A stretch of 64,000 nt of DNA from Terriglobia bacterium (lineage in GTDB: Bacteria; Acidobacteriota; Terriglobia; 20CM-2-55-15): positions 1,120,001-1,184,000 of the forward strand of contig CAXWPJ010000009.1 in the NCBI GenBank assembly GCA_963664115.2, read 5' to 3'. Of this stretch, positions 1-64,000 are shown piece after piece. A program made the position numbers and the translations under genes. Position 1 is the stretch's first letter; every line of letters starts with the position of its first letter. The notes beneath the pieces were generated by a model that was not told the origin of the DNA, ran no database searches, and saw nothing but the letters and a program-made list of their open reading frames with translations.

Positions 1-1079
1 TGAATTGGATGACAAGCAGCGGATGGAGTTGGAGCGACTGAGTCGAAGCCGGAGTACATCGGTCCGGTTGGCGGAACGATCCCGAATTGTATTACTGGCC
101 GCTGAAGGTCGGAACAATTATGAGATCGCCGCCCGCTTGGAGATCACGCGCCAGAAAGCGGGCCGCTGGCGCAATCGTTTTGTGGAACAGGGCTTGGCTG
201 GGATCGAAAAGGATGCGCCGCGAAGCGGACGGATTCCCACGATCAGTCGCCGGAAGCGAGCCCGGATCGTCAAGAAGACACTGGAAGAGAAGCCCCCGAA
301 CGCGACGCACTGGAGTCGGGCCTCGATGGCGAAGGCCGTTGGCGTGAGCGAGTCCACGGTCGGGAAAATCTGGCGGGTCCATGGACTGAAGCCTCATCTG
401 TCACGAACCTTCAAACTATCCAACGACAAACGATTCGCCGAAAAGCTGGAGGATGTGGTCGGTCTGTATCTGAGCCCACCGGAAAACGCCATTGTCTTGT
501 CCTGCGATGAGAAGAGCCAGATGCAGGCCCTGGACCGCACGCAACCCGGGTTACCTCTGAAGAAGGGGCGGTGTGGCACCATGACCCACGATTACAAACG
601 TAACGGGACAACCACGCTTTTCGCCGCGCTCAACATCCTGGACGGTTCGGTCATCGGAACCTGCATGCCAAAGCATCGCCATCAGGAATGGATCCGGTTT
701 CTGAATCAGATCAAACGCGCCATGCCGAAAGATAAGGAGATCCACATTATTTGCGACAACTATGCGACTCACAAACATCAGAAAGTCGTCAACTGGCTCA
801 AGCGTAACAAGCGTTTTCATGTGCACTTCACGCCAACCAGTGCGTCGTGGCTCAACATGGTCGAGCGCTTTTTCCGGGATCTGTCCGAGCAACGACTCCG
901 GCGTGGCGTTTTCCGCTCGGTCCCCGAGTTGATCCAGGCCGTGGAGGACTACCTCGCTCGTCACAATGAAGACCCGAAACCCTTCATCTGGACTGCAACG
1001 GCTTCCGACATCCTTGCTAAAGTCCAGCGCGGCCGGCGAAATCTTGATAAGTTACAGTCTGTTTAACGGGGACCACTAG
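1..1079 (+). mobile_element. IS630-family insertion sequence (left end outside window); transposase ORF 5-1066
   Basis: HTH N-terminus plus DDE motifs (SCDEKSQ, DYKRNGT, ICDNYATHK, SWLNMVERFF); right end resembles IS630 ...CACTAG at 1074-1079. Confidence 0.92.
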
Positions 1080-1514
1080 GAGCAACGTGAGGGGTTCCGG
1101 ACAACCGGGGCTCCTCGCGTTGCATCATGGACCTATCTTCGGTCTTCGAAGGAATATGCAGTCCCCGATCGTTACCCGTCGCTCCTGCGACTGTAGCTGA
1201 AACAACGCCAGGGGCCTTCCCCCTCCGCGACCTGGCGCCTCACCATCTCAGTCTAGAATCCCATCGCACGTGCGAACGCTTTGCGAAGGCCTGTCGGGGA
1301 AAAGTGGCGTATTGTCAAGTTTAGGTGTTTGGTGGCGTTCTCGACACCCTTTGCCACCTCTGAGTCATCGATTCCTGGTCTCGGCCCCATCAGAATCCGT
1401 CCCCAAAACGGTTGGATTTGCTCAACCTGACACAGTACCGTTACGCCAGCCAATACCAGGGCGTTTGAATCGCCTACACTGCGGCTGGTGTGAGTCAGAA
1501 CCACCCGGCGGGCG

Positions 1515-1945
1515 TTAGTCTGTTTGGCCACGCTCTGCCAGCAATTTCTCATACCCCTCATCGTCGAGGTGAGTGACTGCGATCCAGGCATGGGACATTT
1601 CGTCGCCCGTGCGGCTACCGTCAAAAACCCACTGATCCGGGTCAGGATTGTTCGGGTTCTTGGCAGTATTGTCATACCACTGCTTGATCACCAGTACTGC
1701 ACCAGCGGGCAACAATGGAGACACAGCAGGATCGTAGATGTGGCTGTGGTGCCAAGTGGCGCTCCAGTTGGAAACCTGGCTGATCTGCTCAGTAAGGCCG
1801 GTCGACGGATAGAACACTTCCAGAGACGCCGCGTTCATACGCAGGTGACCGTGAGGCTGAAAGCTATCGATACGAACTGGATGGTCGAAAGAGTGGAGTC
1901 CTTGGGTCATGACATGGCCATGGGGAGGGATGACCAACTCACCAT
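1515..1945 (-). pseudogene. C-terminal fragment of a copper type II ascorbate-dependent monooxygenase-like protein
   Basis: FQPHGHLR, WHHSHIY and YDNTAKNPNNPDP...DEMSHAW motifs; N-terminus absent, fused in frame to an IS110 fragment. Confidence 0.65.
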
Positions 1946-2472
1946 TATTGATCCGTGCGGTTCGGGTTCGCATCCACGTCGAACGGATTCGATGCAATGA
2001 GGTCAGTTGCTGTTGGGCCAGCGTCTTGATCGGGACCGGATGAATATCGCTGTCACGATAGGCTTCCAACAACCCCTTCACATCCGTACGGTCGGTCTTG
2101 TTGCGCCTGACGTAGGGCGTCACATACTGCGGCGAGATCAGAACGACCGTGTGTCCCAGTTCCCGTATTTGCCGACCCCAGTAATGGGCGGATCCGCAGG
2201 CTTCCATCACCACGGTCGCCAGCTCCTGGTTCGCAAAGAACCCCAGAAACTTTGCCCGACTTAAACGATAGGTTTTCTCTACATGACCGGGGCGATCTGA
2301 AACACCAATTTGGAAAACATTCTTTGCCAGATCCACTGCAATCGTCTTATCCTTCATCTCGGACTCCTTTTTGTTCACACGTACGCGTGTTTCGCCCGCT
2401 TTATTGCGAGGCCCAAAATGACTGTGGCACTTCGATGCCGATTCAGTCATCAAAGAGGAGTCCATACCATCA
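1946..2472 (-). mobile_element. Truncated IS110-family (IS1111-type) element: left end plus N-terminal DEDD transposase domain (start 2357)
   Basis: MKDKTIAVDLAKNVFQ, MEACGSAHYW, KTDRTD; minus strand begins TGATGGT-ATGGACTCC, like an IS1111 subterminal IR; C-terminal half missing. Confidence 0.85.
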
Positions 2473-2555
2473 ATAAATCATCTTGTCGGACATTAGAGAA
2501 CCCTCGTATTTAGGCCTTTTCTCACTGTCCGACAATGTCGGTTCTCAGGACTTGA
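2473..2555. repeat. Dyad site pair A1 (left arm truncated) + inverted B1
   Basis: ATAA-ATCATC-TTGTCGGACAT at 2473-2493; TCACTGTCCGACAA-TGTCGG-TTCTCAGGACTTGA at 2522-2555. Confidence 0.9.
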
Positions 2556-2634
2556 GAATTTGATAGCGCCCAACTGACTCCTCTAGTATCTTTTACCGAG
2601 TTTTTTACGGTTCTTTCGGCTACACACTTTAAAC

Positions 2635-2770
2635 ATAGAATCCGGCACGACGCTCGCCCACTAGGAGATCCTGTCGGTTCTCGGCAAAGGACGATGGGAG
2701 AAATGTGGCGTACGCAGATTAAGATGTTCGAGCGTGAGGTCGCGATCAAGACCCTACCTCGAGAGGTCGC
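2635..2770 (+). pseudogene. Ser/Thr protein kinase N-terminal stub
   Basis: IESGTTLAH*EILSVLGKG/MGEMWRTQIKMFEREVAIKTLPRE: Gly-loop and VAIK motif, with ATA start, an internal stop and a frameshift. Confidence 0.85.
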
Positions 2771-3086
2771 CCGGGTTGTTGCCAATCGGGGCTGGATTTC
2801 AGGAGACGACGACGCGACAATGCTTATTCATTGGAAGGAGTCGGCGACAACGAAGACAGCCCCGTTTTGCCGCAACCGTTTGGGCGCAGGGGGGGGGCGC
2901 AGGATTTGTCCCTCGTCGGTCGCGATGCAAAGACAGCGCCAGCGGCCTCGGTTTCAGGCCTCGGTGCCCGCTCCTCACTTCGCGCCTGCAACCCGAAGGC
3001 CCCTGCGCGCGGTCCTCGAGACTTCTGCTACGGGCTGCTAGGGTCCGAAATGCTCGAATGGTGAATTAGCCGGGAGGTAGCAGTTC

Positions 3087-4912
3087 ATGGGAAAGAAGCG
3101 AAAAGAGTCTATCGGCCGACGCAGTTTCCTGAAAGGTGCAGCGGGAGGCGGAGCGGCGCTTGTTGCGACTGCCCCCTAGCTGGCGCGCAGTCTGGGCCCG
3201 GCCCCACGTCGGCGGAGCCGCGTGAAGGGGACGCGACGGCAGGCGGCCGGCCGGGGTCCGACTTCATGATGGACGTCATAAAACCCCTCGGGTTTGAGTA
3301 CATGTCGATCAATCCCCATTCCAGCTCCCGTGGTCTACAGGAATCCATCATCAACTACAGTGGAAACCGCGATCCGGAACTGATCACCTGCCTCCACGAA
3401 GAGGCGGCCGTCGCCATGGCGCATGGATATTTCAAAATTGAAGGCAAACCGATGGCTGCGCTGATATACGGATCAGTCGGTTTGCAGCATGCCTCAATGG
3501 CGGTCTACAGCGCGTTTTGCGACCGCGTGCCGATTTACCTGATGATGGGCAACGAATTGGAGAATCCCAATTCAAGAAGCGTGCAGGATCCTGCGGCGAT
3601 GGTGCGCGACTTTACCAAATGGGACGATGCACCTGTCTCGCTCGATCAATTTGCCAATTCTGCGGTGCGCGCCTATGCCATCGCAATGACCCCGCCGACA
3701 ATGCCTGTTGTATTGTCGGTAGACGAGCGTTTGCAGGAAAATCGGATTCCCAGAGGCACCCGTTTGCGCGTCCCGAAGCTCACTCTGAATGCTCCGGCCC
3801 AGGGCGATGCCACCGCTGTGGCCGAGGTTGCGCGCCTGCTGGTCAACGCTGAGTTTCCGGTCTTGGCCGTCGAGCGCGCTGCGCGAACCGAAGCCGGTCT
3901 CAGCTATATCGTCGAATTGGCGGAACTCCTGCAGGCCGGGGTCGTGGACACGATCCAGCGCATGAATTTCCCCTCGCGCCATCCCCTCAGCCAGGACAGC
4001 GGTGTGTTTGGCAGTGCGGACGTCGTCCTGGCGCTTGAGCACCCGCGACTTTCGCGGTCGAGCCTGATGCAGGATGCAACGCTGCTCAGCATCAGCTCAC
4101 ATGACCTTTTCACGCGGAGCAACTACTGGGATTTCGGAAGCTACCAGGAAGCGGATGTGGCGATCGCAGCCGATGCGGAGGCCACGCTTCCACTCCTGAT
4201 CGAAGAGGTCAAGCGCCGGGTTACCGGCGATCGACAACGCGTGTTCGAAGCGCGTCGCGCGACGCTGGAGGATCGGTTCCAGCGTGCCCTCGAGCGAAAC
4301 CGGCGGCTCGCGGCCTCGGGCTGGAACGGCAGTCCGATCAGCACCGCCCGTGTCGCGGCCGAACTCTGGGCCCAGATCAAGAACAAGGACTGGTCCCTGG
4401 TTTCCCGAAGTGATGGAATGAACGAGTGGGCATGGAAGCTCTGGGATTTCCAGAAGTATCATCACCACATCGGTCAGTCCGGCTCGGTCGGCGTAGGCTA
4501 CAGCAACCCGGCTTCGGTGGGCGCCGCACTGGCAAACCGTAAGCACGGACGTCTGAGCATCAACCTGCAAAACGACGGCGACCTTATGTTTCTCCCCGGG
4601 ACCTTATGGACCGCTGCGCATCACAAGATTCCGATGTTGACCGTCATGCACAACAACCGGGCGTACAACCGGGAAGTGATGTGGGTCGCGCGCACGGCCG
4701 CCGAGCGGGAGCGCGACGTCACCCGATCCGACATCGGCAACTCCATTGACAATCCCAACATTGACTATGCCAAACTCGCCGAAAGCATGGGATGGTACGC
4801 CGAGGGTCCGATAGAAAATCCCGCGGACCTGGGACCGGCCATTCGCCGGGCCCTTGCGGTTGTCGAGCGGGGCGAGCCTGCGTTGCTGGACACGATCACG
4901 CAACCCATCTAG
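3087..4912 (+). CDS. ThDP-binding enzyme (acetolactate synthase/benzoylformate decarboxylase superfamily) with Tat-like leader separated by a frameshift; long ORF 3266-4912
   Basis: CLHEEAAVAMAHGY, GDLMF...HNNRAY; upstream MGKKRKESIGRRSFLKGAAG joins the main frame if the C run at 3172-3176 gains one C. Confidence 0.85.
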
Positions 4913-4921
4913 GAGGTTCCT

Positions 4922-5344
4922 GTGAGTCGTTTACTTATGGATCGCTGGTCGGTCAAACCGCCTTCCTGGGCCCTGGGCGTGGCGGTGCTGCTGCTTGTCG
5001 TCCCGGTGGGGTGGGTCGAGGCCGAGCAGTCGCCGGCCGCGGTTGACGCCGCGCCCGGAGGAAACGTCGAAGACGGAAAGCGGAGCCTGACGACCTATAC
5101 CTGCTCCTCCTGCCACGGTTATTCAGGCCACGGCGGGGTCGACGTAGGCGCTCCCCGCATCGCCACGACTTCAATGTCCCTTGCCGACTTTACGCAATAC
5201 GTGCGGCAGGCCAGCGGTTCTTCAATGCCTCGGTTTAGGGCCGAAATCTTACCCGACACGGTGCTGGCGGATATTTACGCTTTTCTGAAATCCATCCCAC
5301 CGCCACCCGATTCCAGGAGCATTCCTCTGCTGAATGATCTGTAA
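4922..5344 (+). CDS. Monoheme c-type cytochrome
   Basis: Signal peptide, CSSCH heme motif, distal MP. Confidence 0.88.
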   Translation: MSRLLMDRWSVKPPSWALGVAVLLLVVPVGWVEAEQSPAAVDAAPGGNVEDGKRSLTTYTCSSCHGYSGHGGVDVGAPRIATTSMSLADFTQYVRQASGSSMPRFRAEILPDTVLADIYAFLKSIPPPPDSRSIPLLNDL

Positions 5345-5366
5345 CGAGGGCCTCAACTTTCCCGGG

Positions 5367-5445
5367 TCAAGTCCTCGCAAATCATCTTCTCGGACATTGA
5401 AACCCCATTTTCAGGGCCTTTTCTCAGTGTCCGACAATGTCATTC
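5367..5445. repeat. Dyad site pair A2 + inverted B2 (B2 truncated by IS30 end)
   Basis: TCAAGTCCTCGCAA-ATCATC-TTCTCGGACATTGA at 5367-5400; TCAGTGTCCGACAA-TGTCAT at 5424-5443. Confidence 0.9.
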
Positions 5446-5920
5446 GGATCAACCGGTCGATGCAACACAAGCATTAAATGTTTCTGCCGGAGTTGCGAAC
5501 TCCAAGGTCTTGCGTGGCCGCTCGTTGAGCTGCCGTGCAACCGCGTCCAGATGCTCCTGTGAGTGTACTGAGAGATTCGTCCTTTTTGGGAAGTAGTATC
5601 GCAGCAGACCATTCGTGTTTTCATTCGATCCGCCTTGCCATGGACTCCGCGGGTCGCAAAAGTACACGGTAATGTCGGTGGCCAGAGTGAACCGTTTGTG
5701 CTCGGCCATCTCCGGACCGCGGTCCCGGGTCAGCGACCTGTAGAGTTCGGTTGGCAGCTTCTTCGCCTGTCGGATCAGTGCCGAAACGACTGTCTCTGTA
5801 ACGGACAGCTTCACCAACATGAGGTAAGACAAATGACGTTCGACCAGCGTTGCGATGTGGGTGTTCCTCGCCGATAGCAGATCCCCTTCCCAGTGTCCCG
5901 GTAGGGCCCGGCGATCGCGA
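5446..5920 (-). mobile_element. IS30-family remnant (C-terminal transposase part and right end)
   Basis: PGHWEGDLL, SLTRDRGPEMA, PWQGGSNENTNGLLR, LNERPRKTL...CVASTG*. Confidence 0.85.
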
Positions 5921-5942
5921 CCTACTTGGTCCCGAGATCGAA

Positions 5943-7469
5943 TCAGATGTATTGAGGCCGCGGCTGCTTGACCGGCGGGACCTGAAGCTCGGGCATCGGC
6001 TTTGCGGCAAAGATCCAACGGCACGGTTTCGCAATCAACTTCGCCCATCGGCGCCCGCGGCTGCGAGCGCTGTCGGTGGCGAGCCCCGTATTCGCGTACA
6101 TCTGGGGGAACAGTAAGGAGATCAGAATGTAGGCCAGTCGATCGCGCAGCTTGTTCGTGACCCGCGAGCGCTTCCACACGTTCGACAGGTTATAGAACTC
6201 TTTCCAAACCGCCTGCGTTTTCGTCCGGATCTCATACGGCGTCATCGTTGGATGCGGAATGTAGAGCTTGGGACGTTTGTTCGGTGGGATAAGCCAGAAC
6301 CGGTTCAGCGGGATCCCGTCCACCGTCTCTTTGGCCTGATCGATCTCGCTCTCCCACTTATTGAAATCGACTGTACCGGGAAACGGCGTCAGGGTAACGA
6401 ACTGAGCGAAATCGATCCCTGCCTTGGCAGCGAGATCGGCGGTCGCGTCGAACGTGTCGTCGCGATCCGTCGAAAGCCCAAAAATGAACGAGCCGAGGAT
6501 GTGGACGTCGTGGTCGACAAACTTGCGGAGCCGCTTGACGAGATCGTCTCCCGCGACGTTGAAATCCTTGAATACGGCCTTCAGACCTTCTTCCGTCACC
6601 GACTCGACGCCGACGAGAGCGCCTTTCACGTTCGCGCGTTTCATCGCATCGAGATACTCGTCATCGTCCGCGGCTTCCATCGTGATCTGCGTCAAAAAGA
6701 CCATGTCCTGCGGAAGCTCAGCGAGGCGATCCAAGAGCTCAAAACGCTCCGCACGGATAGCTTTTAACTCTTCCACGCGAGCGCCGGAACGACGCTCCTC
6801 GAGCTCGATGTCTTGCTGCGTGACCGGGTAAAAGTTGTCGTCGGCGAGAAGTATGAAACGAAATCCTTTCCGTCGCAGCTCGACGACCTCCTGGACAACG
6901 GCGTCCGAGGCGTGCTGTCGAGGCCTTTGGCCGTCGGTGCGCCAGACCGAGCAGAAGGAGCAATGTTTCGGGCAACCGCGCACGGTCTGCACCGAGGCGA
7001 TCATGTAGCTCTCTGACGGCATCAAATCCCACCGCGCAGGAAGGAAGGAGTCCCCTTCGATGCGGCCGCCGTCGTAGATCCGTTCCGGCTCGCCCTTTTC
7101 AATATCTTTGAGAACCTGACTCCAGATGTTGTCGCCGTCGCCCTTCACGACCGCGGTCGCGCCGCCATTCTCGAACGCTTCTTCCGGATAGAGCGTCACA
7201 TGCGAACCGCCGAAGACGACATGCGCACCACGCTCGCGCGCCTTTTGCCCGACCTCGTAGCCTCGCAGCGCGTTCAACGTGTGGATACCGATGCCCACGA
7301 CGTCGCCCGGCTGGATCTTGGAATAGTCCATCGGATCGAGCGTCTCATCTACGATAATCGGCGTTCCGAAACGAGCCGGTGTCGCGCACGCGATCACGTA
7401 GAGCCAGCGAGGAACGATGATACCGATACCGAAGGAGGTGTCGCTTGGGTTTATCAAATGTACGCTCAT
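5943..7469 (-). CDS. B12-binding-domain radical SAM protein
   Basis: RGCPKHCSFC (CxxxCxxC); N-terminal cobalamin-binding-like domain (VVFGGSHVT); likely start MSVHLINP. Confidence 0.88.
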   Translation of the reverse strand: MSVHLINPSDTSFGIGIIVPRWLYVIACATPARFGTPIIVDETLDPMDYSKIQPGDVVGIGIHTLNALRGYEVGQKARERGAHVVFGGSHVTLYPEEAFENGGATAVVKGDGDNIWSQVLKDIEKGEPERIYDGGRIEGDSFLPARWDLMPSESYMIASVQTVRGCPKHCSFCSVWRTDGQRPRQHASDAVVQEVVELRRKGFRFILLADDNFYPVTQQDIELEERRSGARVEELKAIRAERFELLDRLAELPQDMVFLTQITMEAADDDEYLDAMKRANVKGALVGVESVTEEGLKAVFKDFNVAGDDLVKRLRKFVDHDVHILGSFIFGLSTDRDDTFDATADLAAKAGIDFAQFVTLTPFPGTVDFNKWESEIDQAKETVDGIPLNRFWLIPPNKRPKLYIPHPTMTPYEIRTKTQAVWKEFYNLSNVWKRSRVTNKLRDRLAYILISLLFPQMYANTGLATDSARSRGRRWAKLIAKPCRWIFAAKPMPELQVPPVKQPRPQYI

Positions 7470-7779
7470 GCCGTCTCCATAATGTAGCTTGAAAACCGGA
7501 CTGGGATCCAGCCAAGCAAAGCGGAGAATATAGGAGCACCGCTCCACTGTCAACGTCATGTGAGAGGGCAGGATCGGGCTCGATGAAAGACGAATAACAG
7601 ATCTAAGCCCCTCTCGCGCTGGACGAAGTTGATCCCATTCCACCCACGTCTCTTCCCAATGTCCCGATAGCACTTCGGGCACCCAACCTACAATCCAGTA
7701 GACTCATCATAATGTCCCTCTCCATCCATGTCGATGCTTACTCAGGCTATCGGGCTGTAGATGACCGTGAAAAATATTC

Positions 7780-7813
7780 TCAAGTCCTGACAAATCATCT
7801 TCGCGGACATTGA
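7780..7813 (+). repeat. Dyad site A3
   Basis: TCAAGTCCTGACAA-ATCATC-TTCGCGGACATTGA. Confidence 0.9.
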
Positions 7814-7917
7814 AAATCGGCCTAAATACGAGCGTTGACCTTCTGATTGCTTACAACTCCCTCCCTTAGTATTCTTTACGGAGTTTCTCGCAGTTATTTC
7901 AGCGACACACTCTAAAC

Positions 7918-7966
7918 ATGGAATCCGGCACCAAACTGGGTCACTACGAAGTCCTCAGCCTCCTTA
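7918..7966 (+). pseudogene. Ser/Thr kinase N-terminal stub
   Basis: MESGTKLGHYEVLSLL then loss of homology; preceded by the same leader as at 2578 and 24118. Confidence 0.8.
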
Positions 7967-8103
7967 GGTTTGACCCTGCGGTTAGGAGTTGCGAACTGGC
8001 CTCCGGAGATAATCGTGCGCTGGAAAGGCTCAGCCGGAGGCAGATGGATCTATACTCACGAGCCGGAAGGGAGAAAACTAAATCCGGCTGAAAGGAAAGC
8101 ACC

Positions 8104-9063
8104 ATGACATTGCGCATGCCCATGCTGAGTACGGTCCTGCTGGCGCTGCTGCTGGGAATCGCCGTCAGCGGCGAGTGGTCTGCGATGAAGGCGCAGAGCG
8201 CCTTCTCGCTCACACCGGTCGGCCCCGACCTCTACTTCTACTACACGGGTGGAGCTTCCAACTCCACCGTGCTGATCACCGAGGAAGGGGTACTGATCGT
8301 CGACTCCCAGGGAAATCGGCGCGCCGCCGAAGCGCTGCTGGCGGAGATCCGCAAGAAAACGGCCGACCCTATCAAATGGGTCGTCAACGGGCAAGACCAC
8401 GGCGACCACTATCTCGGCAACGCTGTTTTTAAGCGCGAAGGCGCGGCCATCGTGGCGGAGGCCGAGACGGCTCGCATCATCGCGAGGAATTACGAGTACG
8501 AACTCGAGTGGCGCGGTCTGGATCCGCTCGAGGCCGGAGAACATGTGATCCCCGAGGTCACGTTCGAGGAACGAATGGTCATCCGCTTGGGCGGGCGCGA
8601 GGTCATCCTCCTTCACATCGGTGCGGGGCAGAATCCCGGCGATACGGTCGTGTTGTTTCCCCACGCGCGCGCCGCCTACTCCTCGGGTGCGTTCGCGCCG
8701 AAGTCGTGGTCCAGCACCGCCTACGCCTCGTCCGTGGAGAGCTGGATTGACGTGCTGGAGAAGATCAAAGCGCTAGACGTGGACACCTACCTGCCGGGTC
8801 ACGCCCACAGGGTCACCGACCGGGCCGAGATCGACGAGGAGATTGTGTTGCTGCGCGAGATCCAGGCCGCCGTGGAAGACGCCATTGCGCAGGGTCTGAC
8901 CGCAGAAGAGACCGCCCAGGCGCTGACTTTCGAGCGGTACGCAAACTGGAGGGGTGCCGCGCGGCGCGAACGGAACCTCCGGAACCTCCATTACCTGCTC
9001 TCGACCGGCCGGCCGATCTACTTCGACTACCTGGACGGCCGCACGACCATCAAGCCGTATTAG
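8104..9063 (+). CDS. Exported metallo-beta-lactamase-fold hydrolase
   Basis: Signal peptide; VLIVDS, variant motif QDHGDH, PGHAH. Confidence 0.8.
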   Translation: MTLRMPMLSTVLLALLLGIAVSGEWSAMKAQSAFSLTPVGPDLYFYYTGGASNSTVLITEEGVLIVDSQGNRRAAEALLAEIRKKTADPIKWVVNGQDHGDHYLGNAVFKREGAAIVAEAETARIIARNYEYELEWRGLDPLEAGEHVIPEVTFEERMVIRLGGREVILLHIGAGQNPGDTVVLFPHARAAYSSGAFAPKSWSSTAYASSVESWIDVLEKIKALDVDTYLPGHAHRVTDRAEIDEEIVLLREIQAAVEDAIAQGLTAEETAQALTFERYANWRGAARRERNLRNLHYLLSTGRPIYFDYLDGRTTIKPY

Positions 9064-9145
9064 AGTTTGATCTTGCGTGCGGATAAGCGGTGTAAGCAGG
9101 GGCTGACGACTATGGCAGCGCTGACAGTGTCGTAGTACGATCGGC

Positions 9146-9230
9146 CAGAACTGGTTTGAAGAACTGAAGCTACGGGTGCCGGTTCCTTGATTCTCGGGGT
9201 CAAGTCCTGATAAATCTTCTCGGACGTTGA
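9146..9230 (+). repeat. Kinase C-terminal stub (QNWFEELKLRVPVP*) followed by dyad site A4 (spacer shortened to ATC)
   Basis: Stop at 9188-9190; TCAAGTCCTGATAA-ATC-TTCTCGGACGTTGA at 9200-9230. Confidence 0.88.
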
Positions 9231-9241
9231 GAAACCTTTCT

Positions 9242-9688
9242 TCAACCGGTCGGTTTCGGAGTTGCACGTTGACGAGCTTCGCAAAAAGCCTTCAGGCCTG
9301 CGTTCTCTTCTTCAAGGGAGCGTCTCACGGGGGACCTGAGGAGCGGTCCGAGCAGGGTCGCAACAAGACCCAACATTTCGATCCGAAGCACGCTCTGCAC
9401 GCTGCTGCCGGAGGGGTTCACTGCGTGCGTCGCCACTATATGAATACCCCATAGGCGGCCTTCCCACGTAAACATCTTGCCTGGATTGAAGGCAGTGACC
9501 CGCCACCGGATTCGAGGAAGTCCGCGCTGCTTGATCGAGGCTGTACTCCCGTGTCCAAAGGGGCCCTTGTCGAGCTGACTGATCGACTCCACGAAAGGGG
9601 ACCATTCGCCTCATCTTTCAATATCTTCAGTGGCGGTCCAGACGACTTCTGGGGAGGCATCGATGTAAATGACGTTTTCAAGCCTCAT
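9242..9688 (-). pseudogene. SRPBCC/polyketide cyclase family protein with nonsense codon
   Basis: MRLENVIYIDASPEVVWTATEDIER*GEWSP: TGA at 9613-9611 where W is expected. Confidence 0.75.
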
Positions 9689-9836
9689 TCTTGTGCTGAG
9701 CAGTTTGCCACAGATTTGTCGTGGAGGCCGGAAACGTGAACGAGCTTCTGCGATTGATCTCAGCGTCTCTAAATCCTGCTCGCGACGGACGCTTTCTCGC
9801 GCTGGAATCTACCGAGACAGAGACGACGGCGAAAGG

Positions 9837-9998
9837 CTCCACTTTATCGCTGTGCTAACCTGGTTTGAAGAACTCAAGGAGCGGGTGCCGGTTCCCTGAT
9901 TTTCCGGGTCAAGTCCTGAGAAATCATCTTGTCGGACGTTGAGAATCGGCAAATTACTGAGGTTTTTCAACGTCCGTATGTCGTTTCTCAGAACTTGA
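9837..9998. repeat. Kinase C-terminal stub (LHFIAVLTWFEELKERVPVP*) + dyad pair A5/B5
   Basis: Stop at 9897-9899; A5 at 9909-9942 TCAAGTCCTGAGAA-ATCATC-TTGTCGGACGTTGA; B5 at 9967-9998 TCAACGTCCGTA-TGTCGT-TTCTCAGAACTTGA. Confidence 0.92.
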
Positions 9999-10143
9999 GA
10001 CTTTTCTTGCGCAAAAATTCAGACTTGAGCGAGGCATTCGGGCAGCCTCACTAGCAAAATATTTAAGCAATCAAGAAGACTTTACCGCGGGTGAAATGGC
10101 CCGTGCTCTGTTGGACTTCATACTCAAGGAGACGTAGACGCCA

Positions 10144-10665
10144 ATGTCGAGATTCACAGAACGCATGATTCGCGCTGCGAAGTTAGATGTGAACCTTTAT
10201 GAAGAGGTGGAAGCCGATAAGACGACCATGGGCCAGGCGATGGGCGTGGTGGTGTTGTCTTCTCTTGCCGCCGGCATCGGCAGTATATCCACGGGTGGCA
10301 GAAATTTAATTCTCGTGACCATTGCCGCTTTAGTGGGATGGTATATCTGGGCTTATCTCACTTATTTTATCGGCACCAAATTTCTGCCCGAAACGCAAAC
10401 AAAGGCCGATTACGGAGAACTGTTAAGAACGATCGGATTTTCTAGCTCGCCGGGGCTGATACGGATTTTGGGAATCATTCCAGGGTTCACCAATTTAGTC
10501 TTCTCGGTGGCCGGAATATGGATGCTCATTGCGATGGTCATTGCGGTGCGTCAGGCATTGGACTATACAAGCACCCTGCGAGCGGTGGGTGTGTGCTTGA
10601 TCGGCTGGATCATTCAGAGCATCTTTGTAGGGCTCTTATTGTTGTTTGCGCAGGGTGGCGCTTGA
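10144..10665 (+). CDS. YIP1-like integral membrane protein
   Basis: Several TM segments; LYEEVEAD, LLRTIGF, AVRQALDY. Confidence 0.7.
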   Translation: MSRFTERMIRAAKLDVNLYEEVEADKTTMGQAMGVVVLSSLAAGIGSISTGGRNLILVTIAALVGWYIWAYLTYFIGTKFLPETQTKADYGELLRTIGFSSSPGLIRILGIIPGFTNLVFSVAGIWMLIAMVIAVRQALDYTSTLRAVGVCLIGWIIQSIFVGLLLLFAQGGA

Positions 10666-10809
10666 AAAACCCGCTGATACCTCCGTCTACGCTTCGAGCG
10701 CAACCTCACGATGCCGCCCGCAAGACTCGACGAGGCCAGAATGGATTCGCTACATCCTTTTCTGTACGGCACTTTCATCCCCTACAACATGCCGGTTTAT
10801 CCCGGCGCT

Positions 10810-10840
10810 TTCCCTGATAAATTATCTTCTCGGCGGTTGA
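10810..10840 (+). repeat. Degenerate dyad site A6
   Basis: TTCCCTGATAA-ATTATC-TTCTCGGCGGTTGA. Confidence 0.75.
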
Positions 10841-10860
10841 GAAATCCACCAGGGGGTTAA

Positions 10861-11067
10861 GTGGCCCCCCTCAGGAATCTCACCCAAGGAGACGACCTAG
10901 TCGAGGTGAAAGCGAAGAAAGAGACGACCCCGGACGTTCGCGTCTGGTGTCAACACTGTCGCGTTCGAATCTCACCCAATGAAGACCAGGTTGCTGCCGG
11001 TAACAAGGTCTACCATAGGCAGTGCTTTCCCAAGCGGCCCTCCGTCAAGAGAGCTAAGAAGAAGTAG
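10861..11067 (+). CDS. Small basic protein with a LIM-like CxxC...HxxC zinc finger
   Basis: WCQHCRVRI-x13-HRQCF; start uncertain. Confidence 0.5.
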   Translation: MAPLRNLTQGDDLVEVKAKKETTPDVRVWCQHCRVRISPNEDQVAAGNKVYHRQCFPKRPSVKRAKKK

Positions 11068-11144
11068 CCGCTATTTCTGAATGAGTGCCCACCGCAAGTG
11101 AGCCACCATCCATCAGGTCACCGAATCTGGAACGAAAAGCGAGG

Positions 11145-11179
11145 TCAAGTCCCGAGAAATCAATCTTCTCGGACGTTGA
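11145..11179 (+). repeat. Dyad site A7 (7-bp spacer)
   Basis: TCAAGTCCCGAGAA-ATCAATC-TTCTCGGACGTTGA. Confidence 0.88.
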
Positions 11180-11273
11180 GAATCGGGCCTAGTTCGTATC
11201 GTTGCTTCCAACCCATTCGTTCTATAGACTTTCTCCCAGTTGTTCCACGTTTCATTAACAGAGAATCTTAGGA

Positions 11274-11365
11274 ATGGAATCCGGCAGCAAACTCGGTTAC
11301 TAGGAGACCCTGTCTGCCCTCGGTAGGGGTGGGATGGGAGAAATGTGGAAGGCCACTGAACTTCG
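11274..11365 (+). pseudogene. Ser/Thr kinase N-terminal stub
   Basis: MESGSKLGY*ETLSALGRGGMGEMWKAT. Confidence 0.85.
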
Positions 11366-11505
11366 GCAAGTGAGTCATCCTGGAACTGAGAATCGACAGA
11401 GATGAAACGACTCCTTCCACCCTTAAATCCATCGGGATCAACCACCAATGATGCAATAATCTCTCTATGCAGCTGGTCAAGAAATCCAGCAGGGCAAATC
11501 CTGGT

Positions 11506-11567
11506 GACGCAATTACGCTGCAGTCGTGATAAAGCCGACGCAATTACGCTGCAGTCGTGATAAAGCC
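11506..11567. repeat. Perfect 31-bp tandem duplication
   Basis: GACGCAATTACGCTGCAGTCGTGATAAAGCC x2. Confidence 0.95.
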
Positions 11568-11633
11568 GGACCGCTTCACCCTCCGGCGATCCAAGAGGTT
11601 TGTAGTGAAACAATGCTTTCTCGGGAGGAAAAG

Positions 11634-12011
11634 ATGAATCTGAAGTCTCTGAGCCTTGCCGTCGCGACATTTGTCGCTCTAGGCGCGTCGGCGTGGGCGC
11701 ATCATTCACATGCGAATTACAACACCGACGAGTTCACAAACCTGTCCGGCACCGTTACCCAGGTGGCCTGGGGGAACCCGCATGTCTGGCTGTATATGGA
11801 GATCGCCGACGAGCAGGGCCGTCCGCAGGCGTGGACAATGGAGGGCGGCAGCCTCCAGGCGTTGATGCGCGGCGGCTGGCAACGCGACAGCCTGAAGCCA
11901 GGCGACAGGATCAGCGTGCGCTGCAATCGAGTGAGAGATGGGTCCTCAGGGTGCCTGATGGGTTTCGTGACGAACATCAACGGTACGGCCATGGACAAGG
12001 AGTTCGACTGA
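11634..12011 (+). CDS. DUF6152-like secreted OB-fold protein
   Basis: Signal peptide ending AWA-HHS; WGNPHVW; LKPGDRISV. Confidence 0.75.
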   Translation: MNLKSLSLAVATFVALGASAWAHHSHANYNTDEFTNLSGTVTQVAWGNPHVWLYMEIADEQGRPQAWTMEGGSLQALMRGGWQRDSLKPGDRISVRCNRVRDGSSGCLMGFVTNINGTAMDKEFD

Positions 12012-12055
12012 GCCTGTCGCTTAGGCATTACACGACAAAATCGGAGGAGGATCAG

Positions 12056-13075
12056 ATGCGTTATCTCGGACTTGTTTCGGCGGCCTTGGTCGTGCTGAGC
12101 ACAAGCGCCTCCTTTGCGCAGGGCTGGCGTGAATATGTCAGCCGTGATGAGTTCTTCATGGTCAGTATGCCGGCGGAGCCGCAAATTACGGAGACCACGT
12201 ACCGTGCGGCGTCAGGCGCGATCCTGCCGGCGAAGACGTTCGTCGCGACCGAAGGCCAGAGTGGTGCTTCCGTCACCGTCGTCCACTACATGAACGCGAG
12301 CGCGGCAGACGTTGAGGGCGCCGTTGAACATGCGGTGGGGGGCTTCCGCAGCCGTTCCGGGGAGATTACCTATGATAGCCCGCAAAGGATGGAGGGCCTT
12401 CCGGGACATATGATCTACCACTTGAATCCGGACCAGAGCCGCACCGCTGCAGGAATATTTTTGCACGCGGGGCCGTCCGAACATGGCGGCCCGGGGCGCC
12501 TATATATCCTCGAGGGCATTGCGGCGGCGGGCGCGCCGTCGCCCATACAGTTCCCGCAATCGTTCTTTTTGCTCGACGACGCAGGCACCCGCCTGGACTA
12601 TGAAACCGATGCGAACGGGCAGAGAGTCCGGGCTTTTCGCGGCCAACCGGTTAGCGTCGGCCCGGCCTACAGCGCGCGAGAGCCGGTGTCCTGTGAGTCG
12701 CGCGCCGAGCCCACCCAAGGCCGGCCGACCCCCGCGCAGGTGGTGGGTCACCTCAAGTGCGCGGCCGAAGGCGTCGCCGACGGCAGTCTGTATCTCCTTG
12801 AAGACGTCGAAGTGAGCGAGATCGGCGAAGGCGAGTCTGTTGACGCGAGTTACTTCCCTGACATCGACGTCGCCCACCCGGTGTTTCCGATTCGGGGGAA
12901 TCTGGTGCGCTACGAGTGCCGACGCGAGAATGGCTCCAATGACGGAGCCAACTGCGTTTCCCATGTTGAGGCGAACGCATCCGGCCGTTGCTACAAGGCC
13001 ACCTCAGGCGACTGGAACTGCAGCATGTCGGACCTTGTGCAACGGACGACAGCGGGCGTAGCGGCGCCGGAGTAG
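12056..13075 (+). CDS. Secreted hypothetical protein with Cys-rich C-terminal extension
   Basis: GGAGG RBS, signal peptide, QGWREYVS..F.V.MPAEP; paralog of 20131-20715. Confidence 0.7.
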   Translation: MRYLGLVSAALVVLSTSASFAQGWREYVSRDEFFMVSMPAEPQITETTYRAASGAILPAKTFVATEGQSGASVTVVHYMNASAADVEGAVEHAVGGFRSRSGEITYDSPQRMEGLPGHMIYHLNPDQSRTAAGIFLHAGPSEHGGPGRLYILEGIAAAGAPSPIQFPQSFFLLDDAGTRLDYETDANGQRVRAFRGQPVSVGPAYSAREPVSCESRAEPTQGRPTPAQVVGHLKCAAEGVADGSLYLLEDVEVSEIGEGESVDASYFPDIDVAHPVFPIRGNLVRYECRRENGSNDGANCVSHVEANASGRCYKATSGDWNCSMSDLVQRTTAGVAAPE

Positions 13076-13114
13076 GAAGGACGAATTTGCACACGTGGCA
13101 CCGCGGAGACGGCG

Positions 13115-13146
13115 GTGCTTTCATAAATCATCTTGTCGGAAGATGA
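13115..13146 (+). repeat. Degenerate dyad site A8
   Basis: ...CATAA-ATCATC-TTGTCGGAAGATGA. Confidence 0.75.
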
Positions 13147-13225
13147 GCATTGATCCCACCACTTTCCGATGAACGGACAGCACGGCCAAGTGGAATTCGA
13201 AATTGTCGATTTTCGACAGCATGCG

Positions 13226-13687
13226 CTAGTGCGGTAGCCGCCCTCGGAGAGCGCCGTACACCCAGGTGCCGGCCACGGCGCTTAGCAGCGCGACCGCCAT
13301 CACCGGAATGCCGTTGCCGATGAGGGCAAACAAGGGACCGGGGCACGCTCCGGCCAGCGCCCAACCCAGTCCGAATATCGTCCCCCCGATCCAGTAGCGA
13401 TGCTTTTCGTTCATCGCTTTGGGCGGGATGTCGATGTCATAGCCTCGCACGGTCTTGACGTTGAACGTTTTGATCAGAGCGACAGCCACCGCTGCCACCA
13501 CGACCGCTGTGCCGATGATGCCGTACATGTGAAAGGCCTGAAAGCGGAACATCTCTTGAATGCGGAACCAGGAAATCGCCTCGCTTTTCGTCAGGACGAT
13601 GCCGAAGAGGATACCCAGCAGCAGGTACCCACCCAAGCCTTCGGCCTTCGGCGTCGTTGTCCCTTGTTCTGGAATCGTATGACTCAT
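13226..13687 (-). CDS. YeeE/YedE-family sulfur-compound transporter component
   Basis: FGLGWALAGACPGP. Confidence 0.85.
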   Translation of the reverse strand: MSHTIPEQGTTTPKAEGLGGYLLLGILFGIVLTKSEAISWFRIQEMFRFQAFHMYGIIGTAVVVAAVAVALIKTFNVKTVRGYDIDIPPKAMNEKHRYWIGGTIFGLGWALAGACPGPLFALIGNGIPVMAVALLSAVAGTWVYGALRGRLPH

Positions 13688-13831
13688 GGCTCTCTGTGAA
13701 AGTGGAACGACATAACGGCTGTAGTCGCGTCCACCGAGAGGCGCGTCGTGAATTCGTAGTTCAGCATCTTGCTTCCTCAGTCACACTGCTTCGTCGTAGC
13801 AAGGCGATGAGCATCGAAAAAATTCCTCAGG

Positions 13832-14392
13832 TCAAAAGATAAGTGGAAGCAGAAAGTGGGTGGTCATTAACCCTCCGGCGAAGAAGCCGAGCACAGCGAT
13901 CAGCGAGGGTAGTTGCAAATCCGCCAGTCCCATGATCGCGTGCCCGGAAGTGCAGCCACCCGCATACCGTGCTCCGAAGCCCACCAGGAACCCTCCCACG
14001 ACGATGAGCGACAGACCCTTGAAGGTCAGCAGGCCAGACCAGCTAAAGATTTCGCCCGGCACGAGGCCTGAAAAGTCCTGAACACCGAGAGCCACCAGGT
14101 CGGCGTGGGTGGCCTCGGAGATCAGGACCGGGTCGGGGTGTTGCAGCACTGTCCCGGCAATCAATCCGCCAACAACGACGCCTCCGATAAAGGTCAGATT
14201 CCACAACCCACTTTTCTTCCAATCATATTTGAATAACTCGAGATCGCAGGGAATGATGGCGGCGCAAATGTGGCGCAAGTTAGCTGAGACCCCAAATTGC
14301 TTGCCACCCAAGAGCAGCAAGGCTGGCACTAGCAGTCCGATCAGCGGCCCGGCGACGTACCACGGCCACGGCTGCGAAAAAAATTCAATCAT
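13832..14392 (-). CDS. YeeE/YedE-family sulfur-compound transporter component
   Basis: GFGARYAGGCTSGH; start MIEFFSQPWPW. Confidence 0.88.
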   Translation of the reverse strand: MIEFFSQPWPWYVAGPLIGLLVPALLLLGGKQFGVSANLRHICAAIIPCDLELFKYDWKKSGLWNLTFIGGVVVGGLIAGTVLQHPDPVLISEATHADLVALGVQDFSGLVPGEIFSWSGLLTFKGLSLIVVGGFLVGFGARYAGGCTSGHAIMGLADLQLPSLIAVLGFFAGGLMTTHFLLPLIF

Positions 14393-14706
14393 GGTCGCTC
14401 CGGCCCGGCGACGCTCCCTCCGAGCTTGGGAGCGGCGCAGTCCGCAACTCGCCCGCCCCACCCCTGCCGATGGCTGAAACGACTTCGTAGTGTGCGAGCA
14501 ACGTAAGAAGACTCACTGTTTCAATAGCTTGTCCGAATTGAGTGGTAATCGGCCAGCGACTCGGACAGGGACTCCGACAGCGTTGCCGCTATCGGCAATC
14601 ATGGAAACTCTGAAAACCTCAGGCTCTGGAGATTTGGTCGAAACCGAAAGGCCGCGAATCGGCGAATCCTGTTCGATCTCCGCTCCGCGGCCGCCGAGCC
14701 TGCCCG

Positions 14707-15621
14707 CTACTTTTTCACGATTTTTTTGACCCGTCCTCCCAGCGCGCCCGTGTCGGCCAGATACAGATCACCCGTTTCCCTGTCCAGGGTGATGTTGTGC
14801 GGTCGGGCTTCGATACCCTCGATCCTGTCGACGACCTCGCCGTCCCGCACGGCAACGATCTGCTCGCCGTCCGAGTCTCCGATGTAAACGGTGTTGTTTC
14901 GGTCCACCGCCAGACCGGAGCCTCTCTGCATCCCCAGATCCCGCCACTCGTCCAGCAATTTACCCTCCTGACTGAAGAGCTGTATACGCGGGTTTTCAAG
15001 GTGACCGTCCAGGACCACCAGACGGCCTCTGGAGTCAACCTGGACGCCGTGCACTCCATCCAGTTGCCCCGTACCCGTGCCCGCGAGGCCACCGATGATG
15101 TTGATGAACGTCCCGTCTTTTGAAAAATGGACGATGCGGTGATTGACGTATCCGTCCGCAACGAAGATGTCCCCGTTCGGGGCAACAGTGACGTGGGCCG
15201 CTCGATTAAACGAAGTTCTGGAACTGTCGTCTCCGCTGACACCCTTCGTTCCCAGCGTCATAAGCCGCTCTCCGTCCCGGGTGTACTTGTAAATCACGTG
15301 GTTGCTTCGGTCTCCAATCCAGAGGAAACCCTGACGGTCGACATAGATGTTATGCGAATCGTCGAACAGCCCGTCACCCCAGGAATTCTGAAGTTCGCCT
15401 TCTCGATCGAAGATGAGCACCTGCGGGGTGGATCGCTTCAGTACAAAGATCGAATCTGTGCTATCGGCGGCAACCGACCGCGTATCGGATCTCTCTCCCC
15501 CCGGCGTGTTGACATGGGGAGAACCAAACGTCGTGACCTCATAGTCGGGGTTCGTAGTCTGGGCCCAGGCCATCGAACCCAAGGCCAAAACGGCCAACGT
15601 CATACATATGAATCTTTTCAT
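14707..15621 (-). CDS. Secreted NHL-repeat (PAL-like) beta-propeller protein
   Basis: Signal peptide; NHL repeats (FVADGYVNHRI, VHGVQVD). Confidence 0.82.
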   Translation of the reverse strand: MKRFICMTLAVLALGSMAWAQTTNPDYEVTTFGSPHVNTPGGERSDTRSVAADSTDSIFVLKRSTPQVLIFDREGELQNSWGDGLFDDSHNIYVDRQGFLWIGDRSNHVIYKYTRDGERLMTLGTKGVSGDDSSRTSFNRAAHVTVAPNGDIFVADGYVNHRIVHFSKDGTFINIIGGLAGTGTGQLDGVHGVQVDSRGRLVVLDGHLENPRIQLFSQEGKLLDEWRDLGMQRGSGLAVDRNNTVYIGDSDGEQIVAVRDGEVVDRIEGIEARPHNITLDRETGDLYLADTGALGGRVKKIVKK

Positions 15622-16016
15622 GGGAACCTCCTGCAGCTGCTTAATCGATGAGGGTCGTTCGGATCGTATTCTGTCCCGCCGGGTTCCCCTTGTCAATAAA
15701 CCCGGTACCACGATCAGATAGAAGCGCGAAGACAGGAGGCTGGTTCCATAACGGACGTGTTTCTTTTCGGGAAGGGGGCAGAGGGTGTCGTCAACTTAAG
15801 GTCCGATTGACGAGTGGGCGATTGGCGTGTGAAGGTGAGTTTCGACAGTCCGGGCGAATCCGCGGAGATCAAATTTTCAACAGCGGCGCACGATCGTTCA
15901 GTTCGGTTCAGAATCTTTGAAAACTTCGGCCACCAGTCAGCTTTGAAACCTTCTCAGGTGAGCCGGTTGCAATTCTCTCCGCTCTCTCATCACGAACAAC
16001 GCATTCATGAATCGCG

Positions 16017-17300
16017 TCAGACGGTGGCGGGTTCCATACCTTTCTTGGCCCTGAGTGCTTCTGCGGCGGCCTCTTCGAAGTTCTGATCGCCCGACAGCAG
16101 CAGTGCAGCCGAGCGGACGTGTTGGTCTTCAGGCTTACGGCCGGGCGGCATCTCCCCTTCCTTCATCGCTTCGAGGGCTCTGAATATCATGCGACGCGCC
16201 ATGATGATGCCCTTGTCGCTCGACACCAGGTGTTCATCGGTCCGGTCGACGATTGCGCCCATGCTTTCCTGTAGCGAGGCATCCTGCATCCCGATACCTT
16301 CGACGCCGCTGGCGATCGCGCCGGATTTCTGCTTCTCGCGATCGATCAGATAGTCGTTTTCCTTGGTCGCAACCGGCAGATAGGTTCCGGGCTTGCACTT
16401 GACGTGGATCCCCCGGCCCTCCTTCATCGCCTCACGTTCTTCCGGTTTGATCTTGCGGGTCGGATGATAGTCATAGCTCCATGCCCAGCAGTGCGTATCA
16501 TCGATCGGGACCCAGAAGTGTCCGTGCAGGGTGTAATCACCGCGCGGGGGGATCATCGTGAACGATGGCACGACGTACTGTGTGATGCGCCAGTAATAGT
16601 TGCCTTCCTCTGCCTTGCGCCGCGCGCCGACATAGAGGCCGCCCGGGCTCTCGATCACGTCGAAAACCGGCGCTTTGTCCTTGAGGTTGTACTCGCCGCC
16701 CTTAGTATTTTTGAACAAGGGGTCGTGGTGCAAGGCATCGCCGTGGAGCCAGGAAACGTGAGAACTATCGATGCCGCCTTCCATGGCCTGCAGCCAGTTG
16801 GTCCCTTGCAGGCGCTTGCTCGCAAAGGTCTGTTCGGGCTCGACCATGATGAATTCCCACTCCGGATACGGCGGCTGCTGGTCCGGCGGGCCCATATAGG
16901 TCCACAGAATACCCCCGCGCTCGATCAGCGGGTATGACTTGAGTTTGATGCGATCAGCAAATCCCGTATCCTTCGGTTCCGACGGAATCTCGACACACTG
17001 GCCGGTGTGATCGTACTTCCAGCCATGGTAGGGACACCGGAGACCACAGTGCTCATTGCGGCCGAACCAAAGCGATACTCCACGATGGGCGCAGAACTCG
17101 TTGAGGAGGCCATAATTGCCTTCACTGTCGCGGAACGCGATAAGGTGTTCGGAGAGAATCTGCACGCGGACGGGGGGACAATCATTCTCGGGCAGTTCTT
17201 CGCCCAGCAGCGCAGGGAGCCAGTAGCTTCGGAACATGTCACCCATCGGGGTTCCAGGTTCCGTCTGCGTCAACAAGGCGTTTTGCTCTTTCGTCAACAT
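16017..17300 (-). CDS. Rieske aromatic oxygenase alpha subunit (phthalate 4,5-dioxygenase/LigXa-like)
   Basis: CAHRG...CPYHGW Rieske motif; EGGIDSSHVSWLH mononuclear Fe site. Confidence 0.9.
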   Translation of the reverse strand: MLTKEQNALLTQTEPGTPMGDMFRSYWLPALLGEELPENDCPPVRVQILSEHLIAFRDSEGNYGLLNEFCAHRGVSLWFGRNEHCGLRCPYHGWKYDHTGQCVEIPSEPKDTGFADRIKLKSYPLIERGGILWTYMGPPDQQPPYPEWEFIMVEPEQTFASKRLQGTNWLQAMEGGIDSSHVSWLHGDALHHDPLFKNTKGGEYNLKDKAPVFDVIESPGGLYVGARRKAEEGNYYWRITQYVVPSFTMIPPRGDYTLHGHFWVPIDDTHCWAWSYDYHPTRKIKPEEREAMKEGRGIHVKCKPGTYLPVATKENDYLIDREKQKSGAIASGVEGIGMQDASLQESMGAIVDRTDEHLVSSDKGIIMARRMIFRALEAMKEGEMPPGRKPEDQHVRSAALLLSGDQNFEEAAAEALRAKKGMEPATV

Positions 17301-17355
17301 TAACTCTGCTCCCTACCCGCTATTGGGGAAATCGACTTGTGACACTTCCCAGGTT

Positions 17356-19230
17356 CTAGCCTCGAGCTCCGGCTACAGAATATTCGGGGTACGAGGTCGA
17401 ATCGGCGAGCAAGCCGGTTCGAGCAACCTCGACGTCGAGTATGTAGGGTCTCCCTTCCCGAGCCGTTCGAATCGCCCGAGCGATGGCCGGTTCCAGTTGA
17501 TCCGGGTTCAGGATGCGCTCTCCTCGGATTCCGTAAGCCTGACCAATGTGTGTAAAGTCTATGTCGGGACTCCCCAGATAACAGATCATGTCTCTGTTTT
17601 CCTGGGCTGCACGTCCACCCCGGGCCTGCATCTGGTTGCGGGGCTCGTCATAGCTGTGGTTGTTGCCAATGACGGTAATAACGGGGACATCGTACCGCGA
17701 CATGGACCACAGAGCATCGGATTGCCCGAAAAGGAACCCTCCGTCGCCCTGTAGAGAGATCACTTGCCGGTTGGGGTTCGCTAACTGGACACCGATCGAG
17801 GCCCCGACACCCCAACCCAATGACCGTCCCGCCGTGCGTCCGATTCTGGTTTTTTTGCCATCGGCGAAAGGGAAGGCTCTGAGCACCCAGTCTTCGGTGC
17901 CCACCTCGGTGACAACAAAAGCATCCTCATCGATCATCTGGTTGAGCGTGAGCAACAGGCGCGGCCAGCTCACGGGAACCTGATCCCAAACCCCGTCTGC
18001 CCCCGCTGTCAGCGCCGTTCTCCGTCCTGCGGCTGCCTGAAGGAGTGCCGGTCCTCTGTCGTTGCGGATCCGGGCCAGCCTTTCGGGCGTTGCGACGGCT
18101 TTCACGGCATCAATCAACGCCCTCGTCGTTTCTCCTACGTCGGCCACAATAGAAAGGTCTGTCGGAGAATAGCCACCGATAAAACGGGTGTCCATGCTCC
18201 CATGAATGATTTTGGCTCCACTCGGAGTATCCGGCATGTGGGCACCCAGATTGAGAAACAGATCGATGTTGGGCGGATGGCGCATGGGCTCATAGTACTG
18301 TCCCAGAAAGTGGGGATGGTCCGTGGGAAAGTCAGCGCCCCAGCTGCGCGCCTGCGTGGCGGGAATCGCCAGCAACTCAGACAGCTCCACCACGTCGGCA
18401 CGGGCCCCGGTGGTCCACACTTCATTGGACAGGTAGAGAATCGGGCTGCTCGATTCGACAAGCAACTCCGCAGCCTGCTCGATCACCTGGGGGTTTGGTG
18501 CAACGTTGATTGGAACATTGATGCTCTGCTTCGGAAAAATTCCCGTTTCGATGTCTGTTCTGTAAAGAAGATTTCTGGGAACCCGGATCATCGTCGGGCC
18601 GCCTGGTGCAACCGTGGAGACCTTGAAGCTCTTTGCCAGCCATTCCGGAATCCGTGAGGGCTCGGAGACCAGCCAGCGCCATTTTGTATACTGCGCGAAA
18701 GGCGTCAGCCAATCCTCCAGGTCCTCGTGAACATCACGTCCCTGAGATCTGGTATCCGCGTGATCGGTAAAGATGACGACAGGCGTCCGGTCCTTCATCG
18801 CGTTGTACATATTGGCGCTGGCCAGGGGCGCACCCACGCGACTGAAGGTGGCGAAGGCCACCTCGCCACTGGCCTTGGCATAACCGTCCGCAATGGCCAT
18901 GGTCTGATGTTCTGAGACAGCCTGAATGAACTGCATTTCCGGACGGTCGACCAAGGCATCGGCCAGCGGGCCCATTCCTGAACTATTACAAACGAATATG
19001 AAACGGGTGCCAAACTCCTTGAGCTGTTCGGCCAACAAAGCCCCGCCGTCCCCTTGAAAAGGAAGCAACTGAGCGGGAGCTGGCGCCGCAGAACCGGGAT
19101 TCACTATCGGTTCCAGAGAACCCAGGGCGGAGCGGGCCGCTGCCAGGCTGATTCCGGCCGCTGTCACGCTCCGCACAAAATCGCGGCGGGAAATTTCTCC
19201 AGCAAGGTAATCTCTTACGTTTTCGCGCAT
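17356..19230 (-). CDS. ThDP-binding enzyme with twin-arginine-like N-terminus
   Basis: SRRDFV leader; EHQTMAIADGYA; GDGG...NNHSY. Confidence 0.88.
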   Translation of the reverse strand: MRENVRDYLAGEISRRDFVRSVTAAGISLAAARSALGSLEPIVNPGSAAPAPAQLLPFQGDGGALLAEQLKEFGTRFIFVCNSSGMGPLADALVDRPEMQFIQAVSEHQTMAIADGYAKASGEVAFATFSRVGAPLASANMYNAMKDRTPVVIFTDHADTRSQGRDVHEDLEDWLTPFAQYTKWRWLVSEPSRIPEWLAKSFKVSTVAPGGPTMIRVPRNLLYRTDIETGIFPKQSINVPINVAPNPQVIEQAAELLVESSSPILYLSNEVWTTGARADVVELSELLAIPATQARSWGADFPTDHPHFLGQYYEPMRHPPNIDLFLNLGAHMPDTPSGAKIIHGSMDTRFIGGYSPTDLSIVADVGETTRALIDAVKAVATPERLARIRNDRGPALLQAAAGRRTALTAGADGVWDQVPVSWPRLLLTLNQMIDEDAFVVTEVGTEDWVLRAFPFADGKKTRIGRTAGRSLGWGVGASIGVQLANPNRQVISLQGDGGFLFGQSDALWSMSRYDVPVITVIGNNHSYDEPRNQMQARGGRAAQENRDMICYLGSPDIDFTHIGQAYGIRGERILNPDQLEPAIARAIRTAREGRPYILDVEVARTGLLADSTSYPEYSVAGARG

Positions 19231-19289
19231 GATGCTTTCCTAGTAGGGTGATTGTTTCTGGACAGGGAAGTTGTTCCCGACCGTAACTC

Positions 19290-19880
19290 CTAAGGTGCGA
19301 CCGACGTCGTCAAGTAGTCGATCACGGTTTCGGGCTCACTCCCGCTCAATGGGCTGCCCAGACGGACCATTTCCTCAACAATGCGTCGCCAATCGGCACC
19401 ATTCTGACGTGCCGCAAAGATCGGACTGAGATCGTGGCACCCCGCACATGCCTCGGCGACCAGAGTTTTTCCGGGTCCCTCAGGCAGCGCGGCAATTTCG
19501 TTGACTGAAGTGGCCGCAGACGACGGTGTCAGGTTCCGGCCAAAATCCGAGACCAGGTATTCCTGAATGATTTCTGCTTCGCCCGGGAGCAAGGGAGCAC
19601 CTCGCCACATCATCAGGACAATGCTTTCCCGCCAGGATTCTGCCGTCTTCTGCTGCCTGAAAATCAACTCCAGGCCATGGCATTGCACACAGGCTTCTTC
19701 GAGGACGCGGAGTCCGTCGGGCCTCGATTCCTGTGCAGGATTGGTCCCGCGCAGGAAAGGGGGTTTCTTTGCCGAGGAGACAGACTCGGAGACAGACTCA
19801 TAGAAATGGCCGCTCGCGGCCAGAACCAGTCCCACGGACAGGCACGTTTTGATCATCCGCGTCCAGTTCTGCATTTTCAT
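19290..19880 (-). CDS. Diheme c-type cytochrome
   Basis: CVQCH and CAGCH motifs; N-terminal hydrophobic stretch; start uncertain. Confidence 0.82.
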   Translation of the reverse strand: MKMQNWTRMIKTCLSVGLVLAASGHFYESVSESVSSAKKPPFLRGTNPAQESRPDGLRVLEEACVQCHGLELIFRQQKTAESWRESIVLMMWRGAPLLPGEAEIIQEYLVSDFGRNLTPSSAATSVNEIAALPEGPGKTLVAEACAGCHDLSPIFAARQNGADWRRIVEEMVRLGSPLSGSEPETVIDYLTTSVAP

Positions 19881-20130
19881 TTCAACGACCTGAGGCTCCC
19901 CGCCCGCGTTTTCACCGTTACGGTTCTCGAGGGCGACATGCGGACTCGGTAAGCACCAAGAGCGCACCCGCCGCGCTGCCTATGCAGACGTGTCAGACAC
20001 AGGTTGAGTGAGGTTTGTGTCACAGCAAATGAATTCTACTGGATCAATCAATCCCAGGGAAGGGAAAGTGGCCGCCAGTGCGTTGACATCGGTTGGCGTC
20101 GTATGGTTCTCTAACGCGGTAGAGGCAACG

Positions 20131-20715
20131 ATGGTAACAACAGCGCGCTTTATCAGACTGGCTCCGGCCGTGTGGATTCTGTGTGTGTCGGGGCTTGGCT
20201 TCTCACAAGGCTGGAGATCGTATGTCGATCGGGCAGAACGGTTCAGCGTCAATATCCCCGCCGAACCCAGGGTAGAGGACATTTCCTACATGGGGGAGCG
20301 CGGCGGCACTTACCCGGCGCGTGTCTATACCACCGATCAAGGTCCAAACCGCTACTCGGTCACCGTGGTCCACTATGTCGACGCCCCGCCAACGGTTGTG
20401 CGGGGATCGATCGCCCACGCGGCGTGGAATGTGCGACAGAGGGGCGGTGAGGTCACATACGACGCCTACGCTCAAGTCGACCGCATTGAAGGACACCAGC
20501 TGCAGATCACGAACGAGGATGCGAGCCGCACCTACGTTGCAATCCATCTGCACGAGGGCCGTCTTTACATACTGGAAGCGAGAGTACCTCCAGCTTCGCC
20601 GCCGCCGGTGCAGTTCCAGCAATCACTGGTCATCCTCGACGCAGAGGGAGACAGAATCCGATATGCTGTCGACGAATTTGGGAACAGAACCGTCCGCGTC
20701 CCTCCCGACGACTAG
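20131..20715 (+). CDS. Secreted hypothetical protein, paralog of 12056-13075
   Basis: QGWRSYVD..RFSVNIPAEP; RLYILE; P.QFQQS. Confidence 0.72.
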   Translation: MVTTARFIRLAPAVWILCVSGLGFSQGWRSYVDRAERFSVNIPAEPRVEDISYMGERGGTYPARVYTTDQGPNRYSVTVVHYVDAPPTVVRGSIAHAAWNVRQRGGEVTYDAYAQVDRIEGHQLQITNEDASRTYVAIHLHEGRLYILEARVPPASPPPVQFQQSLVILDAEGDRIRYAVDEFGNRTVRVPPDD

Positions 20716-20760
20716 ACACGCGGGTGGCGGTATTCTTTATTCGATCTTTAGGAGAGTGAG

Positions 20761-21138
20761 ATGAGGTCAAAAACCTTCTGTTTTGCCGCCACGATCGCGG
20801 CTGCCCTGGTCATGTCCGGGCCTGCCTGGGGCCACCATTCGCACTCCAACTATGACCAGACCAAGTTCCTCAACATGGACGGAACCGTGACGGATGTCTC
20901 CTGGATCAATCCACACGTCTGGGTTTACATGGAAGTAATCGATGCCCAAGGTCAGCCGAAAATGTGGGTTCTTGAAGGCGGCGGTATCCGTCCGCTGATC
21001 CAGAAGGGCTGGACACGCGACAGCCTCAAAGCGGGTGACGAAATTTCCGTGCGATGTCATCAACTGAGAGATGGCTCCGAAGGCTGTCTTCTGGGGTTTG
21101 TGAAAACTGCGGACGGAGTTGAAAAGGAGTTCGACTAG
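20761..21138 (+). CDS. DUF6152-like secreted protein
   Basis: AWG-HHSH, WINPHVW, KEFD* (same ending as the 11634 paralog). Confidence 0.78.
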   Translation: MRSKTFCFAATIAAALVMSGPAWGHHSHSNYDQTKFLNMDGTVTDVSWINPHVWVYMEVIDAQGQPKMWVLEGGGIRPLIQKGWTRDSLKAGDEISVRCHQLRDGSEGCLLGFVKTADGVEKEFD

Positions 21139-21365
21139 GCGATCCCAATTTTGGGGTTCGAACACTCTTGGTACCGGACAAGCGTTGCTTGTCCTCGAAA
21201 CGGCAATCTTGCCCGGGGCGTGATCCGGCTTGGGCGGGCATCCTTCCTTCCCACCGCGTGCGCGCGGGTCCTCCATTGATCGTTAGAACGCGCTCCAAAT
21301 AGCCGTAAAATAACCTTCCATGATGAGCACATCGCTATCATCAACGCGGGCGCCGGCCCTGCCAT

Positions 21366-21378
21366 TCAAGTCCTGAGA
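21366..21378 (+). repeat. Left half of the dyad site
   Basis: TCAAGTCCTGAGA, 13-bp match immediately upstream of the EutA-like gene. Confidence 0.55.
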
Positions 21379-21386
21379 CAGAGAGA

Positions 21387-22988
21387 GTGCACTTCGATCA
21401 TCACCATCCCGACCTGGACCACGTTCCCGAAGACCAGCACCTCGGCCCTGAATACGACGGCCCGATCGAGGATCACCCTTTGTGGCAGCGGGAAAACGTA
21501 TCCCTCACAAGCGTCGGTGTTGATATCGGTTCAGCGGGCACGCAGATTCTGTTCTCACGCATGCACCTGCGCCGCCAGGCGGTCGATCTCTCGAGCCGTT
21601 ACCTGGTGGTTTCGCGTGAGACCTGGTACGAGTCTCCGGTTCGACTGACGCCCTACAGGAGTGAAACGCTAATCGACGCTCGAGCCCTTGGGGCCATCGT
21701 CGATGCCGCGTATCAGGCAGCACGAGTGCATCCCGACGATATCGACACAGGCGTTGTCATTCTGACCGGGGAAGCCCTCAGGCGCGAGAACTCGGAGCGC
21801 ATTGCCGGCATTCTCTCAGAAAAGTGTGGGGAACTGGTCTGTGCGACCGCCGGCCATCATATGGAAGCGATGCTCGCTGCGCATGGCTCAGGCGCGGTTC
21901 AGGCTTCGTATGATCGCAACGAGTGTGTGCTCAACATCGACATCGGAGGCGGCACAACGAAGCTCAGCGTGATCGATAAAGGCCGGGTCGTGGCCACTGC
22001 CGCGATCCACATCGGCGGACGCTTACTGGTGCGCGGGGGCGACGGGCGGCTCGCCCGCCTGGACCCTGCCGGGAAAACTCACGCCGCACGTGCGGGATTT
22101 TCCTGGCGCGTTGGCGATGGGGTGAGCGACGGACAGCTCGACGCGGTCGCGGAATTCATGGCTGATGCTCTCGTCGCGGCACTGACTGCGCCGACGCTGC
22201 CCCCCGATGTAGGGGACCTTTACCTGACCGACCCGATTACAGGTTTGGAGAATGTTGCCACCGTCGTCTTCTCAGGTGGTGTCGCCGAGTTCATATATCA
22301 GCGCGAGGACCGCGATTTCGACGACCTCGGGAAACGTCTGGGCGAGGCGCTCCGCGCCCGCGTCGATTCCGGTGAGCTGCCCTGGTATTTCTTACCCGAC
22401 AGTCACGGCATCCGCTCGACCGCCCTCGGTGCCTCGGAGTTCACGGCTCAATTGAGCGGCAATACGGGTTATATCAGTGATCCGGGTAGCCTTCTGCCTC
22501 GACGCAACATACAGGTCGTGCGGCCCGATTTCGATTTTGCGGGGGAATTCGATTCAGGCAGTCTTGCCGAAGCGATTCGCCTGCACATGAAGCGATTCGA
22601 CGTCGACGACTCCGAGGCCGACGTTGTCCTGGCCTTCCATTGGCAGGGCGTCCCCGAGTTCCGTCGTATCGCAGCGCTTGCGGCGGGCATTTGCGGTGGC
22701 ATGGCCGAGCGCATCGCCGGAGGGAAGCCCATCTATGTAGTTCTCGATGCCGATATAGCGATGAATCTCGGTGCCATCCTCCGGGAGGACCTTGCGATCG
22801 ACAATGAGGTCTGCGTCATCGATGGTATCGCGCTCTGGGATTTCGACTATATCGACCTGGGCAGGATGCGACTGCCCTCGGGTACCGTACCCGTTGCGAT
22901 AAAATCGCTGGTGTTCCATGACGTCGTCGGGGGACCGCACCCCCACCAGAGGGTTCACCACAAACCACAACACACATCGGAGAGCTGA
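21387..22988 (+). CDS. EutA-like ASKHA ATPase (ethanolamine ammonia-lyase reactivase homolog) with His-rich termini
   Basis: SVGVDIGSAGTQ, TGEA, NIDIGGGTT, SGGVAE, DYIDLG..VPVAIKSL. Confidence 0.85.
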   Translation: MHFDHHHPDLDHVPEDQHLGPEYDGPIEDHPLWQRENVSLTSVGVDIGSAGTQILFSRMHLRRQAVDLSSRYLVVSRETWYESPVRLTPYRSETLIDARALGAIVDAAYQAARVHPDDIDTGVVILTGEALRRENSERIAGILSEKCGELVCATAGHHMEAMLAAHGSGAVQASYDRNECVLNIDIGGGTTKLSVIDKGRVVATAAIHIGGRLLVRGGDGRLARLDPAGKTHAARAGFSWRVGDGVSDGQLDAVAEFMADALVAALTAPTLPPDVGDLYLTDPITGLENVATVVFSGGVAEFIYQREDRDFDDLGKRLGEALRARVDSGELPWYFLPDSHGIRSTALGASEFTAQLSGNTGYISDPGSLLPRRNIQVVRPDFDFAGEFDSGSLAEAIRLHMKRFDVDDSEADVVLAFHWQGVPEFRRIAALAAGICGGMAERIAGGKPIYVVLDADIAMNLGAILREDLAIDNEVCVIDGIALWDFDYIDLGRMRLPSGTVPVAIKSLVFHDVVGGPHPHQRVHHKPQHTSES

Positions 22989-22989
22989 G

Positions 22990-23934
22990 ATGTTTGCACC
23001 GGTGCTCAAGACTGTAACCCGCACGCAGGGAAATAACGCCGCCCTGAAAGATGGCACGGTCACGCCGAAGGGCTGCGTTCTGGATTTCGAGGAAGTGCCC
23101 GTGCTGGTTCATGCATTTCGCCGCATGGTGCGTGGACTGGAATTTGACGTCTGTGAAATGGCCCTGACCACCTATCTTTGTGCTCGCGAGCACGGCGTTC
23201 GTTTTACCGCATTGCCGATCTTTCTGGTTCGAGCGTTTCACCACGGCGCGATCCTTCACAACTTGAGTTTCCCTGTAGGCGATCCCCGGGAGCTGGAGGG
23301 AAGGCGAGTCGGAATAAACCGGGGGTATACGGTGACCACCGGCGTCTGGGCTCGGGCGGTCCTCGAGGAAGAGTACGGCGTCGATCTAAGCAAGGTGAGC
23401 TGGGTTGTGTCAGGTGACGAACATGTCACAGCCTATGTGCCGCCCGGGAACGTAGTCCCTATGGAACCCGGCCAGACGCTTGAGGCAATGCTCGCCACGG
23501 GGGAACTGGCCGCAGCGATCGGCCTGAAGACCGATCTTGCCCAGATTCAGCCACTGATCCCGAACGCACTGGACGCGGGCATCGCCGCGTTTGAACGCGC
23601 GGGGCACTATCCGATCAACCACCTTGTGGTTGTTCGGGATGATGTGCTTGAGTCGTATCCGGAGGTCGCCGTGGCGTTGTTAAACGCTTTTGCCGAGGCA
23701 AAGAGCGTCTATCTGGAGCGGCTCAAGCAAGGAAGAATCGAAAACCCCACAGAGATGGACGCATTTCACGCCCGGATGATGGAAATCGCAGGTGACCCGC
23801 TGCCCTACGGAATCGCAGCGAACCGTGGTGTGCTGGAGAGCCTGATCAGCCACGCATCGGCGCAGAAGATTCTGAAGAAGCCGGTGGAGCTTGAAGAGCT
23901 ATTTGCAGAAGAGACACGTGGATTGAGTGCGTGA
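22990..23934 (+). CDS. 4,5-dihydroxyphthalate decarboxylase-like / type 2 periplasmic-binding-fold protein
   Basis: FRRMVRGLEFDVCEM, YTVTTGVWAR, YPINHLVV, DPLPYG. Confidence 0.8.
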   Translation: MFAPVLKTVTRTQGNNAALKDGTVTPKGCVLDFEEVPVLVHAFRRMVRGLEFDVCEMALTTYLCAREHGVRFTALPIFLVRAFHHGAILHNLSFPVGDPRELEGRRVGINRGYTVTTGVWARAVLEEEYGVDLSKVSWVVSGDEHVTAYVPPGNVVPMEPGQTLEAMLATGELAAAIGLKTDLAQIQPLIPNALDAGIAAFERAGHYPINHLVVVRDDVLESYPEVAVALLNAFAEAKSVYLERLKQGRIENPTEMDAFHARMMEIAGDPLPYGIAANRGVLESLISHASAQKILKKPVELEELFAEETRGLSA

Positions 23935-24064
23935 TTTCAGCATCCTCCCCATCTTGAACGTTTTTCGAACTCTGCAAATCGGTTTTCACCTCTCGCTATA
24001 TTGCGAGACTGCAGTTTTTACGCCTAAGTTACTGATTTTAATTTCTATTCTAGGAACTGAATTC

Positions 24065-24095
24065 TCAACGTCCGACAATGTTTCTCAGGACTTGA
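24065..24095 (-). repeat. Inverted dyad site B9 (spacer shortened to TGT)
   Basis: TCAACGTCCGACAA-TGT-TTCTCAGGACTTGA. Confidence 0.9.
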
Positions 24096-24174
24096 GAATT
24101 TAATAGCGCCTAACCCACTCCTCTAGTATCTTTTACGGAGTTTTTCACGGTTCAATCAGCAACACACTTTAGAC

Positions 24175-24295
24175 ATGGAATCCGGCACCCAACTCGGGCA
24201 CTACGAAATCCTCTCAGCCATCGGCAAAGGCGGCATAGAGTGAGGTGTGGGTCTTGATGGCAATTTTCCGGCTGGGCTTGGTGTCCCGCGCACGG
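24175..24295 (+). pseudogene. Ser/Thr kinase N-terminal stub with internal micro-inversion
   Basis: MESGTQLGHYEILSAIGKGGI/EVW on +, then RARDTKPSRKIAIKT on the - strand at 24294-24250. Confidence 0.85.
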
Positions 24296-24404
24296 TGTGC
24301 ATCAGAGGAGGGCGAATAATACGCGGAGCCGGCCCGGATAGGCTTACTTCCGAACTGGCGTACGGCTAGCGATCCCGACACCATTCATAGGGCACAGAGA
24401 CGGT

Positions 24405-24848
24405 TTACTCGACGTCTTCGAAAAAACCGCTCGCAGTGAGCTTCACCACGATGTCCCTGTCGCTGCGGTTGTTGAGGTACCAGCCATGTATTCCGTCAAA
24501 CGGCGCCTTCAGCGTGCCGCTTTCGCGGCCTTCGTTGTGCACCTTGTAGAACATCAGGTCGCCCTGGCCGTCAACGGGTTCGGTATGACCGTGGAATTCC
24601 ACGTCCAGCAGAGCCGGGTCCGTCACGTCGGACGTCCAGGAATACATCATGAAATCGCCGGCCTTCATGCTCAGTTTGAACTCCAGGCCTACGCCCGTCG
24701 GGATCAGGATTTCATAATCGCTCTGCTTGTAGGGAGTGGTGGCATCAGAAAAGGTGCCGGGGCTTAGGGGCATGTCGTTCCATTGAACCTGGGCCACGCC
24801 TGTAACTGAAAAGATGCAAATTACGAGGGGAACAATCAGTTTTCTCAT
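24405..24848 (-). CDS. Secreted hypothetical protein
   Basis: MRKLIVPLVICIFSV signal; EFHGH and APFDGIHGWY motifs. Confidence 0.65.
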   Translation of the reverse strand: MRKLIVPLVICIFSVTGVAQVQWNDMPLSPGTFSDATTPYKQSDYEILIPTGVGLEFKLSMKAGDFMMYSWTSDVTDPALLDVEFHGHTEPVDGQGDLMFYKVHNEGRESGTLKAPFDGIHGWYLNNRSDRDIVVKLTASGFFEDVE

Positions 24849-25117
24849 ACCGGACTCCTTACATGTTGCCTGTTGACGAGTGCGCCATATTACCAACGAT
24901 GCGTCGTAGCCGGGAAGGAATTTCGTCACGGCAGCGTCGTCAGACCCTGCTCATTCCGCTTATCCGCGCGCGCGTCCGCATTACCCCAGAATCCAGACAT
25001 TGGCGCCGCACTGCAATATCTCTAGCTTGTTCCAATTACGGATGAGATACGCTCAAACGTTTGCCGGCCTTGTGATACATTCGGTGTCAGCCCTTCTCGA
25101 ATTGAGGAATAACGAAA

Positions 25118-25880
25118 ATGTCGATTGAGAGACTTCGGCGATTTTGCCGTCTTAGAACGCTCATGGCGTATTCGATCCTATGGTTGTTGCCGGTCGCCTT
25201 AGCGGCGCAGGATGCTAGCGATCCCTCCACTCTTTCTCCGGGATTTCATCGTCTGACTTTGCCGCGTGCGGATGGGCCCGTAATCAACTACGCGATCCTC
25301 GTTCCGGATAGCTATTCTCCCTCGACGCCCGTCCCTCTCATTCTTGCATTGCACTTCGGAGGAAACCCGACAGGCGCGGGTGCGAGCGTACTGCAAATTC
25401 TGATTGGTCCGGCGCTTAGCGAACTCGGCGCCATTATCGTCGCGCCGGATTCGGTGGGAGGCAATTGGACCACCCCCGACCACCCCCGAAAACGAGGTCG
25501 CTGTGAACGCGTTGCTCGACACGGTCTTGGACCATTATGCAATCGACGAGGAAAAGATTGCAGTTACCGGCTTCAGCATGGGCGGCGCAGGCTCCTGGCA
25601 TTTTGCGCAGAGTTTCCCGGAACGCTTCAGCGCGGCAATTCCTATCGCCGGCAGACCGCCGGCATCAGCCGCCGGGTGGCAGCTTCCGGTATTGGCTATT
25701 CATTCCCACGACGACCAAGTTGCACCTTTTGAGCCAACTGAGGCACGAATCGCGGAACTTCAGAACGCCGGTGCGGACGCGACGCTGATCGCGCTTTCCG
25801 GCATCACGCATTACGAAACCCACCGCTTCCAAGATGCATTGCAGCAGGCGGTCCCGTGGTTACGTGAGATTTGGGAGTAA
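25118..25880 (+). pseudogene. Secreted alpha/beta hydrolase (esterase-like), frameshifted
   Basis: GFSMGG nucleophile motif; a 10-bp duplication GACCACCCCC x2 at 25468-25487 splits the ORF. Confidence 0.8.
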
Positions 25881-25978
25881 AGCCTTTAGCAGGATGGCGG
25901 ATAGGCGTTTTAAGCAGGGCCCGACGACTGTGGCAGCAATGAAAACGTCAGAGTAGGGGCGTTATGTAAACCTGGCTG

Positions 25979-26057
25979 TTTGAAGAACTGAAGGAACGGG
26001 TGCCCGTGCCCTGATTTCCGAGTTCAAGTCCTGATAAATCATCTTCTCGGACGTTGA
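25979..26057 (+). repeat. Kinase C-terminal stub (FEELKERVPVP*) + dyad site A10
   Basis: Stop at 26012-26014; TCAAGTCCTGATAA-ATCATC-TTCTCGGACGTTGA at 26024-26057. Confidence 0.92.
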
Positions 26058-26126
26058 CATGTGGATGTGCCGGGTTCTAATGCGATCCAAGAGAAGTAAA
26101 CTTCGCGTTAAATTGTAATCTAGGGA

Positions 26127-26474
26127 ATGGCCTTCAGTGAATTTGAATCGAAGAAGTATGAGATGGTGGCGCGTCGGTTTGTCGAACGTCTCCGGCCACA
26201 GGCCCAACATCGCAATAAGATCGATCTCAGCAGTAGGGTGAGCGGACAGAGCGTTGAAATATTCGAGATCCATCCTTCGCCGAATGAGCCCGGAAGTAAA
26301 ATCGAGGCGGGCGTCGCAAAGGCTACCTATGTCAAGGCCAATGGCGTGTGGAAGATATATTGGCAGAGAGCCGATCTCCGGTGGCACCGCTATGAACCTG
26401 TCCCGGAAGTTGACAGCCTAGAGGAAGTTCTACAAATTGTTGGTACTGATGAGTACGCGTGTTTCTTCGGTTAG
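26127..26474 (+). CDS. DUF3024-like protein
   Basis: WKIYWQRADLRWHRY...DEYACFFG. Confidence 0.8.
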   Translation: MAFSEFESKKYEMVARRFVERLRPQAQHRNKIDLSSRVSGQSVEIFEIHPSPNEPGSKIEAGVAKATYVKANGVWKIYWQRADLRWHRYEPVPEVDSLEEVLQIVGTDEYACFFG

Positions 26475-26551
26475 GAGAACCTGTCAAGCGTGTTTAACGT
26501 CGAAGAGTTTCACTAAGACAGACGTCGTCGTGCTCCCACCCAAAATGATTC

Positions 26552-26585
26552 TCAGGTCCTGAGAAATCATCTTGTCGGAAGTAGA
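26552..26585 (+). repeat. Dyad site A11
   Basis: TCAGGTCCTGAGAA-ATCATC-TTGTCGGAAGTAGA. Confidence 0.85.
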
Positions 26586-26618
26586 GAATTTCAGCAAGCG
26601 GAAGCTAGAATTGCGCAA

Positions 26619-27380
26619 ATGAATATTTTTTCTCTTACTCAACGGTCATGGGTGCTCTTTCTAGCGTTCTTGTTTGCTCTTGCAGCGTCCTGCGGTCCAG
26701 CCCCGGTGGACGCGGTTTCACCGCCGGTGTCACCACGCCAGACCATAGATTTTAGGCAGGCACGCAACCGGATGGTCGAACAGCAGATCGAAGCTCGGGG
26801 AATTCGTGACCCTCGGGTTCTTGAAGCCGTGGCACGGGTTCCCCGACACGAGTTCGTTCCCGCCGATTATAGAGCCTTGGCCTACAACGACGTGCCCCTA
26901 CCCATTGGATTGGATCAGACTATCTCGCAGCCCTACATTGTTGCCCTGATGACTGAACTCGTTCAGACGGAACCGGACGACCGTCTTCTCGAGGTCGGAA
27001 CGGGATCGGGATACCAGGCCGCCGTCGCCGCCGAGCTGGTGGCCGAAGTCTACAGCATCGAGATCATTCCGGAGCTGGCCCGCTCCGCGGCCGAGCGACT
27101 CGAGCGGCTCGGGATTTTGAACGTCTCGGTACGTGAAGGTGATGGGTATCTGGGATGGCCCGAGTTCAGTCCCTTCGATGGAATCCTCGTCACGGCCGGA
27201 GCCGAGGAAATTCCTCAGCCTCTGATTGCCCAGCTCAAGCCGGGAGCTCGGATGGTCATTCCCGTCGGTGAACCGGCCTCCATCCAGATCCTGAAGGTGA
27301 TTGAAAAGTTGCCCGGAGGTGCGGTCGATATTCGTGACGTCACTCCGGTCCGATTCGTCCCACTGCGCCGCAGTCAGTAG
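26619..27380 (+). CDS. pcm: Protein-L-isoaspartate O-methyltransferase with lipoprotein-like leader
   Basis: VPRHEFV, QTISQPY, LEVGTGSGY, VRFVPL. Confidence 0.92.
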   Translation: MNIFSLTQRSWVLFLAFLFALAASCGPAPVDAVSPPVSPRQTIDFRQARNRMVEQQIEARGIRDPRVLEAVARVPRHEFVPADYRALAYNDVPLPIGLDQTISQPYIVALMTELVQTEPDDRLLEVGTGSGYQAAVAAELVAEVYSIEIIPELARSAAERLERLGILNVSVREGDGYLGWPEFSPFDGILVTAGAEEIPQPLIAQLKPGARMVIPVGEPASIQILKVIEKLPGGAVDIRDVTPVRFVPLRRSQ

Positions 27381-27804
27381 TCTGCTCGGTTCCAGATTCG
27401 GGAAGTGCCACGGACGTTGAGATTTCACATTTTCGGACAGAAACAAACTAACCCGTCGATTCATCCCATTAAACCAACAACTTAGAGTGGAGAAAGCAAA
27501 ACTCGACGGGAAGGTTTCGAACTAAGATTTCGCTCGGTCGTGCATACGGCTGACCATCTCTGTTGCGTCAAGCGCGCTGGGTCGATCGACCGGCGACCCT
27601 CTCCATCATCCTTGAGGGAGAGGCTCATTGGGGAATAAGAAAAAAGGTTGATGTAGTTCCTATGAAGATCCGCACCGGTCGCCCGGTGCGGATGGACGGC
27701 CTTCATAGTAAAGGGGCGGTTGCCGAGGCGTCTGAGAAATAAGACAATCGGATGCTACTGAGACAAACCTGCAAACCCCCGCGCTTCAAATAGCGGATAC
27801 ATCG

Positions 27805-28665
27805 TTAACCGCCAGCCGAAACCCTGTCCAAAAACTCAATCACTCTCGCCGGTGCTGTCTCCTCCGTCTGCTCTTCAGGCGGCACGTCCCAATACTCGGC
27901 TCCCGACAGGCAACCCTGTAGATAACGTGCAGCCGAAGTCGCGTGCGATTCGTCATCGCCCGGAACGATCAATGTCGGAATGTTCAGGTGCATCAAGTCT
28001 TCGGGTTTCGGACCCGGGGCGGTATCGCGGTCGAGAAGGGTGTGCGACATGCCGGCGACAATCTGCTTGTAGTGTTCCAGGTCAAAACCGGCATAGTGCA
28101 GTGCAAACTCCGGGTCGGTCCGGATTACCGCAACCCAGGGACCCAGGCGAGGATCTTTGCCAAAACCCACATCCGTGCTTTTGGCCAGTTCCACAACCGC
28201 GGCGAGACTTTCTTGTTCCACGAACTTCAGGTGCTCCTCAAAACGGCCGTGCCCCTTGAGACGAAAGGCGGCGCCGCCCACAGGCCAGTAAAGAACCATG
28301 CTGAGCGTCGCTTCAGGATGCTTGACGGCAAATGCCATCGCCGGGGGGCATCCCATGCAGCCACCAAGCACGTGTGCCGCCTGAATGCGGAGATGCTCGA
28401 GCAGGTCCTTGCCTTGTACGACGTAGTCATTCCAGGTGATGGGCTCGATCCGCCCACCCGATTGTCCGGTTTCACGACGGTCGAATATTATGCAACGGTA
28501 TTTAGACGCCAGGTGATCGAGTAGTTTGATACGGGCATAGATGCCCAGCGTCGACCATTTGTCGAGCGAGGCGTCGAAGCCGCCCGGAGAAAACATCAGC
28601 AGCGGCGGACCATCGCCGACGACTTCGTAGTGTGTCCTGATGCCGTCGAGGGTCGCTGTTCCCAT
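27805..28665 (-). CDS. Alpha/beta hydrolase (Cys at the nucleophile elbow)
   Basis: GDGPPLLM, GGCMG, PGDDESH. Confidence 0.8.
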   Translation of the reverse strand: MGTATLDGIRTHYEVVGDGPPLLMFSPGGFDASLDKWSTLGIYARIKLLDHLASKYRCIIFDRRETGQSGGRIEPITWNDYVVQGKDLLEHLRIQAAHVLGGCMGCPPAMAFAVKHPEATLSMVLYWPVGGAAFRLKGHGRFEEHLKFVEQESLAAVVELAKSTDVGFGKDPRLGPWVAVIRTDPEFALHYAGFDLEHYKQIVAGMSHTLLDRDTAPGPKPEDLMHLNIPTLIVPGDDESHATSAARYLQGCLSGAEYWDVPPEEQTEETAPARVIEFLDRVSAGG

Positions 28666-28674
28666 AGCGCTTTG

Positions 28675-29502
28675 CTAACTCTTGACTGGCGGGGCGCCCT
28701 TGATCTGGCGGCCAGCCCTCACGTCATTGCTAAACGCAGTGATGGCATCCAGTATCAGCGGCGCGACGTTTGCGTAAGTGTCCACGGGTTCATCCAGATA
28801 CTTGGCGCCGTATCCGATAGCGGCATGACCGAGGCGTACCCGCCCGTCGAGCCAGGGACCGCCGCCGAATCCGCCGATCACCGGGATCGAGACAGCAGCC
28901 GCTACAGCCGGTCCCACAACAGGCCCCGAATTCGTGAAATCGAGTAGGGTCGCACCCGCATCTTCCAGCATCTTCGCCTCGCCGACCAGCCTGTCCTTCA
29001 TGTCCGCCGATACAGCGACACCCCCCCGCGACATGGCGGAATATTCGATGCCGTATTGCAGTGCCGTCTGCGGGGTTATTCCGAACTGCGCCCAGACGGG
29101 AATGCCGGCACTCGCCATCGCGGTGACCGTCTGGGGGTAGTCCGCTGCCCCGTCGAGTTTGATCATGTCGACGCCGGCTTCTTTGACCATGCGGATACCG
29201 GCCCGGACGGCAGCGTCGGAGCCTTCCTGCAATGGGCCATAGGGAAAATCACAGCTGAGCAAAGCCCTTTTCGTGCCCCGGCGCACGGCTTGTGTGACGG
29301 TCACCATCTGGTCCATCGTCACCTCGAGCGGGTTCGGTTGTCCCCAGAGATTGATCCCCACCGTATCCCCGACGGACATGATCTCGACACCGGCGCGATC
29401 GACGATCTGAGCCATCTGGTAGTCCCAGACGACCACGCCCACGATTTTCTGCCCTTCGCGTTTCATCCGGTGAAGTTGGGGTATGTTGACCTTGTCGACC
29501 AT
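28675..29502 (-). CDS. PanB-like (ketopantoate hydroxymethyltransferase family) protein, divergent
   Basis: VGDTVG, CDFPYG, GITPQ. Confidence 0.8.
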   Translation of the reverse strand: MVDKVNIPQLHRMKREGQKIVGVVVWDYQMAQIVDRAGVEIMSVGDTVGINLWGQPNPLEVTMDQMVTVTQAVRRGTKRALLSCDFPYGPLQEGSDAAVRAGIRMVKEAGVDMIKLDGAADYPQTVTAMASAGIPVWAQFGITPQTALQYGIEYSAMSRGGVAVSADMKDRLVGEAKMLEDAGATLLDFTNSGPVVGPAVAAAVSIPVIGGFGGGPWLDGRVRLGHAAIGYGAKYLDEPVDTYANVAPLILDAITAFSNDVRAGRQIKGAPPVKS

Positions 29503-29766
29503 AGCGCGTGTCCGTTCCTGTAATTGTTAAGCCAGGCAACCGTAGATTTTGGTGAGCGTCAGATAATAACAAAGATCAGACTTTGATAGTGGTTGACAGC
29601 AATACAGGCCAGCGGGGTTATTTCCGCACTGACACCCCGATTCGATGACGGCCGCGGTTTGAGCTATCATGTTGTTTCGTGGGATATGGCGAGCCTACTG
29701 CTGATTACCGGAAGAGCCGCAGGTCTTCATTTCGCGCCCCGATCCAACCTTTCCAAGGACGTACGC

Positions 29767-30882
29767 ATGACTAAAGACGCACTCGTGCCCGAGGACACCG
29801 CGAAGAAATTCGCTAAGGAGAAGGAAACTCCCTACACGCGCTGGGTTAAGAAACAGGGCCTCGACATCATCGACGGAACCTACGTTCCGGATCTGAGGAC
29901 GCTCGAACTGAAACCCTGGGCGCGGCGGAACGGGCGTGGCGTCTACATAAATCACGATGCGTCCAGGACATCCAACGACTGCTATGTCTGCGAAATCGAG
30001 CCGGGCGGCGAACTGACGCCGCAACGACAATTGTGCGAAGAGATGATCATGATACTGGACGGTCGCGGGTCGACGCGGGTCTGGAATGATGCCGGAGGGA
30101 CAGTATCGTTCGAGTGGCAGGCGGGTGCGCTGTTCTCGGTCCCGCTAAACACCTGGCACCAGCATTTTAATGGCTCCGGTAAGGACACTGTGCGTTTTGT
30201 CGCGGTCACCAATTTGCCGCCGATCATGAACGTGTTCGAAGAATCCGAATTCATTTTCAACACGTCGTACGACTTCAATTCCCGCTTTTCCGGTGAACCC
30301 GACTATTTCGCTCCGAAGGAGGAAGCGAGCGGCTTTTTGCTCGAGACCAATTTCGTCGCGGACGCAGTCAGCCTGCCGCTGATCGAGGCGAAGGAACGCG
30401 GAGCGGGGGGCGGACACATCCGTTTCAACCTGGCGAAGAGTTCGATGAACAGCCATATCTCTTCGTTCCCGGTTGGCAAGTACAAGAAAGCCCATGCGCA
30501 TGGCCCCGGTGCGCACGTCATCACCCTTGTCGGTGAAGGCTATACTTTGATGTGGCCGGAAGGCGAAGAGCCCAAGCGATACGACTGGAAGCCGGGCACG
30601 ATGATCACGCCACCGATCATGTGGTACCACCAGCATTTCAATACCGGCACGGAGCCGGCCCGCTATCTGGCTTTTAAGTATGAAGGCGTCGCGATCCGTA
30701 ATTCCCAGGGCGTTCCCAAGGCATGGGTGAGCCGCCGTATCGGTGGGCACCAGATAGACTATGCCGACGAGAAACCTGAAGTTCGCACGATGTTCGCGGA
30801 TGCGCTGGCCGAAAAGGGCCAAGAGTCGCAGATGCAGGATTCCTACGAAACGGAGAAGGAGACTCTGCCCCCGATCTCCTGA
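29767..30882 (+). CDS. Bicupin protein
   Basis: Two cupin motifs (PLNTWHQHFN; AHAHGPGAH...WYHQHFN). Confidence 0.85.
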   Translation: MTKDALVPEDTAKKFAKEKETPYTRWVKKQGLDIIDGTYVPDLRTLELKPWARRNGRGVYINHDASRTSNDCYVCEIEPGGELTPQRQLCEEMIMILDGRGSTRVWNDAGGTVSFEWQAGALFSVPLNTWHQHFNGSGKDTVRFVAVTNLPPIMNVFEESEFIFNTSYDFNSRFSGEPDYFAPKEEASGFLLETNFVADAVSLPLIEAKERGAGGGHIRFNLAKSSMNSHISSFPVGKYKKAHAHGPGAHVITLVGEGYTLMWPEGEEPKRYDWKPGTMITPPIMWYHQHFNTGTEPARYLAFKYEGVAIRNSQGVPKAWVSRRIGGHQIDYADEKPEVRTMFADALAEKGQESQMQDSYETEKETLPPIS

Positions 30883-30966
30883 TGTCCCGGCGCCGGCTCG
30901 CGGCCCATGTGGAGCACCTCGTCGGGATCGGGATGCTCTCGATAGAATCTGACTGAGGCAACTCGT

Positions 30967-32076
30967 ATGACAGAACAAGTTCTAGCAGCGGTTCGCATCG
31001 GCGCTCACGAAACTGAGTTTCGGGAGTTCCCGATGCCCGAGGTGCCCGAGGACGGCGCTTTGCTGAAGATGGAGGTCGCGGGCATCTGTGGTACGGATGT
31101 GAAGTTTTACGCCAAACCTCCGATCGACTCGCCGGTCATCATGGGCCATGAGAATATCGGCTATATCGCGAAAGCTGGTCGTCAGTTCTTGGATCGAAAG
31201 GGCGTCAAGGAAGGCGACCTGGTATTCGTGGAACATTACGTTCCGTGTTTCAAATGCGAATGGTGTCACAAGGGTGAATACCGCCTGTGCGCCGCTACCG
31301 ATTGGCGCAAAGGCCCCGATGCCGTGCGTTACGGCTATAGCTCAATTGAACGTGAGCCACATTTGTGGGGCGGGTTCGCGCAGTACATGTTTCTGCCGTG
31401 GAACGCCGTAGTGCACAAAGTGCCCGACGGCGTGTCGGCCGAACTTGCGGGTGTGGTGACACCCATGGCGAACGGCATCCAGTGGGCCCTGTTTGACTGC
31501 GGTGTCGGTTACAACTCGCGGGTACTCATACAGGGGCCCGGCCAGCAAGGGCTTTCCCAGACAGTGGCGTGCAAGCAGGCGGGTGCTTCATTGATCATCG
31601 TCACCGGTACAACCAAGGACAGAGCCCGGCTTGCGGTGGCCTTAAAGTTTGGTGCCGATCACGTGATCAATGTCGAGGAAGAGGACCCCATCGAGCGCAT
31701 CCGGGAAATTACCCACAATGAAGGGTTGGATGTGGCTCTCGACTGCACCGCCGGAGCCGGGACCGCACCCGATCGGATCAGCATAGAGACGCTCAAGCGC
31801 AAGGGCGGTACGATGCTGATGCAGGGTGAGATTGGTCAATACCCGGACTTTCCGGTCGGGAAGGTGACGAACAAATACATCACGATCAAAAGCGCGCGCG
31901 GACACAACTTCCGTTCCTGCGAGCTTGCCTTGCGGCAGCTGGCCTCGGACAGATTTCCGCTGGACCTGATGACCACCCACCGTTTCGGGTTGAAGGATAC
32001 GGATCTGGCGATCAAATCCGTCGGCGGCACGGAGGCAGAGGGGGTAATACATGTTTCGCTCATGCCCTGGAAGTAG
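30967..32076 (+). CDS. Zn-binding (MDR) alcohol dehydrogenase
   Basis: GICGTD, GHE, CxxCxxC structural Zn, GPGQQG. Confidence 0.9.
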   Translation: MTEQVLAAVRIGAHETEFREFPMPEVPEDGALLKMEVAGICGTDVKFYAKPPIDSPVIMGHENIGYIAKAGRQFLDRKGVKEGDLVFVEHYVPCFKCEWCHKGEYRLCAATDWRKGPDAVRYGYSSIEREPHLWGGFAQYMFLPWNAVVHKVPDGVSAELAGVVTPMANGIQWALFDCGVGYNSRVLIQGPGQQGLSQTVACKQAGASLIIVTGTTKDRARLAVALKFGADHVINVEEEDPIERIREITHNEGLDVALDCTAGAGTAPDRISIETLKRKGGTMLMQGEIGQYPDFPVGKVTNKYITIKSARGHNFRSCELALRQLASDRFPLDLMTTHRFGLKDTDLAIKSVGGTEAEGVIHVSLMPWK

Positions 32077-32152
32077 GCGGTCAACCTGGCAGACACGCTT
32101 CTTTGCGTGACTGTTTCCCGCGGATGGACAAAGGAAGACCTTAAAGAACACG

Positions 32153-32860
32153 ATGGAATACTACACACTGTTATTACTTGGATTCGTGGTTGGCATCCAG
32201 CATGCGCTGGAGGCGGACCACCTTGCCGCTGTAGCGGCGATGGGCACGGGCCGGACCTCCCGGCGGGCGCTCATTCTCCGGGGCGGCTTCTGGGGTCTTG
32301 GCCATACGGTGACGCTCTTGCTGATTTGCGGCCTTCTGCTGATTCTGGGTGAGACGATCTCGCCCCGGGTGGAAAGCCTGCTGGAACTCGCGGTTGGCGT
32401 GATGGTCATGCTCCTCGGTGTTAAGGTATTGACCGGGCTCTGCGGCAAGCGCCCTCATTTCCATGTGCACCAGCACGACAACGGTGTGCGCCACGTTCAT
32501 GCCCACAGCCATGTCCATGCAGGGGAGAGCCACAATGAGAGTGCGCATCGCCACGAACATAGTGATCTGGGTCTCGGCCGCGCCCTGGCTGTGGGCATGA
32601 TGCACGGCGCGGCGGGCTCGGCCGGGCTTCTCGTCCTCGCCGCCGCAGCAAGCTCGGCGCTTGACGGGCTTGGCTACGTTCTCGCCTTTGGCGTGGGTTC
32701 GATACTCGGCATGGCGACGCTTTCGTTTGTCGCCTCCTACCCCCTGGCGCTGCTGGAGCGAAGTGCGCCCTGGCTGAACGCCGCTACGGCTGCTGCCATC
32801 GGTTGCGCCGCCATGATCATAGGCGGACGCCTGGTGACGGCAAGCTGGGGGGCATTGTGA
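32153..32860 (+). CDS. UreH/NiCoT-type nickel/cobalt transporter
   Basis: HALEADH, WGLGH, His-rich loop, HGAAGS. Confidence 0.85.
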   Translation: MEYYTLLLLGFVVGIQHALEADHLAAVAAMGTGRTSRRALILRGGFWGLGHTVTLLLICGLLLILGETISPRVESLLELAVGVMVMLLGVKVLTGLCGKRPHFHVHQHDNGVRHVHAHSHVHAGESHNESAHRHEHSDLGLGRALAVGMMHGAAGSAGLLVLAAAASSALDGLGYVLAFGVGSILGMATLSFVASYPLALLERSAPWLNAATAAAIGCAAMIIGGRLVTASWGAL

Positions 32861-32863
32861 GCG

Positions 32864-33565
32864 ATGGATGCGAACGGGCCAGCCGAATCCTTATTCCGGC
32901 AACAACTGACGCTGGGCATTTCGATTCTGGAACGTCTGGGAATAATCGATTTCAACGGCCACTTCAGTGTCCGCCTGGATGACGGGCGCATCCTGATCAA
33001 TACCGGGAGCTCGGTTCGCAGTGCGATCGGCCCGGAGGATTTTGTCGTCGTCGGACCGAAAGGCGAGCTTTCCGAAAATTCCCCCCGCCCACCTGCCGAA
33101 CTGCCGCTTCATGTGGCTGTCTATCATGCGCGTTCGGATGTCCAGGCGATAGTTCACGGCCACCCGGAATGGTCGACCTTGCTGTCGAGCGCCGGGCGGA
33201 GCTATGAAGTCACGATGCCACAAGGCGCGCTGCTCGGCGATGTCCCGGTATTTCCCTCTCCGATGTCGGTGAACAACCCCCGTATCGGGGACGCCGTGGC
33301 AACAACCCTCGCCGGGGGGAGGGCTGCGCTTCTGCGGGCTCACGGTTCCGTCGTGACCGGGAACGACGTTCTCCAGGCGGCGGTTCTGGCCATCTATCTC
33401 GAATTGAACGCTGAACGACAATTTCGCGCTGCCATGATCGGTGAGCCCTACGTATTCTCCGCTGAACAGGTTCGCTCATTTCAGGAGGGACTGGAAAAAC
33501 GTGTGCTCTTCGAAAAATGTTGGCATTACTACACGGCAAAGTTCGGTTTGGCTGCTCTGGACTGA
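32864..33565 (+). CDS. Class II aldolase/adducin family protein
   Basis: GHFSVR, ELPLH, HGH, LLRAHG. Confidence 0.88.
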   Translation: MDANGPAESLFRQQLTLGISILERLGIIDFNGHFSVRLDDGRILINTGSSVRSAIGPEDFVVVGPKGELSENSPRPPAELPLHVAVYHARSDVQAIVHGHPEWSTLLSSAGRSYEVTMPQGALLGDVPVFPSPMSVNNPRIGDAVATTLAGGRAALLRAHGSVVTGNDVLQAAVLAIYLELNAERQFRAAMIGEPYVFSAEQVRSFQEGLEKRVLFEKCWHYYTAKFGLAALD

Positions 33566-33603
33566 TGAAAGCAAGGGGGCGGTCAAAAAGGAGAGATTCA
33601 TAA

Positions 33604-33969
33604 ATGTGCGGCGATATTGACGAACATGCGTGTGTCGACGAGGAACTGTTTGACCGTTTCATCGCGTTGGCCAGTCTTTACGGTGTTTCCCCAGCAGTGA
33701 GGGCCACCGATGGGCCGACTGCATTGAGCGGGGAAGTTGTGCGCGCCGGCTACATGGACACTTTGTTTAAAGATGGACTGAGCCGCGCGCTCAGCGACGG
33801 GGTCAATCTGCCCGAAGGCGAGCGTATGGACGCCCTGGCCGGTCAAGCCATCGTCTTCGCCCGTCTTGCCGGTTTTCTTGCGGGAATGTTTCCGCCCGAG
33901 GCCGACCAGTTCCGCACGGTCGTCGCCGCCCTGACGCAAGGCCACAGCGAGCCAGCCGAAATTGTCTAG
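33604..33969 (+). CDS. Hypothetical protein
   Basis: RBS, operonic position; MCGDIDEHAC N-terminus. Confidence 0.55.
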   Translation: MCGDIDEHACVDEELFDRFIALASLYGVSPAVRATDGPTALSGEVVRAGYMDTLFKDGLSRALSDGVNLPEGERMDALAGQAIVFARLAGFLAGMFPPEADQFRTVVAALTQGHSEPAEIV

Positions 33970-34588
33970 AGTGTCCCCTGGAGAAACGGCGACGATTCAT
34001 CCGAGGACCGGCGGTCGCGATTGGTGGATCAGTGTCCTGGGCGAAAGCTTTGGCCTTTCGTTCTGGCTGTTCGCCGCCTTTGCACTGCTCGCCGCGGTCA
34101 TTTCCTACGTCATCCTTGGACCTGAATCATTTGACGACGCGGTGTCGGAGAACCTCGCCCAACTGGGTTTTATGCTGCCGCGCGTGGCGGTGGCGCAGGT
34201 TGTTGCGGGTTTCGTCTGGGTTTTGATGCCTCACGATCGCGTTTCGCAATTGGTCGGGCCTGACGGCGGCCGGCGTGGTCTGGTCATTGCAACGATGGCG
34301 GGGATCATTACTCCGGGCGGGCCGGCTTCGGCGTTTTCGCTGCTGGTTCTGATCGGTAGCGTTGGTGGGGACCGGGGCATCCTCGTCGCCTACATCAGCA
34401 GTTGGGCGATGTTGGGACTGCAGCGTATTCTCGTTTGGGATTTGCCGCTCATGGGAGTGGAATTTTCAGTGATACGTTTCCTGGTGTGCCTGCCCCTTCC
34501 GATCCTGGCCGGTTTGATCGCCCGGCGGCTACCGTTGCGGCTTAGGCTGGTGGAACATCCGGAACAACAGGATGGGCGACGATCATGA
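33962..34588 (+). CDS. Permease-like membrane protein
   Basis: TM segments; AGIITPGGP motif. Confidence 0.7.
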   Translation: MSRVSPGETATIHPRTGGRDWWISVLGESFGLSFWLFAAFALLAAVISYVILGPESFDDAVSENLAQLGFMLPRVAVAQVVAGFVWVLMPHDRVSQLVGPDGGRRGLVIATMAGIITPGGPASAFSLLVLIGSVGGDRGILVAYISSWAMLGLQRILVWDLPLMGVEFSVIRFLVCLPLPILAGLIARRLPLRLRLVEHPEQQDGRRS

Positions 34589-35094
34589 ACTTCAGCGTCT
34601 TCGTCCTCTATGGTATGGGCATTGCCCTGGGGGTTTTCGCCCTGTCCCGTGGGGATGGATCCTTTCAACGGGGTCTGGTCCGCGCGGTGGAACACTTCGG
34701 AAAGCTGGTGCCGCGCATGCTGTGCGCTCTGGTGGCGGCGGGTTTCGTGGCCAAACTTATCCCGACTGAGTTTATCAGCCGATTTCTTGGCGCTGACGTG
34801 GGTCTGGCTGGGATCCTCATCGGAACGCTGGCGGGATTGATCGTACCGTCGGGTCCCGTCGTTGCCTTTTCGGTAGGCGCCGCGTTCGCCAGTGCAGGTG
34901 CATCGGTCCCGGCCCTGGTATCGTTCATTACGGCCTGGAGCCTGTTTGCGGTTCACCGGATTTTTATTTTCGAGATACCCTTGCTGGGGTTTTCGTTCCT
35001 GCGTGTCCGTTTGCTGTCCGTGTTGATTTTACCGCCGCTGGCCGGGGGCCTCGCCCTGGCCGCCACCCGGGCGATGTCCATGGTCGGAATGTGA
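34585..35094 (+). CDS. Permease-like membrane protein (paralog of the previous gene)
   Basis: AGLIVPSGP, FITAWSL; ATGA overlap. Confidence 0.72.
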   Translation: MNFSVFVLYGMGIALGVFALSRGDGSFQRGLVRAVEHFGKLVPRMLCALVAAGFVAKLIPTEFISRFLGADVGLAGILIGTLAGLIVPSGPVVAFSVGAAFASAGASVPALVSFITAWSLFAVHRIFIFEIPLLGFSFLRVRLLSVLILPPLAGGLALAATRAMSMVGM

Positions 35095-35101
35095 ACGAAA
35101 C

Positions 35102-35166
35102 GGGGACGGACACTTCAGTCGAAATGCAGTCGCCAGGCCACAGTGTTGCATGATGTGTCCGTCCCC
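35102..35166. repeat. REP-like inverted repeat
   Basis: GGGGACGGACAC ... GTGTCCGTCCCC, perfect 12-bp IR. Confidence 0.7.
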
Positions 35167-35408
35167 ATTCCGCGTCGGTCCCCGGTGCGGATGGACGGCT
35201 TTCAGAATCATGAGGCGGTAGCCGAGGCGTCAGCGAAAGAAGATGATCGGGGGGGTGTTGGAGGGCATTGGGGTTTTCGAACTGGGTCAGTCTCGACGGG
35301 CCCAAATTCGTTGACACGCTATGGCTCAGGCATTACGTTGGCAGACCGGTCAGGCGTGTGTTTAGAGCCCGGATCGATCATTAATCGAATTCCCTAGGGA
35401 GCAACACT

Positions 35409-35960
35409 TTGGACTCAAAAGATAATCAGAAGAAAGAGGTCACATGGGAGCGCTGGGCCAAGAAGAGGACGTTTGTGCGTGCCCTTGAGGGCACCTATGG
35501 CGAACTGATGGAAGAGCTGTTCAGACAGCCTCGGATCTACCCGACACAGGTTCTCAAGTGGAAAGGCGGACCCCAAAACTTCGGTAAGAAAGTCATCAAC
35601 CCCCAAGCCGTCAGGATAACGCAGTCCATCGAGGCTCATATCGATGCATTCGCGCCGGGTGGCCGCGGCCAGAAGCATGGCCACATGAATAGCGCTGTAT
35701 TTTTTGTGCTCAAAGGGAAGGGACATGACGTCCACGATGGCCGCCGAATAGATTGGGAGGCAGGCGATGCGCTGATTGTGGAGAATGGCTGCGTGCATCA
35801 GCATTTCTCCGACGATCCGGATGAAGAGGCCATCATTCTGATCATGAAGGCGAAACCTCTGTTCCTCTTCATGCACCTCATCTTTCAAAAAATGGTCGAA
35901 TGGCCGCCGAAAGATCCGGTTCCCGGGCAGGAGAACTACGCCCCACCCAGCGCGCTTTGA
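35409..35960 (+). CDS. Cupin domain protein
   Basis: QKHGHMNSA...GCVHQHF. Confidence 0.8.
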   Translation: MDSKDNQKKEVTWERWAKKRTFVRALEGTYGELMEELFRQPRIYPTQVLKWKGGPQNFGKKVINPQAVRITQSIEAHIDAFAPGGRGQKHGHMNSAVFFVLKGKGHDVHDGRRIDWEAGDALIVENGCVHQHFSDDPDEEAIILIMKAKPLFLFMHLIFQKMVEWPPKDPVPGQENYAPPSAL

Positions 35961-35996
35961 GCGACTACACAGCCTTAAGAGAATTCAGGAGTTTTT

Positions 35997-36587
35997 ATGA
36001 GCAATAAGTCATCTTTCGTAGACGCCACCGAACGCGGCAGGGCGCGAACTGACATCAACGCAGACTTCTATGCCAAAGCGCTTGAGGCATCTAAGGCGTT
36101 CCGCAGGGAATATCAAAATCGGGCGAATATCGTGAAATCCAATGAAATGCCGATGGAGCGGTCCCCGGATGGACTCATCAAGCACATCGTCAATGAGGGG
36201 ATGAATACCAAGGAATGCTGTATTGATATCTATATGCAGTTTCTGCCCCCGAATGGCGCCACCGGGACCAGTCGCCACCTTTCCGAAGAAGTCGCGTTCG
36301 TGATCGAAGGTGCCGGTTATGATTTGCACTACGACGTGAGTTTCAGGTGTGAGGAAGAGTTCGTGTGGGAATGGGATACGGAAGCTCAGAGATATGAATG
36401 GGGTCCCGGCGACTTTATCTATATTCCGCCTTACTGCGCGCATAAACGATTCAACAGTGATCCCAGCCATGAGGCCCGGGTTGTCGTAGTCAACACCCGT
36501 ATCATGAAAGCGATCGGCTTTGACTGGTTTGATCAGTTGGAGCCTGCCGAGGGCTTTGAAGACCTCTGGGTGCCACCGGCGGAATGA
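35997..36587 (+). CDS. Cupin domain protein
   Basis: RHLSEEVAFVIEGAG...IPPYCAH. Confidence 0.8.
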   Translation: MSNKSSFVDATERGRARTDINADFYAKALEASKAFRREYQNRANIVKSNEMPMERSPDGLIKHIVNEGMNTKECCIDIYMQFLPPNGATGTSRHLSEEVAFVIEGAGYDLHYDVSFRCEEEFVWEWDTEAQRYEWGPGDFIYIPPYCAHKRFNSDPSHEARVVVVNTRIMKAIGFDWFDQLEPAEGFEDLWVPPAE

Positions 36588-36716
36588 AGAGCAGGATTGA
36601 CTTCAATTGCGCGCTTTCAGATAAGAACTAAACCCGGGTAGGCCCTCCCCTCCCTGGCCAGAGCTGTCCAAAAAGAATTCACTTCAAGAGTTGTGAGTGC
36701 AGGTTCCTGATTGATG

Positions 36717-38435
36717 CTAACGCGCCGGCGGGGTCTCCCCACCCGCCTCCGGCCCCGTGCCTCTCCCTCCGGTAACGCGGCTGAGTGCGCTCCCGACCAC
36801 CACCACGACTACAGCACCCACGACGTTGTACCAGAGAAACGAGATAGACGTCGTGACCGACACTGCGAACACCGAAGCCATTCCGGCGATCAGTCCGATG
36901 AAGGCGCCGTTTCCGTTGGCGCTCTTCACGCCAAATGCCAGTAGGAAGACGCCCAGCAGCGAGCCGTAGAACAGCGATCCGAGTTGATTGACGGCTTCGA
37001 TGAGGGAACCCAGCCGACCCGCGTAGAGTGCCACGACGCACGCCACCCCACCCCACATGAAGGTGCTGAACCGCGACACCCTCAGGTAGTGGGCGTCGGA
37101 CGCCCCGGTTCGGAAGTAGCGTTTGTAAAAATCGATTACGGTGGCGCTCGTAAGGGCCGTCAGCTCGGAGTCGAGGGATGACATCGCAGCGGCAAAGATC
37201 ACCGCGATCATGAGTCCGAGTATTCCCGCCGGAATGTAACGGATCAAGTAGGAAGGGAAGACGTAGTTCACATCGTTGGACGACGCACCTCGAACCTCGG
37301 TTATGAGTTCCCGGGCATCTCTTCGGAGGCCGGCCAGCTGTTCGTCATGGGTGCCGATTCGATTCCGTACACCGGAAACGTCCGCGCCGTTCTCTCTCGC
37401 CTCCAGGAGTTCGAGCGTGGCCTCGCGTCTCAGTTCGTGGATGCGGCCCTGTTCGTCCTCAAGAACCTGAAATTCTCCGGCCCGGGCGCTGGCTTCTACC
37501 GCCGCCACCTCGGCCGCGTTGAACACCAGCGGCGGTCGCTCGAAGTGGTAGAACACGAACAGCAGTACGCCGATGGCCAGGATGGCAAACTGCATGGGCA
37601 CCTTGAAGAAGGCATTGAAGATCAGCGCGAGCCGGCTCTGGCTCAGGGATTTGGCCGTGAGATAACGCTGCACCTGGCTCTGGTCGGCTCCGAAGTACGC
37701 CAGGGCAAGGAAGAGTCCTCCGATCATTCCAGACCAGATCGTGTAGGTGTTCGTCAGATCCCAGCTGAGGTCGATGCTGGACCACATATCCTGGATGCCA
37801 CCGATGTAGACGACGTCGGACAAGCCGACCCCGGCGGGAAGCGTGGTGAACAGTGCCACCAGCGCGACGGCAATACCCACGAACATCATGAGCATCTGGA
37901 CGACATCGGTCCAGATCACGGCAGTGATGCCTCCCAGCATTGTGTAGGCTATGGTGACCACGCCCATGATGAGGATTGTTATGGTCTCGTCCCAGCCCAT
38001 GATCACCGAAAGCACGATAGCCGGCGCGTAAAGAACAATCCCGGCCGCGATGCCACGCTGTATGAGGAAGAGGAAACTGGTCAGCGACCGCGTCTTCGCG
38101 TCGAAGCGCTGCTCCAGGTATTCGTAAGCGGTGTAGACCTTAAGCCGGTAGAAGAACGGGACGAAAACGGCGCACAGGATCACCATGGCCAGCGGCTGCG
38201 GGAGGTAGACCTGGATGAACTCCATCCCGTTGTCAAAAGCCTGTCCAGTGGTACCAATGAACGTAATGGCGCTGGCCTGGGTGGCCATGACGGAGAGGCC
38301 GATCGCAGCCCAGGGGAGTCGGCGGTTGGCGAGGAGGTATCCCTCCACCCCCTCGTTCTTTCTGCTGTGATAATAGGCGAAGGAGAGAACGCCGCCGAAG
38401 TAGACGGCGAAGACCGTCCAGTCGAGGGCGCTCAC
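36717..38435 (-). CDS. Sodium:solute symporter family protein
   Basis: TAYEYLEQRF, DQSQVQRYL, AAAMSS. Confidence 0.92.
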   Translation of the reverse strand: MSALDWTVFAVYFGGVLSFAYYHSRKNEGVEGYLLANRRLPWAAIGLSVMATQASAITFIGTTGQAFDNGMEFIQVYLPQPLAMVILCAVFVPFFYRLKVYTAYEYLEQRFDAKTRSLTSFLFLIQRGIAAGIVLYAPAIVLSVIMGWDETITILIMGVVTIAYTMLGGITAVIWTDVVQMLMMFVGIAVALVALFTTLPAGVGLSDVVYIGGIQDMWSSIDLSWDLTNTYTIWSGMIGGLFLALAYFGADQSQVQRYLTAKSLSQSRLALIFNAFFKVPMQFAILAIGVLLFVFYHFERPPLVFNAAEVAAVEASARAGEFQVLEDEQGRIHELRREATLELLEARENGADVSGVRNRIGTHDEQLAGLRRDARELITEVRGASSNDVNYVFPSYLIRYIPAGILGLMIAVIFAAAMSSLDSELTALTSATVIDFYKRYFRTGASDAHYLRVSRFSTFMWGGVACVVALYAGRLGSLIEAVNQLGSLFYGSLLGVFLLAFGVKSANGNGAFIGLIAGMASVFAVSVTTSISFLWYNVVGAVVVVVVGSALSRVTGGRGTGPEAGGETPPAR

Positions 38436-38584
38436 CGGCCGCTGAGGTCCAGAGTGACGGTGAGAATGTAGAGAACGACGATAAGGACAGCCGTGTAGAC
38501 CACCACAGTGCCGTAGAGCCAGCGCCAGTTCGGAAAGATGCCTATGCGTTCACTCTCCGTCTCTTTCCCTGGCTCGTCGTTCAT
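38432..38584 (-). CDS. Small membrane protein preceding the symporter
   Basis: FPNWRWLYGTVVVY single TM; stop overlaps the symporter start. Confidence 0.55.
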   Translation of the reverse strand: MNDEPGKETESERIGIFPNWRWLYGTVVVYTAVLIVVLYILTVTLDLSGR

Positions 38585-38731
38585 CCAACTCCCTGTGATC
38601 CGCGGCAGAAGTCCGCGGGGCGGTAGAATAGGCGAAATACGAGGGCCTTGCAAATCCGATCCAACCGGCGCCACTGGATGAAGAAGTTGACAGTTGCAGG
38701 TTCGGGAATCGCATTTTTCACTCTCAAGGGT

Positions 38732-39238
38732 TCACTTTTGACTTTTAACTTGGTTGCCCATCTCTCGTGACCTCACCTCGTCCTCACGCCCTCGTTTTCG
38801 GGCGATGCTGGAAGCGCTGATCAGAAGGAAAACGAACAGGGGTTCCCAGGTGATGCCTCCGACGATATGCCCCCAGAAATGTACGGGAAGTTCTACGCCG
38901 AAAGTGTAGGGTGGGGTGTGAAAAATCGTTGCCGTCCCGGTTCTCCACGTATAGCCCAGCGAAAGTGTTTCGACCAGCATATAGGGTGCGATCAAAGCAT
39001 AAGAGATGATGAGCCGCTCACGTCGTTGGCTTGGCTGGTAGGCAAAATACAGGATGGCGATCGCGATCACCACCGTCATGCTTGCGTAACGCGTGAGACT
39101 GTTGTCAACACCGGAAACGCTCAGGGCGAACCGTACACATCCGACGCCGAATATGGCGGGGACGAAGAACCGAAGAGCCCCAGAGAGAGTCCCTCCTCCG
39201 TTTGCGGAGAGGAGCAAATCGGTTAAAGTACGGCGCAT
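38732..39238 (-). CDS. Hypothetical membrane protein
   Basis: Multiple hydrophobic segments; start uncertain. Confidence 0.5.
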   Translation of the reverse strand: MRRTLTDLLLSANGGGTLSGALRFFVPAIFGVGCVRFALSVSGVDNSLTRYASMTVVIAIAILYFAYQPSQRRERLIISYALIAPYMLVETLSLGYTWRTGTATIFHTPPYTFGVELPVHFWGHIVGGITWEPLFVFLLISASSIARKRGREDEVRSREMGNQVKSQK

Positions 39239-39578
39239 GTCCGATTGCCTGTTCTGCAAGATTATCGAAGGGGAAATTCCGTCAACTAAAGTATACGAAG
39301 ACGATAGCCTTTATGCTTTCGAAGACATCAACCCTCAGGCTCCGACTCATGTTCTTGTGGTGCCGAAGGCCCATATCGCCACCTTGAACGATCTGAGGCC
39401 TGAAGACAAGCCGGTCGTGGGCCATATGCTTTATGCCGCGGCCGGTATCGCCCGGGACAGAGGAATTCATGAGTCGGGATACCGGACTATATTCAACGTG
39501 AATGCAGATGCCGGTCAGGTGGTTTTCCACATTCACCTGCATGTCCTTGGAGGGCGTCAATTGAAGGGGCTCGGTTAG
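39237..39578 (+). CDS. HIT-family nucleotide-binding protein
   Basis: MSDCLFCKI...GQVVFHIHLHVLGG. Confidence 0.93.
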   Translation: MSDCLFCKIIEGEIPSTKVYEDDSLYAFEDINPQAPTHVLVVPKAHIATLNDLRPEDKPVVGHMLYAAAGIARDRGIHESGYRTIFNVNADAGQVVFHIHLHVLGGRQLKGLG

Positions 39579-39634
39579 GATAATTTTATTGAATAATCCT
39601 AAAGAACCGGATCCAAGCTGTCGATTGAGACCCT

Positions 39635-40009
39635 ATGGATACGAGCGTTATGGCGATTCCAGATGAAAAGCGGCGTTCTGAGCGCATTGTCCCTATTGGG
39701 TCGAACGAGGATGTCGTCGTTCTCCACGTTGGAGACAAACAGCATCTGGCGAAGATCTTAGATCTCAGCGATGGTGGCGCATGTGTGTACCTGGTTGAGC
39801 CCGGAGTGGGGATCGAACAGGACGACTCGTTCCGGATGTCTCTCTATCACAAGCAAAAAATCGAAGATATCGAAGTCACCGCTTGCAGAAAGACGGGCCA
39901 GGTGATCGGCCTCGAGTTTCAGGGTCTGTCGGATACGGCCGAGGAACATGTCCGCGCCAAAATCATTCGGCTGGAAGTCGAATGGATGCGCATGAAGCCC
40001 AAGGTCTAA
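39635..40009 (+). CDS. PilZ domain protein
   Basis: RRSER and DLSDGG motifs. Confidence 0.8.
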   Translation: MDTSVMAIPDEKRRSERIVPIGSNEDVVVLHVGDKQHLAKILDLSDGGACVYLVEPGVGIEQDDSFRMSLYHKQKIEDIEVTACRKTGQVIGLEFQGLSDTAEEHVRAKIIRLEVEWMRMKPKV

Positions 40010-40055
40010 CCCCCCTCCCCACGATCCCTTTATTCCCATCAGAGCAGGAACTTTC

Positions 40056-40205
40056 ACCGCAAAGGCGCAAAGAAAGACAATGGGGTCTCTGCGTGTCTTT
40101 CAATCAAAATCTGCGTTGGCAGCGACGCCCTCAAGAACCCGAAGAAGTCCGATCAGGACATCTCTACACACCATAAAGACCTTTGCGTCTTTGCGCCTTT
40201 GCGGT
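40056..40205. repeat. REP-like element, 18-bp perfect IR
   Basis: ACCGCAAAGGCGCAAAGA ... TCTTTGCGCCTTTGCGGT between convergent genes. Confidence 0.85.
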
Positions 40206-40217
40206 TTGATCCCCTTC

Positions 40218-40781
40218 TTACGCCTTCGATTTCTGGTCTGTCGGGTTGCGGCTTTCCAGTTGTTCCCGGTAGGTTCGGCGCATACGATCAAAGAATTTCT
40301 GGGAGGCTGGAGACTGGTAGTCCGGGTAGGTCCACGGAAAGAACTGATTCCCGTTCTTCTTGAAGTGCATTGTGACCTCGGCAAAGATACCGCTCCCAAT
40401 ATATGCTCGGTGGTAGAAGTTCTTTGTCGAAAAGAGAATAACCTTGGACTGCTCGATGTAGCCGGGATCAAGATTCACAGGCCGGGTAACCCCTTTCGAG
40501 ACAAAGGCGAGTTCGGATTCGATTCGGTTGGTTTCCAGTTTCATGGATTCCAGGCTGTCGGCTGTTACGAGGTTCTCGAAGGAAAAAAAGATCCGGTCGA
40601 GTGCGTCCCCCATTTCTTCTGAGTAATAATCAGTGGACTCAAACTTCAGGAGGCCGGTCTGATCGTCGATCGGTCCGAAGAGAGTCACGAGCTGTTCCCG
40701 GACCAATGGGACCAGTTGTTCGTCGGAGAACAGGACACCCGCGAATGGCTTGACTGGATTGAACGGTCGCACGTTACCCAA
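40218..40781 (-). CDS. DUF4416-like protein
   Basis: TDYYSEEMG, RPVNLDPGY, FPWTYPDY. Confidence 0.8.
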   Translation of the reverse strand: MGNVRPFNPVKPFAGVLFSDEQLVPLVREQLVTLFGPIDDQTGLLKFESTDYYSEEMGDALDRIFFSFENLVTADSLESMKLETNRIESELAFVSKGVTRPVNLDPGYIEQSKVILFSTKNFYHRAYIGSGIFAEVTMHFKKNGNQFFPWTYPDYQSPASQKFFDRMRRTYREQLESRNPTDQKSKA

Positions 40782-40825
40782 GTTTCTAAACCTCAACAGT
40801 AGCCCGGAAGTCACAATACTACGCC

Positions 40826-41788
40826 ATGGCAGCCCCCGACAGCCCACCGTCCTTGAAGGAACTGGAGAAGCGGTATGCGGGAGGGAAAGACGGCCTCTCT
40901 TCCCGGATATTACGAAAGTTGCAGAGGGATGACCGGATCGGTGGGCAGAAACTCTACCGGAAGCTGAAGAGAAAGCTTGACCTCGAAAAAAAGGAAGAGG
41001 CTCGCCTCGATGCGATGTTCCATTTCGAGGAACTCCTTTGGGCGAGGGGGCTCGAACGTGTCGCGGGCGTTGACGAGGTAGGAATCGGTCCGATGGCCGG
41101 CCCGGTTGTTGCTGCTGCAGTCGTCTTTGGGCCCGGTGCTCGAGTCGATGGTGTCGACGATTCAAAGCGCCTTCGGCCGGATGTGAGAGAGTCTTTGGAT
41201 GTTCAGATTCGGGCCGTCGCGTTGGGTATCGGCGTTGGCGTTATTGAGCCCGATGAAATAGACCGCCTCAACGTCTACAACGCCGGTATCAAGGCGATGC
41301 GTATCGCCGTCGAATCTCTGGAAGACCCTCCCCAGCATGTATTGGTCGATAGCCGGACGATTCCCGGACTGCGGCAGCCTCAGAACAGCTTCAACGGTGG
41401 AGACGGCATCAGCTTTTCGATTGCATCCGCTTCCATAATCGCCAAGGTATTCAGGGACCGGTTGATGGTTGAGATGGATGATCGCTTTCCCGGTTACGGT
41501 TTCGCCCAGCACAAGGGGTATTGCACTGCCATTCATCAGAATGCTGTACGCCGCTTGGGCCCGTGTCCTGTTCACCGCAATTCGTTCGACTTCATTAGTG
41601 AAATTCAGGGCGAATACCACTCGGACTTTTACATGCTGAAACAGGAAATCCAGTCTGTAACAACGTGGAACGAGCTCCAGTCCTGGGATGAACGATTCGC
41701 GAGCAGGCGGGGGAATCTTGACCAGGTCGAAAACCGCAAGTTGAGCATCCTGGCAGGTCGCCGACGTAAAAGACTTCAGCCCAGATAA
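40826..41788 (+). CDS. rnhB: Ribonuclease HII
   Basis: GVDEVG, DDSKRL, IASASIIAKV, HKGY. Confidence 0.92.
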   Translation: MAAPDSPPSLKELEKRYAGGKDGLSSRILRKLQRDDRIGGQKLYRKLKRKLDLEKKEEARLDAMFHFEELLWARGLERVAGVDEVGIGPMAGPVVAAAVVFGPGARVDGVDDSKRLRPDVRESLDVQIRAVALGIGVGVIEPDEIDRLNVYNAGIKAMRIAVESLEDPPQHVLVDSRTIPGLRQPQNSFNGGDGISFSIASASIIAKVFRDRLMVEMDDRFPGYGFAQHKGYCTAIHQNAVRRLGPCPVHRNSFDFISEIQGEYHSDFYMLKQEIQSVTTWNELQSWDERFASRRGNLDQVENRKLSILAGRRRKRLQPR

Positions 41789-41948
41789 GCGCCTCATTAA
41801 AAAGGCTTTGATCAGACTGCAGCGTTGCGCCGGCTTGTAAGGTGGGGGCGACTTGCTGTATATTTTGCCAAAATTCCGATCGGATATTCATGTCAAGTCC
41901 TTGCTTCCGCGCGCAGGCATTCTGGATCGTGAGTTCAGCGGAATAAAG

Positions 41949-44012
41949 ATGCATTCGCAGAGGTTCAAAGACCCCCTCCTCAGTCAAGCTCGTGCGGTCA
42001 CTTATATGTGTCCGCTGATCGAAGAAACTTTGAGGGCGTCCCGGATTCAGCCGAATCGCGAACAAATCCTCGATCGTTTTGTGACCGGACAGCCACGCAT
42101 CGCTGTTGTTCGCGGATCTGAAGATCACCCTTATAGCGTGGGTTGTCGGGATATCGTGCGTCGCCTCGTCCGGCAGGTCTGGACAGAGGGGGCATTGCCG
42201 ATCGAGGTTTCTCAGGCCGTTCCTTGCGAGGAATTGTCCCTGGCTCTTCCCGGATCCCATTACGCTTTCCTTGGGCGTAATGTTTGTGCGGCCAACTTCG
42301 GGACGCTGATGGAAGCCCACGGTTATGACGCAGCCATGGTCATTGGCGCCTGCGACAAGATGCTGGCCGGAGTGTTGCGGGCCCTCGTTGAAGCGGATCT
42401 GGCGCGGCAGAATAGGAAAGCGCGCCCCGTCTACGCTCTTTTCATCCCTCCCAACATTAGCAGCGAGGTCTATCTGGACGAAGAACAGCGCCGGCGTTTC
42501 GACTATCTTCGGGACAAGCTCACGAATGCGGAGTGCAAGAAATTATTTGATCTTCTGGACCGGCCGATAACAAGCGAACTTTACGGAAAGATGAAGGCGT
42601 GTCTGGATCGGGCCTTTCGGAAACGGCTAATTCCGGAAATCGACAAGGATGAGCTCGAGAGAGTGTTGGCCAAGCTGGCGTTGGCGCCTGGAGCCCTCTG
42701 CGCGTCTTCGGAGGCTTCCATCGTTAACCGGTTGATGGTTGCGACCTTCGGTCTTGTGCCTCGGCAGATGGATCTTTCCCGAACGCCGCCCCAGGATAAA
42801 CAATTGTCCTATGCCGTTCGCCTGCTTCTTCAGGGGATTCACAAACGGGAGCGCCGAATCAGCATTTCGCAACTGGTGAAGAGCAATCTTCAAAACGGCC
42901 TTACCGTATGGAGTGCGACCGGAGGACATCCCTCCTGGTTGCTCCATCTGAACTACCTGGCCGAGGCGCTGGGCGTCCGCTTGAGTCCCGCGCTACTGCA
43001 GCGCAAGATGTCTAAGGTGCCGCGTTTGATTTCCTTCGATGATGGCAACGGTCTTCCGGCACATGGTGTGGCCGTGGAAACGGAGTCGGGGAAGAATTCC
43101 GGCATCGATACGCTCATGAGGACGCTGTCGGAGAAGCGCCTGATTGACGATCGGGCGGCGACACTGGAAGGGTCCTGGATGCACCGGATCACGGAAGCAC
43201 GGTCGGCTAACGGGCGCTATTTCCACTCGACGATAACGCCGTGCGCGCCGAGCTGCGGCCTTGCACGCGTCCATGGCAATTTTTCCAGCGGGGCACTGGT
43301 GCAGTTTGGCCAGAAACACGATTTTGCCGGGTACGACAAGAAAATTTATCTGGCGGATTTCTATCTTGGACTGGAGGAGTTCAGGGAGGCGATGGCCGAG
43401 CCGAACGGTGCGCTGGAACGCATTCGCCGTAAAGTGACCCGCGAGGGTTTGTACAAGACAAGCGCTATTAACTGGGGCACAGCGCTAAATGGCAGTGCCA
43501 TCGGGAACGGGAATCTAGAGCGTTGGAGTAAGCAGAAACTTTGGAATTACCTTTTGGATCGAAATCTCTTACGCTGTCTTCTGTTCGTCGCGGGAGAAGG
43601 TCCGCGAGCTTCTGGGATGCCTCAGGTCGGCCTGCCGGAAGCGATTGACGACTCGGTGATCCGGGAAAACTGCGTGATCGCCACGGACGGTCGTGTAGCG
43701 TTTGGCAGTGACACGATGTCGATTGTGCATATCGTTCCCGAGGCCATTGACGGCGGTGGCCTGGCGGGTATCAGGACCGGCGATTGGGTATATCTCAACA
43801 TGCGCAAGGGTGAATTTCAGATTGTCACGTCCGCACGGAATGCGGCCGGATTTCGTGTCGTATCGCAAAGGGAGATTGCCCGCCGAAGCGACGTCAACAG
43901 GCGCGTCCATGAACTTGAACGGCGCCGCCAGGCCTTCCTGCCATCCATCCGCTCCATCCTCGACAGTGTCTCCTCGGCCGCAGAAGGCGTCTCCCCCCTC
44001 ACTAGACCCTGA
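41949..44012 (+). CDS. Divergent IlvD/Edd-family dehydratase homolog
   Basis: GACDK, ATGG..LLHL, GEGP..SGMP, TDGR, HIVPEA..GG. Confidence 0.72.
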   Translation: MHSQRFKDPLLSQARAVTYMCPLIEETLRASRIQPNREQILDRFVTGQPRIAVVRGSEDHPYSVGCRDIVRRLVRQVWTEGALPIEVSQAVPCEELSLALPGSHYAFLGRNVCAANFGTLMEAHGYDAAMVIGACDKMLAGVLRALVEADLARQNRKARPVYALFIPPNISSEVYLDEEQRRRFDYLRDKLTNAECKKLFDLLDRPITSELYGKMKACLDRAFRKRLIPEIDKDELERVLAKLALAPGALCASSEASIVNRLMVATFGLVPRQMDLSRTPPQDKQLSYAVRLLLQGIHKRERRISISQLVKSNLQNGLTVWSATGGHPSWLLHLNYLAEALGVRLSPALLQRKMSKVPRLISFDDGNGLPAHGVAVETESGKNSGIDTLMRTLSEKRLIDDRAATLEGSWMHRITEARSANGRYFHSTITPCAPSCGLARVHGNFSSGALVQFGQKHDFAGYDKKIYLADFYLGLEEFREAMAEPNGALERIRRKVTREGLYKTSAINWGTALNGSAIGNGNLERWSKQKLWNYLLDRNLLRCLLFVAGEGPRASGMPQVGLPEAIDDSVIRENCVIATDGRVAFGSDTMSIVHIVPEAIDGGGLAGIRTGDWVYLNMRKGEFQIVTSARNAAGFRVVSQREIARRSDVNRRVHELERRRQAFLPSIRSILDSVSSAAEGVSPLTRP

Positions 44013-45854
44013 ACAAGCGTGATTGACGAGGAAATGATAGTGCAATAAGAGCGGAAGTACCCGAAATGCCCCCTCTCCGTGCGAAAAAAACCTTGAACAG
44101 ATTCTTCGGAAAAGGAGGCATTTCAGATGAACGATTATACGCGCAAGAACATGAGGAACCGCAAGCGGCGAATCGAACGTCGGCTTGGGGACCGGCATTG
44201 GACGGATCAGGTAGAGCCGATGTTTTCGGCGAGCAACATTCAGTACGAGATGGGAGAGCGGACGCGGGGCACATCGGTTGGTGGTATCGGGACGATGCAA
44301 CTGGTGGCGCGGCGGACCGGGCTGATCGAAGCCATCGACAAGGGCGTGCATGTGTTGAAGCGGCACCTGCCGTATCACGAGTCGGATCACGTGCTGAACA
44401 TCGCCTACAACGCCTTGAGCGGAGGAACGTGCCTGGAAGACATCGAACTGCGGCGCAACGATGCGGTGTATCTGGATGCGCTGGGAGCGCAACGGATTCC
44501 GGATCCGACGACGGCGGGAGACTTCTGCCGGAGATTCGAGGCCGACGACGTGGAGTGTCTGATGGAGGCAACCAATCAAGTCCGGCTCGGAGTCTGGCGA
44601 CAGCAACCGGCGGCGTTTTTCGAAGAAGCGGTGTTGGACGCGGACGGGACACTGGCCGAAACCACGGGGGAATGCAAGCAAGGGATGGACGTGGCCTACG
44701 ACGGGACGTGGGGATATCACCCGCTGATGATCTCGCTGGCCAACACCGCCGAACCGCTGTATCTGGTCAATCGTAGCGGCAACCGGCCGTCGCATGAAGG
44801 AGCCGCGGTCCGGTTCGACCAAGCCATCGCATTGTGCCGGCATGCGGGGTTTCGCCAGATCCTGCTGCGCGGGGACACGGACTTCAGCCAGACCCGGCAT
44901 CTGGACGGATGGGACGACCAGCAGGTGGGTTTCATATTCGGGATTGACGCGATGGCGAACCTGAAGGCCCGGGCCGATGAACTGGAGCCGCGCCAGTGGA
45001 AGCGCCTGGAACGGCCCGCGAAATACGACGTGGCGACCGAACCGCGCCAACGTCCCGACAACGTGAAGGAAGAGATCGTTCGGCAGCGCGGTTTCGACAA
45101 TATCCGCTTGCAGGGTGAGGATGTGGCCGAGTTTCGGTATCGACCCGGAGCCTGCGATCGGGACTACCGTGTCGTCGTGGTGCGGAAGAATCTGTCGGTG
45201 GCCAAAGGAGAGCAGGTGTTGTTTGACGACATCCGGTACTTCTTCTACATTACCAACCGTTCGGATCCGGCCGACCAGATTGTGATGCGTGCCAATCAAC
45301 GGTGCAATCAGGAGAATCTCATTGAGCAGTTGAAGAACGGCGTTCAGGCGTTGCGGATGCCGGTCGGAGATCAGACCAGCAACTGGGCCTACATGGTGAT
45401 CGCGTCACTGGCCTGGACACTGAAAGCGTGGTTTGCATTGCTGCTTCCCGAAACCGGACGTTGGGGCCAAAAATATCAGGCTGAGAAGCAAACCGTGCTG
45501 CGCATGGAGTTCAAAACCTTCTTGAACGCTTTCATGCTTGTGCCGTGCCAACTCGTGCGCACCGGGCGGCGCATTCTGTTCCGGATCCTGGCCTGGAACC
45601 GGTGGTTGCCGGTCTTGTTCCGCGGGGTGGATGTGTTGCGTCAGCCTCTGCGATGTTGACCCGATCATGACTCTGAGCCCGGGCGATCGAGGTCCCGGTT
45701 TCTGTCAACCGTCCAACACCAGCGAGGCTGAACTGAAACAGATTCAACAGAAACTCGATACCTGGAACAGGCCATCCGGGAACGGGATTCTATGCCTCGA
45801 ATTCTATCGGCGCGAACTGGGCCTCGGCGGACTGGTTATGCGCTTGTTTTGGGT
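44006..45854 (+). mobile_element. IS1380-family element; transposase 44127-45659
   Basis: IRs ACCCTGAACAAGCG / CGCTTGTTTTGGGT; CTAG duplication at 44002-44005 and 45855-45858; LRGDTDF and RCNQENLIEQLK motifs. Confidence 0.9.
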
Positions 45855-45866
45855 CTAGACTCAGGC

Positions 45867-46196
45867 ATGTCTCGATCCTCTGCCGCAGCCCTTCCTCAGA
45901 CGGACACGTCAACCGATGTCCGACTTGAAAAGCTCTACCACGTCATTCTTCTCAACGACGAAGATCATACCTACGACTACGTTGTCGAAATGATTCAAAA
46001 ATTGTTCGGTTGCACCGAATCGCGGGCCTTCTCTCATGCCGTCGAAGTGGACACGAAAGGGACCACGATACTTTTGACGTGTGAGTTGGAAAAAGCGGAG
46101 TTGAAACGGGATCAGATTCACGCTTACGGCGCGGATCCCCTGATGCCCCGATCCTTGGGCTCTATGGCCGCAATCGTCGAACCCGCCGCAGGATGA
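45867..46196 (+). CDS. clpS: ATP-dependent Clp protease adaptor
   Basis: YHVILLNDEDHTYDYVV...EVDTKG. Confidence 0.88.
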   Translation: MSRSSAAALPQTDTSTDVRLEKLYHVILLNDEDHTYDYVVEMIQKLFGCTESRAFSHAVEVDTKGTTILLTCELEKAELKRDQIHAYGADPLMPRSLGSMAAIVEPAAG

Positions 46197-46208
46197 GTGC
46201 AGGGATCT

Positions 46209-46294
46209 TTAACACGAAGGACACGAAGGAGAAACGGAGAATACCTCAGTCATTCTTATCCTTTCCTTCGTTGCCTTCGTGTCTTCGTGTTTAA
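46209..46294. repeat. REP-like inverted repeat between convergent genes
   Basis: AACACGAAGGACACGAAGG ... CCTTCGTGTCTTCGTGTT. Confidence 0.75.
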
Positions 46295-46306
46295 AAACCG
46301 GATCGC

Positions 46307-47035
46307 TCAGATCGCCAGGCCGCCGTCGACCTGGATGACCTGCCCGGTGATGTAGGCGGCTTCTTCCGATACCAGGAATTTTGCGATGCGGGCGACTTCC
46401 GAGGGTTGCCCGTAGCGGCCGAGTGGGATCTGCTCGAGTGCCTTCTGCCGATATTCTTCGGCCATTCCCCGTGTCATATCAGTATCGATGAGTCCCAGTG
46501 CCAGGGCGTTGACCGTGATGCCGGCCCTCGCCAACTCCTTGGCCAGGGCCTTGGTGAACCCGATCATGCCGGCCTTTGATGCCGAATAGTTGGTTTGGCC
46601 CGGCAGGCCCACCAAACCGCTGATGGAAGAAATATTGAGGATGGTTCCGGAGCGCTGCTTGAGCATGGCGGTGGAGACGGGACGCGTGAAGTTGTACAGG
46701 CCTTTCAGGTTGGTGTCGAGGACTGCGTCCCAGTCGGCTTCGCTCATGCGCACCAGTAGTTTGTCGCGCGTTATGCCGGCGTTGTTGACCAGGATGTCGA
46801 TGCGCCCTAACGATGCACGCACCTCTTTCACCACTTCCGCTGCGCGAGCGCTGTCAGCGACGTCGGCCTTGAACGCGAAGATGTTTTCGCCGTCGGCGAT
46901 TTCATCGGCTAGGGCACTATTACTGGCATAAGTCAGGACCACCCGGGCACCGTCGGCGGACAAGGCCTCTACGATGGCTCGACCGATTCCCCGGGTTCCA
47001 CCCGTGACGATCGCCACTTTGTCGGACAGGGACAC
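46307..47035 (-). CDS. fabG: 3-oxoacyl-ACP reductase (SDR)
   Basis: TGGTRGIG, NNAGITRD, NYSASK. Confidence 0.85.
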   Translation of the reverse strand: MSLSDKVAIVTGGTRGIGRAIVEALSADGARVVLTYASNSALADEIADGENIFAFKADVADSARAAEVVKEVRASLGRIDILVNNAGITRDKLLVRMSEADWDAVLDTNLKGLYNFTRPVSTAMLKQRSGTILNISSISGLVGLPGQTNYSASKAGMIGFTKALAKELARAGITVNALALGLIDTDMTRGMAEEYRQKALEQIPLGRYGQPSEVARIAKFLVSEEAAYITGQVIQVDGGLAI

Positions 47036-47165
47036 TGGACCTCCTAGGCGATGGCCGGACACTTCAATGATTTTGGTTTACCGTTCCGGCGAGACTGTGA
47101 TTAAGGGCCGGATTGTACCAGATGAAGTGAACGGACGTTTGTGTCGGGATCGCTTGAACAAGCGA

Positions 47166-48134
47166 TCAGGACACCAGTACGGCGGCCAGGTCCAGGAGCT
47201 CCATGTCCAACGGTTTTGCCTTGCCGGCGACTTCGTTGAGCGGTGTCGTTTGAGCGGCGCCGTTCAGAAGGCCCACCAGACAAGCAAATTCTTTCCTTTT
47301 GATTGCGGCGATCGCGCCTGCGCCTAAGCGAGTTGCGAGGAGCCTGTCAAACGCTGTTGGGGCCCCGCCCCGCTGCACGTGTCCCAGAATGGTCGCCCGA
47401 ATTTCAAATTCAAGATCGGATTGTTCCCTGAAGTACCGGCTGAGCGCTTCCGCGTTGCATTCGGCGCCTTCGGCAACGACGGCGAGTGCGTGCTGCTTTC
47501 CATTTTCATAGGCTGTCTGGAATTCCCGGGCGACCGCCTCCGGACTGATCGGGCGTTCGGGAATGGCGACGGCCTCCGCCCCACCGGTGATGCCTGCGAT
47601 CAGGGCGAGGTAACCGCAGTCGCGGCCCATGACTTCGACCACGAGACCGCGCTGATGGGACGAAGCCGTGACCTTCAATCGATCGATCGCCTCCAAAGCA
47701 ATGTTCAAGGCGGTATCCACGCCAATCGTGATATCGGACCCGGCAAGATCATTGTCGATTGTCGAGGCTACGCCTACGACCGGGAACCCCGCCTCTGATA
47801 GCGCAAACGCACCTTGTTGCGAACCGTTTCCCCCGATGACGACCAGGGCTTCGATTCCACATCCCGACAGTTGGTCCAGCGCTTGTGCCCGGCCCGCCTC
47901 GGTCGCGAACTCCGGGCATCGAGCTGTTCCCAGGAAAGTCCCGCCCCGCTGAATGATTCCGCTGACGGCTCGGCTTCCCAGCGGCGCAATCGCTCCACCG
48001 AGCAGCCCGTTAAAACCCCGTTCAACGCCGAAAACTTCAAAGCCCGCGTCCTGTCCTGCGCGGACGACAGTTCGGATGGCTGCGTTCATTCCCGGGGCAT
48101 CGCCCCCGCTGGTCAACACTGCGATTCGTTTCAT
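47166..48134 (-). CDS. pfkA: 6-phosphofructokinase
   Basis: TSGGDAPGMNAA, TIDND, EVMGR, LGHVQRGG. Confidence 0.95.
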   Translation of the reverse strand: MKRIAVLTSGGDAPGMNAAIRTVVRAGQDAGFEVFGVERGFNGLLGGAIAPLGSRAVSGIIQRGGTFLGTARCPEFATEAGRAQALDQLSGCGIEALVVIGGNGSQQGAFALSEAGFPVVGVASTIDNDLAGSDITIGVDTALNIALEAIDRLKVTASSHQRGLVVEVMGRDCGYLALIAGITGGAEAVAIPERPISPEAVAREFQTAYENGKQHALAVVAEGAECNAEALSRYFREQSDLEFEIRATILGHVQRGGAPTAFDRLLATRLGAGAIAAIKRKEFACLVGLLNGAAQTTPLNEVAGKAKPLDMELLDLAAVLVS

Positions 48135-48375
48135 AAAGAGAGTCTACCCGAAGACCACAAGACGGATGTTGGAGACAGGCCTGTCAACTCCAGAACTAGC
48201 CTAGTGAATTCTTGCATTTGCGAATTCCGGGTGTGACGCGTCTGTCCCCATAATTCCCTCCGCCGACAGACATTGACCCGGTCGCCGAAACTCCTTATTC
48301 TCTTGGGGTAGTGCCTGCGGCAATGCGCCGTAGCGGGCTACTCAGGCAAACACATTTAAGAGGAGACTTACAGGC

Positions 48376-48831
48376 ATGGATTTCAACTTCAAGCCCAATC
48401 GTTACCCCGAAGATCTCATCAAACCCATGAGAGAAGACCTCACGCGTTTGGGTGTTCGGGAAACGCGTACACCCGAAGAAGTCGATGAAGCGATTCAGAA
48501 CACGGACGGGACGACAATGGTGATCGTCAATTCCGTGTGTGGTTGTGCTGCGGGAAAGGCCCGGCCAGGTGTCGCCATGGCATTGGGTCATGCCGTCAAA
48601 CCGGACAACGTTATCACGGTGTTTGCCGGTGCGGACATTGAAGCCACCGAGAGGGCACGGGAGCTTTTCAAGGGTTACGCTCCATCATCTCCCTCGATCG
48701 CTCTCATGCAGAACGGGGAAGTGGTTTACATGCTGGAGCGCCACCAGATCGAGGGACGAGAGGCACCCGAGATCGCGGCCGTACTGACGGACGCGTTCGA
48801 TCAACTATGTGCGCCCGTTTCGAATGAATGA
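48376..48831 (+). CDS. BrxA/BrxB-family bacilliredoxin
   Basis: NSVCGCAAG (CGC motif), PSSPSIAL. Confidence 0.9.
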   Translation: MDFNFKPNRYPEDLIKPMREDLTRLGVRETRTPEEVDEAIQNTDGTTMVIVNSVCGCAAGKARPGVAMALGHAVKPDNVITVFAGADIEATERARELFKGYAPSSPSIALMQNGEVVYMLERHQIEGREAPEIAAVLTDAFDQLCAPVSNE

Positions 48832-49007
48832 AGATCTTCGATCCTCTGCGACTCGGGCATATGCTGGGTTGCACGCCGCTGGATGAGTTTTCTGGAATCG
48901 AGCGCAAATCTTGCTTAGAATGTCGGGACGGATGATCGCACAACAGTTTCATCGGCCCGATGTTTCCCACGCCGAGAAGAGGCGGTCTGTGTGAAGGAGG
49001 CCGTCTG

Positions 49008-49568
49008 ATGCCAAGTCGTGTGTTTGTGGGGAACCTCCCCTATGACGCGACGGAAGGCGAAATCCGGGAGCACTTTTCCGAAGTGGCGCCCGTTTCCCGC
49101 GTCTTCATGCCTCTGGACAGGGAGACAGGGCGACCGCGTGGTTTCGCATTCGTAGAGTTCGCTGAGGACGCACATGCTTCCTCGGCGATCCAACAGCTCC
49201 ATCAAAAGCCTTTCAAGGACAGGCCTCTGGTTGTCAACGAAGCCCGCCCAAGCGAAGGACGCCCATCGGGCGGATTTCGGCCGGGAGGGGCTTCCGGAGG
49301 CGGGTCGGCGCCTTACAGACCCCAATCGAGACCGGGTTCCGGTGGGCCGCCTCCCGCAGGCGACGCCCCCAGCAGTTCCGCTCCCTCACGTTCCCGCCGC
49401 CGTGGAGGCAAGCGCCCTTCCTGGGAGGAGGCGCCGAAGAAGGAGCCGATTCCAGAGGTGCGCCGCGCACAGATGTTTGGCGGGAACGAAGATATCGATG
49501 AGGACGAGGAAGATATCGAGTTTGAGAATTTCGCGACCAGTTTGCCCGAAGATGACGACGAAGAGTGA
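49008..49568 (+). CDS. RRM RNA-binding protein with Gly/Arg-rich and acidic tail
   Basis: VFVGNL (RNP2), RGFAFVEF (RNP1). Confidence 0.92.
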   Translation: MPSRVFVGNLPYDATEGEIREHFSEVAPVSRVFMPLDRETGRPRGFAFVEFAEDAHASSAIQQLHQKPFKDRPLVVNEARPSEGRPSGGFRPGGASGGGSAPYRPQSRPGSGGPPPAGDAPSSSAPSRSRRRGGKRPSWEEAPKKEPIPEVRRAQMFGGNEDIDEDEEDIEFENFATSLPEDDDEE

Positions 49569-49620
49569 GTGTCCGGACTTCTTTGCGATCCATCCCCAGC
49601 TTGTCTGATTTACAAAAAAC

Positions 49621-50211
49621 ATGAGTCAGTCCCGCTTTGTCCTTGGTGTCGACCTCGATGGTGTTTGCGCGGACTTTTATAAGGGCTTGCGCCCGATTGC
49701 GGCGGAATGGTTGGGAGTGCCTATTGAATCGCTCCCAATGGAAGTCAGTCACGGTTTGCGGGAATGGGGGATAGATTCCGCTCCCGGTGGATATGAAGCT
49801 CTTCACCGTTTCGCGGTGACCCAACGAAATCTGTTCCGGGAACTGGAACCCGTGAACCGGGCGGCCGCGACCTTACGCCAGATTTCTGCTCGGGACGTGC
49901 GTATTCGGATCATCACCAATCGACTCTTCATCAAGTACTTTCATCAGCAGGCTGTGCGCCAGACGATCGAGTGGCTCGATCACTACGACATCCCGTATTG
50001 GGATCTTTGTTTTATGCGAGACAAAGCTGCAGTCGGAGCGGATCTGTACATCGAGGATTCACCCGATAACATAGAGCAACTCCGGGGAGACGGCTATCCC
50101 ACGCTGGTCTTTTCGAACTCTACAAACCGCAGCCTTCCGCCTCCGCGTGCCGACTCATGGGACGACGTCGAACAGTTCGTGGGAGAAGAACTCGTGAGAT
50201 GGAAAGCCTGA
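49621..50211 (+). CDS. 5'(3')-deoxyribonucleotidase-like HAD protein
   Basis: DLDGV, YIEDS. Confidence 0.8.
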   Translation: MSQSRFVLGVDLDGVCADFYKGLRPIAAEWLGVPIESLPMEVSHGLREWGIDSAPGGYEALHRFAVTQRNLFRELEPVNRAAATLRQISARDVRIRIITNRLFIKYFHQQAVRQTIEWLDHYDIPYWDLCFMRDKAAVGADLYIEDSPDNIEQLRGDGYPTLVFSNSTNRSLPPPRADSWDDVEQFVGEELVRWKA

Positions 50212-50268
50212 CGGAAATTAGGAAATAAGGGGTCAGAGCCCTATGGTCCCATTTTCAGGAGGCAGAAA

Positions 50269-50739
50269 GTGACTCAGGACGAATCTTTGAGAAACCATTT
50301 GGTGGCCCTTCTCAAGGCCGGCCATTCACATTCTCCGATTGGACAGGTCGTCGCCGCGTGGCCTTCCGAATCGCGTGGAACGAAGCCGGGTGACGCGAAC
50401 CATACCGCATGGCAGTTACTGGAACACCTGCGAACTGCGCAGTGGGATATTCTTGGTTTTTCCCTCTCTGCCGATCACGTTTCACCTGAATTTCCCGATG
50501 GTTATTGGCCCGATAGCGATACACCACCCAACGACCAAGCCTGGGAGCAGAGTGTCGAACAGTTTGCGAAAGACCTGGAGGCGATGCGGGCCTTGGTTTC
50601 GGATCCGTCGACAGATCTTCATGCCCGGATACCTCACGGGGACGGCCAGACGATACTCCGGGAGGCCTTAACGCTGGCGTCCCACAACTCCTACCACATC
50701 GGGCAGCTCATGACCTTGAGGCGGGTGCTTGGAGTTTAG
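50269..50739 (+). CDS. DinB-family protein
   Basis: WQLLEH, HNSYHIGQ. Confidence 0.85.
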   Translation: MTQDESLRNHLVALLKAGHSHSPIGQVVAAWPSESRGTKPGDANHTAWQLLEHLRTAQWDILGFSLSADHVSPEFPDGYWPDSDTPPNDQAWEQSVEQFAKDLEAMRALVSDPSTDLHARIPHGDGQTILREALTLASHNSYHIGQLMTLRRVLGV

Positions 50740-50859
50740 CTCATGAAAGTTATGAGCCGACAATCCTGTTGAGCCGGAGACGAGAGTTACAATTCATGCC
50801 AAAACTCAGACGTCATTTACTTTATTGAGTAGTTTTACTCAGTGATGTAAAATAGTCGC

Positions 50860-51750
50860 ATGTCTGGCTACCAACGCCAACACGTGACAACTCTCATCAC
50901 CCGCCTGGAGGAACGACCAGAGCGACTGATCGTCATTTCCGGCCCGCGGCAGACTGGGAAGACCACACTTGTGCGGCAGGCCCTTGATCAGATCGACATA
51001 GGTAAACGCTACATCGCCATCGACGAACGCCAATCGGCAACTCCTTCACCTTCGCTCGACAGCCAAGAACAAGTCACTAAAACCAGCGACCCGCATGATG
51101 AAGAATGGTTGACCCGTGAGTGGGAGAAAGCGCGCAAAGATGCCGACCGTTCAGAACGTGGCTTCGTCCTGGTGCTGGACGAGATTCAGAAGATCGACCA
51201 GTGGTCGGAAACGGTTAAGGGTCTTTGGGACGCTGACCGAGCCGCTGAACGCCCCCTGCATGTAGTGATCCTCGGTTCGGCGCCACTACTAATGCAGCAA
51301 GGACTGACTGAGAGTTTGGCGGGGCGGTTCGAGTTGATTCGTGTTAACCACTGGTCTTTTCGCGAAATGGTGGATGCTTTCGGTTTCGATCTGCCGAGCT
51401 ATATCTATTTCGGTGGTTATCCTGGGGCCGCATACTACACAAAAAAACAACCACGCTGGCGCGAATATATTCGTTCTTCGCTGATCGAACCTAACATCGA
51501 AAGAGACATCCTTGATATGACACGCGTGGACAAACCCGCACTACTCAAACGGGCCTTTGAGTTGGGTAGCGCCTACTCGGGTCAAATTCTGTCTTACACC
51601 AAAATGCAGGGGCAACTGCAAGACGCCGGCAATACCACAACACTGGCACACTACCTGGAACTTCTATCGACTGCCGGTCTGCTAACGGGACTTCCGAAGT
51701 ACGCGGGCCAACAACACCGGCGCAGGGGGTCGAGTCCAAAGCTTAACGTT
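50860..51750 (+). pseudogene. AAA+ ATPase (AAA_14/DUF4143 type), truncated by IS3
   Basis: GPRQTGKT, VLDEIQ, ESLAGR, FGGYP; ends at SSPKLNV where the IS begins. Confidence 0.85.
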
Positions 51751-53240
51751 TGTACGTCGTCAGAATAATTCGGACAAAAAGACCATTTAGCTAAGAGACG
51801 GTTTTGAAGTTATACCACTCCAATCCTAAGGTTCTCGATTTTGCGTCGAGCCAGCGTTTTTCTTTTGATCTGGTCACGACGTGCAAGGATCTGCTGATCC
51901 CTCCCGAAGAACACGTCAGCCGGTGTCACGTTGTTCAGAGATTCGTGATACCGATGGTGGTTGTAGTGTTCGACCCATTGCGCGATCGCCTGCTCAAGTT
52001 CCCACGGATAATAGTAGTGTTCCAACTTGACCACGTTCTTCATCGAACGGTGATAGCGTTCGATCTTGCCCTGTGTCATCGGGTGATAGGGCGCACCCCG
52101 GGTGTGTTCCATACCACGACGTTGTAAATAGTCTTTGAGTTCGTGCGATACGTAGCAGGGGCCGTTGTCGCTCAACAATCGCGGTCGGTGCCGGACTTGT
52201 ACTTGTCCGACATCTGTCGCCTGTAGTGCAACGTCCAGCGTGTCCTGAACGTCAGATGCGGCCATGGTTTGAAAGAGCTTCCAGGCGATGATGTAGCGAG
52301 AGTAATCGTCCAGCACGGTCGACAGGTAGTACCAACCCCAACCGACGACCCTGAAGTAAGTGAAATCAGTTTGCCAGAGTTCGTTCACACGCCGGGTTGG
52401 CTGCTGGAAGTGATCGCTGGCCGTCATCACGATGTATGCGGGACTGGTGATCAGGTCGCATCTCTTCAGAATCCGATACACGCTGGATTCGGAGATGAAG
52501 TAGTCCTGGGTGTCGGTGATCTGCCAGGCCAGTTCCCGCGGTGAGGCTTCCGGGTGGTTCAACGCGGTTTCGACCACCTGTTCCCGCACCGGTCCCGGAA
52601 TCCGGTTCCAGCAGAAGCCGGGGCCGGAATGCCGATCTAACAAGCCGGCTGCGCCACGCTCTTTGTATCGTCGATACCAACCGTAGAACGTGCTGCGGGG
52701 GACGCCCAGCTCCCGGAGGGTCGCTGTCACCGACAACTCCGAGTCTTCCACCACTCGGATCGTCTCCAGCTTCTCAGATCCCGATTGCCTCATATATCGA
52801 TGCTCTCGGAGTCCGTTACGTTCAACGTTTTTTTCAGAAAACGATTCTTTAGCAGTATTTCGGCCACGACCTGCTTCAACTGATCGTTTTCCTGCCGCAA
52901 CTCGGTGACTTCGCTCGATGTCGCTTCCCGCTTCGTGTCCCCAGCCAGCCGTTTCTTCCCCGCCTCCAGGAAGTCCTTGCTCCACCGGTAATACAGATTT
53001 GACGGAATCCCTTCGCGTCGGCACAGTTCTGCGATGCTCTCTTCGCCTCGCAACCCTTCCAACACGATCCGCACTTTCTCCTCAGACGAGTACTTCTTGC
53101 GCGTCTTTCGACGAATCTCTCGTACCCGATTCTCTGCCGACACTTTCTCACTCATTCGATCCTCCTTCAGATCGTTCTGATTAGAAAAGTGTCTCTTAGT
53201 TTTTTAGGGTATTTCGTACGAAATGCTCTGACGGGCTACA
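51751..53240 (-). mobile_element. IS3-family element (orfA 53155-52790; orfB ending 51810; probable -1 frameshift)
   Basis: TG...CA ends with imperfect IRs TGTACGTCGTCAGA / TGTAGCCCGTCAGA; A7 slippery run at 52834-52828; WQTDFT, SDNG, GKIERYH. Confidence 0.92.
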
Positions 53241-56236
53241 CCCTGTGCAAAAGCCAGCGTACCGCAATCATTGAACGCGACCCGCTGGGTGTTGTGTTGT
53301 ACGGCGACGTTCAGGACTTCACACACCATGAGAAACGCCACGTGTTGGATGGTCTAGATAGAGAGGCGGCGCGTTATCCCTGGTTCCGTTCATCGCATTG
53401 GACGGCGTCCCCGTTTGGCGCCCTCGCCACACTGGATATGGAAGGGCAGTTCCGCGACATCCTGACCGCGCCCGATAGGAGCGAAACACGTCAAGCACTT
53501 GCCGATTGCGTGCTTGACGCCATGACTCACGGCGCCAGGTTTGCGTCGCTCGACGATATTCTGCTTGATGTCGTCCGAGATGCTACCTGGTGGCCACGCA
53601 TCCGACGGCACGCGCTTGAGGTTGTGCACCGCCATAGCGAAGGCAAACCCGGCTCTGACATCCGGCTCAAAACAATACTGGATGAGATTGGCAACGGCAT
53701 GGTAGCGGATCCTGACGACGATCTCATGGGATACCTGTTGACCGAGCTTTACCCAAGAACGGTTACGGCTGCGGCGCTGCTGGATTATTTTCACGCTCCC
53801 AAGCGGCGAAACTACATCGGCAGTTATCTTGCGTTCTGGAGGCACACACTGCTTGAGCAATCCTCTGATTCCGATGTCAGTATGTTGCTCGACGAACTCA
53901 TCGTTAGGCTGGACATCCTCAGGCCAATAATGAACGACCATTTTTTCCGCAATGTAGCCGACGGATTGCTGGAGCGCGGATTGGAGGCAGTCGGTGAATT
54001 CATAGATTCAGCGCGTCTCTACGGGTGGCTCGGCGCTGGCTTGGACGAATACGGCTTTTCTCATTCAGGAACAGGGACACAGATTGACAGCATCCGTTCT
54101 TGGCTGGAAATACACCCGGCGATCCAGAAAACTATAGTCGGCATTGGTCTGGACCGATGTGTCGAAACAGAGAACTTCGAACGTTGCATGCACAAGGTAC
54201 GTGGACGCCTGTTCCATGCCGATCCGCCAGCCGATTTCGGTCGGTGGTGCCTCGACCGAATGCGAGCGGCGGCCAACGACAGCGTTGGTCGCTATCTGTT
54301 GCAGGAGGCGTTCGCCACCGTTTGCAATCAGCACGGTGATGCCGGTCTTTCACTGGAAACGCTCCGGGACTTCGCAGACCAAGATCCGAAGCACAAAGAC
54401 TGGTTAAGTAACATGCTTGTCTGTCCTATTGACCCGGAAGAACGGGAATACATCCAGAAACGCCGCCTTCGTGAGGCAGAAGAGCGTAAAGAAAAGCAGG
54501 AATGGCTGCGTGTTGTGAAGTCTCATGAGAGTGAGTTGCGTGAAGGGCGGGCCTATCCTCGACTACTCCATGATCTGGCCACTGCCTATTTCGGCCATTT
54601 TGTTGGTTCAGAGGGTGACACTCCGACGGAACGGCTCAGGAATTTTCTGGGCAACGACGAGCAGCTCGTGGAATCCGTTTTTCAGGGGCTGCGTCGATCA
54701 CTGGAGCGCGACGACATTCCGGGAGTTACGGATATCATCGGGCTCTACACTGACGGCCAGTCTTACCTAATCAGTAGCCCATTTCTAGCTGGGTTGGAAG
54801 AGATTACACAAGCGTCGCAAGAGAACGTCAATCAGCTAAGCGATGAAAAGATTAGACAGGCGCTCGCCTTCCGCCTCACAGATGGCACGGGTGAGGACCC
54901 GGACTGGTACAAATCACTGTTTGGGTCACGGCCGGACCTCGTGGCCGAAGTATTGACGGCTTACGTCATCGCGGCATTCCGAAGGAAGGAACAGCACATC
55001 ACCTGCCTTTACGCGTTGGCCCGTGTGGATGACCATAATGCGGTTGCACGGTTGGCGTCCCTGGCCATGCTGAACGCCTTCCCCGCGCGCAGTACAAACC
55101 AACAACACACATCGCTGGACGAACTTCTGAAAGCAGCCTTGAGCCACTCCGATCGACGGAAATTGCTATGGCTGATCGAAAAAAAACTAAACCTTCACAG
55201 CATGAACGTGGGCCAGCGTGTTCGTTGGCTCGCGGCCGGCCTAATAGTCGCACCCAAGGAATATATGGAATTACTGGCAGACTTTACTGAAGGACAGGAA
55301 AAACGAGTCCAGCACCTTGCCAGCTTTCTCGCCGACGAGCGTGACCAGTACGTACCGCTTGATGACCTGCCAGTACCTGCGTTAGGGCTCCTGGTGAATC
55401 TCATTGGTCGATTCTTCGCACCTTACGAACTGAAAGAGAGTGGCTTCGTGTCACAGGGAATGAATACGGCCGATTTCGTGAATCGCCTGATTAGCCGCCT
55501 GGGATCGCACTCTGGAAAAGAAGCCACCGACGTGCTCTATACACTGTCGATGGATCCTGGATTGAACCGATGGCAGAACGCAGTCCGGCGAGCCCAGTTC
55601 GAACAAAGCGCGGCCCGGCGCGAGGCGAGTTTTCGCCGTCCCGATATTCGTCAGGTCAGCGAGACACTAAACAACCGGGCACCCGCGAATGCCGGCGACT
55701 TGGCGGCATTGACTACGGTCGTCTTAAGGGATTTGGCCAACCAGATACGAAATGGGAATACAGATGATTACCGCCAGTACTGGAACGAAGGGCCGCAACG
55801 TCAACTCGAATCCCCTAAACATGAAGAGGCTTGCCGGAATGCCCTCTTGTCGGATCTACAGCAGCGCATTGCACCGTTTCAAATCGACGCCCAGCCCGAA
55901 GGTCGATATGCTGACGACAAGCGAGCGGATATACGTGTGGCGTTCGGCGGTACTGATGGATTTGAAGTTCCCATCGAGATCAAGAAGAATTCTCATAGGA
56001 ATTTATGGCGTGCGATACACGAACAACTAATCGCAAAGTATACGCGAGCGCCGGATGCGGCTGGCTTCGGAATCTATCTGGTGTTCTGGTTCGGCTCCGA
56101 CAATACACAGCCTTCCGCAAGTGAACCGCCTCCACGTACGGCTGATGAACTGGGGCAGCGTCTTCGCGCCACCCTGTCCGTAGATGAAAATCGGAAGATC
56201 TCGGTCTGCGTGATTGACGTTGCCAAGTCTGGATAG
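53241..56236 (+). pseudogene. N-terminally truncated large helical protein with C-terminal PD-(D/E)xK nuclease-like domain
   Basis: Computed ORF start lies inside the IS end; C-terminal EEACRN...RADI...PIEIK...GIYLVFWFG. Confidence 0.62.
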
Positions 56237-56251
56237 TTTGTCGACGTTCTT

Positions 56252-58654
56252 TCAGAGCTTCAATCGCCGGAGACGCAATGCGTTCGAGATGACGGATACC
56301 GAGCTGAAAGTCATCGTGGCGCTTGCAATGATGGGGCTTAAAAGCACTCCAAAGAACGGGTAAAGCACCCCGGCGGCGAGCGGAATGCCGAGGGAGTTGT
56401 AGATGAAAGCGAAGAAGAGATTTTGCCTTATGTTGCTCATGGTTCCTCGGCTCAGTCGCCGCGCACGGACGATGCCTCGGAGGTCGCCTTTGATCAGCGT
56501 GACGCCCGCGCTTTCCATGGCGACGTCGGTCCCATGTCCCATCGCGATACCCACGTCTGCCTGGGCCAGGGCCGGTGCGTCGTTGATCCCGTCTCCGGCC
56601 ATCGCGACGACGCTTCCCAATTCCTGAAACTGCCGAACGGTTTCGTACTTCATTTCTGGGAGGACTTCGGCCCGCACGTCGTCGATGCCGAGCTTGGCCG
56701 CGACCGCTTCGGCGGTGGTTTGACTGTCGCCGGTCAACATAACGATCCGGACGCCTTCGGCATGGAGGGAGCGGATCGCGTCCGGAGTGCTTCTCTTGAT
56801 TGGATCGGCGACGGCGATCATGCCGACTGTGGAGTCGTCTACGGCGAGAAAGACGACTGTGGATCCGTTTTTACGGAGCGGTGCCGCATCGGCCGGCAGA
56901 GATCCCGGTTCGATGTTTCTGTTTTGAAGCAACGTAGGATTGCCCAGGACTACCTTGCGTCCACCCGCGACCCCAATGACACCTTTTCCCGTGATCGATC
57001 GGAATTTTTCTGCGGGTTCGAATCGCAGGCCGCGTTTACGTGCCTCCGATACGATGGCGTCAGCCAGGGGATGCTCGCTGACGGACTCGATGCTCGCGGC
57101 TATCGCCAGAACCTGGTCTTCGGTCCACGGTGATAGGGCGAGGACAGTTTCTACTTGAGGCTTGCCCTCGGTCAAAGTCCCGGTTTTATCGACGAGGAGT
57201 GTATCGACCTTTTCCAGGATCTCGAGTATTTCGGCGTTCTTGATCAGGACACCCTCGCTGGCACCCCGTCCGGTACCAACCATGATGGACATCGGTGTGG
57301 CCAGACCCAATGCACAGGGGCATGCGATGATGAGCACTGCGATCGCGTTGACTAATGCGAATGCCATCTTCGGGTCCGGTCCAACGAGAGCCCAGACAAT
57401 AAAGGTTATGACAGCGATCATCACAACGGCCGGAACAAAGTAGGATGCAACCACGTCAGCGAGGCGTTGGATCGGGGCCCGGCTGCGTTGTGCCTCCCCG
57501 ACCATTTTTACAATCTGTGCCAGCATCGTGTCCCGGCCGACTTTTTGAGCAACCATCACGAAAGTCCCGGTGCCGTTGACGGTCCCACCGGTGACTGCGG
57601 AACCGGTTTCTTTTTCGACGGGCACGGGTTCACCCGTCATCATGGATTCATCGATGCTCGAACGGCCTTCTTCGATGTGCCCGTCGACAGGAATCTTGTC
57701 TCCAGGCCGCACCCGGAGGCGGTCCCCCGCATGAACCTGATCCAGAGGAATGTCTTGCTCGCTTTGGTCATCCCCCACCCGGCGTGCCGTGGCTGGAGCC
57801 AATCCCAGCAACGCTCTGATGGCATTGCTTGTTCGGCCCCGCGCCCTTAGTTCGAGGACCTGACCTAAGAGAACGAGAACAGTGATCGCGGCGGCGGCTT
57901 CGAAGTAGACGAGCACCTCTCCATCATTTCCTCGAAAAGAAGCCGGAAATGAACCGGGAACGATCGTCGCGAGTGTGCTGTAGGCGTAAGCAGTACCGGT
58001 GCCGATCCCGATAAGGGTGAACATATTGAGGCTTCGATTCCGGAGGGAAAACCATGCCCTTTCAAAGAAAGGCCACCCGCACCATGCGACCACAGGTGTC
58101 GCCATCAACAACTGGATCCAATTCAGTGTGAGCGCGGAAACCCCGGAAACAGGATTACCTGGAATCATGTGTGTCATCGCCAGGATCAGGAGCGGCACCG
58201 TTAGCGCAACTCCCACCTTGAAGCGTCTTTCCATGTCCTCCAGTTCCGGGTTGGGCGTTTCCACCGCAGCGGCGGTCCGAGCCTCGAGAGCCATACCGCA
58301 CTTCGGGCATGAATCTGGTTCGGACTGGATGACTTCGGGGTGCATGGGGCAGCAGTACTCGACCCGAGGCGCGACAAATTCCAACTCCATGGGTTCCAGC
58401 GCCATGCCGCACTCTGGACATGGCCCCGGTCCCTGTTGCCGGACTTCTGGATCCATCGGGCACGTATAGACAGCTTGCGGATCGGTCGGTGGTGGCTGTG
58501 TCTGGAGGGGGCTTTCCTTTAGGTACTTCTGTGGGGATTGGGTGAAGCGGTCCGCACAGTGGGTAGAACAAAAGTGATAAAGAACTCCGTCGTGGTCGTG
58601 CCGAGCGGCGGCGGAGTTTTCTTCGACTTGCATGCCGCAGACGGGATCTTTCAC
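56252..58654 (-). CDS. copA: Cu(I)-translocating P1B-type ATPase with YHS-like and YxCPM domains
   Basis: DPVCGM, CPCALG, DKTGT, SEHP, GDGIND, YN. Confidence 0.93.
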
Positions 58655-58921
58655 AACTACAGTTTAACCTGCAAGTCGATTCGGACCGCCCGATCGATTC
58701 GATGGGTCGGCGGCTGCTCTTTGATGACACTTTGACCCGACCTTACGAGTGGGGGCCAGACGAACTGATCAAAATGGCACTCGCTTATCGAATAGTGCAG
58801 AACCTCATGAAGCAAAGTACTGGAAATTTAGGACGTTGCATCGATTCATGCTCCGGTATGCGGATTGCTCATAAAAGAGGTGGGTGCGTATGTATAAACC
58901 CGAAAGGGCGTCAAGTTATGT

Positions 58922-59905
58922 ATGTGGTCGCCCAACCTGCCTGGCATTGAAAAGATCCTGGTTCCCATCGACTTTTCCGATCCTTCAAAAAAAGCTCTTA
59001 GCTACGGTTTGTCTCTCGCCGTGGAACTGAATGCAACTCTGTTGCTGGCGCACGTGGTCGCCCAATCCGTTCCTCTGGCCTATGCCTATCCGGGGGAGAC
59101 CCAAGAGATGACGAAGGACCAACATGACGAGGTCAAGGCCAAACTGCGCGAACTGGTTCACGATGATTACTGCGAAACACTGAATAGCCGGTTCATCGTT
59201 AAGGTCGGCAACGTCGAAGACGAACTCCTGGCAATTGCGACTGAGGAGAACGTCGATCTTGTCGTTATGGGGACTCATGGACGCCGGCGCTTCGAACGCT
59301 GGCTCATGGGTTCGGTGACCGAACATTTCGTTCGAAAGGCTTCGGTTCCTGTGATGACGGTGTCCAATCTGGATGACGAACATCAAATAGAGGAGCCCGG
59401 ACCGATTCCACTGCGCAGATTGCTTTACGCTACCGGTTTGGATGGAACGCCCGATCGGCCTGACAAGGGAATGGCTATGGCCTTGATGCTGGCTCGGGAA
59501 TTCTCGGCCGAACTCACCGTCTTGCACGTGATGCCTCAACTTGAGGATGCCTACGGGTACGAGTACGTGCCTCTGGACTTGGAGGGTGACACCGCCAAAA
59601 TGCGCAGTCGTTTGATCGAGCGGCTCGAAACTGCGCTGCCCAAGCCCGCACTCAATGATCCGCACGTAAGCACTGAATTGGCTGAAGGTGTGCCTTATGA
59701 GCGAATACTCGAATTAGCCGAAGAAAGAAAGATCGACATCATCATCCTTAACACGCACGGGAAATCGGGCTTGGAGCGCGCGTTGCTTGGCTCGACCGCT
59801 GAGCGCGTCGTTCGCGGTGCTCACGTACCTGTGCTTTCTGTCCCACCAGTTGCCGAGTCTGAAGATCACCGCAAAGGCGCAAAGACGGAAAGGAAGACGG
59901 CTTAG
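58922..59905 (+). CDS. Tandem universal stress protein
   Basis: ILVPIDFS, MGTHG..GSVTE, LLGSTAE. Confidence 0.9.
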   Translation: MWSPNLPGIEKILVPIDFSDPSKKALSYGLSLAVELNATLLLAHVVAQSVPLAYAYPGETQEMTKDQHDEVKAKLRELVHDDYCETLNSRFIVKVGNVEDELLAIATEENVDLVVMGTHGRRRFERWLMGSVTEHFVRKASVPVMTVSNLDDEHQIEEPGPIPLRRLLYATGLDGTPDRPDKGMAMALMLAREFSAELTVLHVMPQLEDAYGYEYVPLDLEGDTAKMRSRLIERLETALPKPALNDPHVSTELAEGVPYERILELAEERKIDIIILNTHGKSGLERALLGSTAERVVRGAHVPVLSVPPVAESEDHRKGAKTERKTA

Positions 59906-60040
59906 TCTGTGTAGATTTCGTCTGAGACGATCTTCGTGGGTTCTCAAGGAGTTTTCGCTGACCCGAGCAGCGATAGTCGAGCGGTATACAGGCAGCCTAT
60001 CCCGTCTTTTTTCTTTCTTTGCGTCCTCAGCGTCTCTGCT
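59866..60040. repeat. REP-like element related to 40056-40205
   Basis: TCACCGCAAAGGCGCAAAGA ... CTTTGCGTCCTCAGCGTCTCTGC. Confidence 0.7.
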
Positions 60041-60052
60041 TTGATTCCCTGA

Positions 60053-62767
60053 CTATGACTGCATTTGTCTGAGAACGTACTGGAGGATGCCACCGTTTCG
60101 GAAGTAATCGATTTCAACCGGCGTATCCAGGCGAGCGACGACTTGGAAACGCTTTTCCTCTCCGTCTTTCGTCTGCGCAAATACGTCGAGGCGCTTTCCG
60201 GGCGTGAGGTTTTCCGCAATGCCGGTGATGTTGAATGTTTCGAATCCGGTTAGACCCATACTTTCCCTTCCTTCGCCGTCGGAAAACTGCAGCGGAAGAA
60301 CGCCCATTCCAATCAGATTGCTGCGGTGAATACGCTCATAACTTTCCACGATCACCGCTCGCACGCCGAGCAGGCTTGTGCCCTTGGCCGCCCAATCGCG
60401 TGAGGATCCTGAACCGTACTCTTTTCCCGCGATAACGACCAAGGGGGTGCGCGTGTCCTGATACTTCATGGCCGCGTCGTAAATCGACATCTGCTCCTTG
60501 CCGGGGAGGTGCAGAGTCCATCCACCCTCGGTGTCGGGAGCCATCTGATTTCGAAGCCGGATATTGCCGAAGGTTCCGCGCATCATCACTTCGTGATTCC
60601 CACGTCGGGAGCCATAGGAATTGAAGTCCTTGGGTTGCACGCCATTTCGGATCAGGTATTTTCCAGCCGGACCGTCTGTGGGTATGGCGCCTGCGGGGGA
60701 AATGTGGTCCGTGGTGACCGAATCGCCCAGGACAGCCAGGGCGTGCGCTCCGCGAATGTCTTCCAGTGGCGGAGCCTCGGGAGGCATGTTTTCGAAAAAG
60801 GGAGGACGTTTTACATATGTGGAGGCCGCATCCCAGTCATAACGGTTTCCGCCCGGAACCTCCAGGGCGTTCCAGCGTTCGTCGCCGGCCAGCGATTCCT
60901 CGTAGGCACGGTGGAACATCTCCGGTTTCAGCGTCGAATCGATGGCATCCCTGATTTCGTCGGGATCCGGCCAGATCTCTTCGAGATACACCGGTTGTCC
61001 GTCATTGCCCATACCCAGTGGTTCGTTCAGCAGATCGACGTTCATGTTGCCCGCTAGCGCGTAGGCAACGACGAGCGGTGGGGAAGCGAGGTAGTTCGTT
61101 TTGACCAGCGGGCTGATGCGGCCCTCAAAGTTCCGGTTTCCGCTCAGTACTGCCGAGACGACGAGATCACTTTGGTTGATGCCTTCCGCGATCGCTGTTG
61201 GCAGTGGCCCGCTGTTGCCGATGCAAGTCGTACAGCCGTAGCCCACCAGATGGAATCGTAAAGACTCCAAAGATTCCAGCAACCCCGTCTCCCGAAGGTA
61301 ATCGGTGACGACCCGGGAGCCTGGCGCCAGGCTTGTCTTCACCCAAGGCCGGGCGGAGAGTCCACGACGGACTGCGTTTCGCGCCAGGAGACCTGCTGCG
61401 ATCATCACTGACGGATTCGAGGTGTTCGTGCAACTGGTGATCGCCGCGATGACGACCGATCCATGACCGATCTCGAAGCTATCGGATCCAAGCGTGACAG
61501 GAACCGTTTTTTCGAGCCGCGTCGCTTCCGATTTGCCGTCGCCCGACCCATTGCTCGATCCATCGCTTAGCATGGACACGAGGGTCTTATGGAACGACTC
61601 CTTGGATTCGCCCAGAGGGATACGATCCTGCGGTCTCTTCGGACCCGCGATGCTCGGTTCGATCGAGCCCAGATCCAGTTCCACGATATCTGCAAAGGCC
61701 GGTTCGACGCTATCAGAGGTCTGGAACAATCCCTGTGCTTTCGTATAAGCCTCGACGCGGGCGATGGCTTCGGAAGATCGTCCCGTGAGCTTCATGTAGT
61801 TGAGGGTTTCCTCATCAACGGGAAAGAATCCGACCGTTGCCCCGTACTCGGGAGCCATGTTCGATATTGTGGCCCGGTCGGCCAGCGAGAGATTCCGGAC
61901 ACCGGGACCACAAAACTCCACGAACTTTCCGACGACACCTTTCTTTCGCAGTATCTGAACCACACGCAGGACGGCATCGGTTGCAGTGGATCCTTTCGGG
62001 AGTTCTCCATTCAGCCGGAAACCCACAACATCCGGGATCAGCATGGATATCGGGCAACCCAGCATTGCGCCTTCGGCCTCGATTCCGCCCACGCCCCAGC
62101 CCACGATGCCCATCGCGTTGATCATAGTCGTGTGTGAATCTGTTCCTACGAGCGTGTCCGGATACAGCAGGGCAGCGCCGTTCTCCTCTTTGAGGAATAC
62201 GACATGCGCCAGGTACTCCAGGTTGACCTGGTGCACGATGCCTGTATCAGGCGGGACAACGCGGAAGTTTTTGAAAGCGCCCTGTCCCCACTTGAGAAAG
62301 AGATAGCGCTCGCGGTTGCGCTCCAGTTCACGTTCCGCGTTGTATCCGAACGCTGAGGCCGTACCGAACTGATCCACCTGCACCGAGTGATCGATGACCA
62401 GATCTACAGGTTGCAGCGGATTGATCTGATCGGGATCGCCTCCCATTTCTTTGACGACGTCGCGCATCGTTGCCAGGTCGACAACCGCGGGAACGCCTGT
62501 AAAATCTTGCATTAACACTCGGGCCGGGCGAAAAGCGATCTCCCTTTCCGTTTTCGAGCCGACCGATGCAACCAGCGCGTGAATGTCATCGGCGGACACC
62601 GACTCGTTGTCTTCATGCCGCAACAAGTTTTCCAGCATGATCTTTAGGGATATGGGCAGCTGCGATACACCGCCTACGCCAGATTTTTCGAGAGCTCCAA
62701 GCGAAAAGTACCGAAAGGACTGGTTTCCAATATTGAGTGTGGAATCCGAACCAAAGCTATTTTGCAT
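60053..62767 (-). CDS. acnA: Aconitate hydratase A
   Basis: QDFTG, DSHT, SCTNT, GCTTCIGNSG, GSSRDWAAKG. Confidence 0.97.
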   Translation of the reverse strand: MQNSFGSDSTLNIGNQSFRYFSLGALEKSGVGGVSQLPISLKIMLENLLRHEDNESVSADDIHALVASVGSKTEREIAFRPARVLMQDFTGVPAVVDLATMRDVVKEMGGDPDQINPLQPVDLVIDHSVQVDQFGTASAFGYNAERELERNRERYLFLKWGQGAFKNFRVVPPDTGIVHQVNLEYLAHVVFLKEENGAALLYPDTLVGTDSHTTMINAMGIVGWGVGGIEAEGAMLGCPISMLIPDVVGFRLNGELPKGSTATDAVLRVVQILRKKGVVGKFVEFCGPGVRNLSLADRATISNMAPEYGATVGFFPVDEETLNYMKLTGRSSEAIARVEAYTKAQGLFQTSDSVEPAFADIVELDLGSIEPSIAGPKRPQDRIPLGESKESFHKTLVSMLSDGSSNGSGDGKSEATRLEKTVPVTLGSDSFEIGHGSVVIAAITSCTNTSNPSVMIAAGLLARNAVRRGLSARPWVKTSLAPGSRVVTDYLRETGLLESLESLRFHLVGYGCTTCIGNSGPLPTAIAEGINQSDLVVSAVLSGNRNFEGRISPLVKTNYLASPPLVVAYALAGNMNVDLLNEPLGMGNDGQPVYLEEIWPDPDEIRDAIDSTLKPEMFHRAYEESLAGDERWNALEVPGGNRYDWDAASTYVKRPPFFENMPPEAPPLEDIRGAHALAVLGDSVTTDHISPAGAIPTDGPAGKYLIRNGVQPKDFNSYGSRRGNHEVMMRGTFGNIRLRNQMAPDTEGGWTLHLPGKEQMSIYDAAMKYQDTRTPLVVIAGKEYGSGSSRDWAAKGTSLLGVRAVIVESYERIHRSNLIGMGVLPLQFSDGEGRESMGLTGFETFNITGIAENLTPGKRLDVFAQTKDGEEKRFQVVARLDTPVEIDYFRNGGILQYVLRQMQS

Positions 62768-62931
62768 CGTCGTGACGTGTCTCCTGGAAATATGCTGAAA
62801 GAGTGTCTTGAAGAATAGGAGCTTTCAACCCGTCATTATAGGCGAAATTGAGAGTGCGCCCCATGCTAAGCTGTACCGCGGATTACGCGGAATAGTTAAA
62901 TCTTGGGGCGTCATCCGTGTAATCCGTGCCT

Positions 62932-63453
62932 ATGTCCTTACGCGAGTACAACGGGATCAAGCCAAAGCTGGGAGAGCGTGTATTCATTGCGGAGGGGGCC
63001 CATATCATCGGTGACGTCGAGATCGGCGACGAATCCAGCATCTGGTTCAATACGATTCTCCGGGGCGATCTCCATCACATCCGGATCGGTCACCATACGA
63101 ACATTCAGGATGCCTCCATCTGTCACGTCCAGCGGAATCTATATCCGTGTGTCGTGGGCAACTACGTAACTGTGGGGCACGGCGTAATCCTGCATGGTTG
63201 TCGCGTTGAGTCGCATTGTCTGATCGGGATGCGGTCGACGATTCTCAACGACGTGCATATTGGCGCGGACTCGATTGTGGCTGCTGGTGCTCTAATTACC
63301 GAGGGCACGGTGATCCCTCCCCGCAGCATGGTCATGGGCATGCCGGCAAAGGTTAAGAGAGAAGTGACGGAAGATGAGATTGCGATGATTCACGGCTCCG
63401 CGCAGCACTATTGCGACTTCAAGAATACGTATTTGGAACAAGTTAAGGGTTAA
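62932..63453 (+). CDS. Gamma carbonic anhydrase-like protein
   Basis: LRGD, TNIQD, VTVGH..LHGC hexapeptide repeats. Confidence 0.9.
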   Translation: MSLREYNGIKPKLGERVFIAEGAHIIGDVEIGDESSIWFNTILRGDLHHIRIGHHTNIQDASICHVQRNLYPCVVGNYVTVGHGVILHGCRVESHCLIGMRSTILNDVHIGADSIVAAGALITEGTVIPPRSMVMGMPAKVKREVTEDEIAMIHGSAQHYCDFKNTYLEQVKG

Positions 63454-63528
63454 GGTTTACACGGCCAAACGACTCTCAACTCATAACTCTTAATCGTTTA
63501 GAGGCACCAGGCCATCGTTTTATAGCCC

Positions 63529-64000
63529 ATGATTCGAGCCGCCCGCGGTACATACGACATCCTTCCTCGAGATTCCGGCCTGTGGCATGCTATCGAGAGC
63601 CACATGCGGGAAGTATTCGCTTCGTACGCTTTCAGCGAGATTCGTACGCCCATATTTGAGGCGACGGAACTCTTTGTGAGGAGCGTCGGCACCGACACCG
63701 ACATCGTGTCCAAGGAGATGTACACCTTTATCGACAAAGATGAAACCACGTCCCTGACTTTGAGGCCGGAAGGGACGGCGCCGGTCGTACGCTCTTTTAT
63801 CGAAAATCACCTGGCTGATGAGTCCCGCATGGCAAAGCTTTTCTACATGGGGCCGATGTTTCGGCGGGAGCGCCCGCAAAAAGGCCGGTTCCGTCAGTTT
63901 TGTCAGGCGGGTGCCGAAGTCTTTTCGCTTACAGATAATCCGGCGATCGAAGCTGAAGTCGTCGAAATGTTGATGGTGCTCTTCGGAAGACTCGGTGTTT
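63529..64000 (+). CDS. hisS: Histidyl-tRNA synthetase (5' part; runs off the window)
   Basis: RGTYDILP, RTPIFE, KEMYTF, LRPEGTA, FRRERPQKGRFRQF. Confidence 0.95.
   Translation, partial: MIRAARGTYDILPRDSGLWHAIESHMREVFASYAFSEIRTPIFEATELFVRSVGTDTDIVSKEMYTFIDKDETTSLTLRPEGTAPVVRSFIENHLADESRMAKLFYMGPMFRRERPQKGRFRQFCQAGAEVFSLTDNPAIEAEVVEMLMVLFGRLGV

Follow-up and report, generated by a model that had tools for sequence, protein, structure and literature searches.

The attC sites of integrons are about 55-140 bp long, with R'' and R' boxes and a structure-conserved hairpin; the cassette genes are almost all co-oriented, and insertion sequences (ISs) target attC as well as REP sequences. TLC phage and CTX are reportedly Xer-exploiting elements that integrate at dif, their sites combining a good arm of the XerC type with a poor one of the XerD type. 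In Acinetobacter, pdif (xrs) modules, including chromosomal dif-module islands, have been described (PMC13141974, PMC12907356, 10.1101/2024.04.09.588662); their mobility is ascribed to host XerC and XerD with FtsK, and pdif is described as tolerating spacer mismatch on one side (PMC13141974).

Here we show that 34-bp sites in a Terriglobia genome bound gene modules that recur elsewhere in that genome and among its congeners. Rather than being copies of chromosomal dif, these sites probably serve a little-known Xer-like recombinase as its points of crossover. As with pdif, modules of one to a few genes are bounded by sites that have a conserved and a variable arm on either side of a 6-bp spacer, and the spacer classes are opposed in orientation; fused module pairs occur between direct sites, most modules lack an enzyme, and ISs home to the sites. 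Unlike pdif, the acidobacterial sites have no XerD-like arm, a conserved footprint that spans 34 bp instead of 28, mainly direct same-class repeats at about 160 chromosomal copies in the source genome, a candidate dedicated recombinase, and kinase-derived module ends. The near-identical arms flanking a 6-bp centre, for a total of about 30 bp or more, recall the single-recombinase systems XerH/difH (PMC5241119) and XerS/difSL, and the conserved GTCC, offset by one base between left and right arm, parallels the one-base arm offset given for difH in PMC5241119. Those are, however, single chromosome-dimer-resolution sites, whereas the present sites are multicopy cassette ends in a genome whose dif/XerCD system is intact and separate.

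Sites in the window and across the genome

The window, meaning the whole 64-kb stretch of DNA analysed, contains the sites and cargo listed in Table 1. An earlier note, made from the sequence alone, had counted ten co-oriented copies of one dyad. Those at 5367, 7780, 9909, 26024 and 26552 are full copies, but the rest are altered: the copy placed at 2473 has its register at 2463 and is a hybrid with an IS110 end for a left arm, those at 9200 (three spacer nucleotides missing) and 11145 (one extra) have imperfect spacers, and those at 10810 and 13115 (registers 10807 and 13113) have degenerate left arms. Four supposed inverted copies belong to a second class, B (spacer ACGACA/ACGACC), rather than the same site inverted. 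The right half-site at 27411 is real; its counterpart at 21366 was rejected as a chance match, since it covers the end of a backbone gene, stop codon included, whose alignments in two comparison genomes (G001 and G004) lack the motif. Cargo names given earlier agree with Pfam (ThDP, cytochrome c, radical SAM, MBL fold, SRPBCC-type, Yip1, DUF6152, esterase, DUF3024 and PCMT), while the "Zn finger" is a short frame bearing CxxC and HxxC motifs. The housekeeping half is indeed free of sites (none between 27.5 and 64 kb), and the intergenic placement holds genome-wide, with 159 of 161 copies outside codon-model gene calls. The earlier reader had overlooked that the genome contains about 20 such arrays, that of the window among them.

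Table 1. Sites, remnants and cargo in the window (G numbers denote comparison genomes)
Position	Strand	Feature	Remark
1515..2465	-	IS110 transposase N-terminal part fused to unrelated frame	Element end abuts spacer of 2463 site
2463..2496	+	A-class hybrid site	Left arm replaced by IS110 end; left boundary of ThDP/cytochrome c cassette
2522..2555	-	B-class site, spacer CCGACA	Followed by sigma70-like promoter and kinase 5' remnant
2635..2774	+	Ser/Thr kinase 5' remnant	tblastn
3266..5344	+	Cargo: ThDP enzyme and cytochrome c	Pfam
5367..5400	+	A-class full site	
5424..5443	-	B-class half-site	Severed at spacer by IS30-type end
5449-6177		IS30 transposase remnant	
5943..7682	-	Cargo: B12-binding radical SAM gene	Pfam; 96% to unlinked G004 copy
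7780..7813	+	A-class full site	Followed by decayed promoter and kinase 5' remnant (7918-7967)
8104..9063	+	Cargo: metallo-beta-lactamase-fold protein	Pfam; 98% G002 and 95% G004 copies elsewhere
about 9146-9188		Kinase 3' remnant	After metallo-beta-lactamase-fold gene
9200..9230	+	A-class site	Spacer lacks one ATC (3 nt short)
9242..9592	-	Cargo: SRPBCC-type protein	Pfam
about 9855-9897		Kinase 3' remnant	Near SRPBCC-type gene
9909..9942	+	A-class full site	Consensus-like
9965..9998	-	B-class degenerate site	Start earlier given as 9967
10144..10665	+	Cargo: Yip1-domain protein	Pfam; copies elsewhere in G002, G003, G004, G048
10807..10840	+	A-class site	Degenerate left arm
11145..11179	+	A-class site, 1-nt spacer insertion	Kinase 5' remnant 11274-11366
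11526..13075	+	Cargo: DUF6152 gene and partner	Pfam; 89-92% in G001, G002, G004, other contexts
13113..13146	+	A-class site, degenerate left arm	Right boundary of large array
23940..27510	.	Second, small array	Approximate ends
24065..24095	-	B-class site, 3 nt short	Followed by promoter and kinase 5' remnant from 24175
24405..25880	.	Cargo: unknown protein and esterase	Pfam; 97% to G002 elsewhere
about 25975-26012		Kinase 3' remnant	After esterase cargo
26024..26057	+	A-class full site	
26127..26474	+	Cargo: DUF3024 cassette	Pfam; site-to-site G002 copy (93%); G003 copy with other neighbours
26552..26585	+	A-class full site	
26619..27380	+	Cargo: PCMT (pcm) cassette	Pfam; 92-93% to G002, G003 copies elsewhere
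27411..27420	+	Right half-site	Closes pcm cassette

A 34-bp profile iterated over the source genome (G000; G001, G002, G003, G004, G048 and others serve as comparison genomes) yielded 161 copies above a cut-off of 25 bits, against none in a control made by one base shuffle of each strand. Rather than forming the one-locus cluster near the GC-skew terminus that had been envisaged, or occurring as a single copy there like chromosomal dif, they are grouped in 21 islands that lie on 8 contigs and together take up about 10% of the genome. The uniform scatter of a REP or operator, named earlier as a refuting outcome, is not seen either: the motif is genome-wide yet clustered, with shuffled flanks, and 73 of 136 gaps between neighbouring A sites are below 5 kb, compared with a mean of 23.5 (maximum 34) in 200 random intergenic draws.

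Each site consists of a more conserved left arm, a 6-bp spacer and a variable right arm. Spacers fall into class A, starting RTC (ATC in G000), and class B, starting ACG (for example ACGACA or ACGACC). Every spacer position is at least 95% constant within a genome and lineages differ (ATCATC in G000, ATCCGG in G004, ATCCTC in G048, GTCNNN and ACGGGA in G514), with the arms conserved throughout. Between lineages, spacer conservation is restricted to the half adjoining the left arm, which parallels the one-sided mismatch tolerance ascribed to pdif in PMC13141974. In G000, same-class neighbours lie on the same strand in 122 of 133 cases, direct same-class repeats make up the majority of neighbour pairs (121/176), and A-B neighbours are opposed in 40 of 43; in a second Terriglobia family (G514, G670 and G618) the figures are 16/17 and 22/23. 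Inverted arms around an asymmetric 6-bp spacer homogeneous among partners are the layout of a tyrosine-recombinase core site, and the two opposed spacer classes bear out the earlier comparison with pdif.

Tandem-site arrays of small, horizontally exchanged genes, often with no enzyme in the array, also resemble integrons and attC clusters. It is nonetheless highly improbable that the sites are attC-like hairpins in clusters without integrase, or REP-like repeats, even though co-oriented sites stand in tandem around one or two genes, ISs target them as they do attC and REP, and an integron integrase exists in G000. At 34 bp they fall short of attC length; they are double-stranded, sequence-conserved sites without attC boxes (the G of the R' box stands at 52%, and position 30 is variable). 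The symmetric positions 12 and 23 show no covariation (p = 0.08), so hairpin pairing is not maintained. Cassette genes face both ways (111 in the same orientation, 63 opposite), many with their own promoter. The intI gene at C9:714590 has no site within 2.5 kb, and intI was not found in G003 or G004.

Movement of modules and their kinase-derived ends

Four single cassettes each occur at two loci in G000, with homology that begins and stops at the sites and with different neighbours (identities 99.8, 96.9, 90.6 and 83.5%). Window cassettes have unlinked copies in congeners that are 92-98% identical (89-92% for the DUF6152 pair), whereas the syntenic backbone reaches 78-87%. The unit 2475-5400 has a 94% identical copy in G002 that is likewise bounded on either side by A sites, the homology at the 2463 site beginning at the spacer, and the span 26033-26590 is also found site-to-site in G002. 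The same module in different, site-bounded contexts is the pattern of pdif-type modules, and the earlier reading of the sites as boundaries of mobile modules is upheld. Some cargo is common to congeners without end sites, such as the radical SAM gene and the DUF6152 pair in G004. No excised circles were found in the assembled contigs of 8 runs.

In G002 and G004 the syntenic locus lacks the small array; the flanks meet there within 66 and 100 bp, with no dyad at the junction. The proposal that the array grew by serial integration at chromosomal dif, suggested by the Xer-like 11-6-11 core geometry, is refuted for this locus and retains next to no probability: canonical dif is single-copy, on another contig (C2, at 108 kb, at a GC-skew switch), congeners have one or two dif-like matches each, and the arrays extend over many islands and contigs. 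New arrays were probably seeded when a site-bearing block inserted where no site had existed.

All five full-length Ser/Thr kinase genes end just ahead of an A site, and a kinase 3' end, mostly a stump of 30-70 nt, precedes 81 A sites. On the reading favoured below, the founding cargo was such a kinase gene with its promoter, and new cassettes probably arose when foreign DNA displaced the interior of the gene, the junctions varying and stumps remaining beside the sites. The spacer would act as the key, like recombining with like: a module flanked by A sites would be released as a circle and insert again at a different A site, and one between B and A would be swapped through two crossovers, as in Acinetobacter dif modules.

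Clean crossover in the spacer, with arms inherited along with their flanks, is not apparent in the few pairs available, in which linkage is not significant: the position 12 allele agrees in 5 of 12 pairs with a common upstream flank (expected 0.37, p = 0.47), and the position 23 allele in 9 of 13 with a common downstream flank (expected 0.51, p = 0.15). Of the 11 most recent pairs, 5 are unlike in the arm on the common side, which such a crossover would carry along. The first junction is probably often resolved off the spacer, which would scramble arm alleles. Unlinked alleles are also what variable crossover points would yield if no dedicated recombinase existed, the dyad being a protein-binding site of an amplified kinase unit and swaps proceeding through short homology (the 40-bp site plus the stumps). 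The kinase stumps of 81-85 sites would add homology, and the candidate enzyme is missing from most site-rich genomes; even so, we regard this explanation as decidedly unlikely. An operator needs neither a spacer that is constant within a genome and variable between lineages nor classes opposed in two families; cassettes without common stumps break at the site anyway, and most kinase genes of sister genera lack sites.

Candidate enzymes

No recombinase is encoded in the window, so the enzyme would act in trans, as had been expected. Judged from sequence, the best candidate is Rec, an Xer-like tyrosine recombinase gene at C5:52189-53154 of G000, between two inward-facing B sites, with a complete catalytic set and scores under the XerC and XerD cut-offs. 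Both Rec copies of G514 lie among sites, and in soil homologues (L126, L112, L113, L181 and L013) dyads of a similar kind sit at constant positions. Next to Rec genes, matches to the arm profile are enriched 3.5-fold: 15 among 70,196 positions versus 44 among 715,706, the former mostly intergenic, the latter mostly coding, and the loci related to one another. The profile exceeds 12 bits at one of about 90 Rec loci, most of which have no strong match. Among nine site-rich genomes, Rec is intact in two (G000 and G514) and broken in one (G001); it was not found in the other six (G002, G003, G004, G048, G670 and G618; MAGs 92-98% complete).

The earlier label "Xer-type" is half borne out: the right arm is similar to the XerC arm of the host, with a mean of 7.2 of 11 over 122 sites, but neither arm resembles that of XerD (left 5.2, right 5.4 of 11, same sites). 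A good XerC-type and poor XerD-type arm, possibly with one-sided exchange, recalls TLC phage and CTX, although here dif is unused and no phage was found (no viral matches).

Host XerC and XerD could run the same module system, the sites being diverged chromosomal pdif and Rec just another cassette. Both are present in G000, G002, G003 and G004, which have no other tyrosine recombinase in common; right arms score 7.2-8.2 of 11 against Terriglobia XerC arms, their two commonest variants starting like the dif XerC arms of this genus; and opposed classes are the layout described for pdif (PMC13141974, 10.1101/2024.04.09.588662). We consider this unlikely, if deserving of some weight. The conserved left arm reaches 5.2-6.1 of 11 to host XerD arms, whereas the pdif XerD arms in Table 1 of PMC13141974 closely resemble the chromosomal one, and a XerC arm, 6-bp spacer and XerD arm close to host dif do not occur together here. 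The inner ATAA/TTAT, described as essential (10.1101/2024.04.09.588662), is mostly GAGAA/TTCTC, with position 23 never A (115 sites), and about 160 active XerCD sites in direct repeat would be a deletion hazard.

The tyrosine recombinase of IS91-type elements is an improbable catalyst. Its relatives occur in 8 of the 9 site-rich genomes, and the elements end two bases ahead of the spacer in 8/8 cases in G000 (two clear and six degenerate dyads) and in 4/4 copies in G002 and G004. It was, however, not found in G003, which has 80 site-pattern matches, yet is abundant in G017 (44 matches; 2 site-pattern matches) and present in G021 (0 site-pattern matches); insertion destroys the left arm, as fits a parasite of the sites.

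At slightly better than an even chance, we favour the reading in which the sites bound modules moved between loci and species and are likely crossover sites of Rec, which would act in trans, either by itself or perhaps with host XerC as its partner on the right arm.

Implications for gene exchange in Acidobacteriota

The wider picture, which we put forward tentatively and at rather less than an even chance, is of a class-wide acidobacterial gene-capture system without integrons or XerD: a mobile Xer-like recombinase, perhaps in a mixed tetramer with XerC, would shuffle modules between two non-interchangeable site classes, would have arranged about a tenth of the chromosome as cassettes exchangeable across species, would build new cassettes from kinase-gene shells, and would have become a target on which at least four unrelated types of IS commonly land. 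Here dif-module logic, with spacers as putative keys, opposed classes and module exchange, is seen at about 160 chromosomal sites, with arms unfit for XerD, in two acidobacterial families. It opens to test the standing question of whether module shuffling can be driven by XerC alone or by a partner other than XerD, and a recombinase with natural orthogonal sites is a possible tool. Such a system would add a third route for cassette-based gene exchange beside integrons and pdif, and would explain how accessory genes have moved among these uncultured species at 92-98% identity.

Dispersed dyad sites, their classes and their polarity

A profile seeded with five copies from the window and iterated once gave the consensus TCAAGTCCTGA(G/T/C)AA ATCATC TT(C/G)TCGGAC(G/A/C)TTGA, in which the outer symmetry is weaker. 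Above 25 bits it detected 161 copies in the genome holding the window (G000; 4.89 Mb, 12 contigs) versus none in shuffled sequence, about ten of the 161 being double counts, since the assembly contains some contig stretches twice. Long, nearly identical duplications that lie at contig ends or close to them (see table) are likely assembly overlaps; G000 also contains insertion sequence (IS) families that exceed 50 copies. The sites group into 42 clusters, of which 21 contain at least three sites and span 477 kb; gaps between neighbouring class A sites (spacer ATC..) are below 5 kb in 73 of 136 cases versus 23.5 expected, and 159 of the 161 sites are intergenic by our own gene calls. The motif described in the earlier note is present in the sequence, and its copies are spread non-uniformly over many loci. 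Five of the ten direct copies counted in the window are full sites; the others comprise one hybrid with an IS110 end, two with spacer indels and two with decayed left arms. The four supposed inverted copies are not inverted A sites and belong to a distinct class B, with spacer ACGAC(A/C), while one reported half-site is a chance match (see table).

With hybrids and half-sites included in class A, same-class neighbours in G000 lie on one strand in 122 of 133 cases, and A-B neighbours are opposed in 40 of 43. A pattern with free spacer finds sites in all five genomes of the genus (181, 138, 80, 23 and 14 matches, some on both strands) and, in low numbers, in nine of 30 other genomes of the family, the control giving one match over all 35. 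The spacer is ATCCGG in congener G004, ATCCTC in G048 and mixed in G001. Within a genus of another Terriglobia family, three genomes have 60, 27 and 27 matches sharing the G000-type left arm; there the classes are GTCNNN and ACGGGA, with mixed pairs opposed in 22 of 23 cases and like pairs aligned in 16 of 17. A third spacer, GCCGAC, is present in G000, and a scan of 401 Terriglobia genomes found its half-site in 140 (256 matches versus about 83 control matches, by our own count). The conserved spacer bases are the three adjoining the left arm; pdif sites, according to one study, have one conserved arm and tolerate a mismatch beside the XerC arm (PMC13141974).

Movement of modules bounded by the sites

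G000 has two copies of each of four single cassettes, at separate loci with unrelated neighbours, and the homology between the copies begins and ends at sites. Congeners carry cassettes of the window at unlinked positions, with 92-98% identity (89-92% for the DUF6152 pair), versus 78-87% for the syntenic backbone; in G002 the ThDP/cytochrome c and DUF3024 units have sites at their boundaries just as in the window. Several other shared genes have no sites beside them in the relative, G004 being a notable case. A block of the window is absent from G002 and G004 (see table). No dyad was found at the matching empty locus of these two genomes; the arrays would therefore have been seeded by a site-bearing block and not grown from a resident site, which speaks against the earlier proposal of serial integration at dif.

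The sites also attract insertion sequences, four unrelated types of which home to them throughout G000. By our own reading, 24 of 28 IS30-type ends abut the spacer, with the cut at its centre. For two IS110 elements the insertion point is the spacer (7 of 7 and 7 of 8 ends). IS91-type elements take the place of the left arm, always ending two bases before the spacer, and carry a tyrosine recombinase, at whose role this position may hint. Similar targeting of pdif by IS1202-family elements is reported (10.1101/2022.12.17.520857, PMC10132070).

Excised circles are presumed. The search for circles and empty alleles covered the assembled contigs of eight of 23 listed public runs and found no excised circle; most joints at sites there have uninformative sides of at most 31 nt; one contig of run X17 joins two distant window positions (side 43, intervening part not known) and offers only a hint of a circle or an empty allele.

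The candidate enzyme and the position of crossover

Tyrosine-recombinase matches number 27 in G000, of which only XerC and XerD are common to G002, G003 and G004; a search for a non-Xer tyrosine recombinase conserved throughout the site-bearing congeners found none. The right arm resembles XerC arms, matching those of four Terriglobia dif sites at 7.2-8.2 of 11 positions, and XerD-likeness is absent from both arms (4.0-6.1 of 11). Acinetobacter dif modules, chromosomal islands included, work in the same way (PMC12907356, 10.1101/2024.04.09.588662), but the XerD arm that defines them is missing from the G000 sites. In the dyad sites GTCC is shifted by one base from arm to arm, which resembles difH, where a single enzyme binds both arms (PMC5241119).

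We infer that Rec, a gene for a Xer-like tyrosine recombinase yet far below XerC/XerD cut-offs, encodes the enzyme of the sites. It lies between two inward-facing B sites in G000 and is present in at least 46 of 401 Terriglobia genomes (five candidates scored per genome) and a few plasmids. In homologues from unrelated samples the gene has dyads on either side, at fixed positions: that of locus L126 is nearly identical to the A arms, others have spacer ACC upstream and GTC downstream, and the arm profile is enriched 3.5-fold around Rec homologues. Both Rec copies of G514, from another Terriglobia family, are located among sites. Rec was not found in six of nine site-rich genomes, so it would have to visit them. 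With Rec status again scored on five candidates per genome, the GCCGAC half-site occurs at least once in 21 of 46 genomes with Rec versus 119 of 355 others (p = 0.14) and at least three times in 7 of 46 versus 15 of 355 (p = 0.007); these are by-eye counts among kin that are not independent, and may reflect a weak association. IS91-type integrases co-occur with sites more widely than Rec, yet also occur in genomes without sites; all five genomes have serine resolvases, in widely differing numbers (3 to 60 matches). A viral collection gave no match to the A pattern and one distant Rec relative. The single-sequence structure prediction of Rec is poor (pLDDT 47.6).

The canonical dif of G000 lies apart from the dyad sites, at a GC-skew switch, and five relatives have one or two dif-like matches each; Kono et al. 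predicted dif in three of three Acidobacteria (PMC3025954). Single-copy dyad matches in G007 and G017 were rejected as dif: they adjoin kinase stumps and mobile elements, and dif is elsewhere.

Crossover restricted to the spacer would keep each arm together with its own flank. In a set of 214 A sites drawn from four genomes (every filter-passing site of G000, retrieved parts of G001-G003), no variable position was significantly linked to either flank, and the shared-side arm differs in five of the eleven most recent pairs; mapping found no fixed crossover point. This small sample speaks against spacer-confined crossover. Any one of three processes could explain the result: junction migration across the 40-bp homology, gene conversion, or simple homologous exchange.

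Coordinates of features in the window, G000 and other genomes
Sequence	Position	Feature
Window	1515-2465	IS110 transposase N-terminus in frame with C-terminal part of an unrelated gene
Window	2463, 5424	Examples of IS elements on sites
Window	9079-9137, 25897-25955	Palindromic-repeat remains, presumably attC-like or other
Window	9942 to 11417	Joint in X17 contig
Window	11506-11567	31-nt tandem duplication just upstream of DUF6152 gene, missing from contigs of all eight runs; may be assembly error or strain variant
Window	15798-15934	135-nt stretch replaced by 143 other letters in two runs
Window	15978-23938, from 27585	Syntenic backbone
Window	21366	Chance match over backbone gene stop codon
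Window	~23940-27510	Block absent from G002 and G004
G000	C5:52189-53154	Rec
G000	C9:714590-715873	Integron integrase without dyad nearby; relative in G002
G000	C2 near 108 kb	Canonical dif
G000	C11:7897, C2:771584, C9:1230923	Upstream flanks with presumed attC-like or other palindromic-repeat remains
G000	C2:1-14093 and C2:153240-167331; C11 and C6; C5:1-11221 and C9 end	Near-identical long duplications
G017, G002	C1:1119429, C1:478199	Second dif-like site in each genome; may mark ends of elements that exploit Xer
G030	C3:313858-313885	Nearly palindromic dyad upstream of Rec homologue (L394/L013), right arm 9/11 to own dif XerD arm; possible link between dif and dyad sites

Kinase genes and the proposed origin of cassettes

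The sites are not an integron, judged against attC features, and a hairpin/attC model was rejected, no covariation being found. A relative of the G000 integron integrase was not found in G003 or G004. The literature searched, main texts outside subscription journals, held no account of such a dyad-site system in Acidobacteriota. Some cassettes end in what we take to be attC-like or other palindromic-repeat remains, which suggests that integron cassettes have been recaptured.

An A site directly follows each of the five full-length Ser/Thr kinase genes, and three of these genes have an A or B site ahead of their start. A kinase 3' end precedes 81 A sites, mostly as a stump of 30-70 nt, and after many A sites comes a kinase promoter with a 5' stump; sites of the other family likewise surround kinase genes, and kinases of sister genera are mostly without sites. 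Junctions of the stumps vary between cassettes, which rules out capture at a fixed junction. Stumps and sites together point to a route of cassette capture in which the founder would have been a kinase module whose interior would have been replaced repeatedly.

What the first reader, a model, noticed from the sequence alone, without database searches (positions are those of the whole stretch)
2635..26014. Hollowed-out Ser/Thr kinase genes: only the extreme N- and C-termini remain, bracketing cargo
Seen: four N-terminal stubs (2635, 7918, 11274, 24175; MESGTxLGHYE..LGxGGMGExW, up to VAIK) each lie about 80-105 bp after a dyad site. Three C-terminal stubs (stops at 9190, 9899, 26014; (W)FEELKxRVPVP*) each end 9 bp before a site. 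No intact kinase is present. At 7780-9230 and 24065-26057 the order is site, N-stub, cargo, C-stub, site. Known: the Gly-loop and VAIK are Hanks kinase subdomains I-II. From memory, NWFEELK is the typical end of kinase/TolB-propeller fusions expanded in Acidobacteria. Inference: the ancestral unit was a site-flanked kinase cassette that was amplified and repeatedly had its interior replaced, so kinase paralog expansion and gene capture may share one mechanism.
Basis: partly seen in the sequence, partly recalled or inferred. Interest (0 to 1): 0.82.

Follow-up and report, generated by a model that had tools for sequence, protein, structure and literature searches.

The report
Lox-type gene cassette arrays in Acidobacteria
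The broken kinase ends are the margins of a genome-wide system in which about 250 copies of a 34-base loxP-like site mark off gene cassettes that turn up at different places within and between related Acidobacteria species, likely shuffled by a still unidentified Cre/Xer-type recombinase, which would be a third kind of bacterial gene-cassette system beside integrons and dif modules.

Summary
The stubs and sites are real, and larger than the window shows. The genome holds 252 full or half copies of a 14-6-14 site with two spacers, A (ATCATC) and B (ACGAC(A/C)); none in a shuffled genome. The full unit is inverted B, promoter, kinase-PD40 gene, A. Intact kinases with this layout exist elsewhere in the genome. 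Whole site-to-site cassettes recur at other loci and in congeneric species (92-97% against 78-87% for core genes); 71 site pairs share one flank only, 2 share both. The arms match VloxP at 24 of 28 bases. No cognate recombinase was found: only XerC/XerD are common to the site-rich genomes. The hollowing itself looks like separate random breakage and insertion, not a dedicated swap: stub lengths vary smoothly, and the two halves of the 24065-26057 unit sit in swapped order, each with its own stubs, in another species. The kinase expansion is much wider than the site, so one shared mechanism is only partly supported. No paper found (9 searches) and no earlier scan note describes it. New variant of site-delimited cassette systems; interest 0.72.

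The parts
1946..2476 (-). IS110-family remnant whose end sits in a site spacer
   Evidence: Pfam DEDD_Tnp_IS110; 95.7% to the full element; 7 of 7 ends of this element lie at a site spacer
2477..2496 (+). half A site (spacer + right arm) left by the IS110 insertion
2522..2555 (-). B-type site (inverted; spacer CCGACA)
2560..2589 (+). predicted sigma-70 promoter of the kinase leader (TTGATA, 18 bp, TAGTAT)
   Evidence: conserved in the leaders after B sites; function inferred
2635..2778 (+). kinase N-stub 1 (144 bp, to VAIK; start lost, stop, frameshift)
3266..5344 (+). cargo: TPP-dependent enzyme and cytochrome c; unit 2475-5400 lies elsewhere in G002 at 94%
5367..5400 (+). A site
5424..5443 (-). 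half B site 17 bp after the A site, split by an IS30 remnant (to about 5901)
7780..7813 (+). A site
7918..7955 (+). kinase N-stub 2 (38 bp), after leader with -10 box at 7867
8104..9063 (+). cargo: metallo-beta-lactamase-fold hydrolase; moves with the repeat behind it, 95-98% in G002, G003, G004 beside different stubs
9077..9139 (+). second repeat (D9), truncated copy of a 110-bp element with a dif-like end
9140..9190 (+). kinase C-stub 1
9200..9230 (+). A site with 3 bp lost from the spacer
9846..9899 (+). kinase C-stub 2
9909..9942 (+). A site (consensus copy)
9965..9998 (-). B site with damaged right arm, 16 bp after the A site
10807..10840 (+). A site with degenerate left arm, after a group II intron remnant (10631-10775, minus)
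11145..11179 (+). A site with 1 bp extra in the spacer
11274..11348 (+). kinase N-stub 3 (75 bp)
13127..13146 (+). half A site (spacer + right arm)
15882..15904 (-). degenerate kinase C-stub
24065..24095 (-). B site with 3 bp lost from the spacer
24175..24250 (+). kinase N-stub 4 (76 bp), after leader with -10 box at 24124
24408..24848 (-). cargo module 1: small secreted protein, no Pfam match; ends at a partial inverted D9 repeat (24936-24967)
25118..25880 (+). cargo module 2: alpha/beta hydrolase; its frameshift is a 10-bp assembly duplication absent from 4 of 4 runs
25895..25957 (+). D9 repeat, truncated
25978..26014 (+). kinase C-stub 3
26024..26057 (+). A site
26127..26474 (+). stub-free cassette: DUF3024 gene between two A sites; same cassette with site-exact ends and other neighbours in G002 and G003 (92-93%)
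26552..26585 (+). A site
26619..27380 (+). cassette: protein-L-isoaspartate methyltransferase, site-bounded in G002 and G003 (92%); only a right-arm remnant follows here (about 27411-27421)

Best explanation
The kinase stubs are the left and right margins of gene cassettes bounded by a 34-bp loxP-like site, and the cassettes recur at different places within and between species, likely cut out and reinserted by a tyrosine recombinase that has not been identified. Shown: the unit inverted B site - promoter-like leader - Ser/Thr kinase-PD40 gene - A site; direct A repeats in 27 clusters (484 kb); site-to-site copies with different neighbours; exchange of flanks inside the site. Inferred: A x A recombination excises and inserts cassettes (B x B a second, incompatible channel); the founding cassette carried a member of an already amplified kinase family; its interior was then lost piecemeal by unrelated deletions and insertions (IS elements, the D9 repeat, foreign genes), and the ends persisted because they lie next to the site, carry the promoter that would drive the cargo, and are kept alike by repeated exchange.
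For: Site architecture: two related 14-bp arms round an invariant asymmetric 6-bp spacer (ATCATC in 132 of the arm-only hits; column counts). Arms match VloxP at 24 of 28 bases, the best of 162,826 positions of plasmid p0908 (next unrelated place 19), 435 bp upstream of the VCre gene; tested lox1 and lox6 are alike (PMC10250229 supplement). Neighbouring A sites share orientation in 85 of 89 cases. Three cassettes are duplicated in the genome with both ends in sites (99.3%, 95.9%, 91.0%). Among 274 A sites of four genomes 71 pairs share one flank only, 2 both; outer left-arm alleles follow the upstream flank (60 of 69, base 0.39) and outer right-arm alleles the downstream flank (134 of 144, base 0.70) (pairs are not independent). 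The DUF3024 cassette keeps its inner arms and changes its outer arms in G000, G002 and G003. Cassettes are 92-97% identical between species whose neighbouring core genes are 78-87% identical. First single-copy gene after an N-stub is co-oriented in 41 of 57 cases, p 0.001. Two IS110 elements (7 of 7 each) and an IS30 (7 of 8) sit in the spacer, as parasites of recombination sites do. Stub lengths are smooth.
Against: No cognate recombinase: no Cre-type gene in G000; the Cre-type genes of G002 and G003 carry their own, different lox pair; the XerA/XerC-like gene between two inverted B sites (C5:52192-53139) was not found in G002 (91 sites) or G003 (41 sites) at E 1e-40, and its homologs in 10 other loci have no such site; only XerC and XerD are shared among the integrases examined (25 of 27 in G000, 30 of 39 in G002/G003). 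Alleles at site positions 14-15, 26-27 and 33 follow neither flank, which a single clean crossover in the spacer does not predict; repeated exchange or conversion must be added. The 3.6-kb island at 23940-27540 is absent from G002 and G004 and the empty allele has no site, so new arrays are not founded by insertion into a resident site. No excised circle was seen (contigs only). Stub-cargo-stub units also occur without sites in G004.
Confidence: 0.62

Rival explanations
1. Homology-anchored exchange: the whole junction (kinase 3' end, site pair, leader, kinase 5' start; 100-300 bp) is a conserved anchor for RecA-type recombination and transformation, and the dyad is only the best conserved part, perhaps an operator or an extinct site.
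For: Kinase ends are conserved at silent positions (same codon given same residue 0.73 in the last 18 codons and 0.62 in the first 20, against 0.34 in the propeller, 27 pairs). A 35-bp C-end string is found in three genera, 12-33 copies in genomes with 0-6 sites. Stub-cargo-stub units without sites in G004. Inner arm alleles are unlinked to both flanks. No dedicated recombinase.
Against: Stub-free cassettes have both ends exactly in 34-bp sites; linkage changes stepwise across the site rather than gradually; the asymmetric spacer is near invariant while symmetric arm positions 15 and 26 vary; 24 of 28 match to a proven lox site.
Confidence: 0.2
2. Single-stranded hairpin route as in integrons or CTX phage: the A - 18 bp - inverted B pair folds into an attC/attP-like hairpin that recombines with double-stranded A sites through host XerC/XerD or the integron integrase.
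For: A..B spacers cluster at 15-20 bp (17 of 25) or 108 bp (5 of 25); the G002 pair folds with z -2.5 and -2.8; the right arm matches the XerC arm of this genome's dif at 8 of 11 (my comparison); an IntI-like gene is present; a group II intron-like end sits in 3 sites.
Against: The three duplicated cassettes hold no B site; a single A site folds no better than shuffles (z -0.2, -0.3) and positions 15/26 do not covary; no XerD arm; IntI is not near sites and was not among G003's 12 integrase hits.
Confidence: 0.08
3. One reading: one dedicated mechanism amplifies the kinase cassette and replaces its interior with cargo at defined points.
For: N- and C-stubs co-occur more than expected (22 of 117, p 0.025); a complete B-stub-cargo-stub-A unit is shared between G007 and a metagenome contig at 98%.
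Against: Stub ends are scattered; the 24065-26057 unit is a mosaic of two modules; 82 of 117 intervals have no N-stub; the expansion exists in genomes without sites.
Confidence: 0.07
4. The B...A unit is a non-autonomous transposon with terminal inverted repeats that captured passengers (MITE/Pack-type).
For: B and A are inverted and enclose leader and stubs.
Against: A outnumbers B (132 to 27 full sites) and mobile units run from A to A in direct repeat; the change of flank lies inside the site, not at its outer edge. Target duplications were not looked for.
Confidence: 0.03

Closest known systems
VCre/VloxP and related Cre-type lox sites (PMC3082901, PMC10250229)
   Same: 34-bp site, two near-inverted arms round an asymmetric spacer; 24 of 28 arm bases identical to VloxP; carries the G-A-(T/G)-A motif beside the spacer that PMC10250229 names for active sites.
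   Different: Known lox sites lie as one or two copies beside their recombinase on a plasmid or phage; here there are about 250 copies on the chromosome in arrays, two spacer classes, and no Cre-type gene in the genome.
Acinetobacter pdif / dif modules (XerC/XerD; PMC13141974)
   Same: Accessory genes between recombination sites with 6-bp spacers; inverted site pairs with different spacers; modules shuffled between replicons and species; IS families that target the sites.
   Different: pdif sites are 28 bp with a conserved XerD arm and alternate in orientation; here 34 bp, no XerD arm, mostly direct repeats, chromosomal, and tied to a kinase leader and ends.
Integron cassette arrays and CALINs (PMC9024848)
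   Same: Directly repeated sites that delimit gene-sized cassettes, co-oriented genes, arrays without a neighbouring integrase, IS110 and group II intron parasites.
   Different: attC varies in sequence and keeps structure; this site keeps sequence and shows no hairpin covariation; no intI-attI at the arrays; cassettes bring their own promoter.
Acidobacterial Ser/Thr kinase-PD40 (TolB-like propeller) family
   Same: Pkinase + PD40, about 890 aa, ends NWFEELKERVPVP; expanded in 54 of 61 relatives.
   Different: In this genus most copies are reduced to stubs (75 N and 159 C hits against 4 intact genes) beside recombination sites.

Membership tests
Cre-type recombinase / lox system | 34-bp site of two 13-14 bp inverted arms and an asymmetric spacer | tested here: met
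Cre-type recombinase / lox system | Cre-type recombinase gene next to its site | tested here: not met
   none in G000; G002/G003 genes have another lox pair
Cre-type recombinase / lox system | strand exchange confined to the spacer | tested here: inconclusive
   flank switch maps between positions about 12 and 31 of the 40-mer; inner arm alleles follow neither flank
Cre-type recombinase / lox system | recombination of two sites by the enzyme alone | not testable with these tools
   needs a reporter assay
pdif / dif modules | XerC arm - 6 bp - conserved XerD arm | tested here: not met
   the genome's dif (C2:108119) has the XerD arm TTATGTCAAG; the site does not; right arm is XerC-like at 8 of 11
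pdif / dif modules | sites alternate in orientation | tested here: not met
   85 of 89 neighbouring A sites are direct repeats; inversion only in A/B pairs
pdif / dif modules | modules found in different contexts with ends in the sites | tested here: met
Integron / CALIN | attC: variable sequence, conserved hairpin with R and L boxes | tested here: not met
   sequence conserved, no covariation, z about 0 for a single site; the attC covariance model itself was not available
Integron / CALIN | intI and attI at the head of the array | tested here: not met
   IntI-like gene C9:714593-715873 has no site within 2.5 kb
Integron / CALIN | direct-repeat arrays of gene-sized cassettes | tested here: met
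Hanks-type Ser/Thr kinase-PD40 family (origin of stubs) | Pkinase domain followed by PD40 propeller; both stubs from the same gene family | tested here: met
MITE / passenger-carrying transposon | terminal inverted repeats as outer ends, with target duplication | tested here: inconclusive
   mobile ends lie inside the site; target duplications not tested

The most novel reading that the evidence does not exclude
A third class of bacterial gene-cassette system: hundreds of chromosomal lox-type sites with two incompatible spacers act as a natural multi-site shuffling platform (about a tenth of the genome), driven in trans by a host Xer protein or a passing recombinase, and built from a signalling-kinase gene whose ends were turned into promoter-bearing cassette margins that carry captured genes between species.
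Probability: 0.45. Interest if true: 0.88.

Novelty: new variant of a known kind. Interest (0 to 1): 0.72.

Why it matters
Integrons and dif modules are the two known ways bacteria keep accessory genes as site-delimited cassettes. This would be a third, with lox-type sites, missed by integron and pdif scanners, that organises 484 kb of a 4.9-Mb chromosome and moves metabolic genes between species. It gives a direct test (two sites plus candidate enzymes in a reporter), an orphan lox site with a natural pair of incompatible spacers, two IS110 elements that target it, and an example of a protein gene's ends being recycled as mobile-DNA margins.

Tried and rejected
Recombinase hunt: PF00589 in G000 (27 hits), G002 and G003 (39 hits); six identical integrases near sites are IS91-type elements inserted at or near sites, not the driver; VCre and a second Cre-type query; PF12835 rang nowhere, controls included, so it shows nothing; serine resolvases are present in all five congeners and were not examined further; a profile search with the C5 recombinase gave only a broad family without context and PDB hits to XerA/XerC/XerD. 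The site was not found in viral contigs, phage or plasmid records (chance-level hits) or 400 other genomes of the phylum. Replichore bias: skew is too broken to read. Adjacent sites do not share alleles more than random pairs (2.84 against 2.72 of 5), so a long target duplication was rejected. Joints in public contigs have sides of 45 bp or less or are tandem artefacts and are explained by other copies of the site; they are no evidence for or against excision. Excision at a second array was left untested. In one search, 25 short N hits came from an IS end in one reference and were dropped before counting. One search timed out and was rerun. Earlier scan notes concern cargo genes only.
Full report
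Observation. The window is G000:C9:1120001-1184000 of a 4.89-Mb, 12-contig genome. Relatives that hold the same site are titled Terriglobia MAGs (9 of 9 loci). They are pseudogene fragments with stops and frameshifts. A fifth N-stub and a faint C-stub lie on the minus strand. Contigs of four public runs confirm several junctions and show that a 10-bp and a 31-bp tandem duplication in the window are assembly errors.

The site. The dyad is a 34-bp site, TCAAGTCCTGA(G/T/C)AA - 6 bp - TT(C/G)TCGGAC(G/A/C)TTGA. A two-arm scan gave 252 full or half sites, and 0 in one shuffled genome; 132 A-type and 27 B-type sites have both arms within 3 mismatches (10 of the 132 are duplicates of assembly overlaps or contig ends). 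Spacers fall in two classes, ATCATC (A) and ACGAC(A/C) (B). Sites form 27 clusters of three or more that span 484 kb; neighbouring A sites are direct repeats in 85 of 89 cases. B lies inverted, 75-77 bp before a kinase start, with a conserved -35/-10-like leader between; A lies 9 bp behind the kinase stop. Of 75 N-stub hits 49 have a site within 200 bp upstream; of 159 C-stub hits 84 have one within 40 bp downstream, and many of the rest end at IS-split or decayed sites. The full repeat, seen intact in G002, is C-end, A, 18 bp, inverted B, leader, kinase, A. G000 has 4 intact kinases of this subfamily and one with a single stop; all 4 have a whole or broken A behind them and 3 a site or half site in front. 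They are Pkinase + PD40 proteins of about 890 aa.

Cassettes move, and the exchange lies in the site. Three segments are duplicated in the genome with both ends in A sites and unrelated neighbours (99.3%, 95.9%, 91.0%); four further rows of that table are a repeat of one of them or IS30 copies sitting in sites. A kinase cassette is duplicated at 93.9% with its right end at A. In the window, the DUF3024 cassette (26024-26585) and the methyltransferase cassette recur in G002 and G003 at 92-93% between sites, with other neighbours; for DUF3024 the inner arms are kept and the outer arms differ in all three species. Core genes beside the array are only 78-87% identical between these species, so cassettes cross species borders. 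Among 274 A sites (135 from all of G000; 139 from fetched stretches of G001-G003), 71 pairs share one flank only, 37 of them between species, and 2 share both; outer left-arm alleles follow the upstream flank and outer right-arm alleles the downstream flank (pairs are related, so the p values overstate). Against the simplest model, alleles at positions 14-15, 26-27 and 33 of the 40-mer follow neither flank, and the 3.6-kb island at 23940-27540 is missing in G002 and G004, whose empty allele has no site.

What the site resembles. I recalled a likeness to VloxP and tested it: in plasmid p0908 the best match to the consensus arms, 24 of 28, is the site upstream of the VCre gene; the next unrelated place scores 19 of 162,826 positions. 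The tested lox1 and lox6 sites are nearly the same (PMC10250229 supplement). The genome's own dif lies at C2:108119 near the skew maximum; the right arm matches its XerC arm at 8 of 11 but there is no XerD arm. A single A does not fold better than shuffles, and paired positions do not covary, so it is not an attC. Two IS110 elements (7 of 7 each), an IS30 (7 of 8), IS91-type integrase elements and an intron-like end insert in or beside the spacer.

The recombinase is not found. G000 has no Cre-type gene. G002 and G003 have one, but each is flanked by its own different lox pair. One XerA/XerC-like gene (C5:52192-53139) lies between two inverted B sites, the same layout as those Cre modules, and is G000's best hit to Cre-type queries; it was not found in G002 or G003 and its homologs elsewhere lack the site. 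XerC and XerD are the only tyrosine recombinases shared among those examined. My odds: a mobile or lost Cre/Xer-like enzyme including the C5 gene 55%, host XerC/XerD 30%, none 15% (inference).

The hollowing. N- and C-stubs enclose the same interval in 22 of 117 cases (13 N only, 32 C only, 50 neither; p 0.025): 3 whole kinases, 2 IS-broken kinases, 1 empty, 16 with cargo. N-stubs run smoothly from 32 to 800 bp and C remnants from 15 to several hundred residues, mostly under 50. Five N-stubs end at, and four C-stubs begin after, a second 110-bp repeat (35 copies) that carries a dif-like end. The hydrolase at 8104 travels with that repeat and sits beside different stubs in three other species; the two cargo halves of 24065-26057 are in swapped order in G004, each with its own stubs. 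No kinase-versus-cargo pair with both ends from one paralog was found among 8 intact kinases. The first gene behind an N-stub is co-oriented in 41 of 57 cases, which fits retention of the leader as a promoter (inferred). Silent sites at both kinase ends are far more alike than in the middle, and a 35-bp C-end string is shared by three genera, also where the site is rare or missing; the ends may therefore also serve as homology anchors.

Range. The site is in 8 of 61 relatives and 13 of 401 genomes of the class with the spacer left free: 153, 109, 58, 15 and 5 copies in the five congeners, 1-6 in a second genus, and variant sites without kinases, in inverted pairs with two spacers around cargo, in another family. 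It was not found in 400 other genomes of the phylum. The kinase family is in 54 of 61 relatives, often in tandem without the site. The expansion is thus older and wider than the site; in this genus the cassette system took a kinase as its founding cargo (inferred).

Literature. Nine searches found no description; the library lacks most subscription papers. Seen: PMC3082901 (abstract, passages, 2 of 3 supplements searched), PMC3553980 (passages), PMC10250229 (abstract, one section, supplement parts 1 and 5 and a search), PMC10850332 (one reference line), PMC13141974 (passages), PMC9024848 (passages); the other hits as listings only. That IS110 and group II introns target attC sites, and the CTX hairpin route, are recalled. 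The scan's earlier notes hold nothing on this system.

Verdict. Observation confirmed; interpretation partly supported. It works like dif modules or integron arrays but fails membership in both, and has the site but not the neighbouring enzyme of a Cre/lox system. New variant of a known kind; interest 0.72.

Noticed in passing
window 9077-9139, 24936-24967, 25895-25957; 35 copies in G000: A 110-bp repeat with sharp ends: a hairpin whose 3' arm is followed by a 6-bp spacer and a XerD-type arm nearly identical to this genome's dif. It follows cargo genes, sits at kinase break points, and occurs in two genera (7 of 61 genomes). Possibly a CTX-like attP for host XerC/XerD.
   Followed up: partly
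G000 C2:753729, C5:47868 and others; remnant at window 1946-2476: Two different IS110-family elements lie only in the site spacer (7 of 7 each); their bridge RNAs should encode the site.
   Followed up: partly
L109, L110, L111, L115 (G057, G003, G002), partly L108 (G036): A small mobile module of a Cre-type recombinase between two inverted lox-like sites with the same spacer, in several Terriglobia families; a ready candidate recombinase-site pair.
   Followed up: partly
G000 C5:52059-53270 (L013): XerA/XerC-like recombinase of a large Acidobacterial family between two inverted B sites with outward-facing leaders and stubs; a related 11-6-11 site lies beside its homolog in G040 and before a kinase leader at G000 C2:322770.
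   Followed up: partly
G000 C1:92926, C1:107678, C2:196451, C12:35353, C12:158201, C12:486987, C12:569265, C3:2939: IS91-type elements with their own tyrosine recombinase, six identical copies and two relatives, all inserted in or within about 300 bp of a site.
   Followed up: partly
window 10631-10775 (minus); G000 C12:17046, 20183, 564501: Group II intron D1-D4 remnant (Rfam) beside a site; an intron-like 5' end inside three right arms.
   Followed up: no
window 25468 and 11505-11537: A 10-bp and a 31-bp tandem duplication are absent from 4 of 4 public runs, so they are assembly errors; the hydrolase at 25118-25880 is probably intact.
   Followed up: yes
L057, L060 (G021, G013); L058, L062 (G026, G029): In other genera tandem kinases are joined by a REP-like palindrome or overlap directly stop-to-start, and stub pairs without kinases occur there too.
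   Followed up: no
L072 (G007), L084, L086; G000 C8:20801-21343: A complete B-stub-cargo-stub-A unit in another genus and in metagenome contigs (98%); the same cargo gene lies in G000 outside any array at 87%, a possible pre-capture state.
   Followed up: partly
L140, L141, L144 (G243, G331, G107): Variant sites in another family flank single cargo genes in inverted pairs with two different spacers and no kinase.
   Followed up: partly
G000 C9:714593-715873: Integron-integrase-like gene with no site nearby; attC sites were not searched for.
   Followed up: no
window 11526-13075: DUF6152 gene with a downstream partner as cargo; the pair recurs in other cassettes and in earlier scan notes.
   Followed up: no
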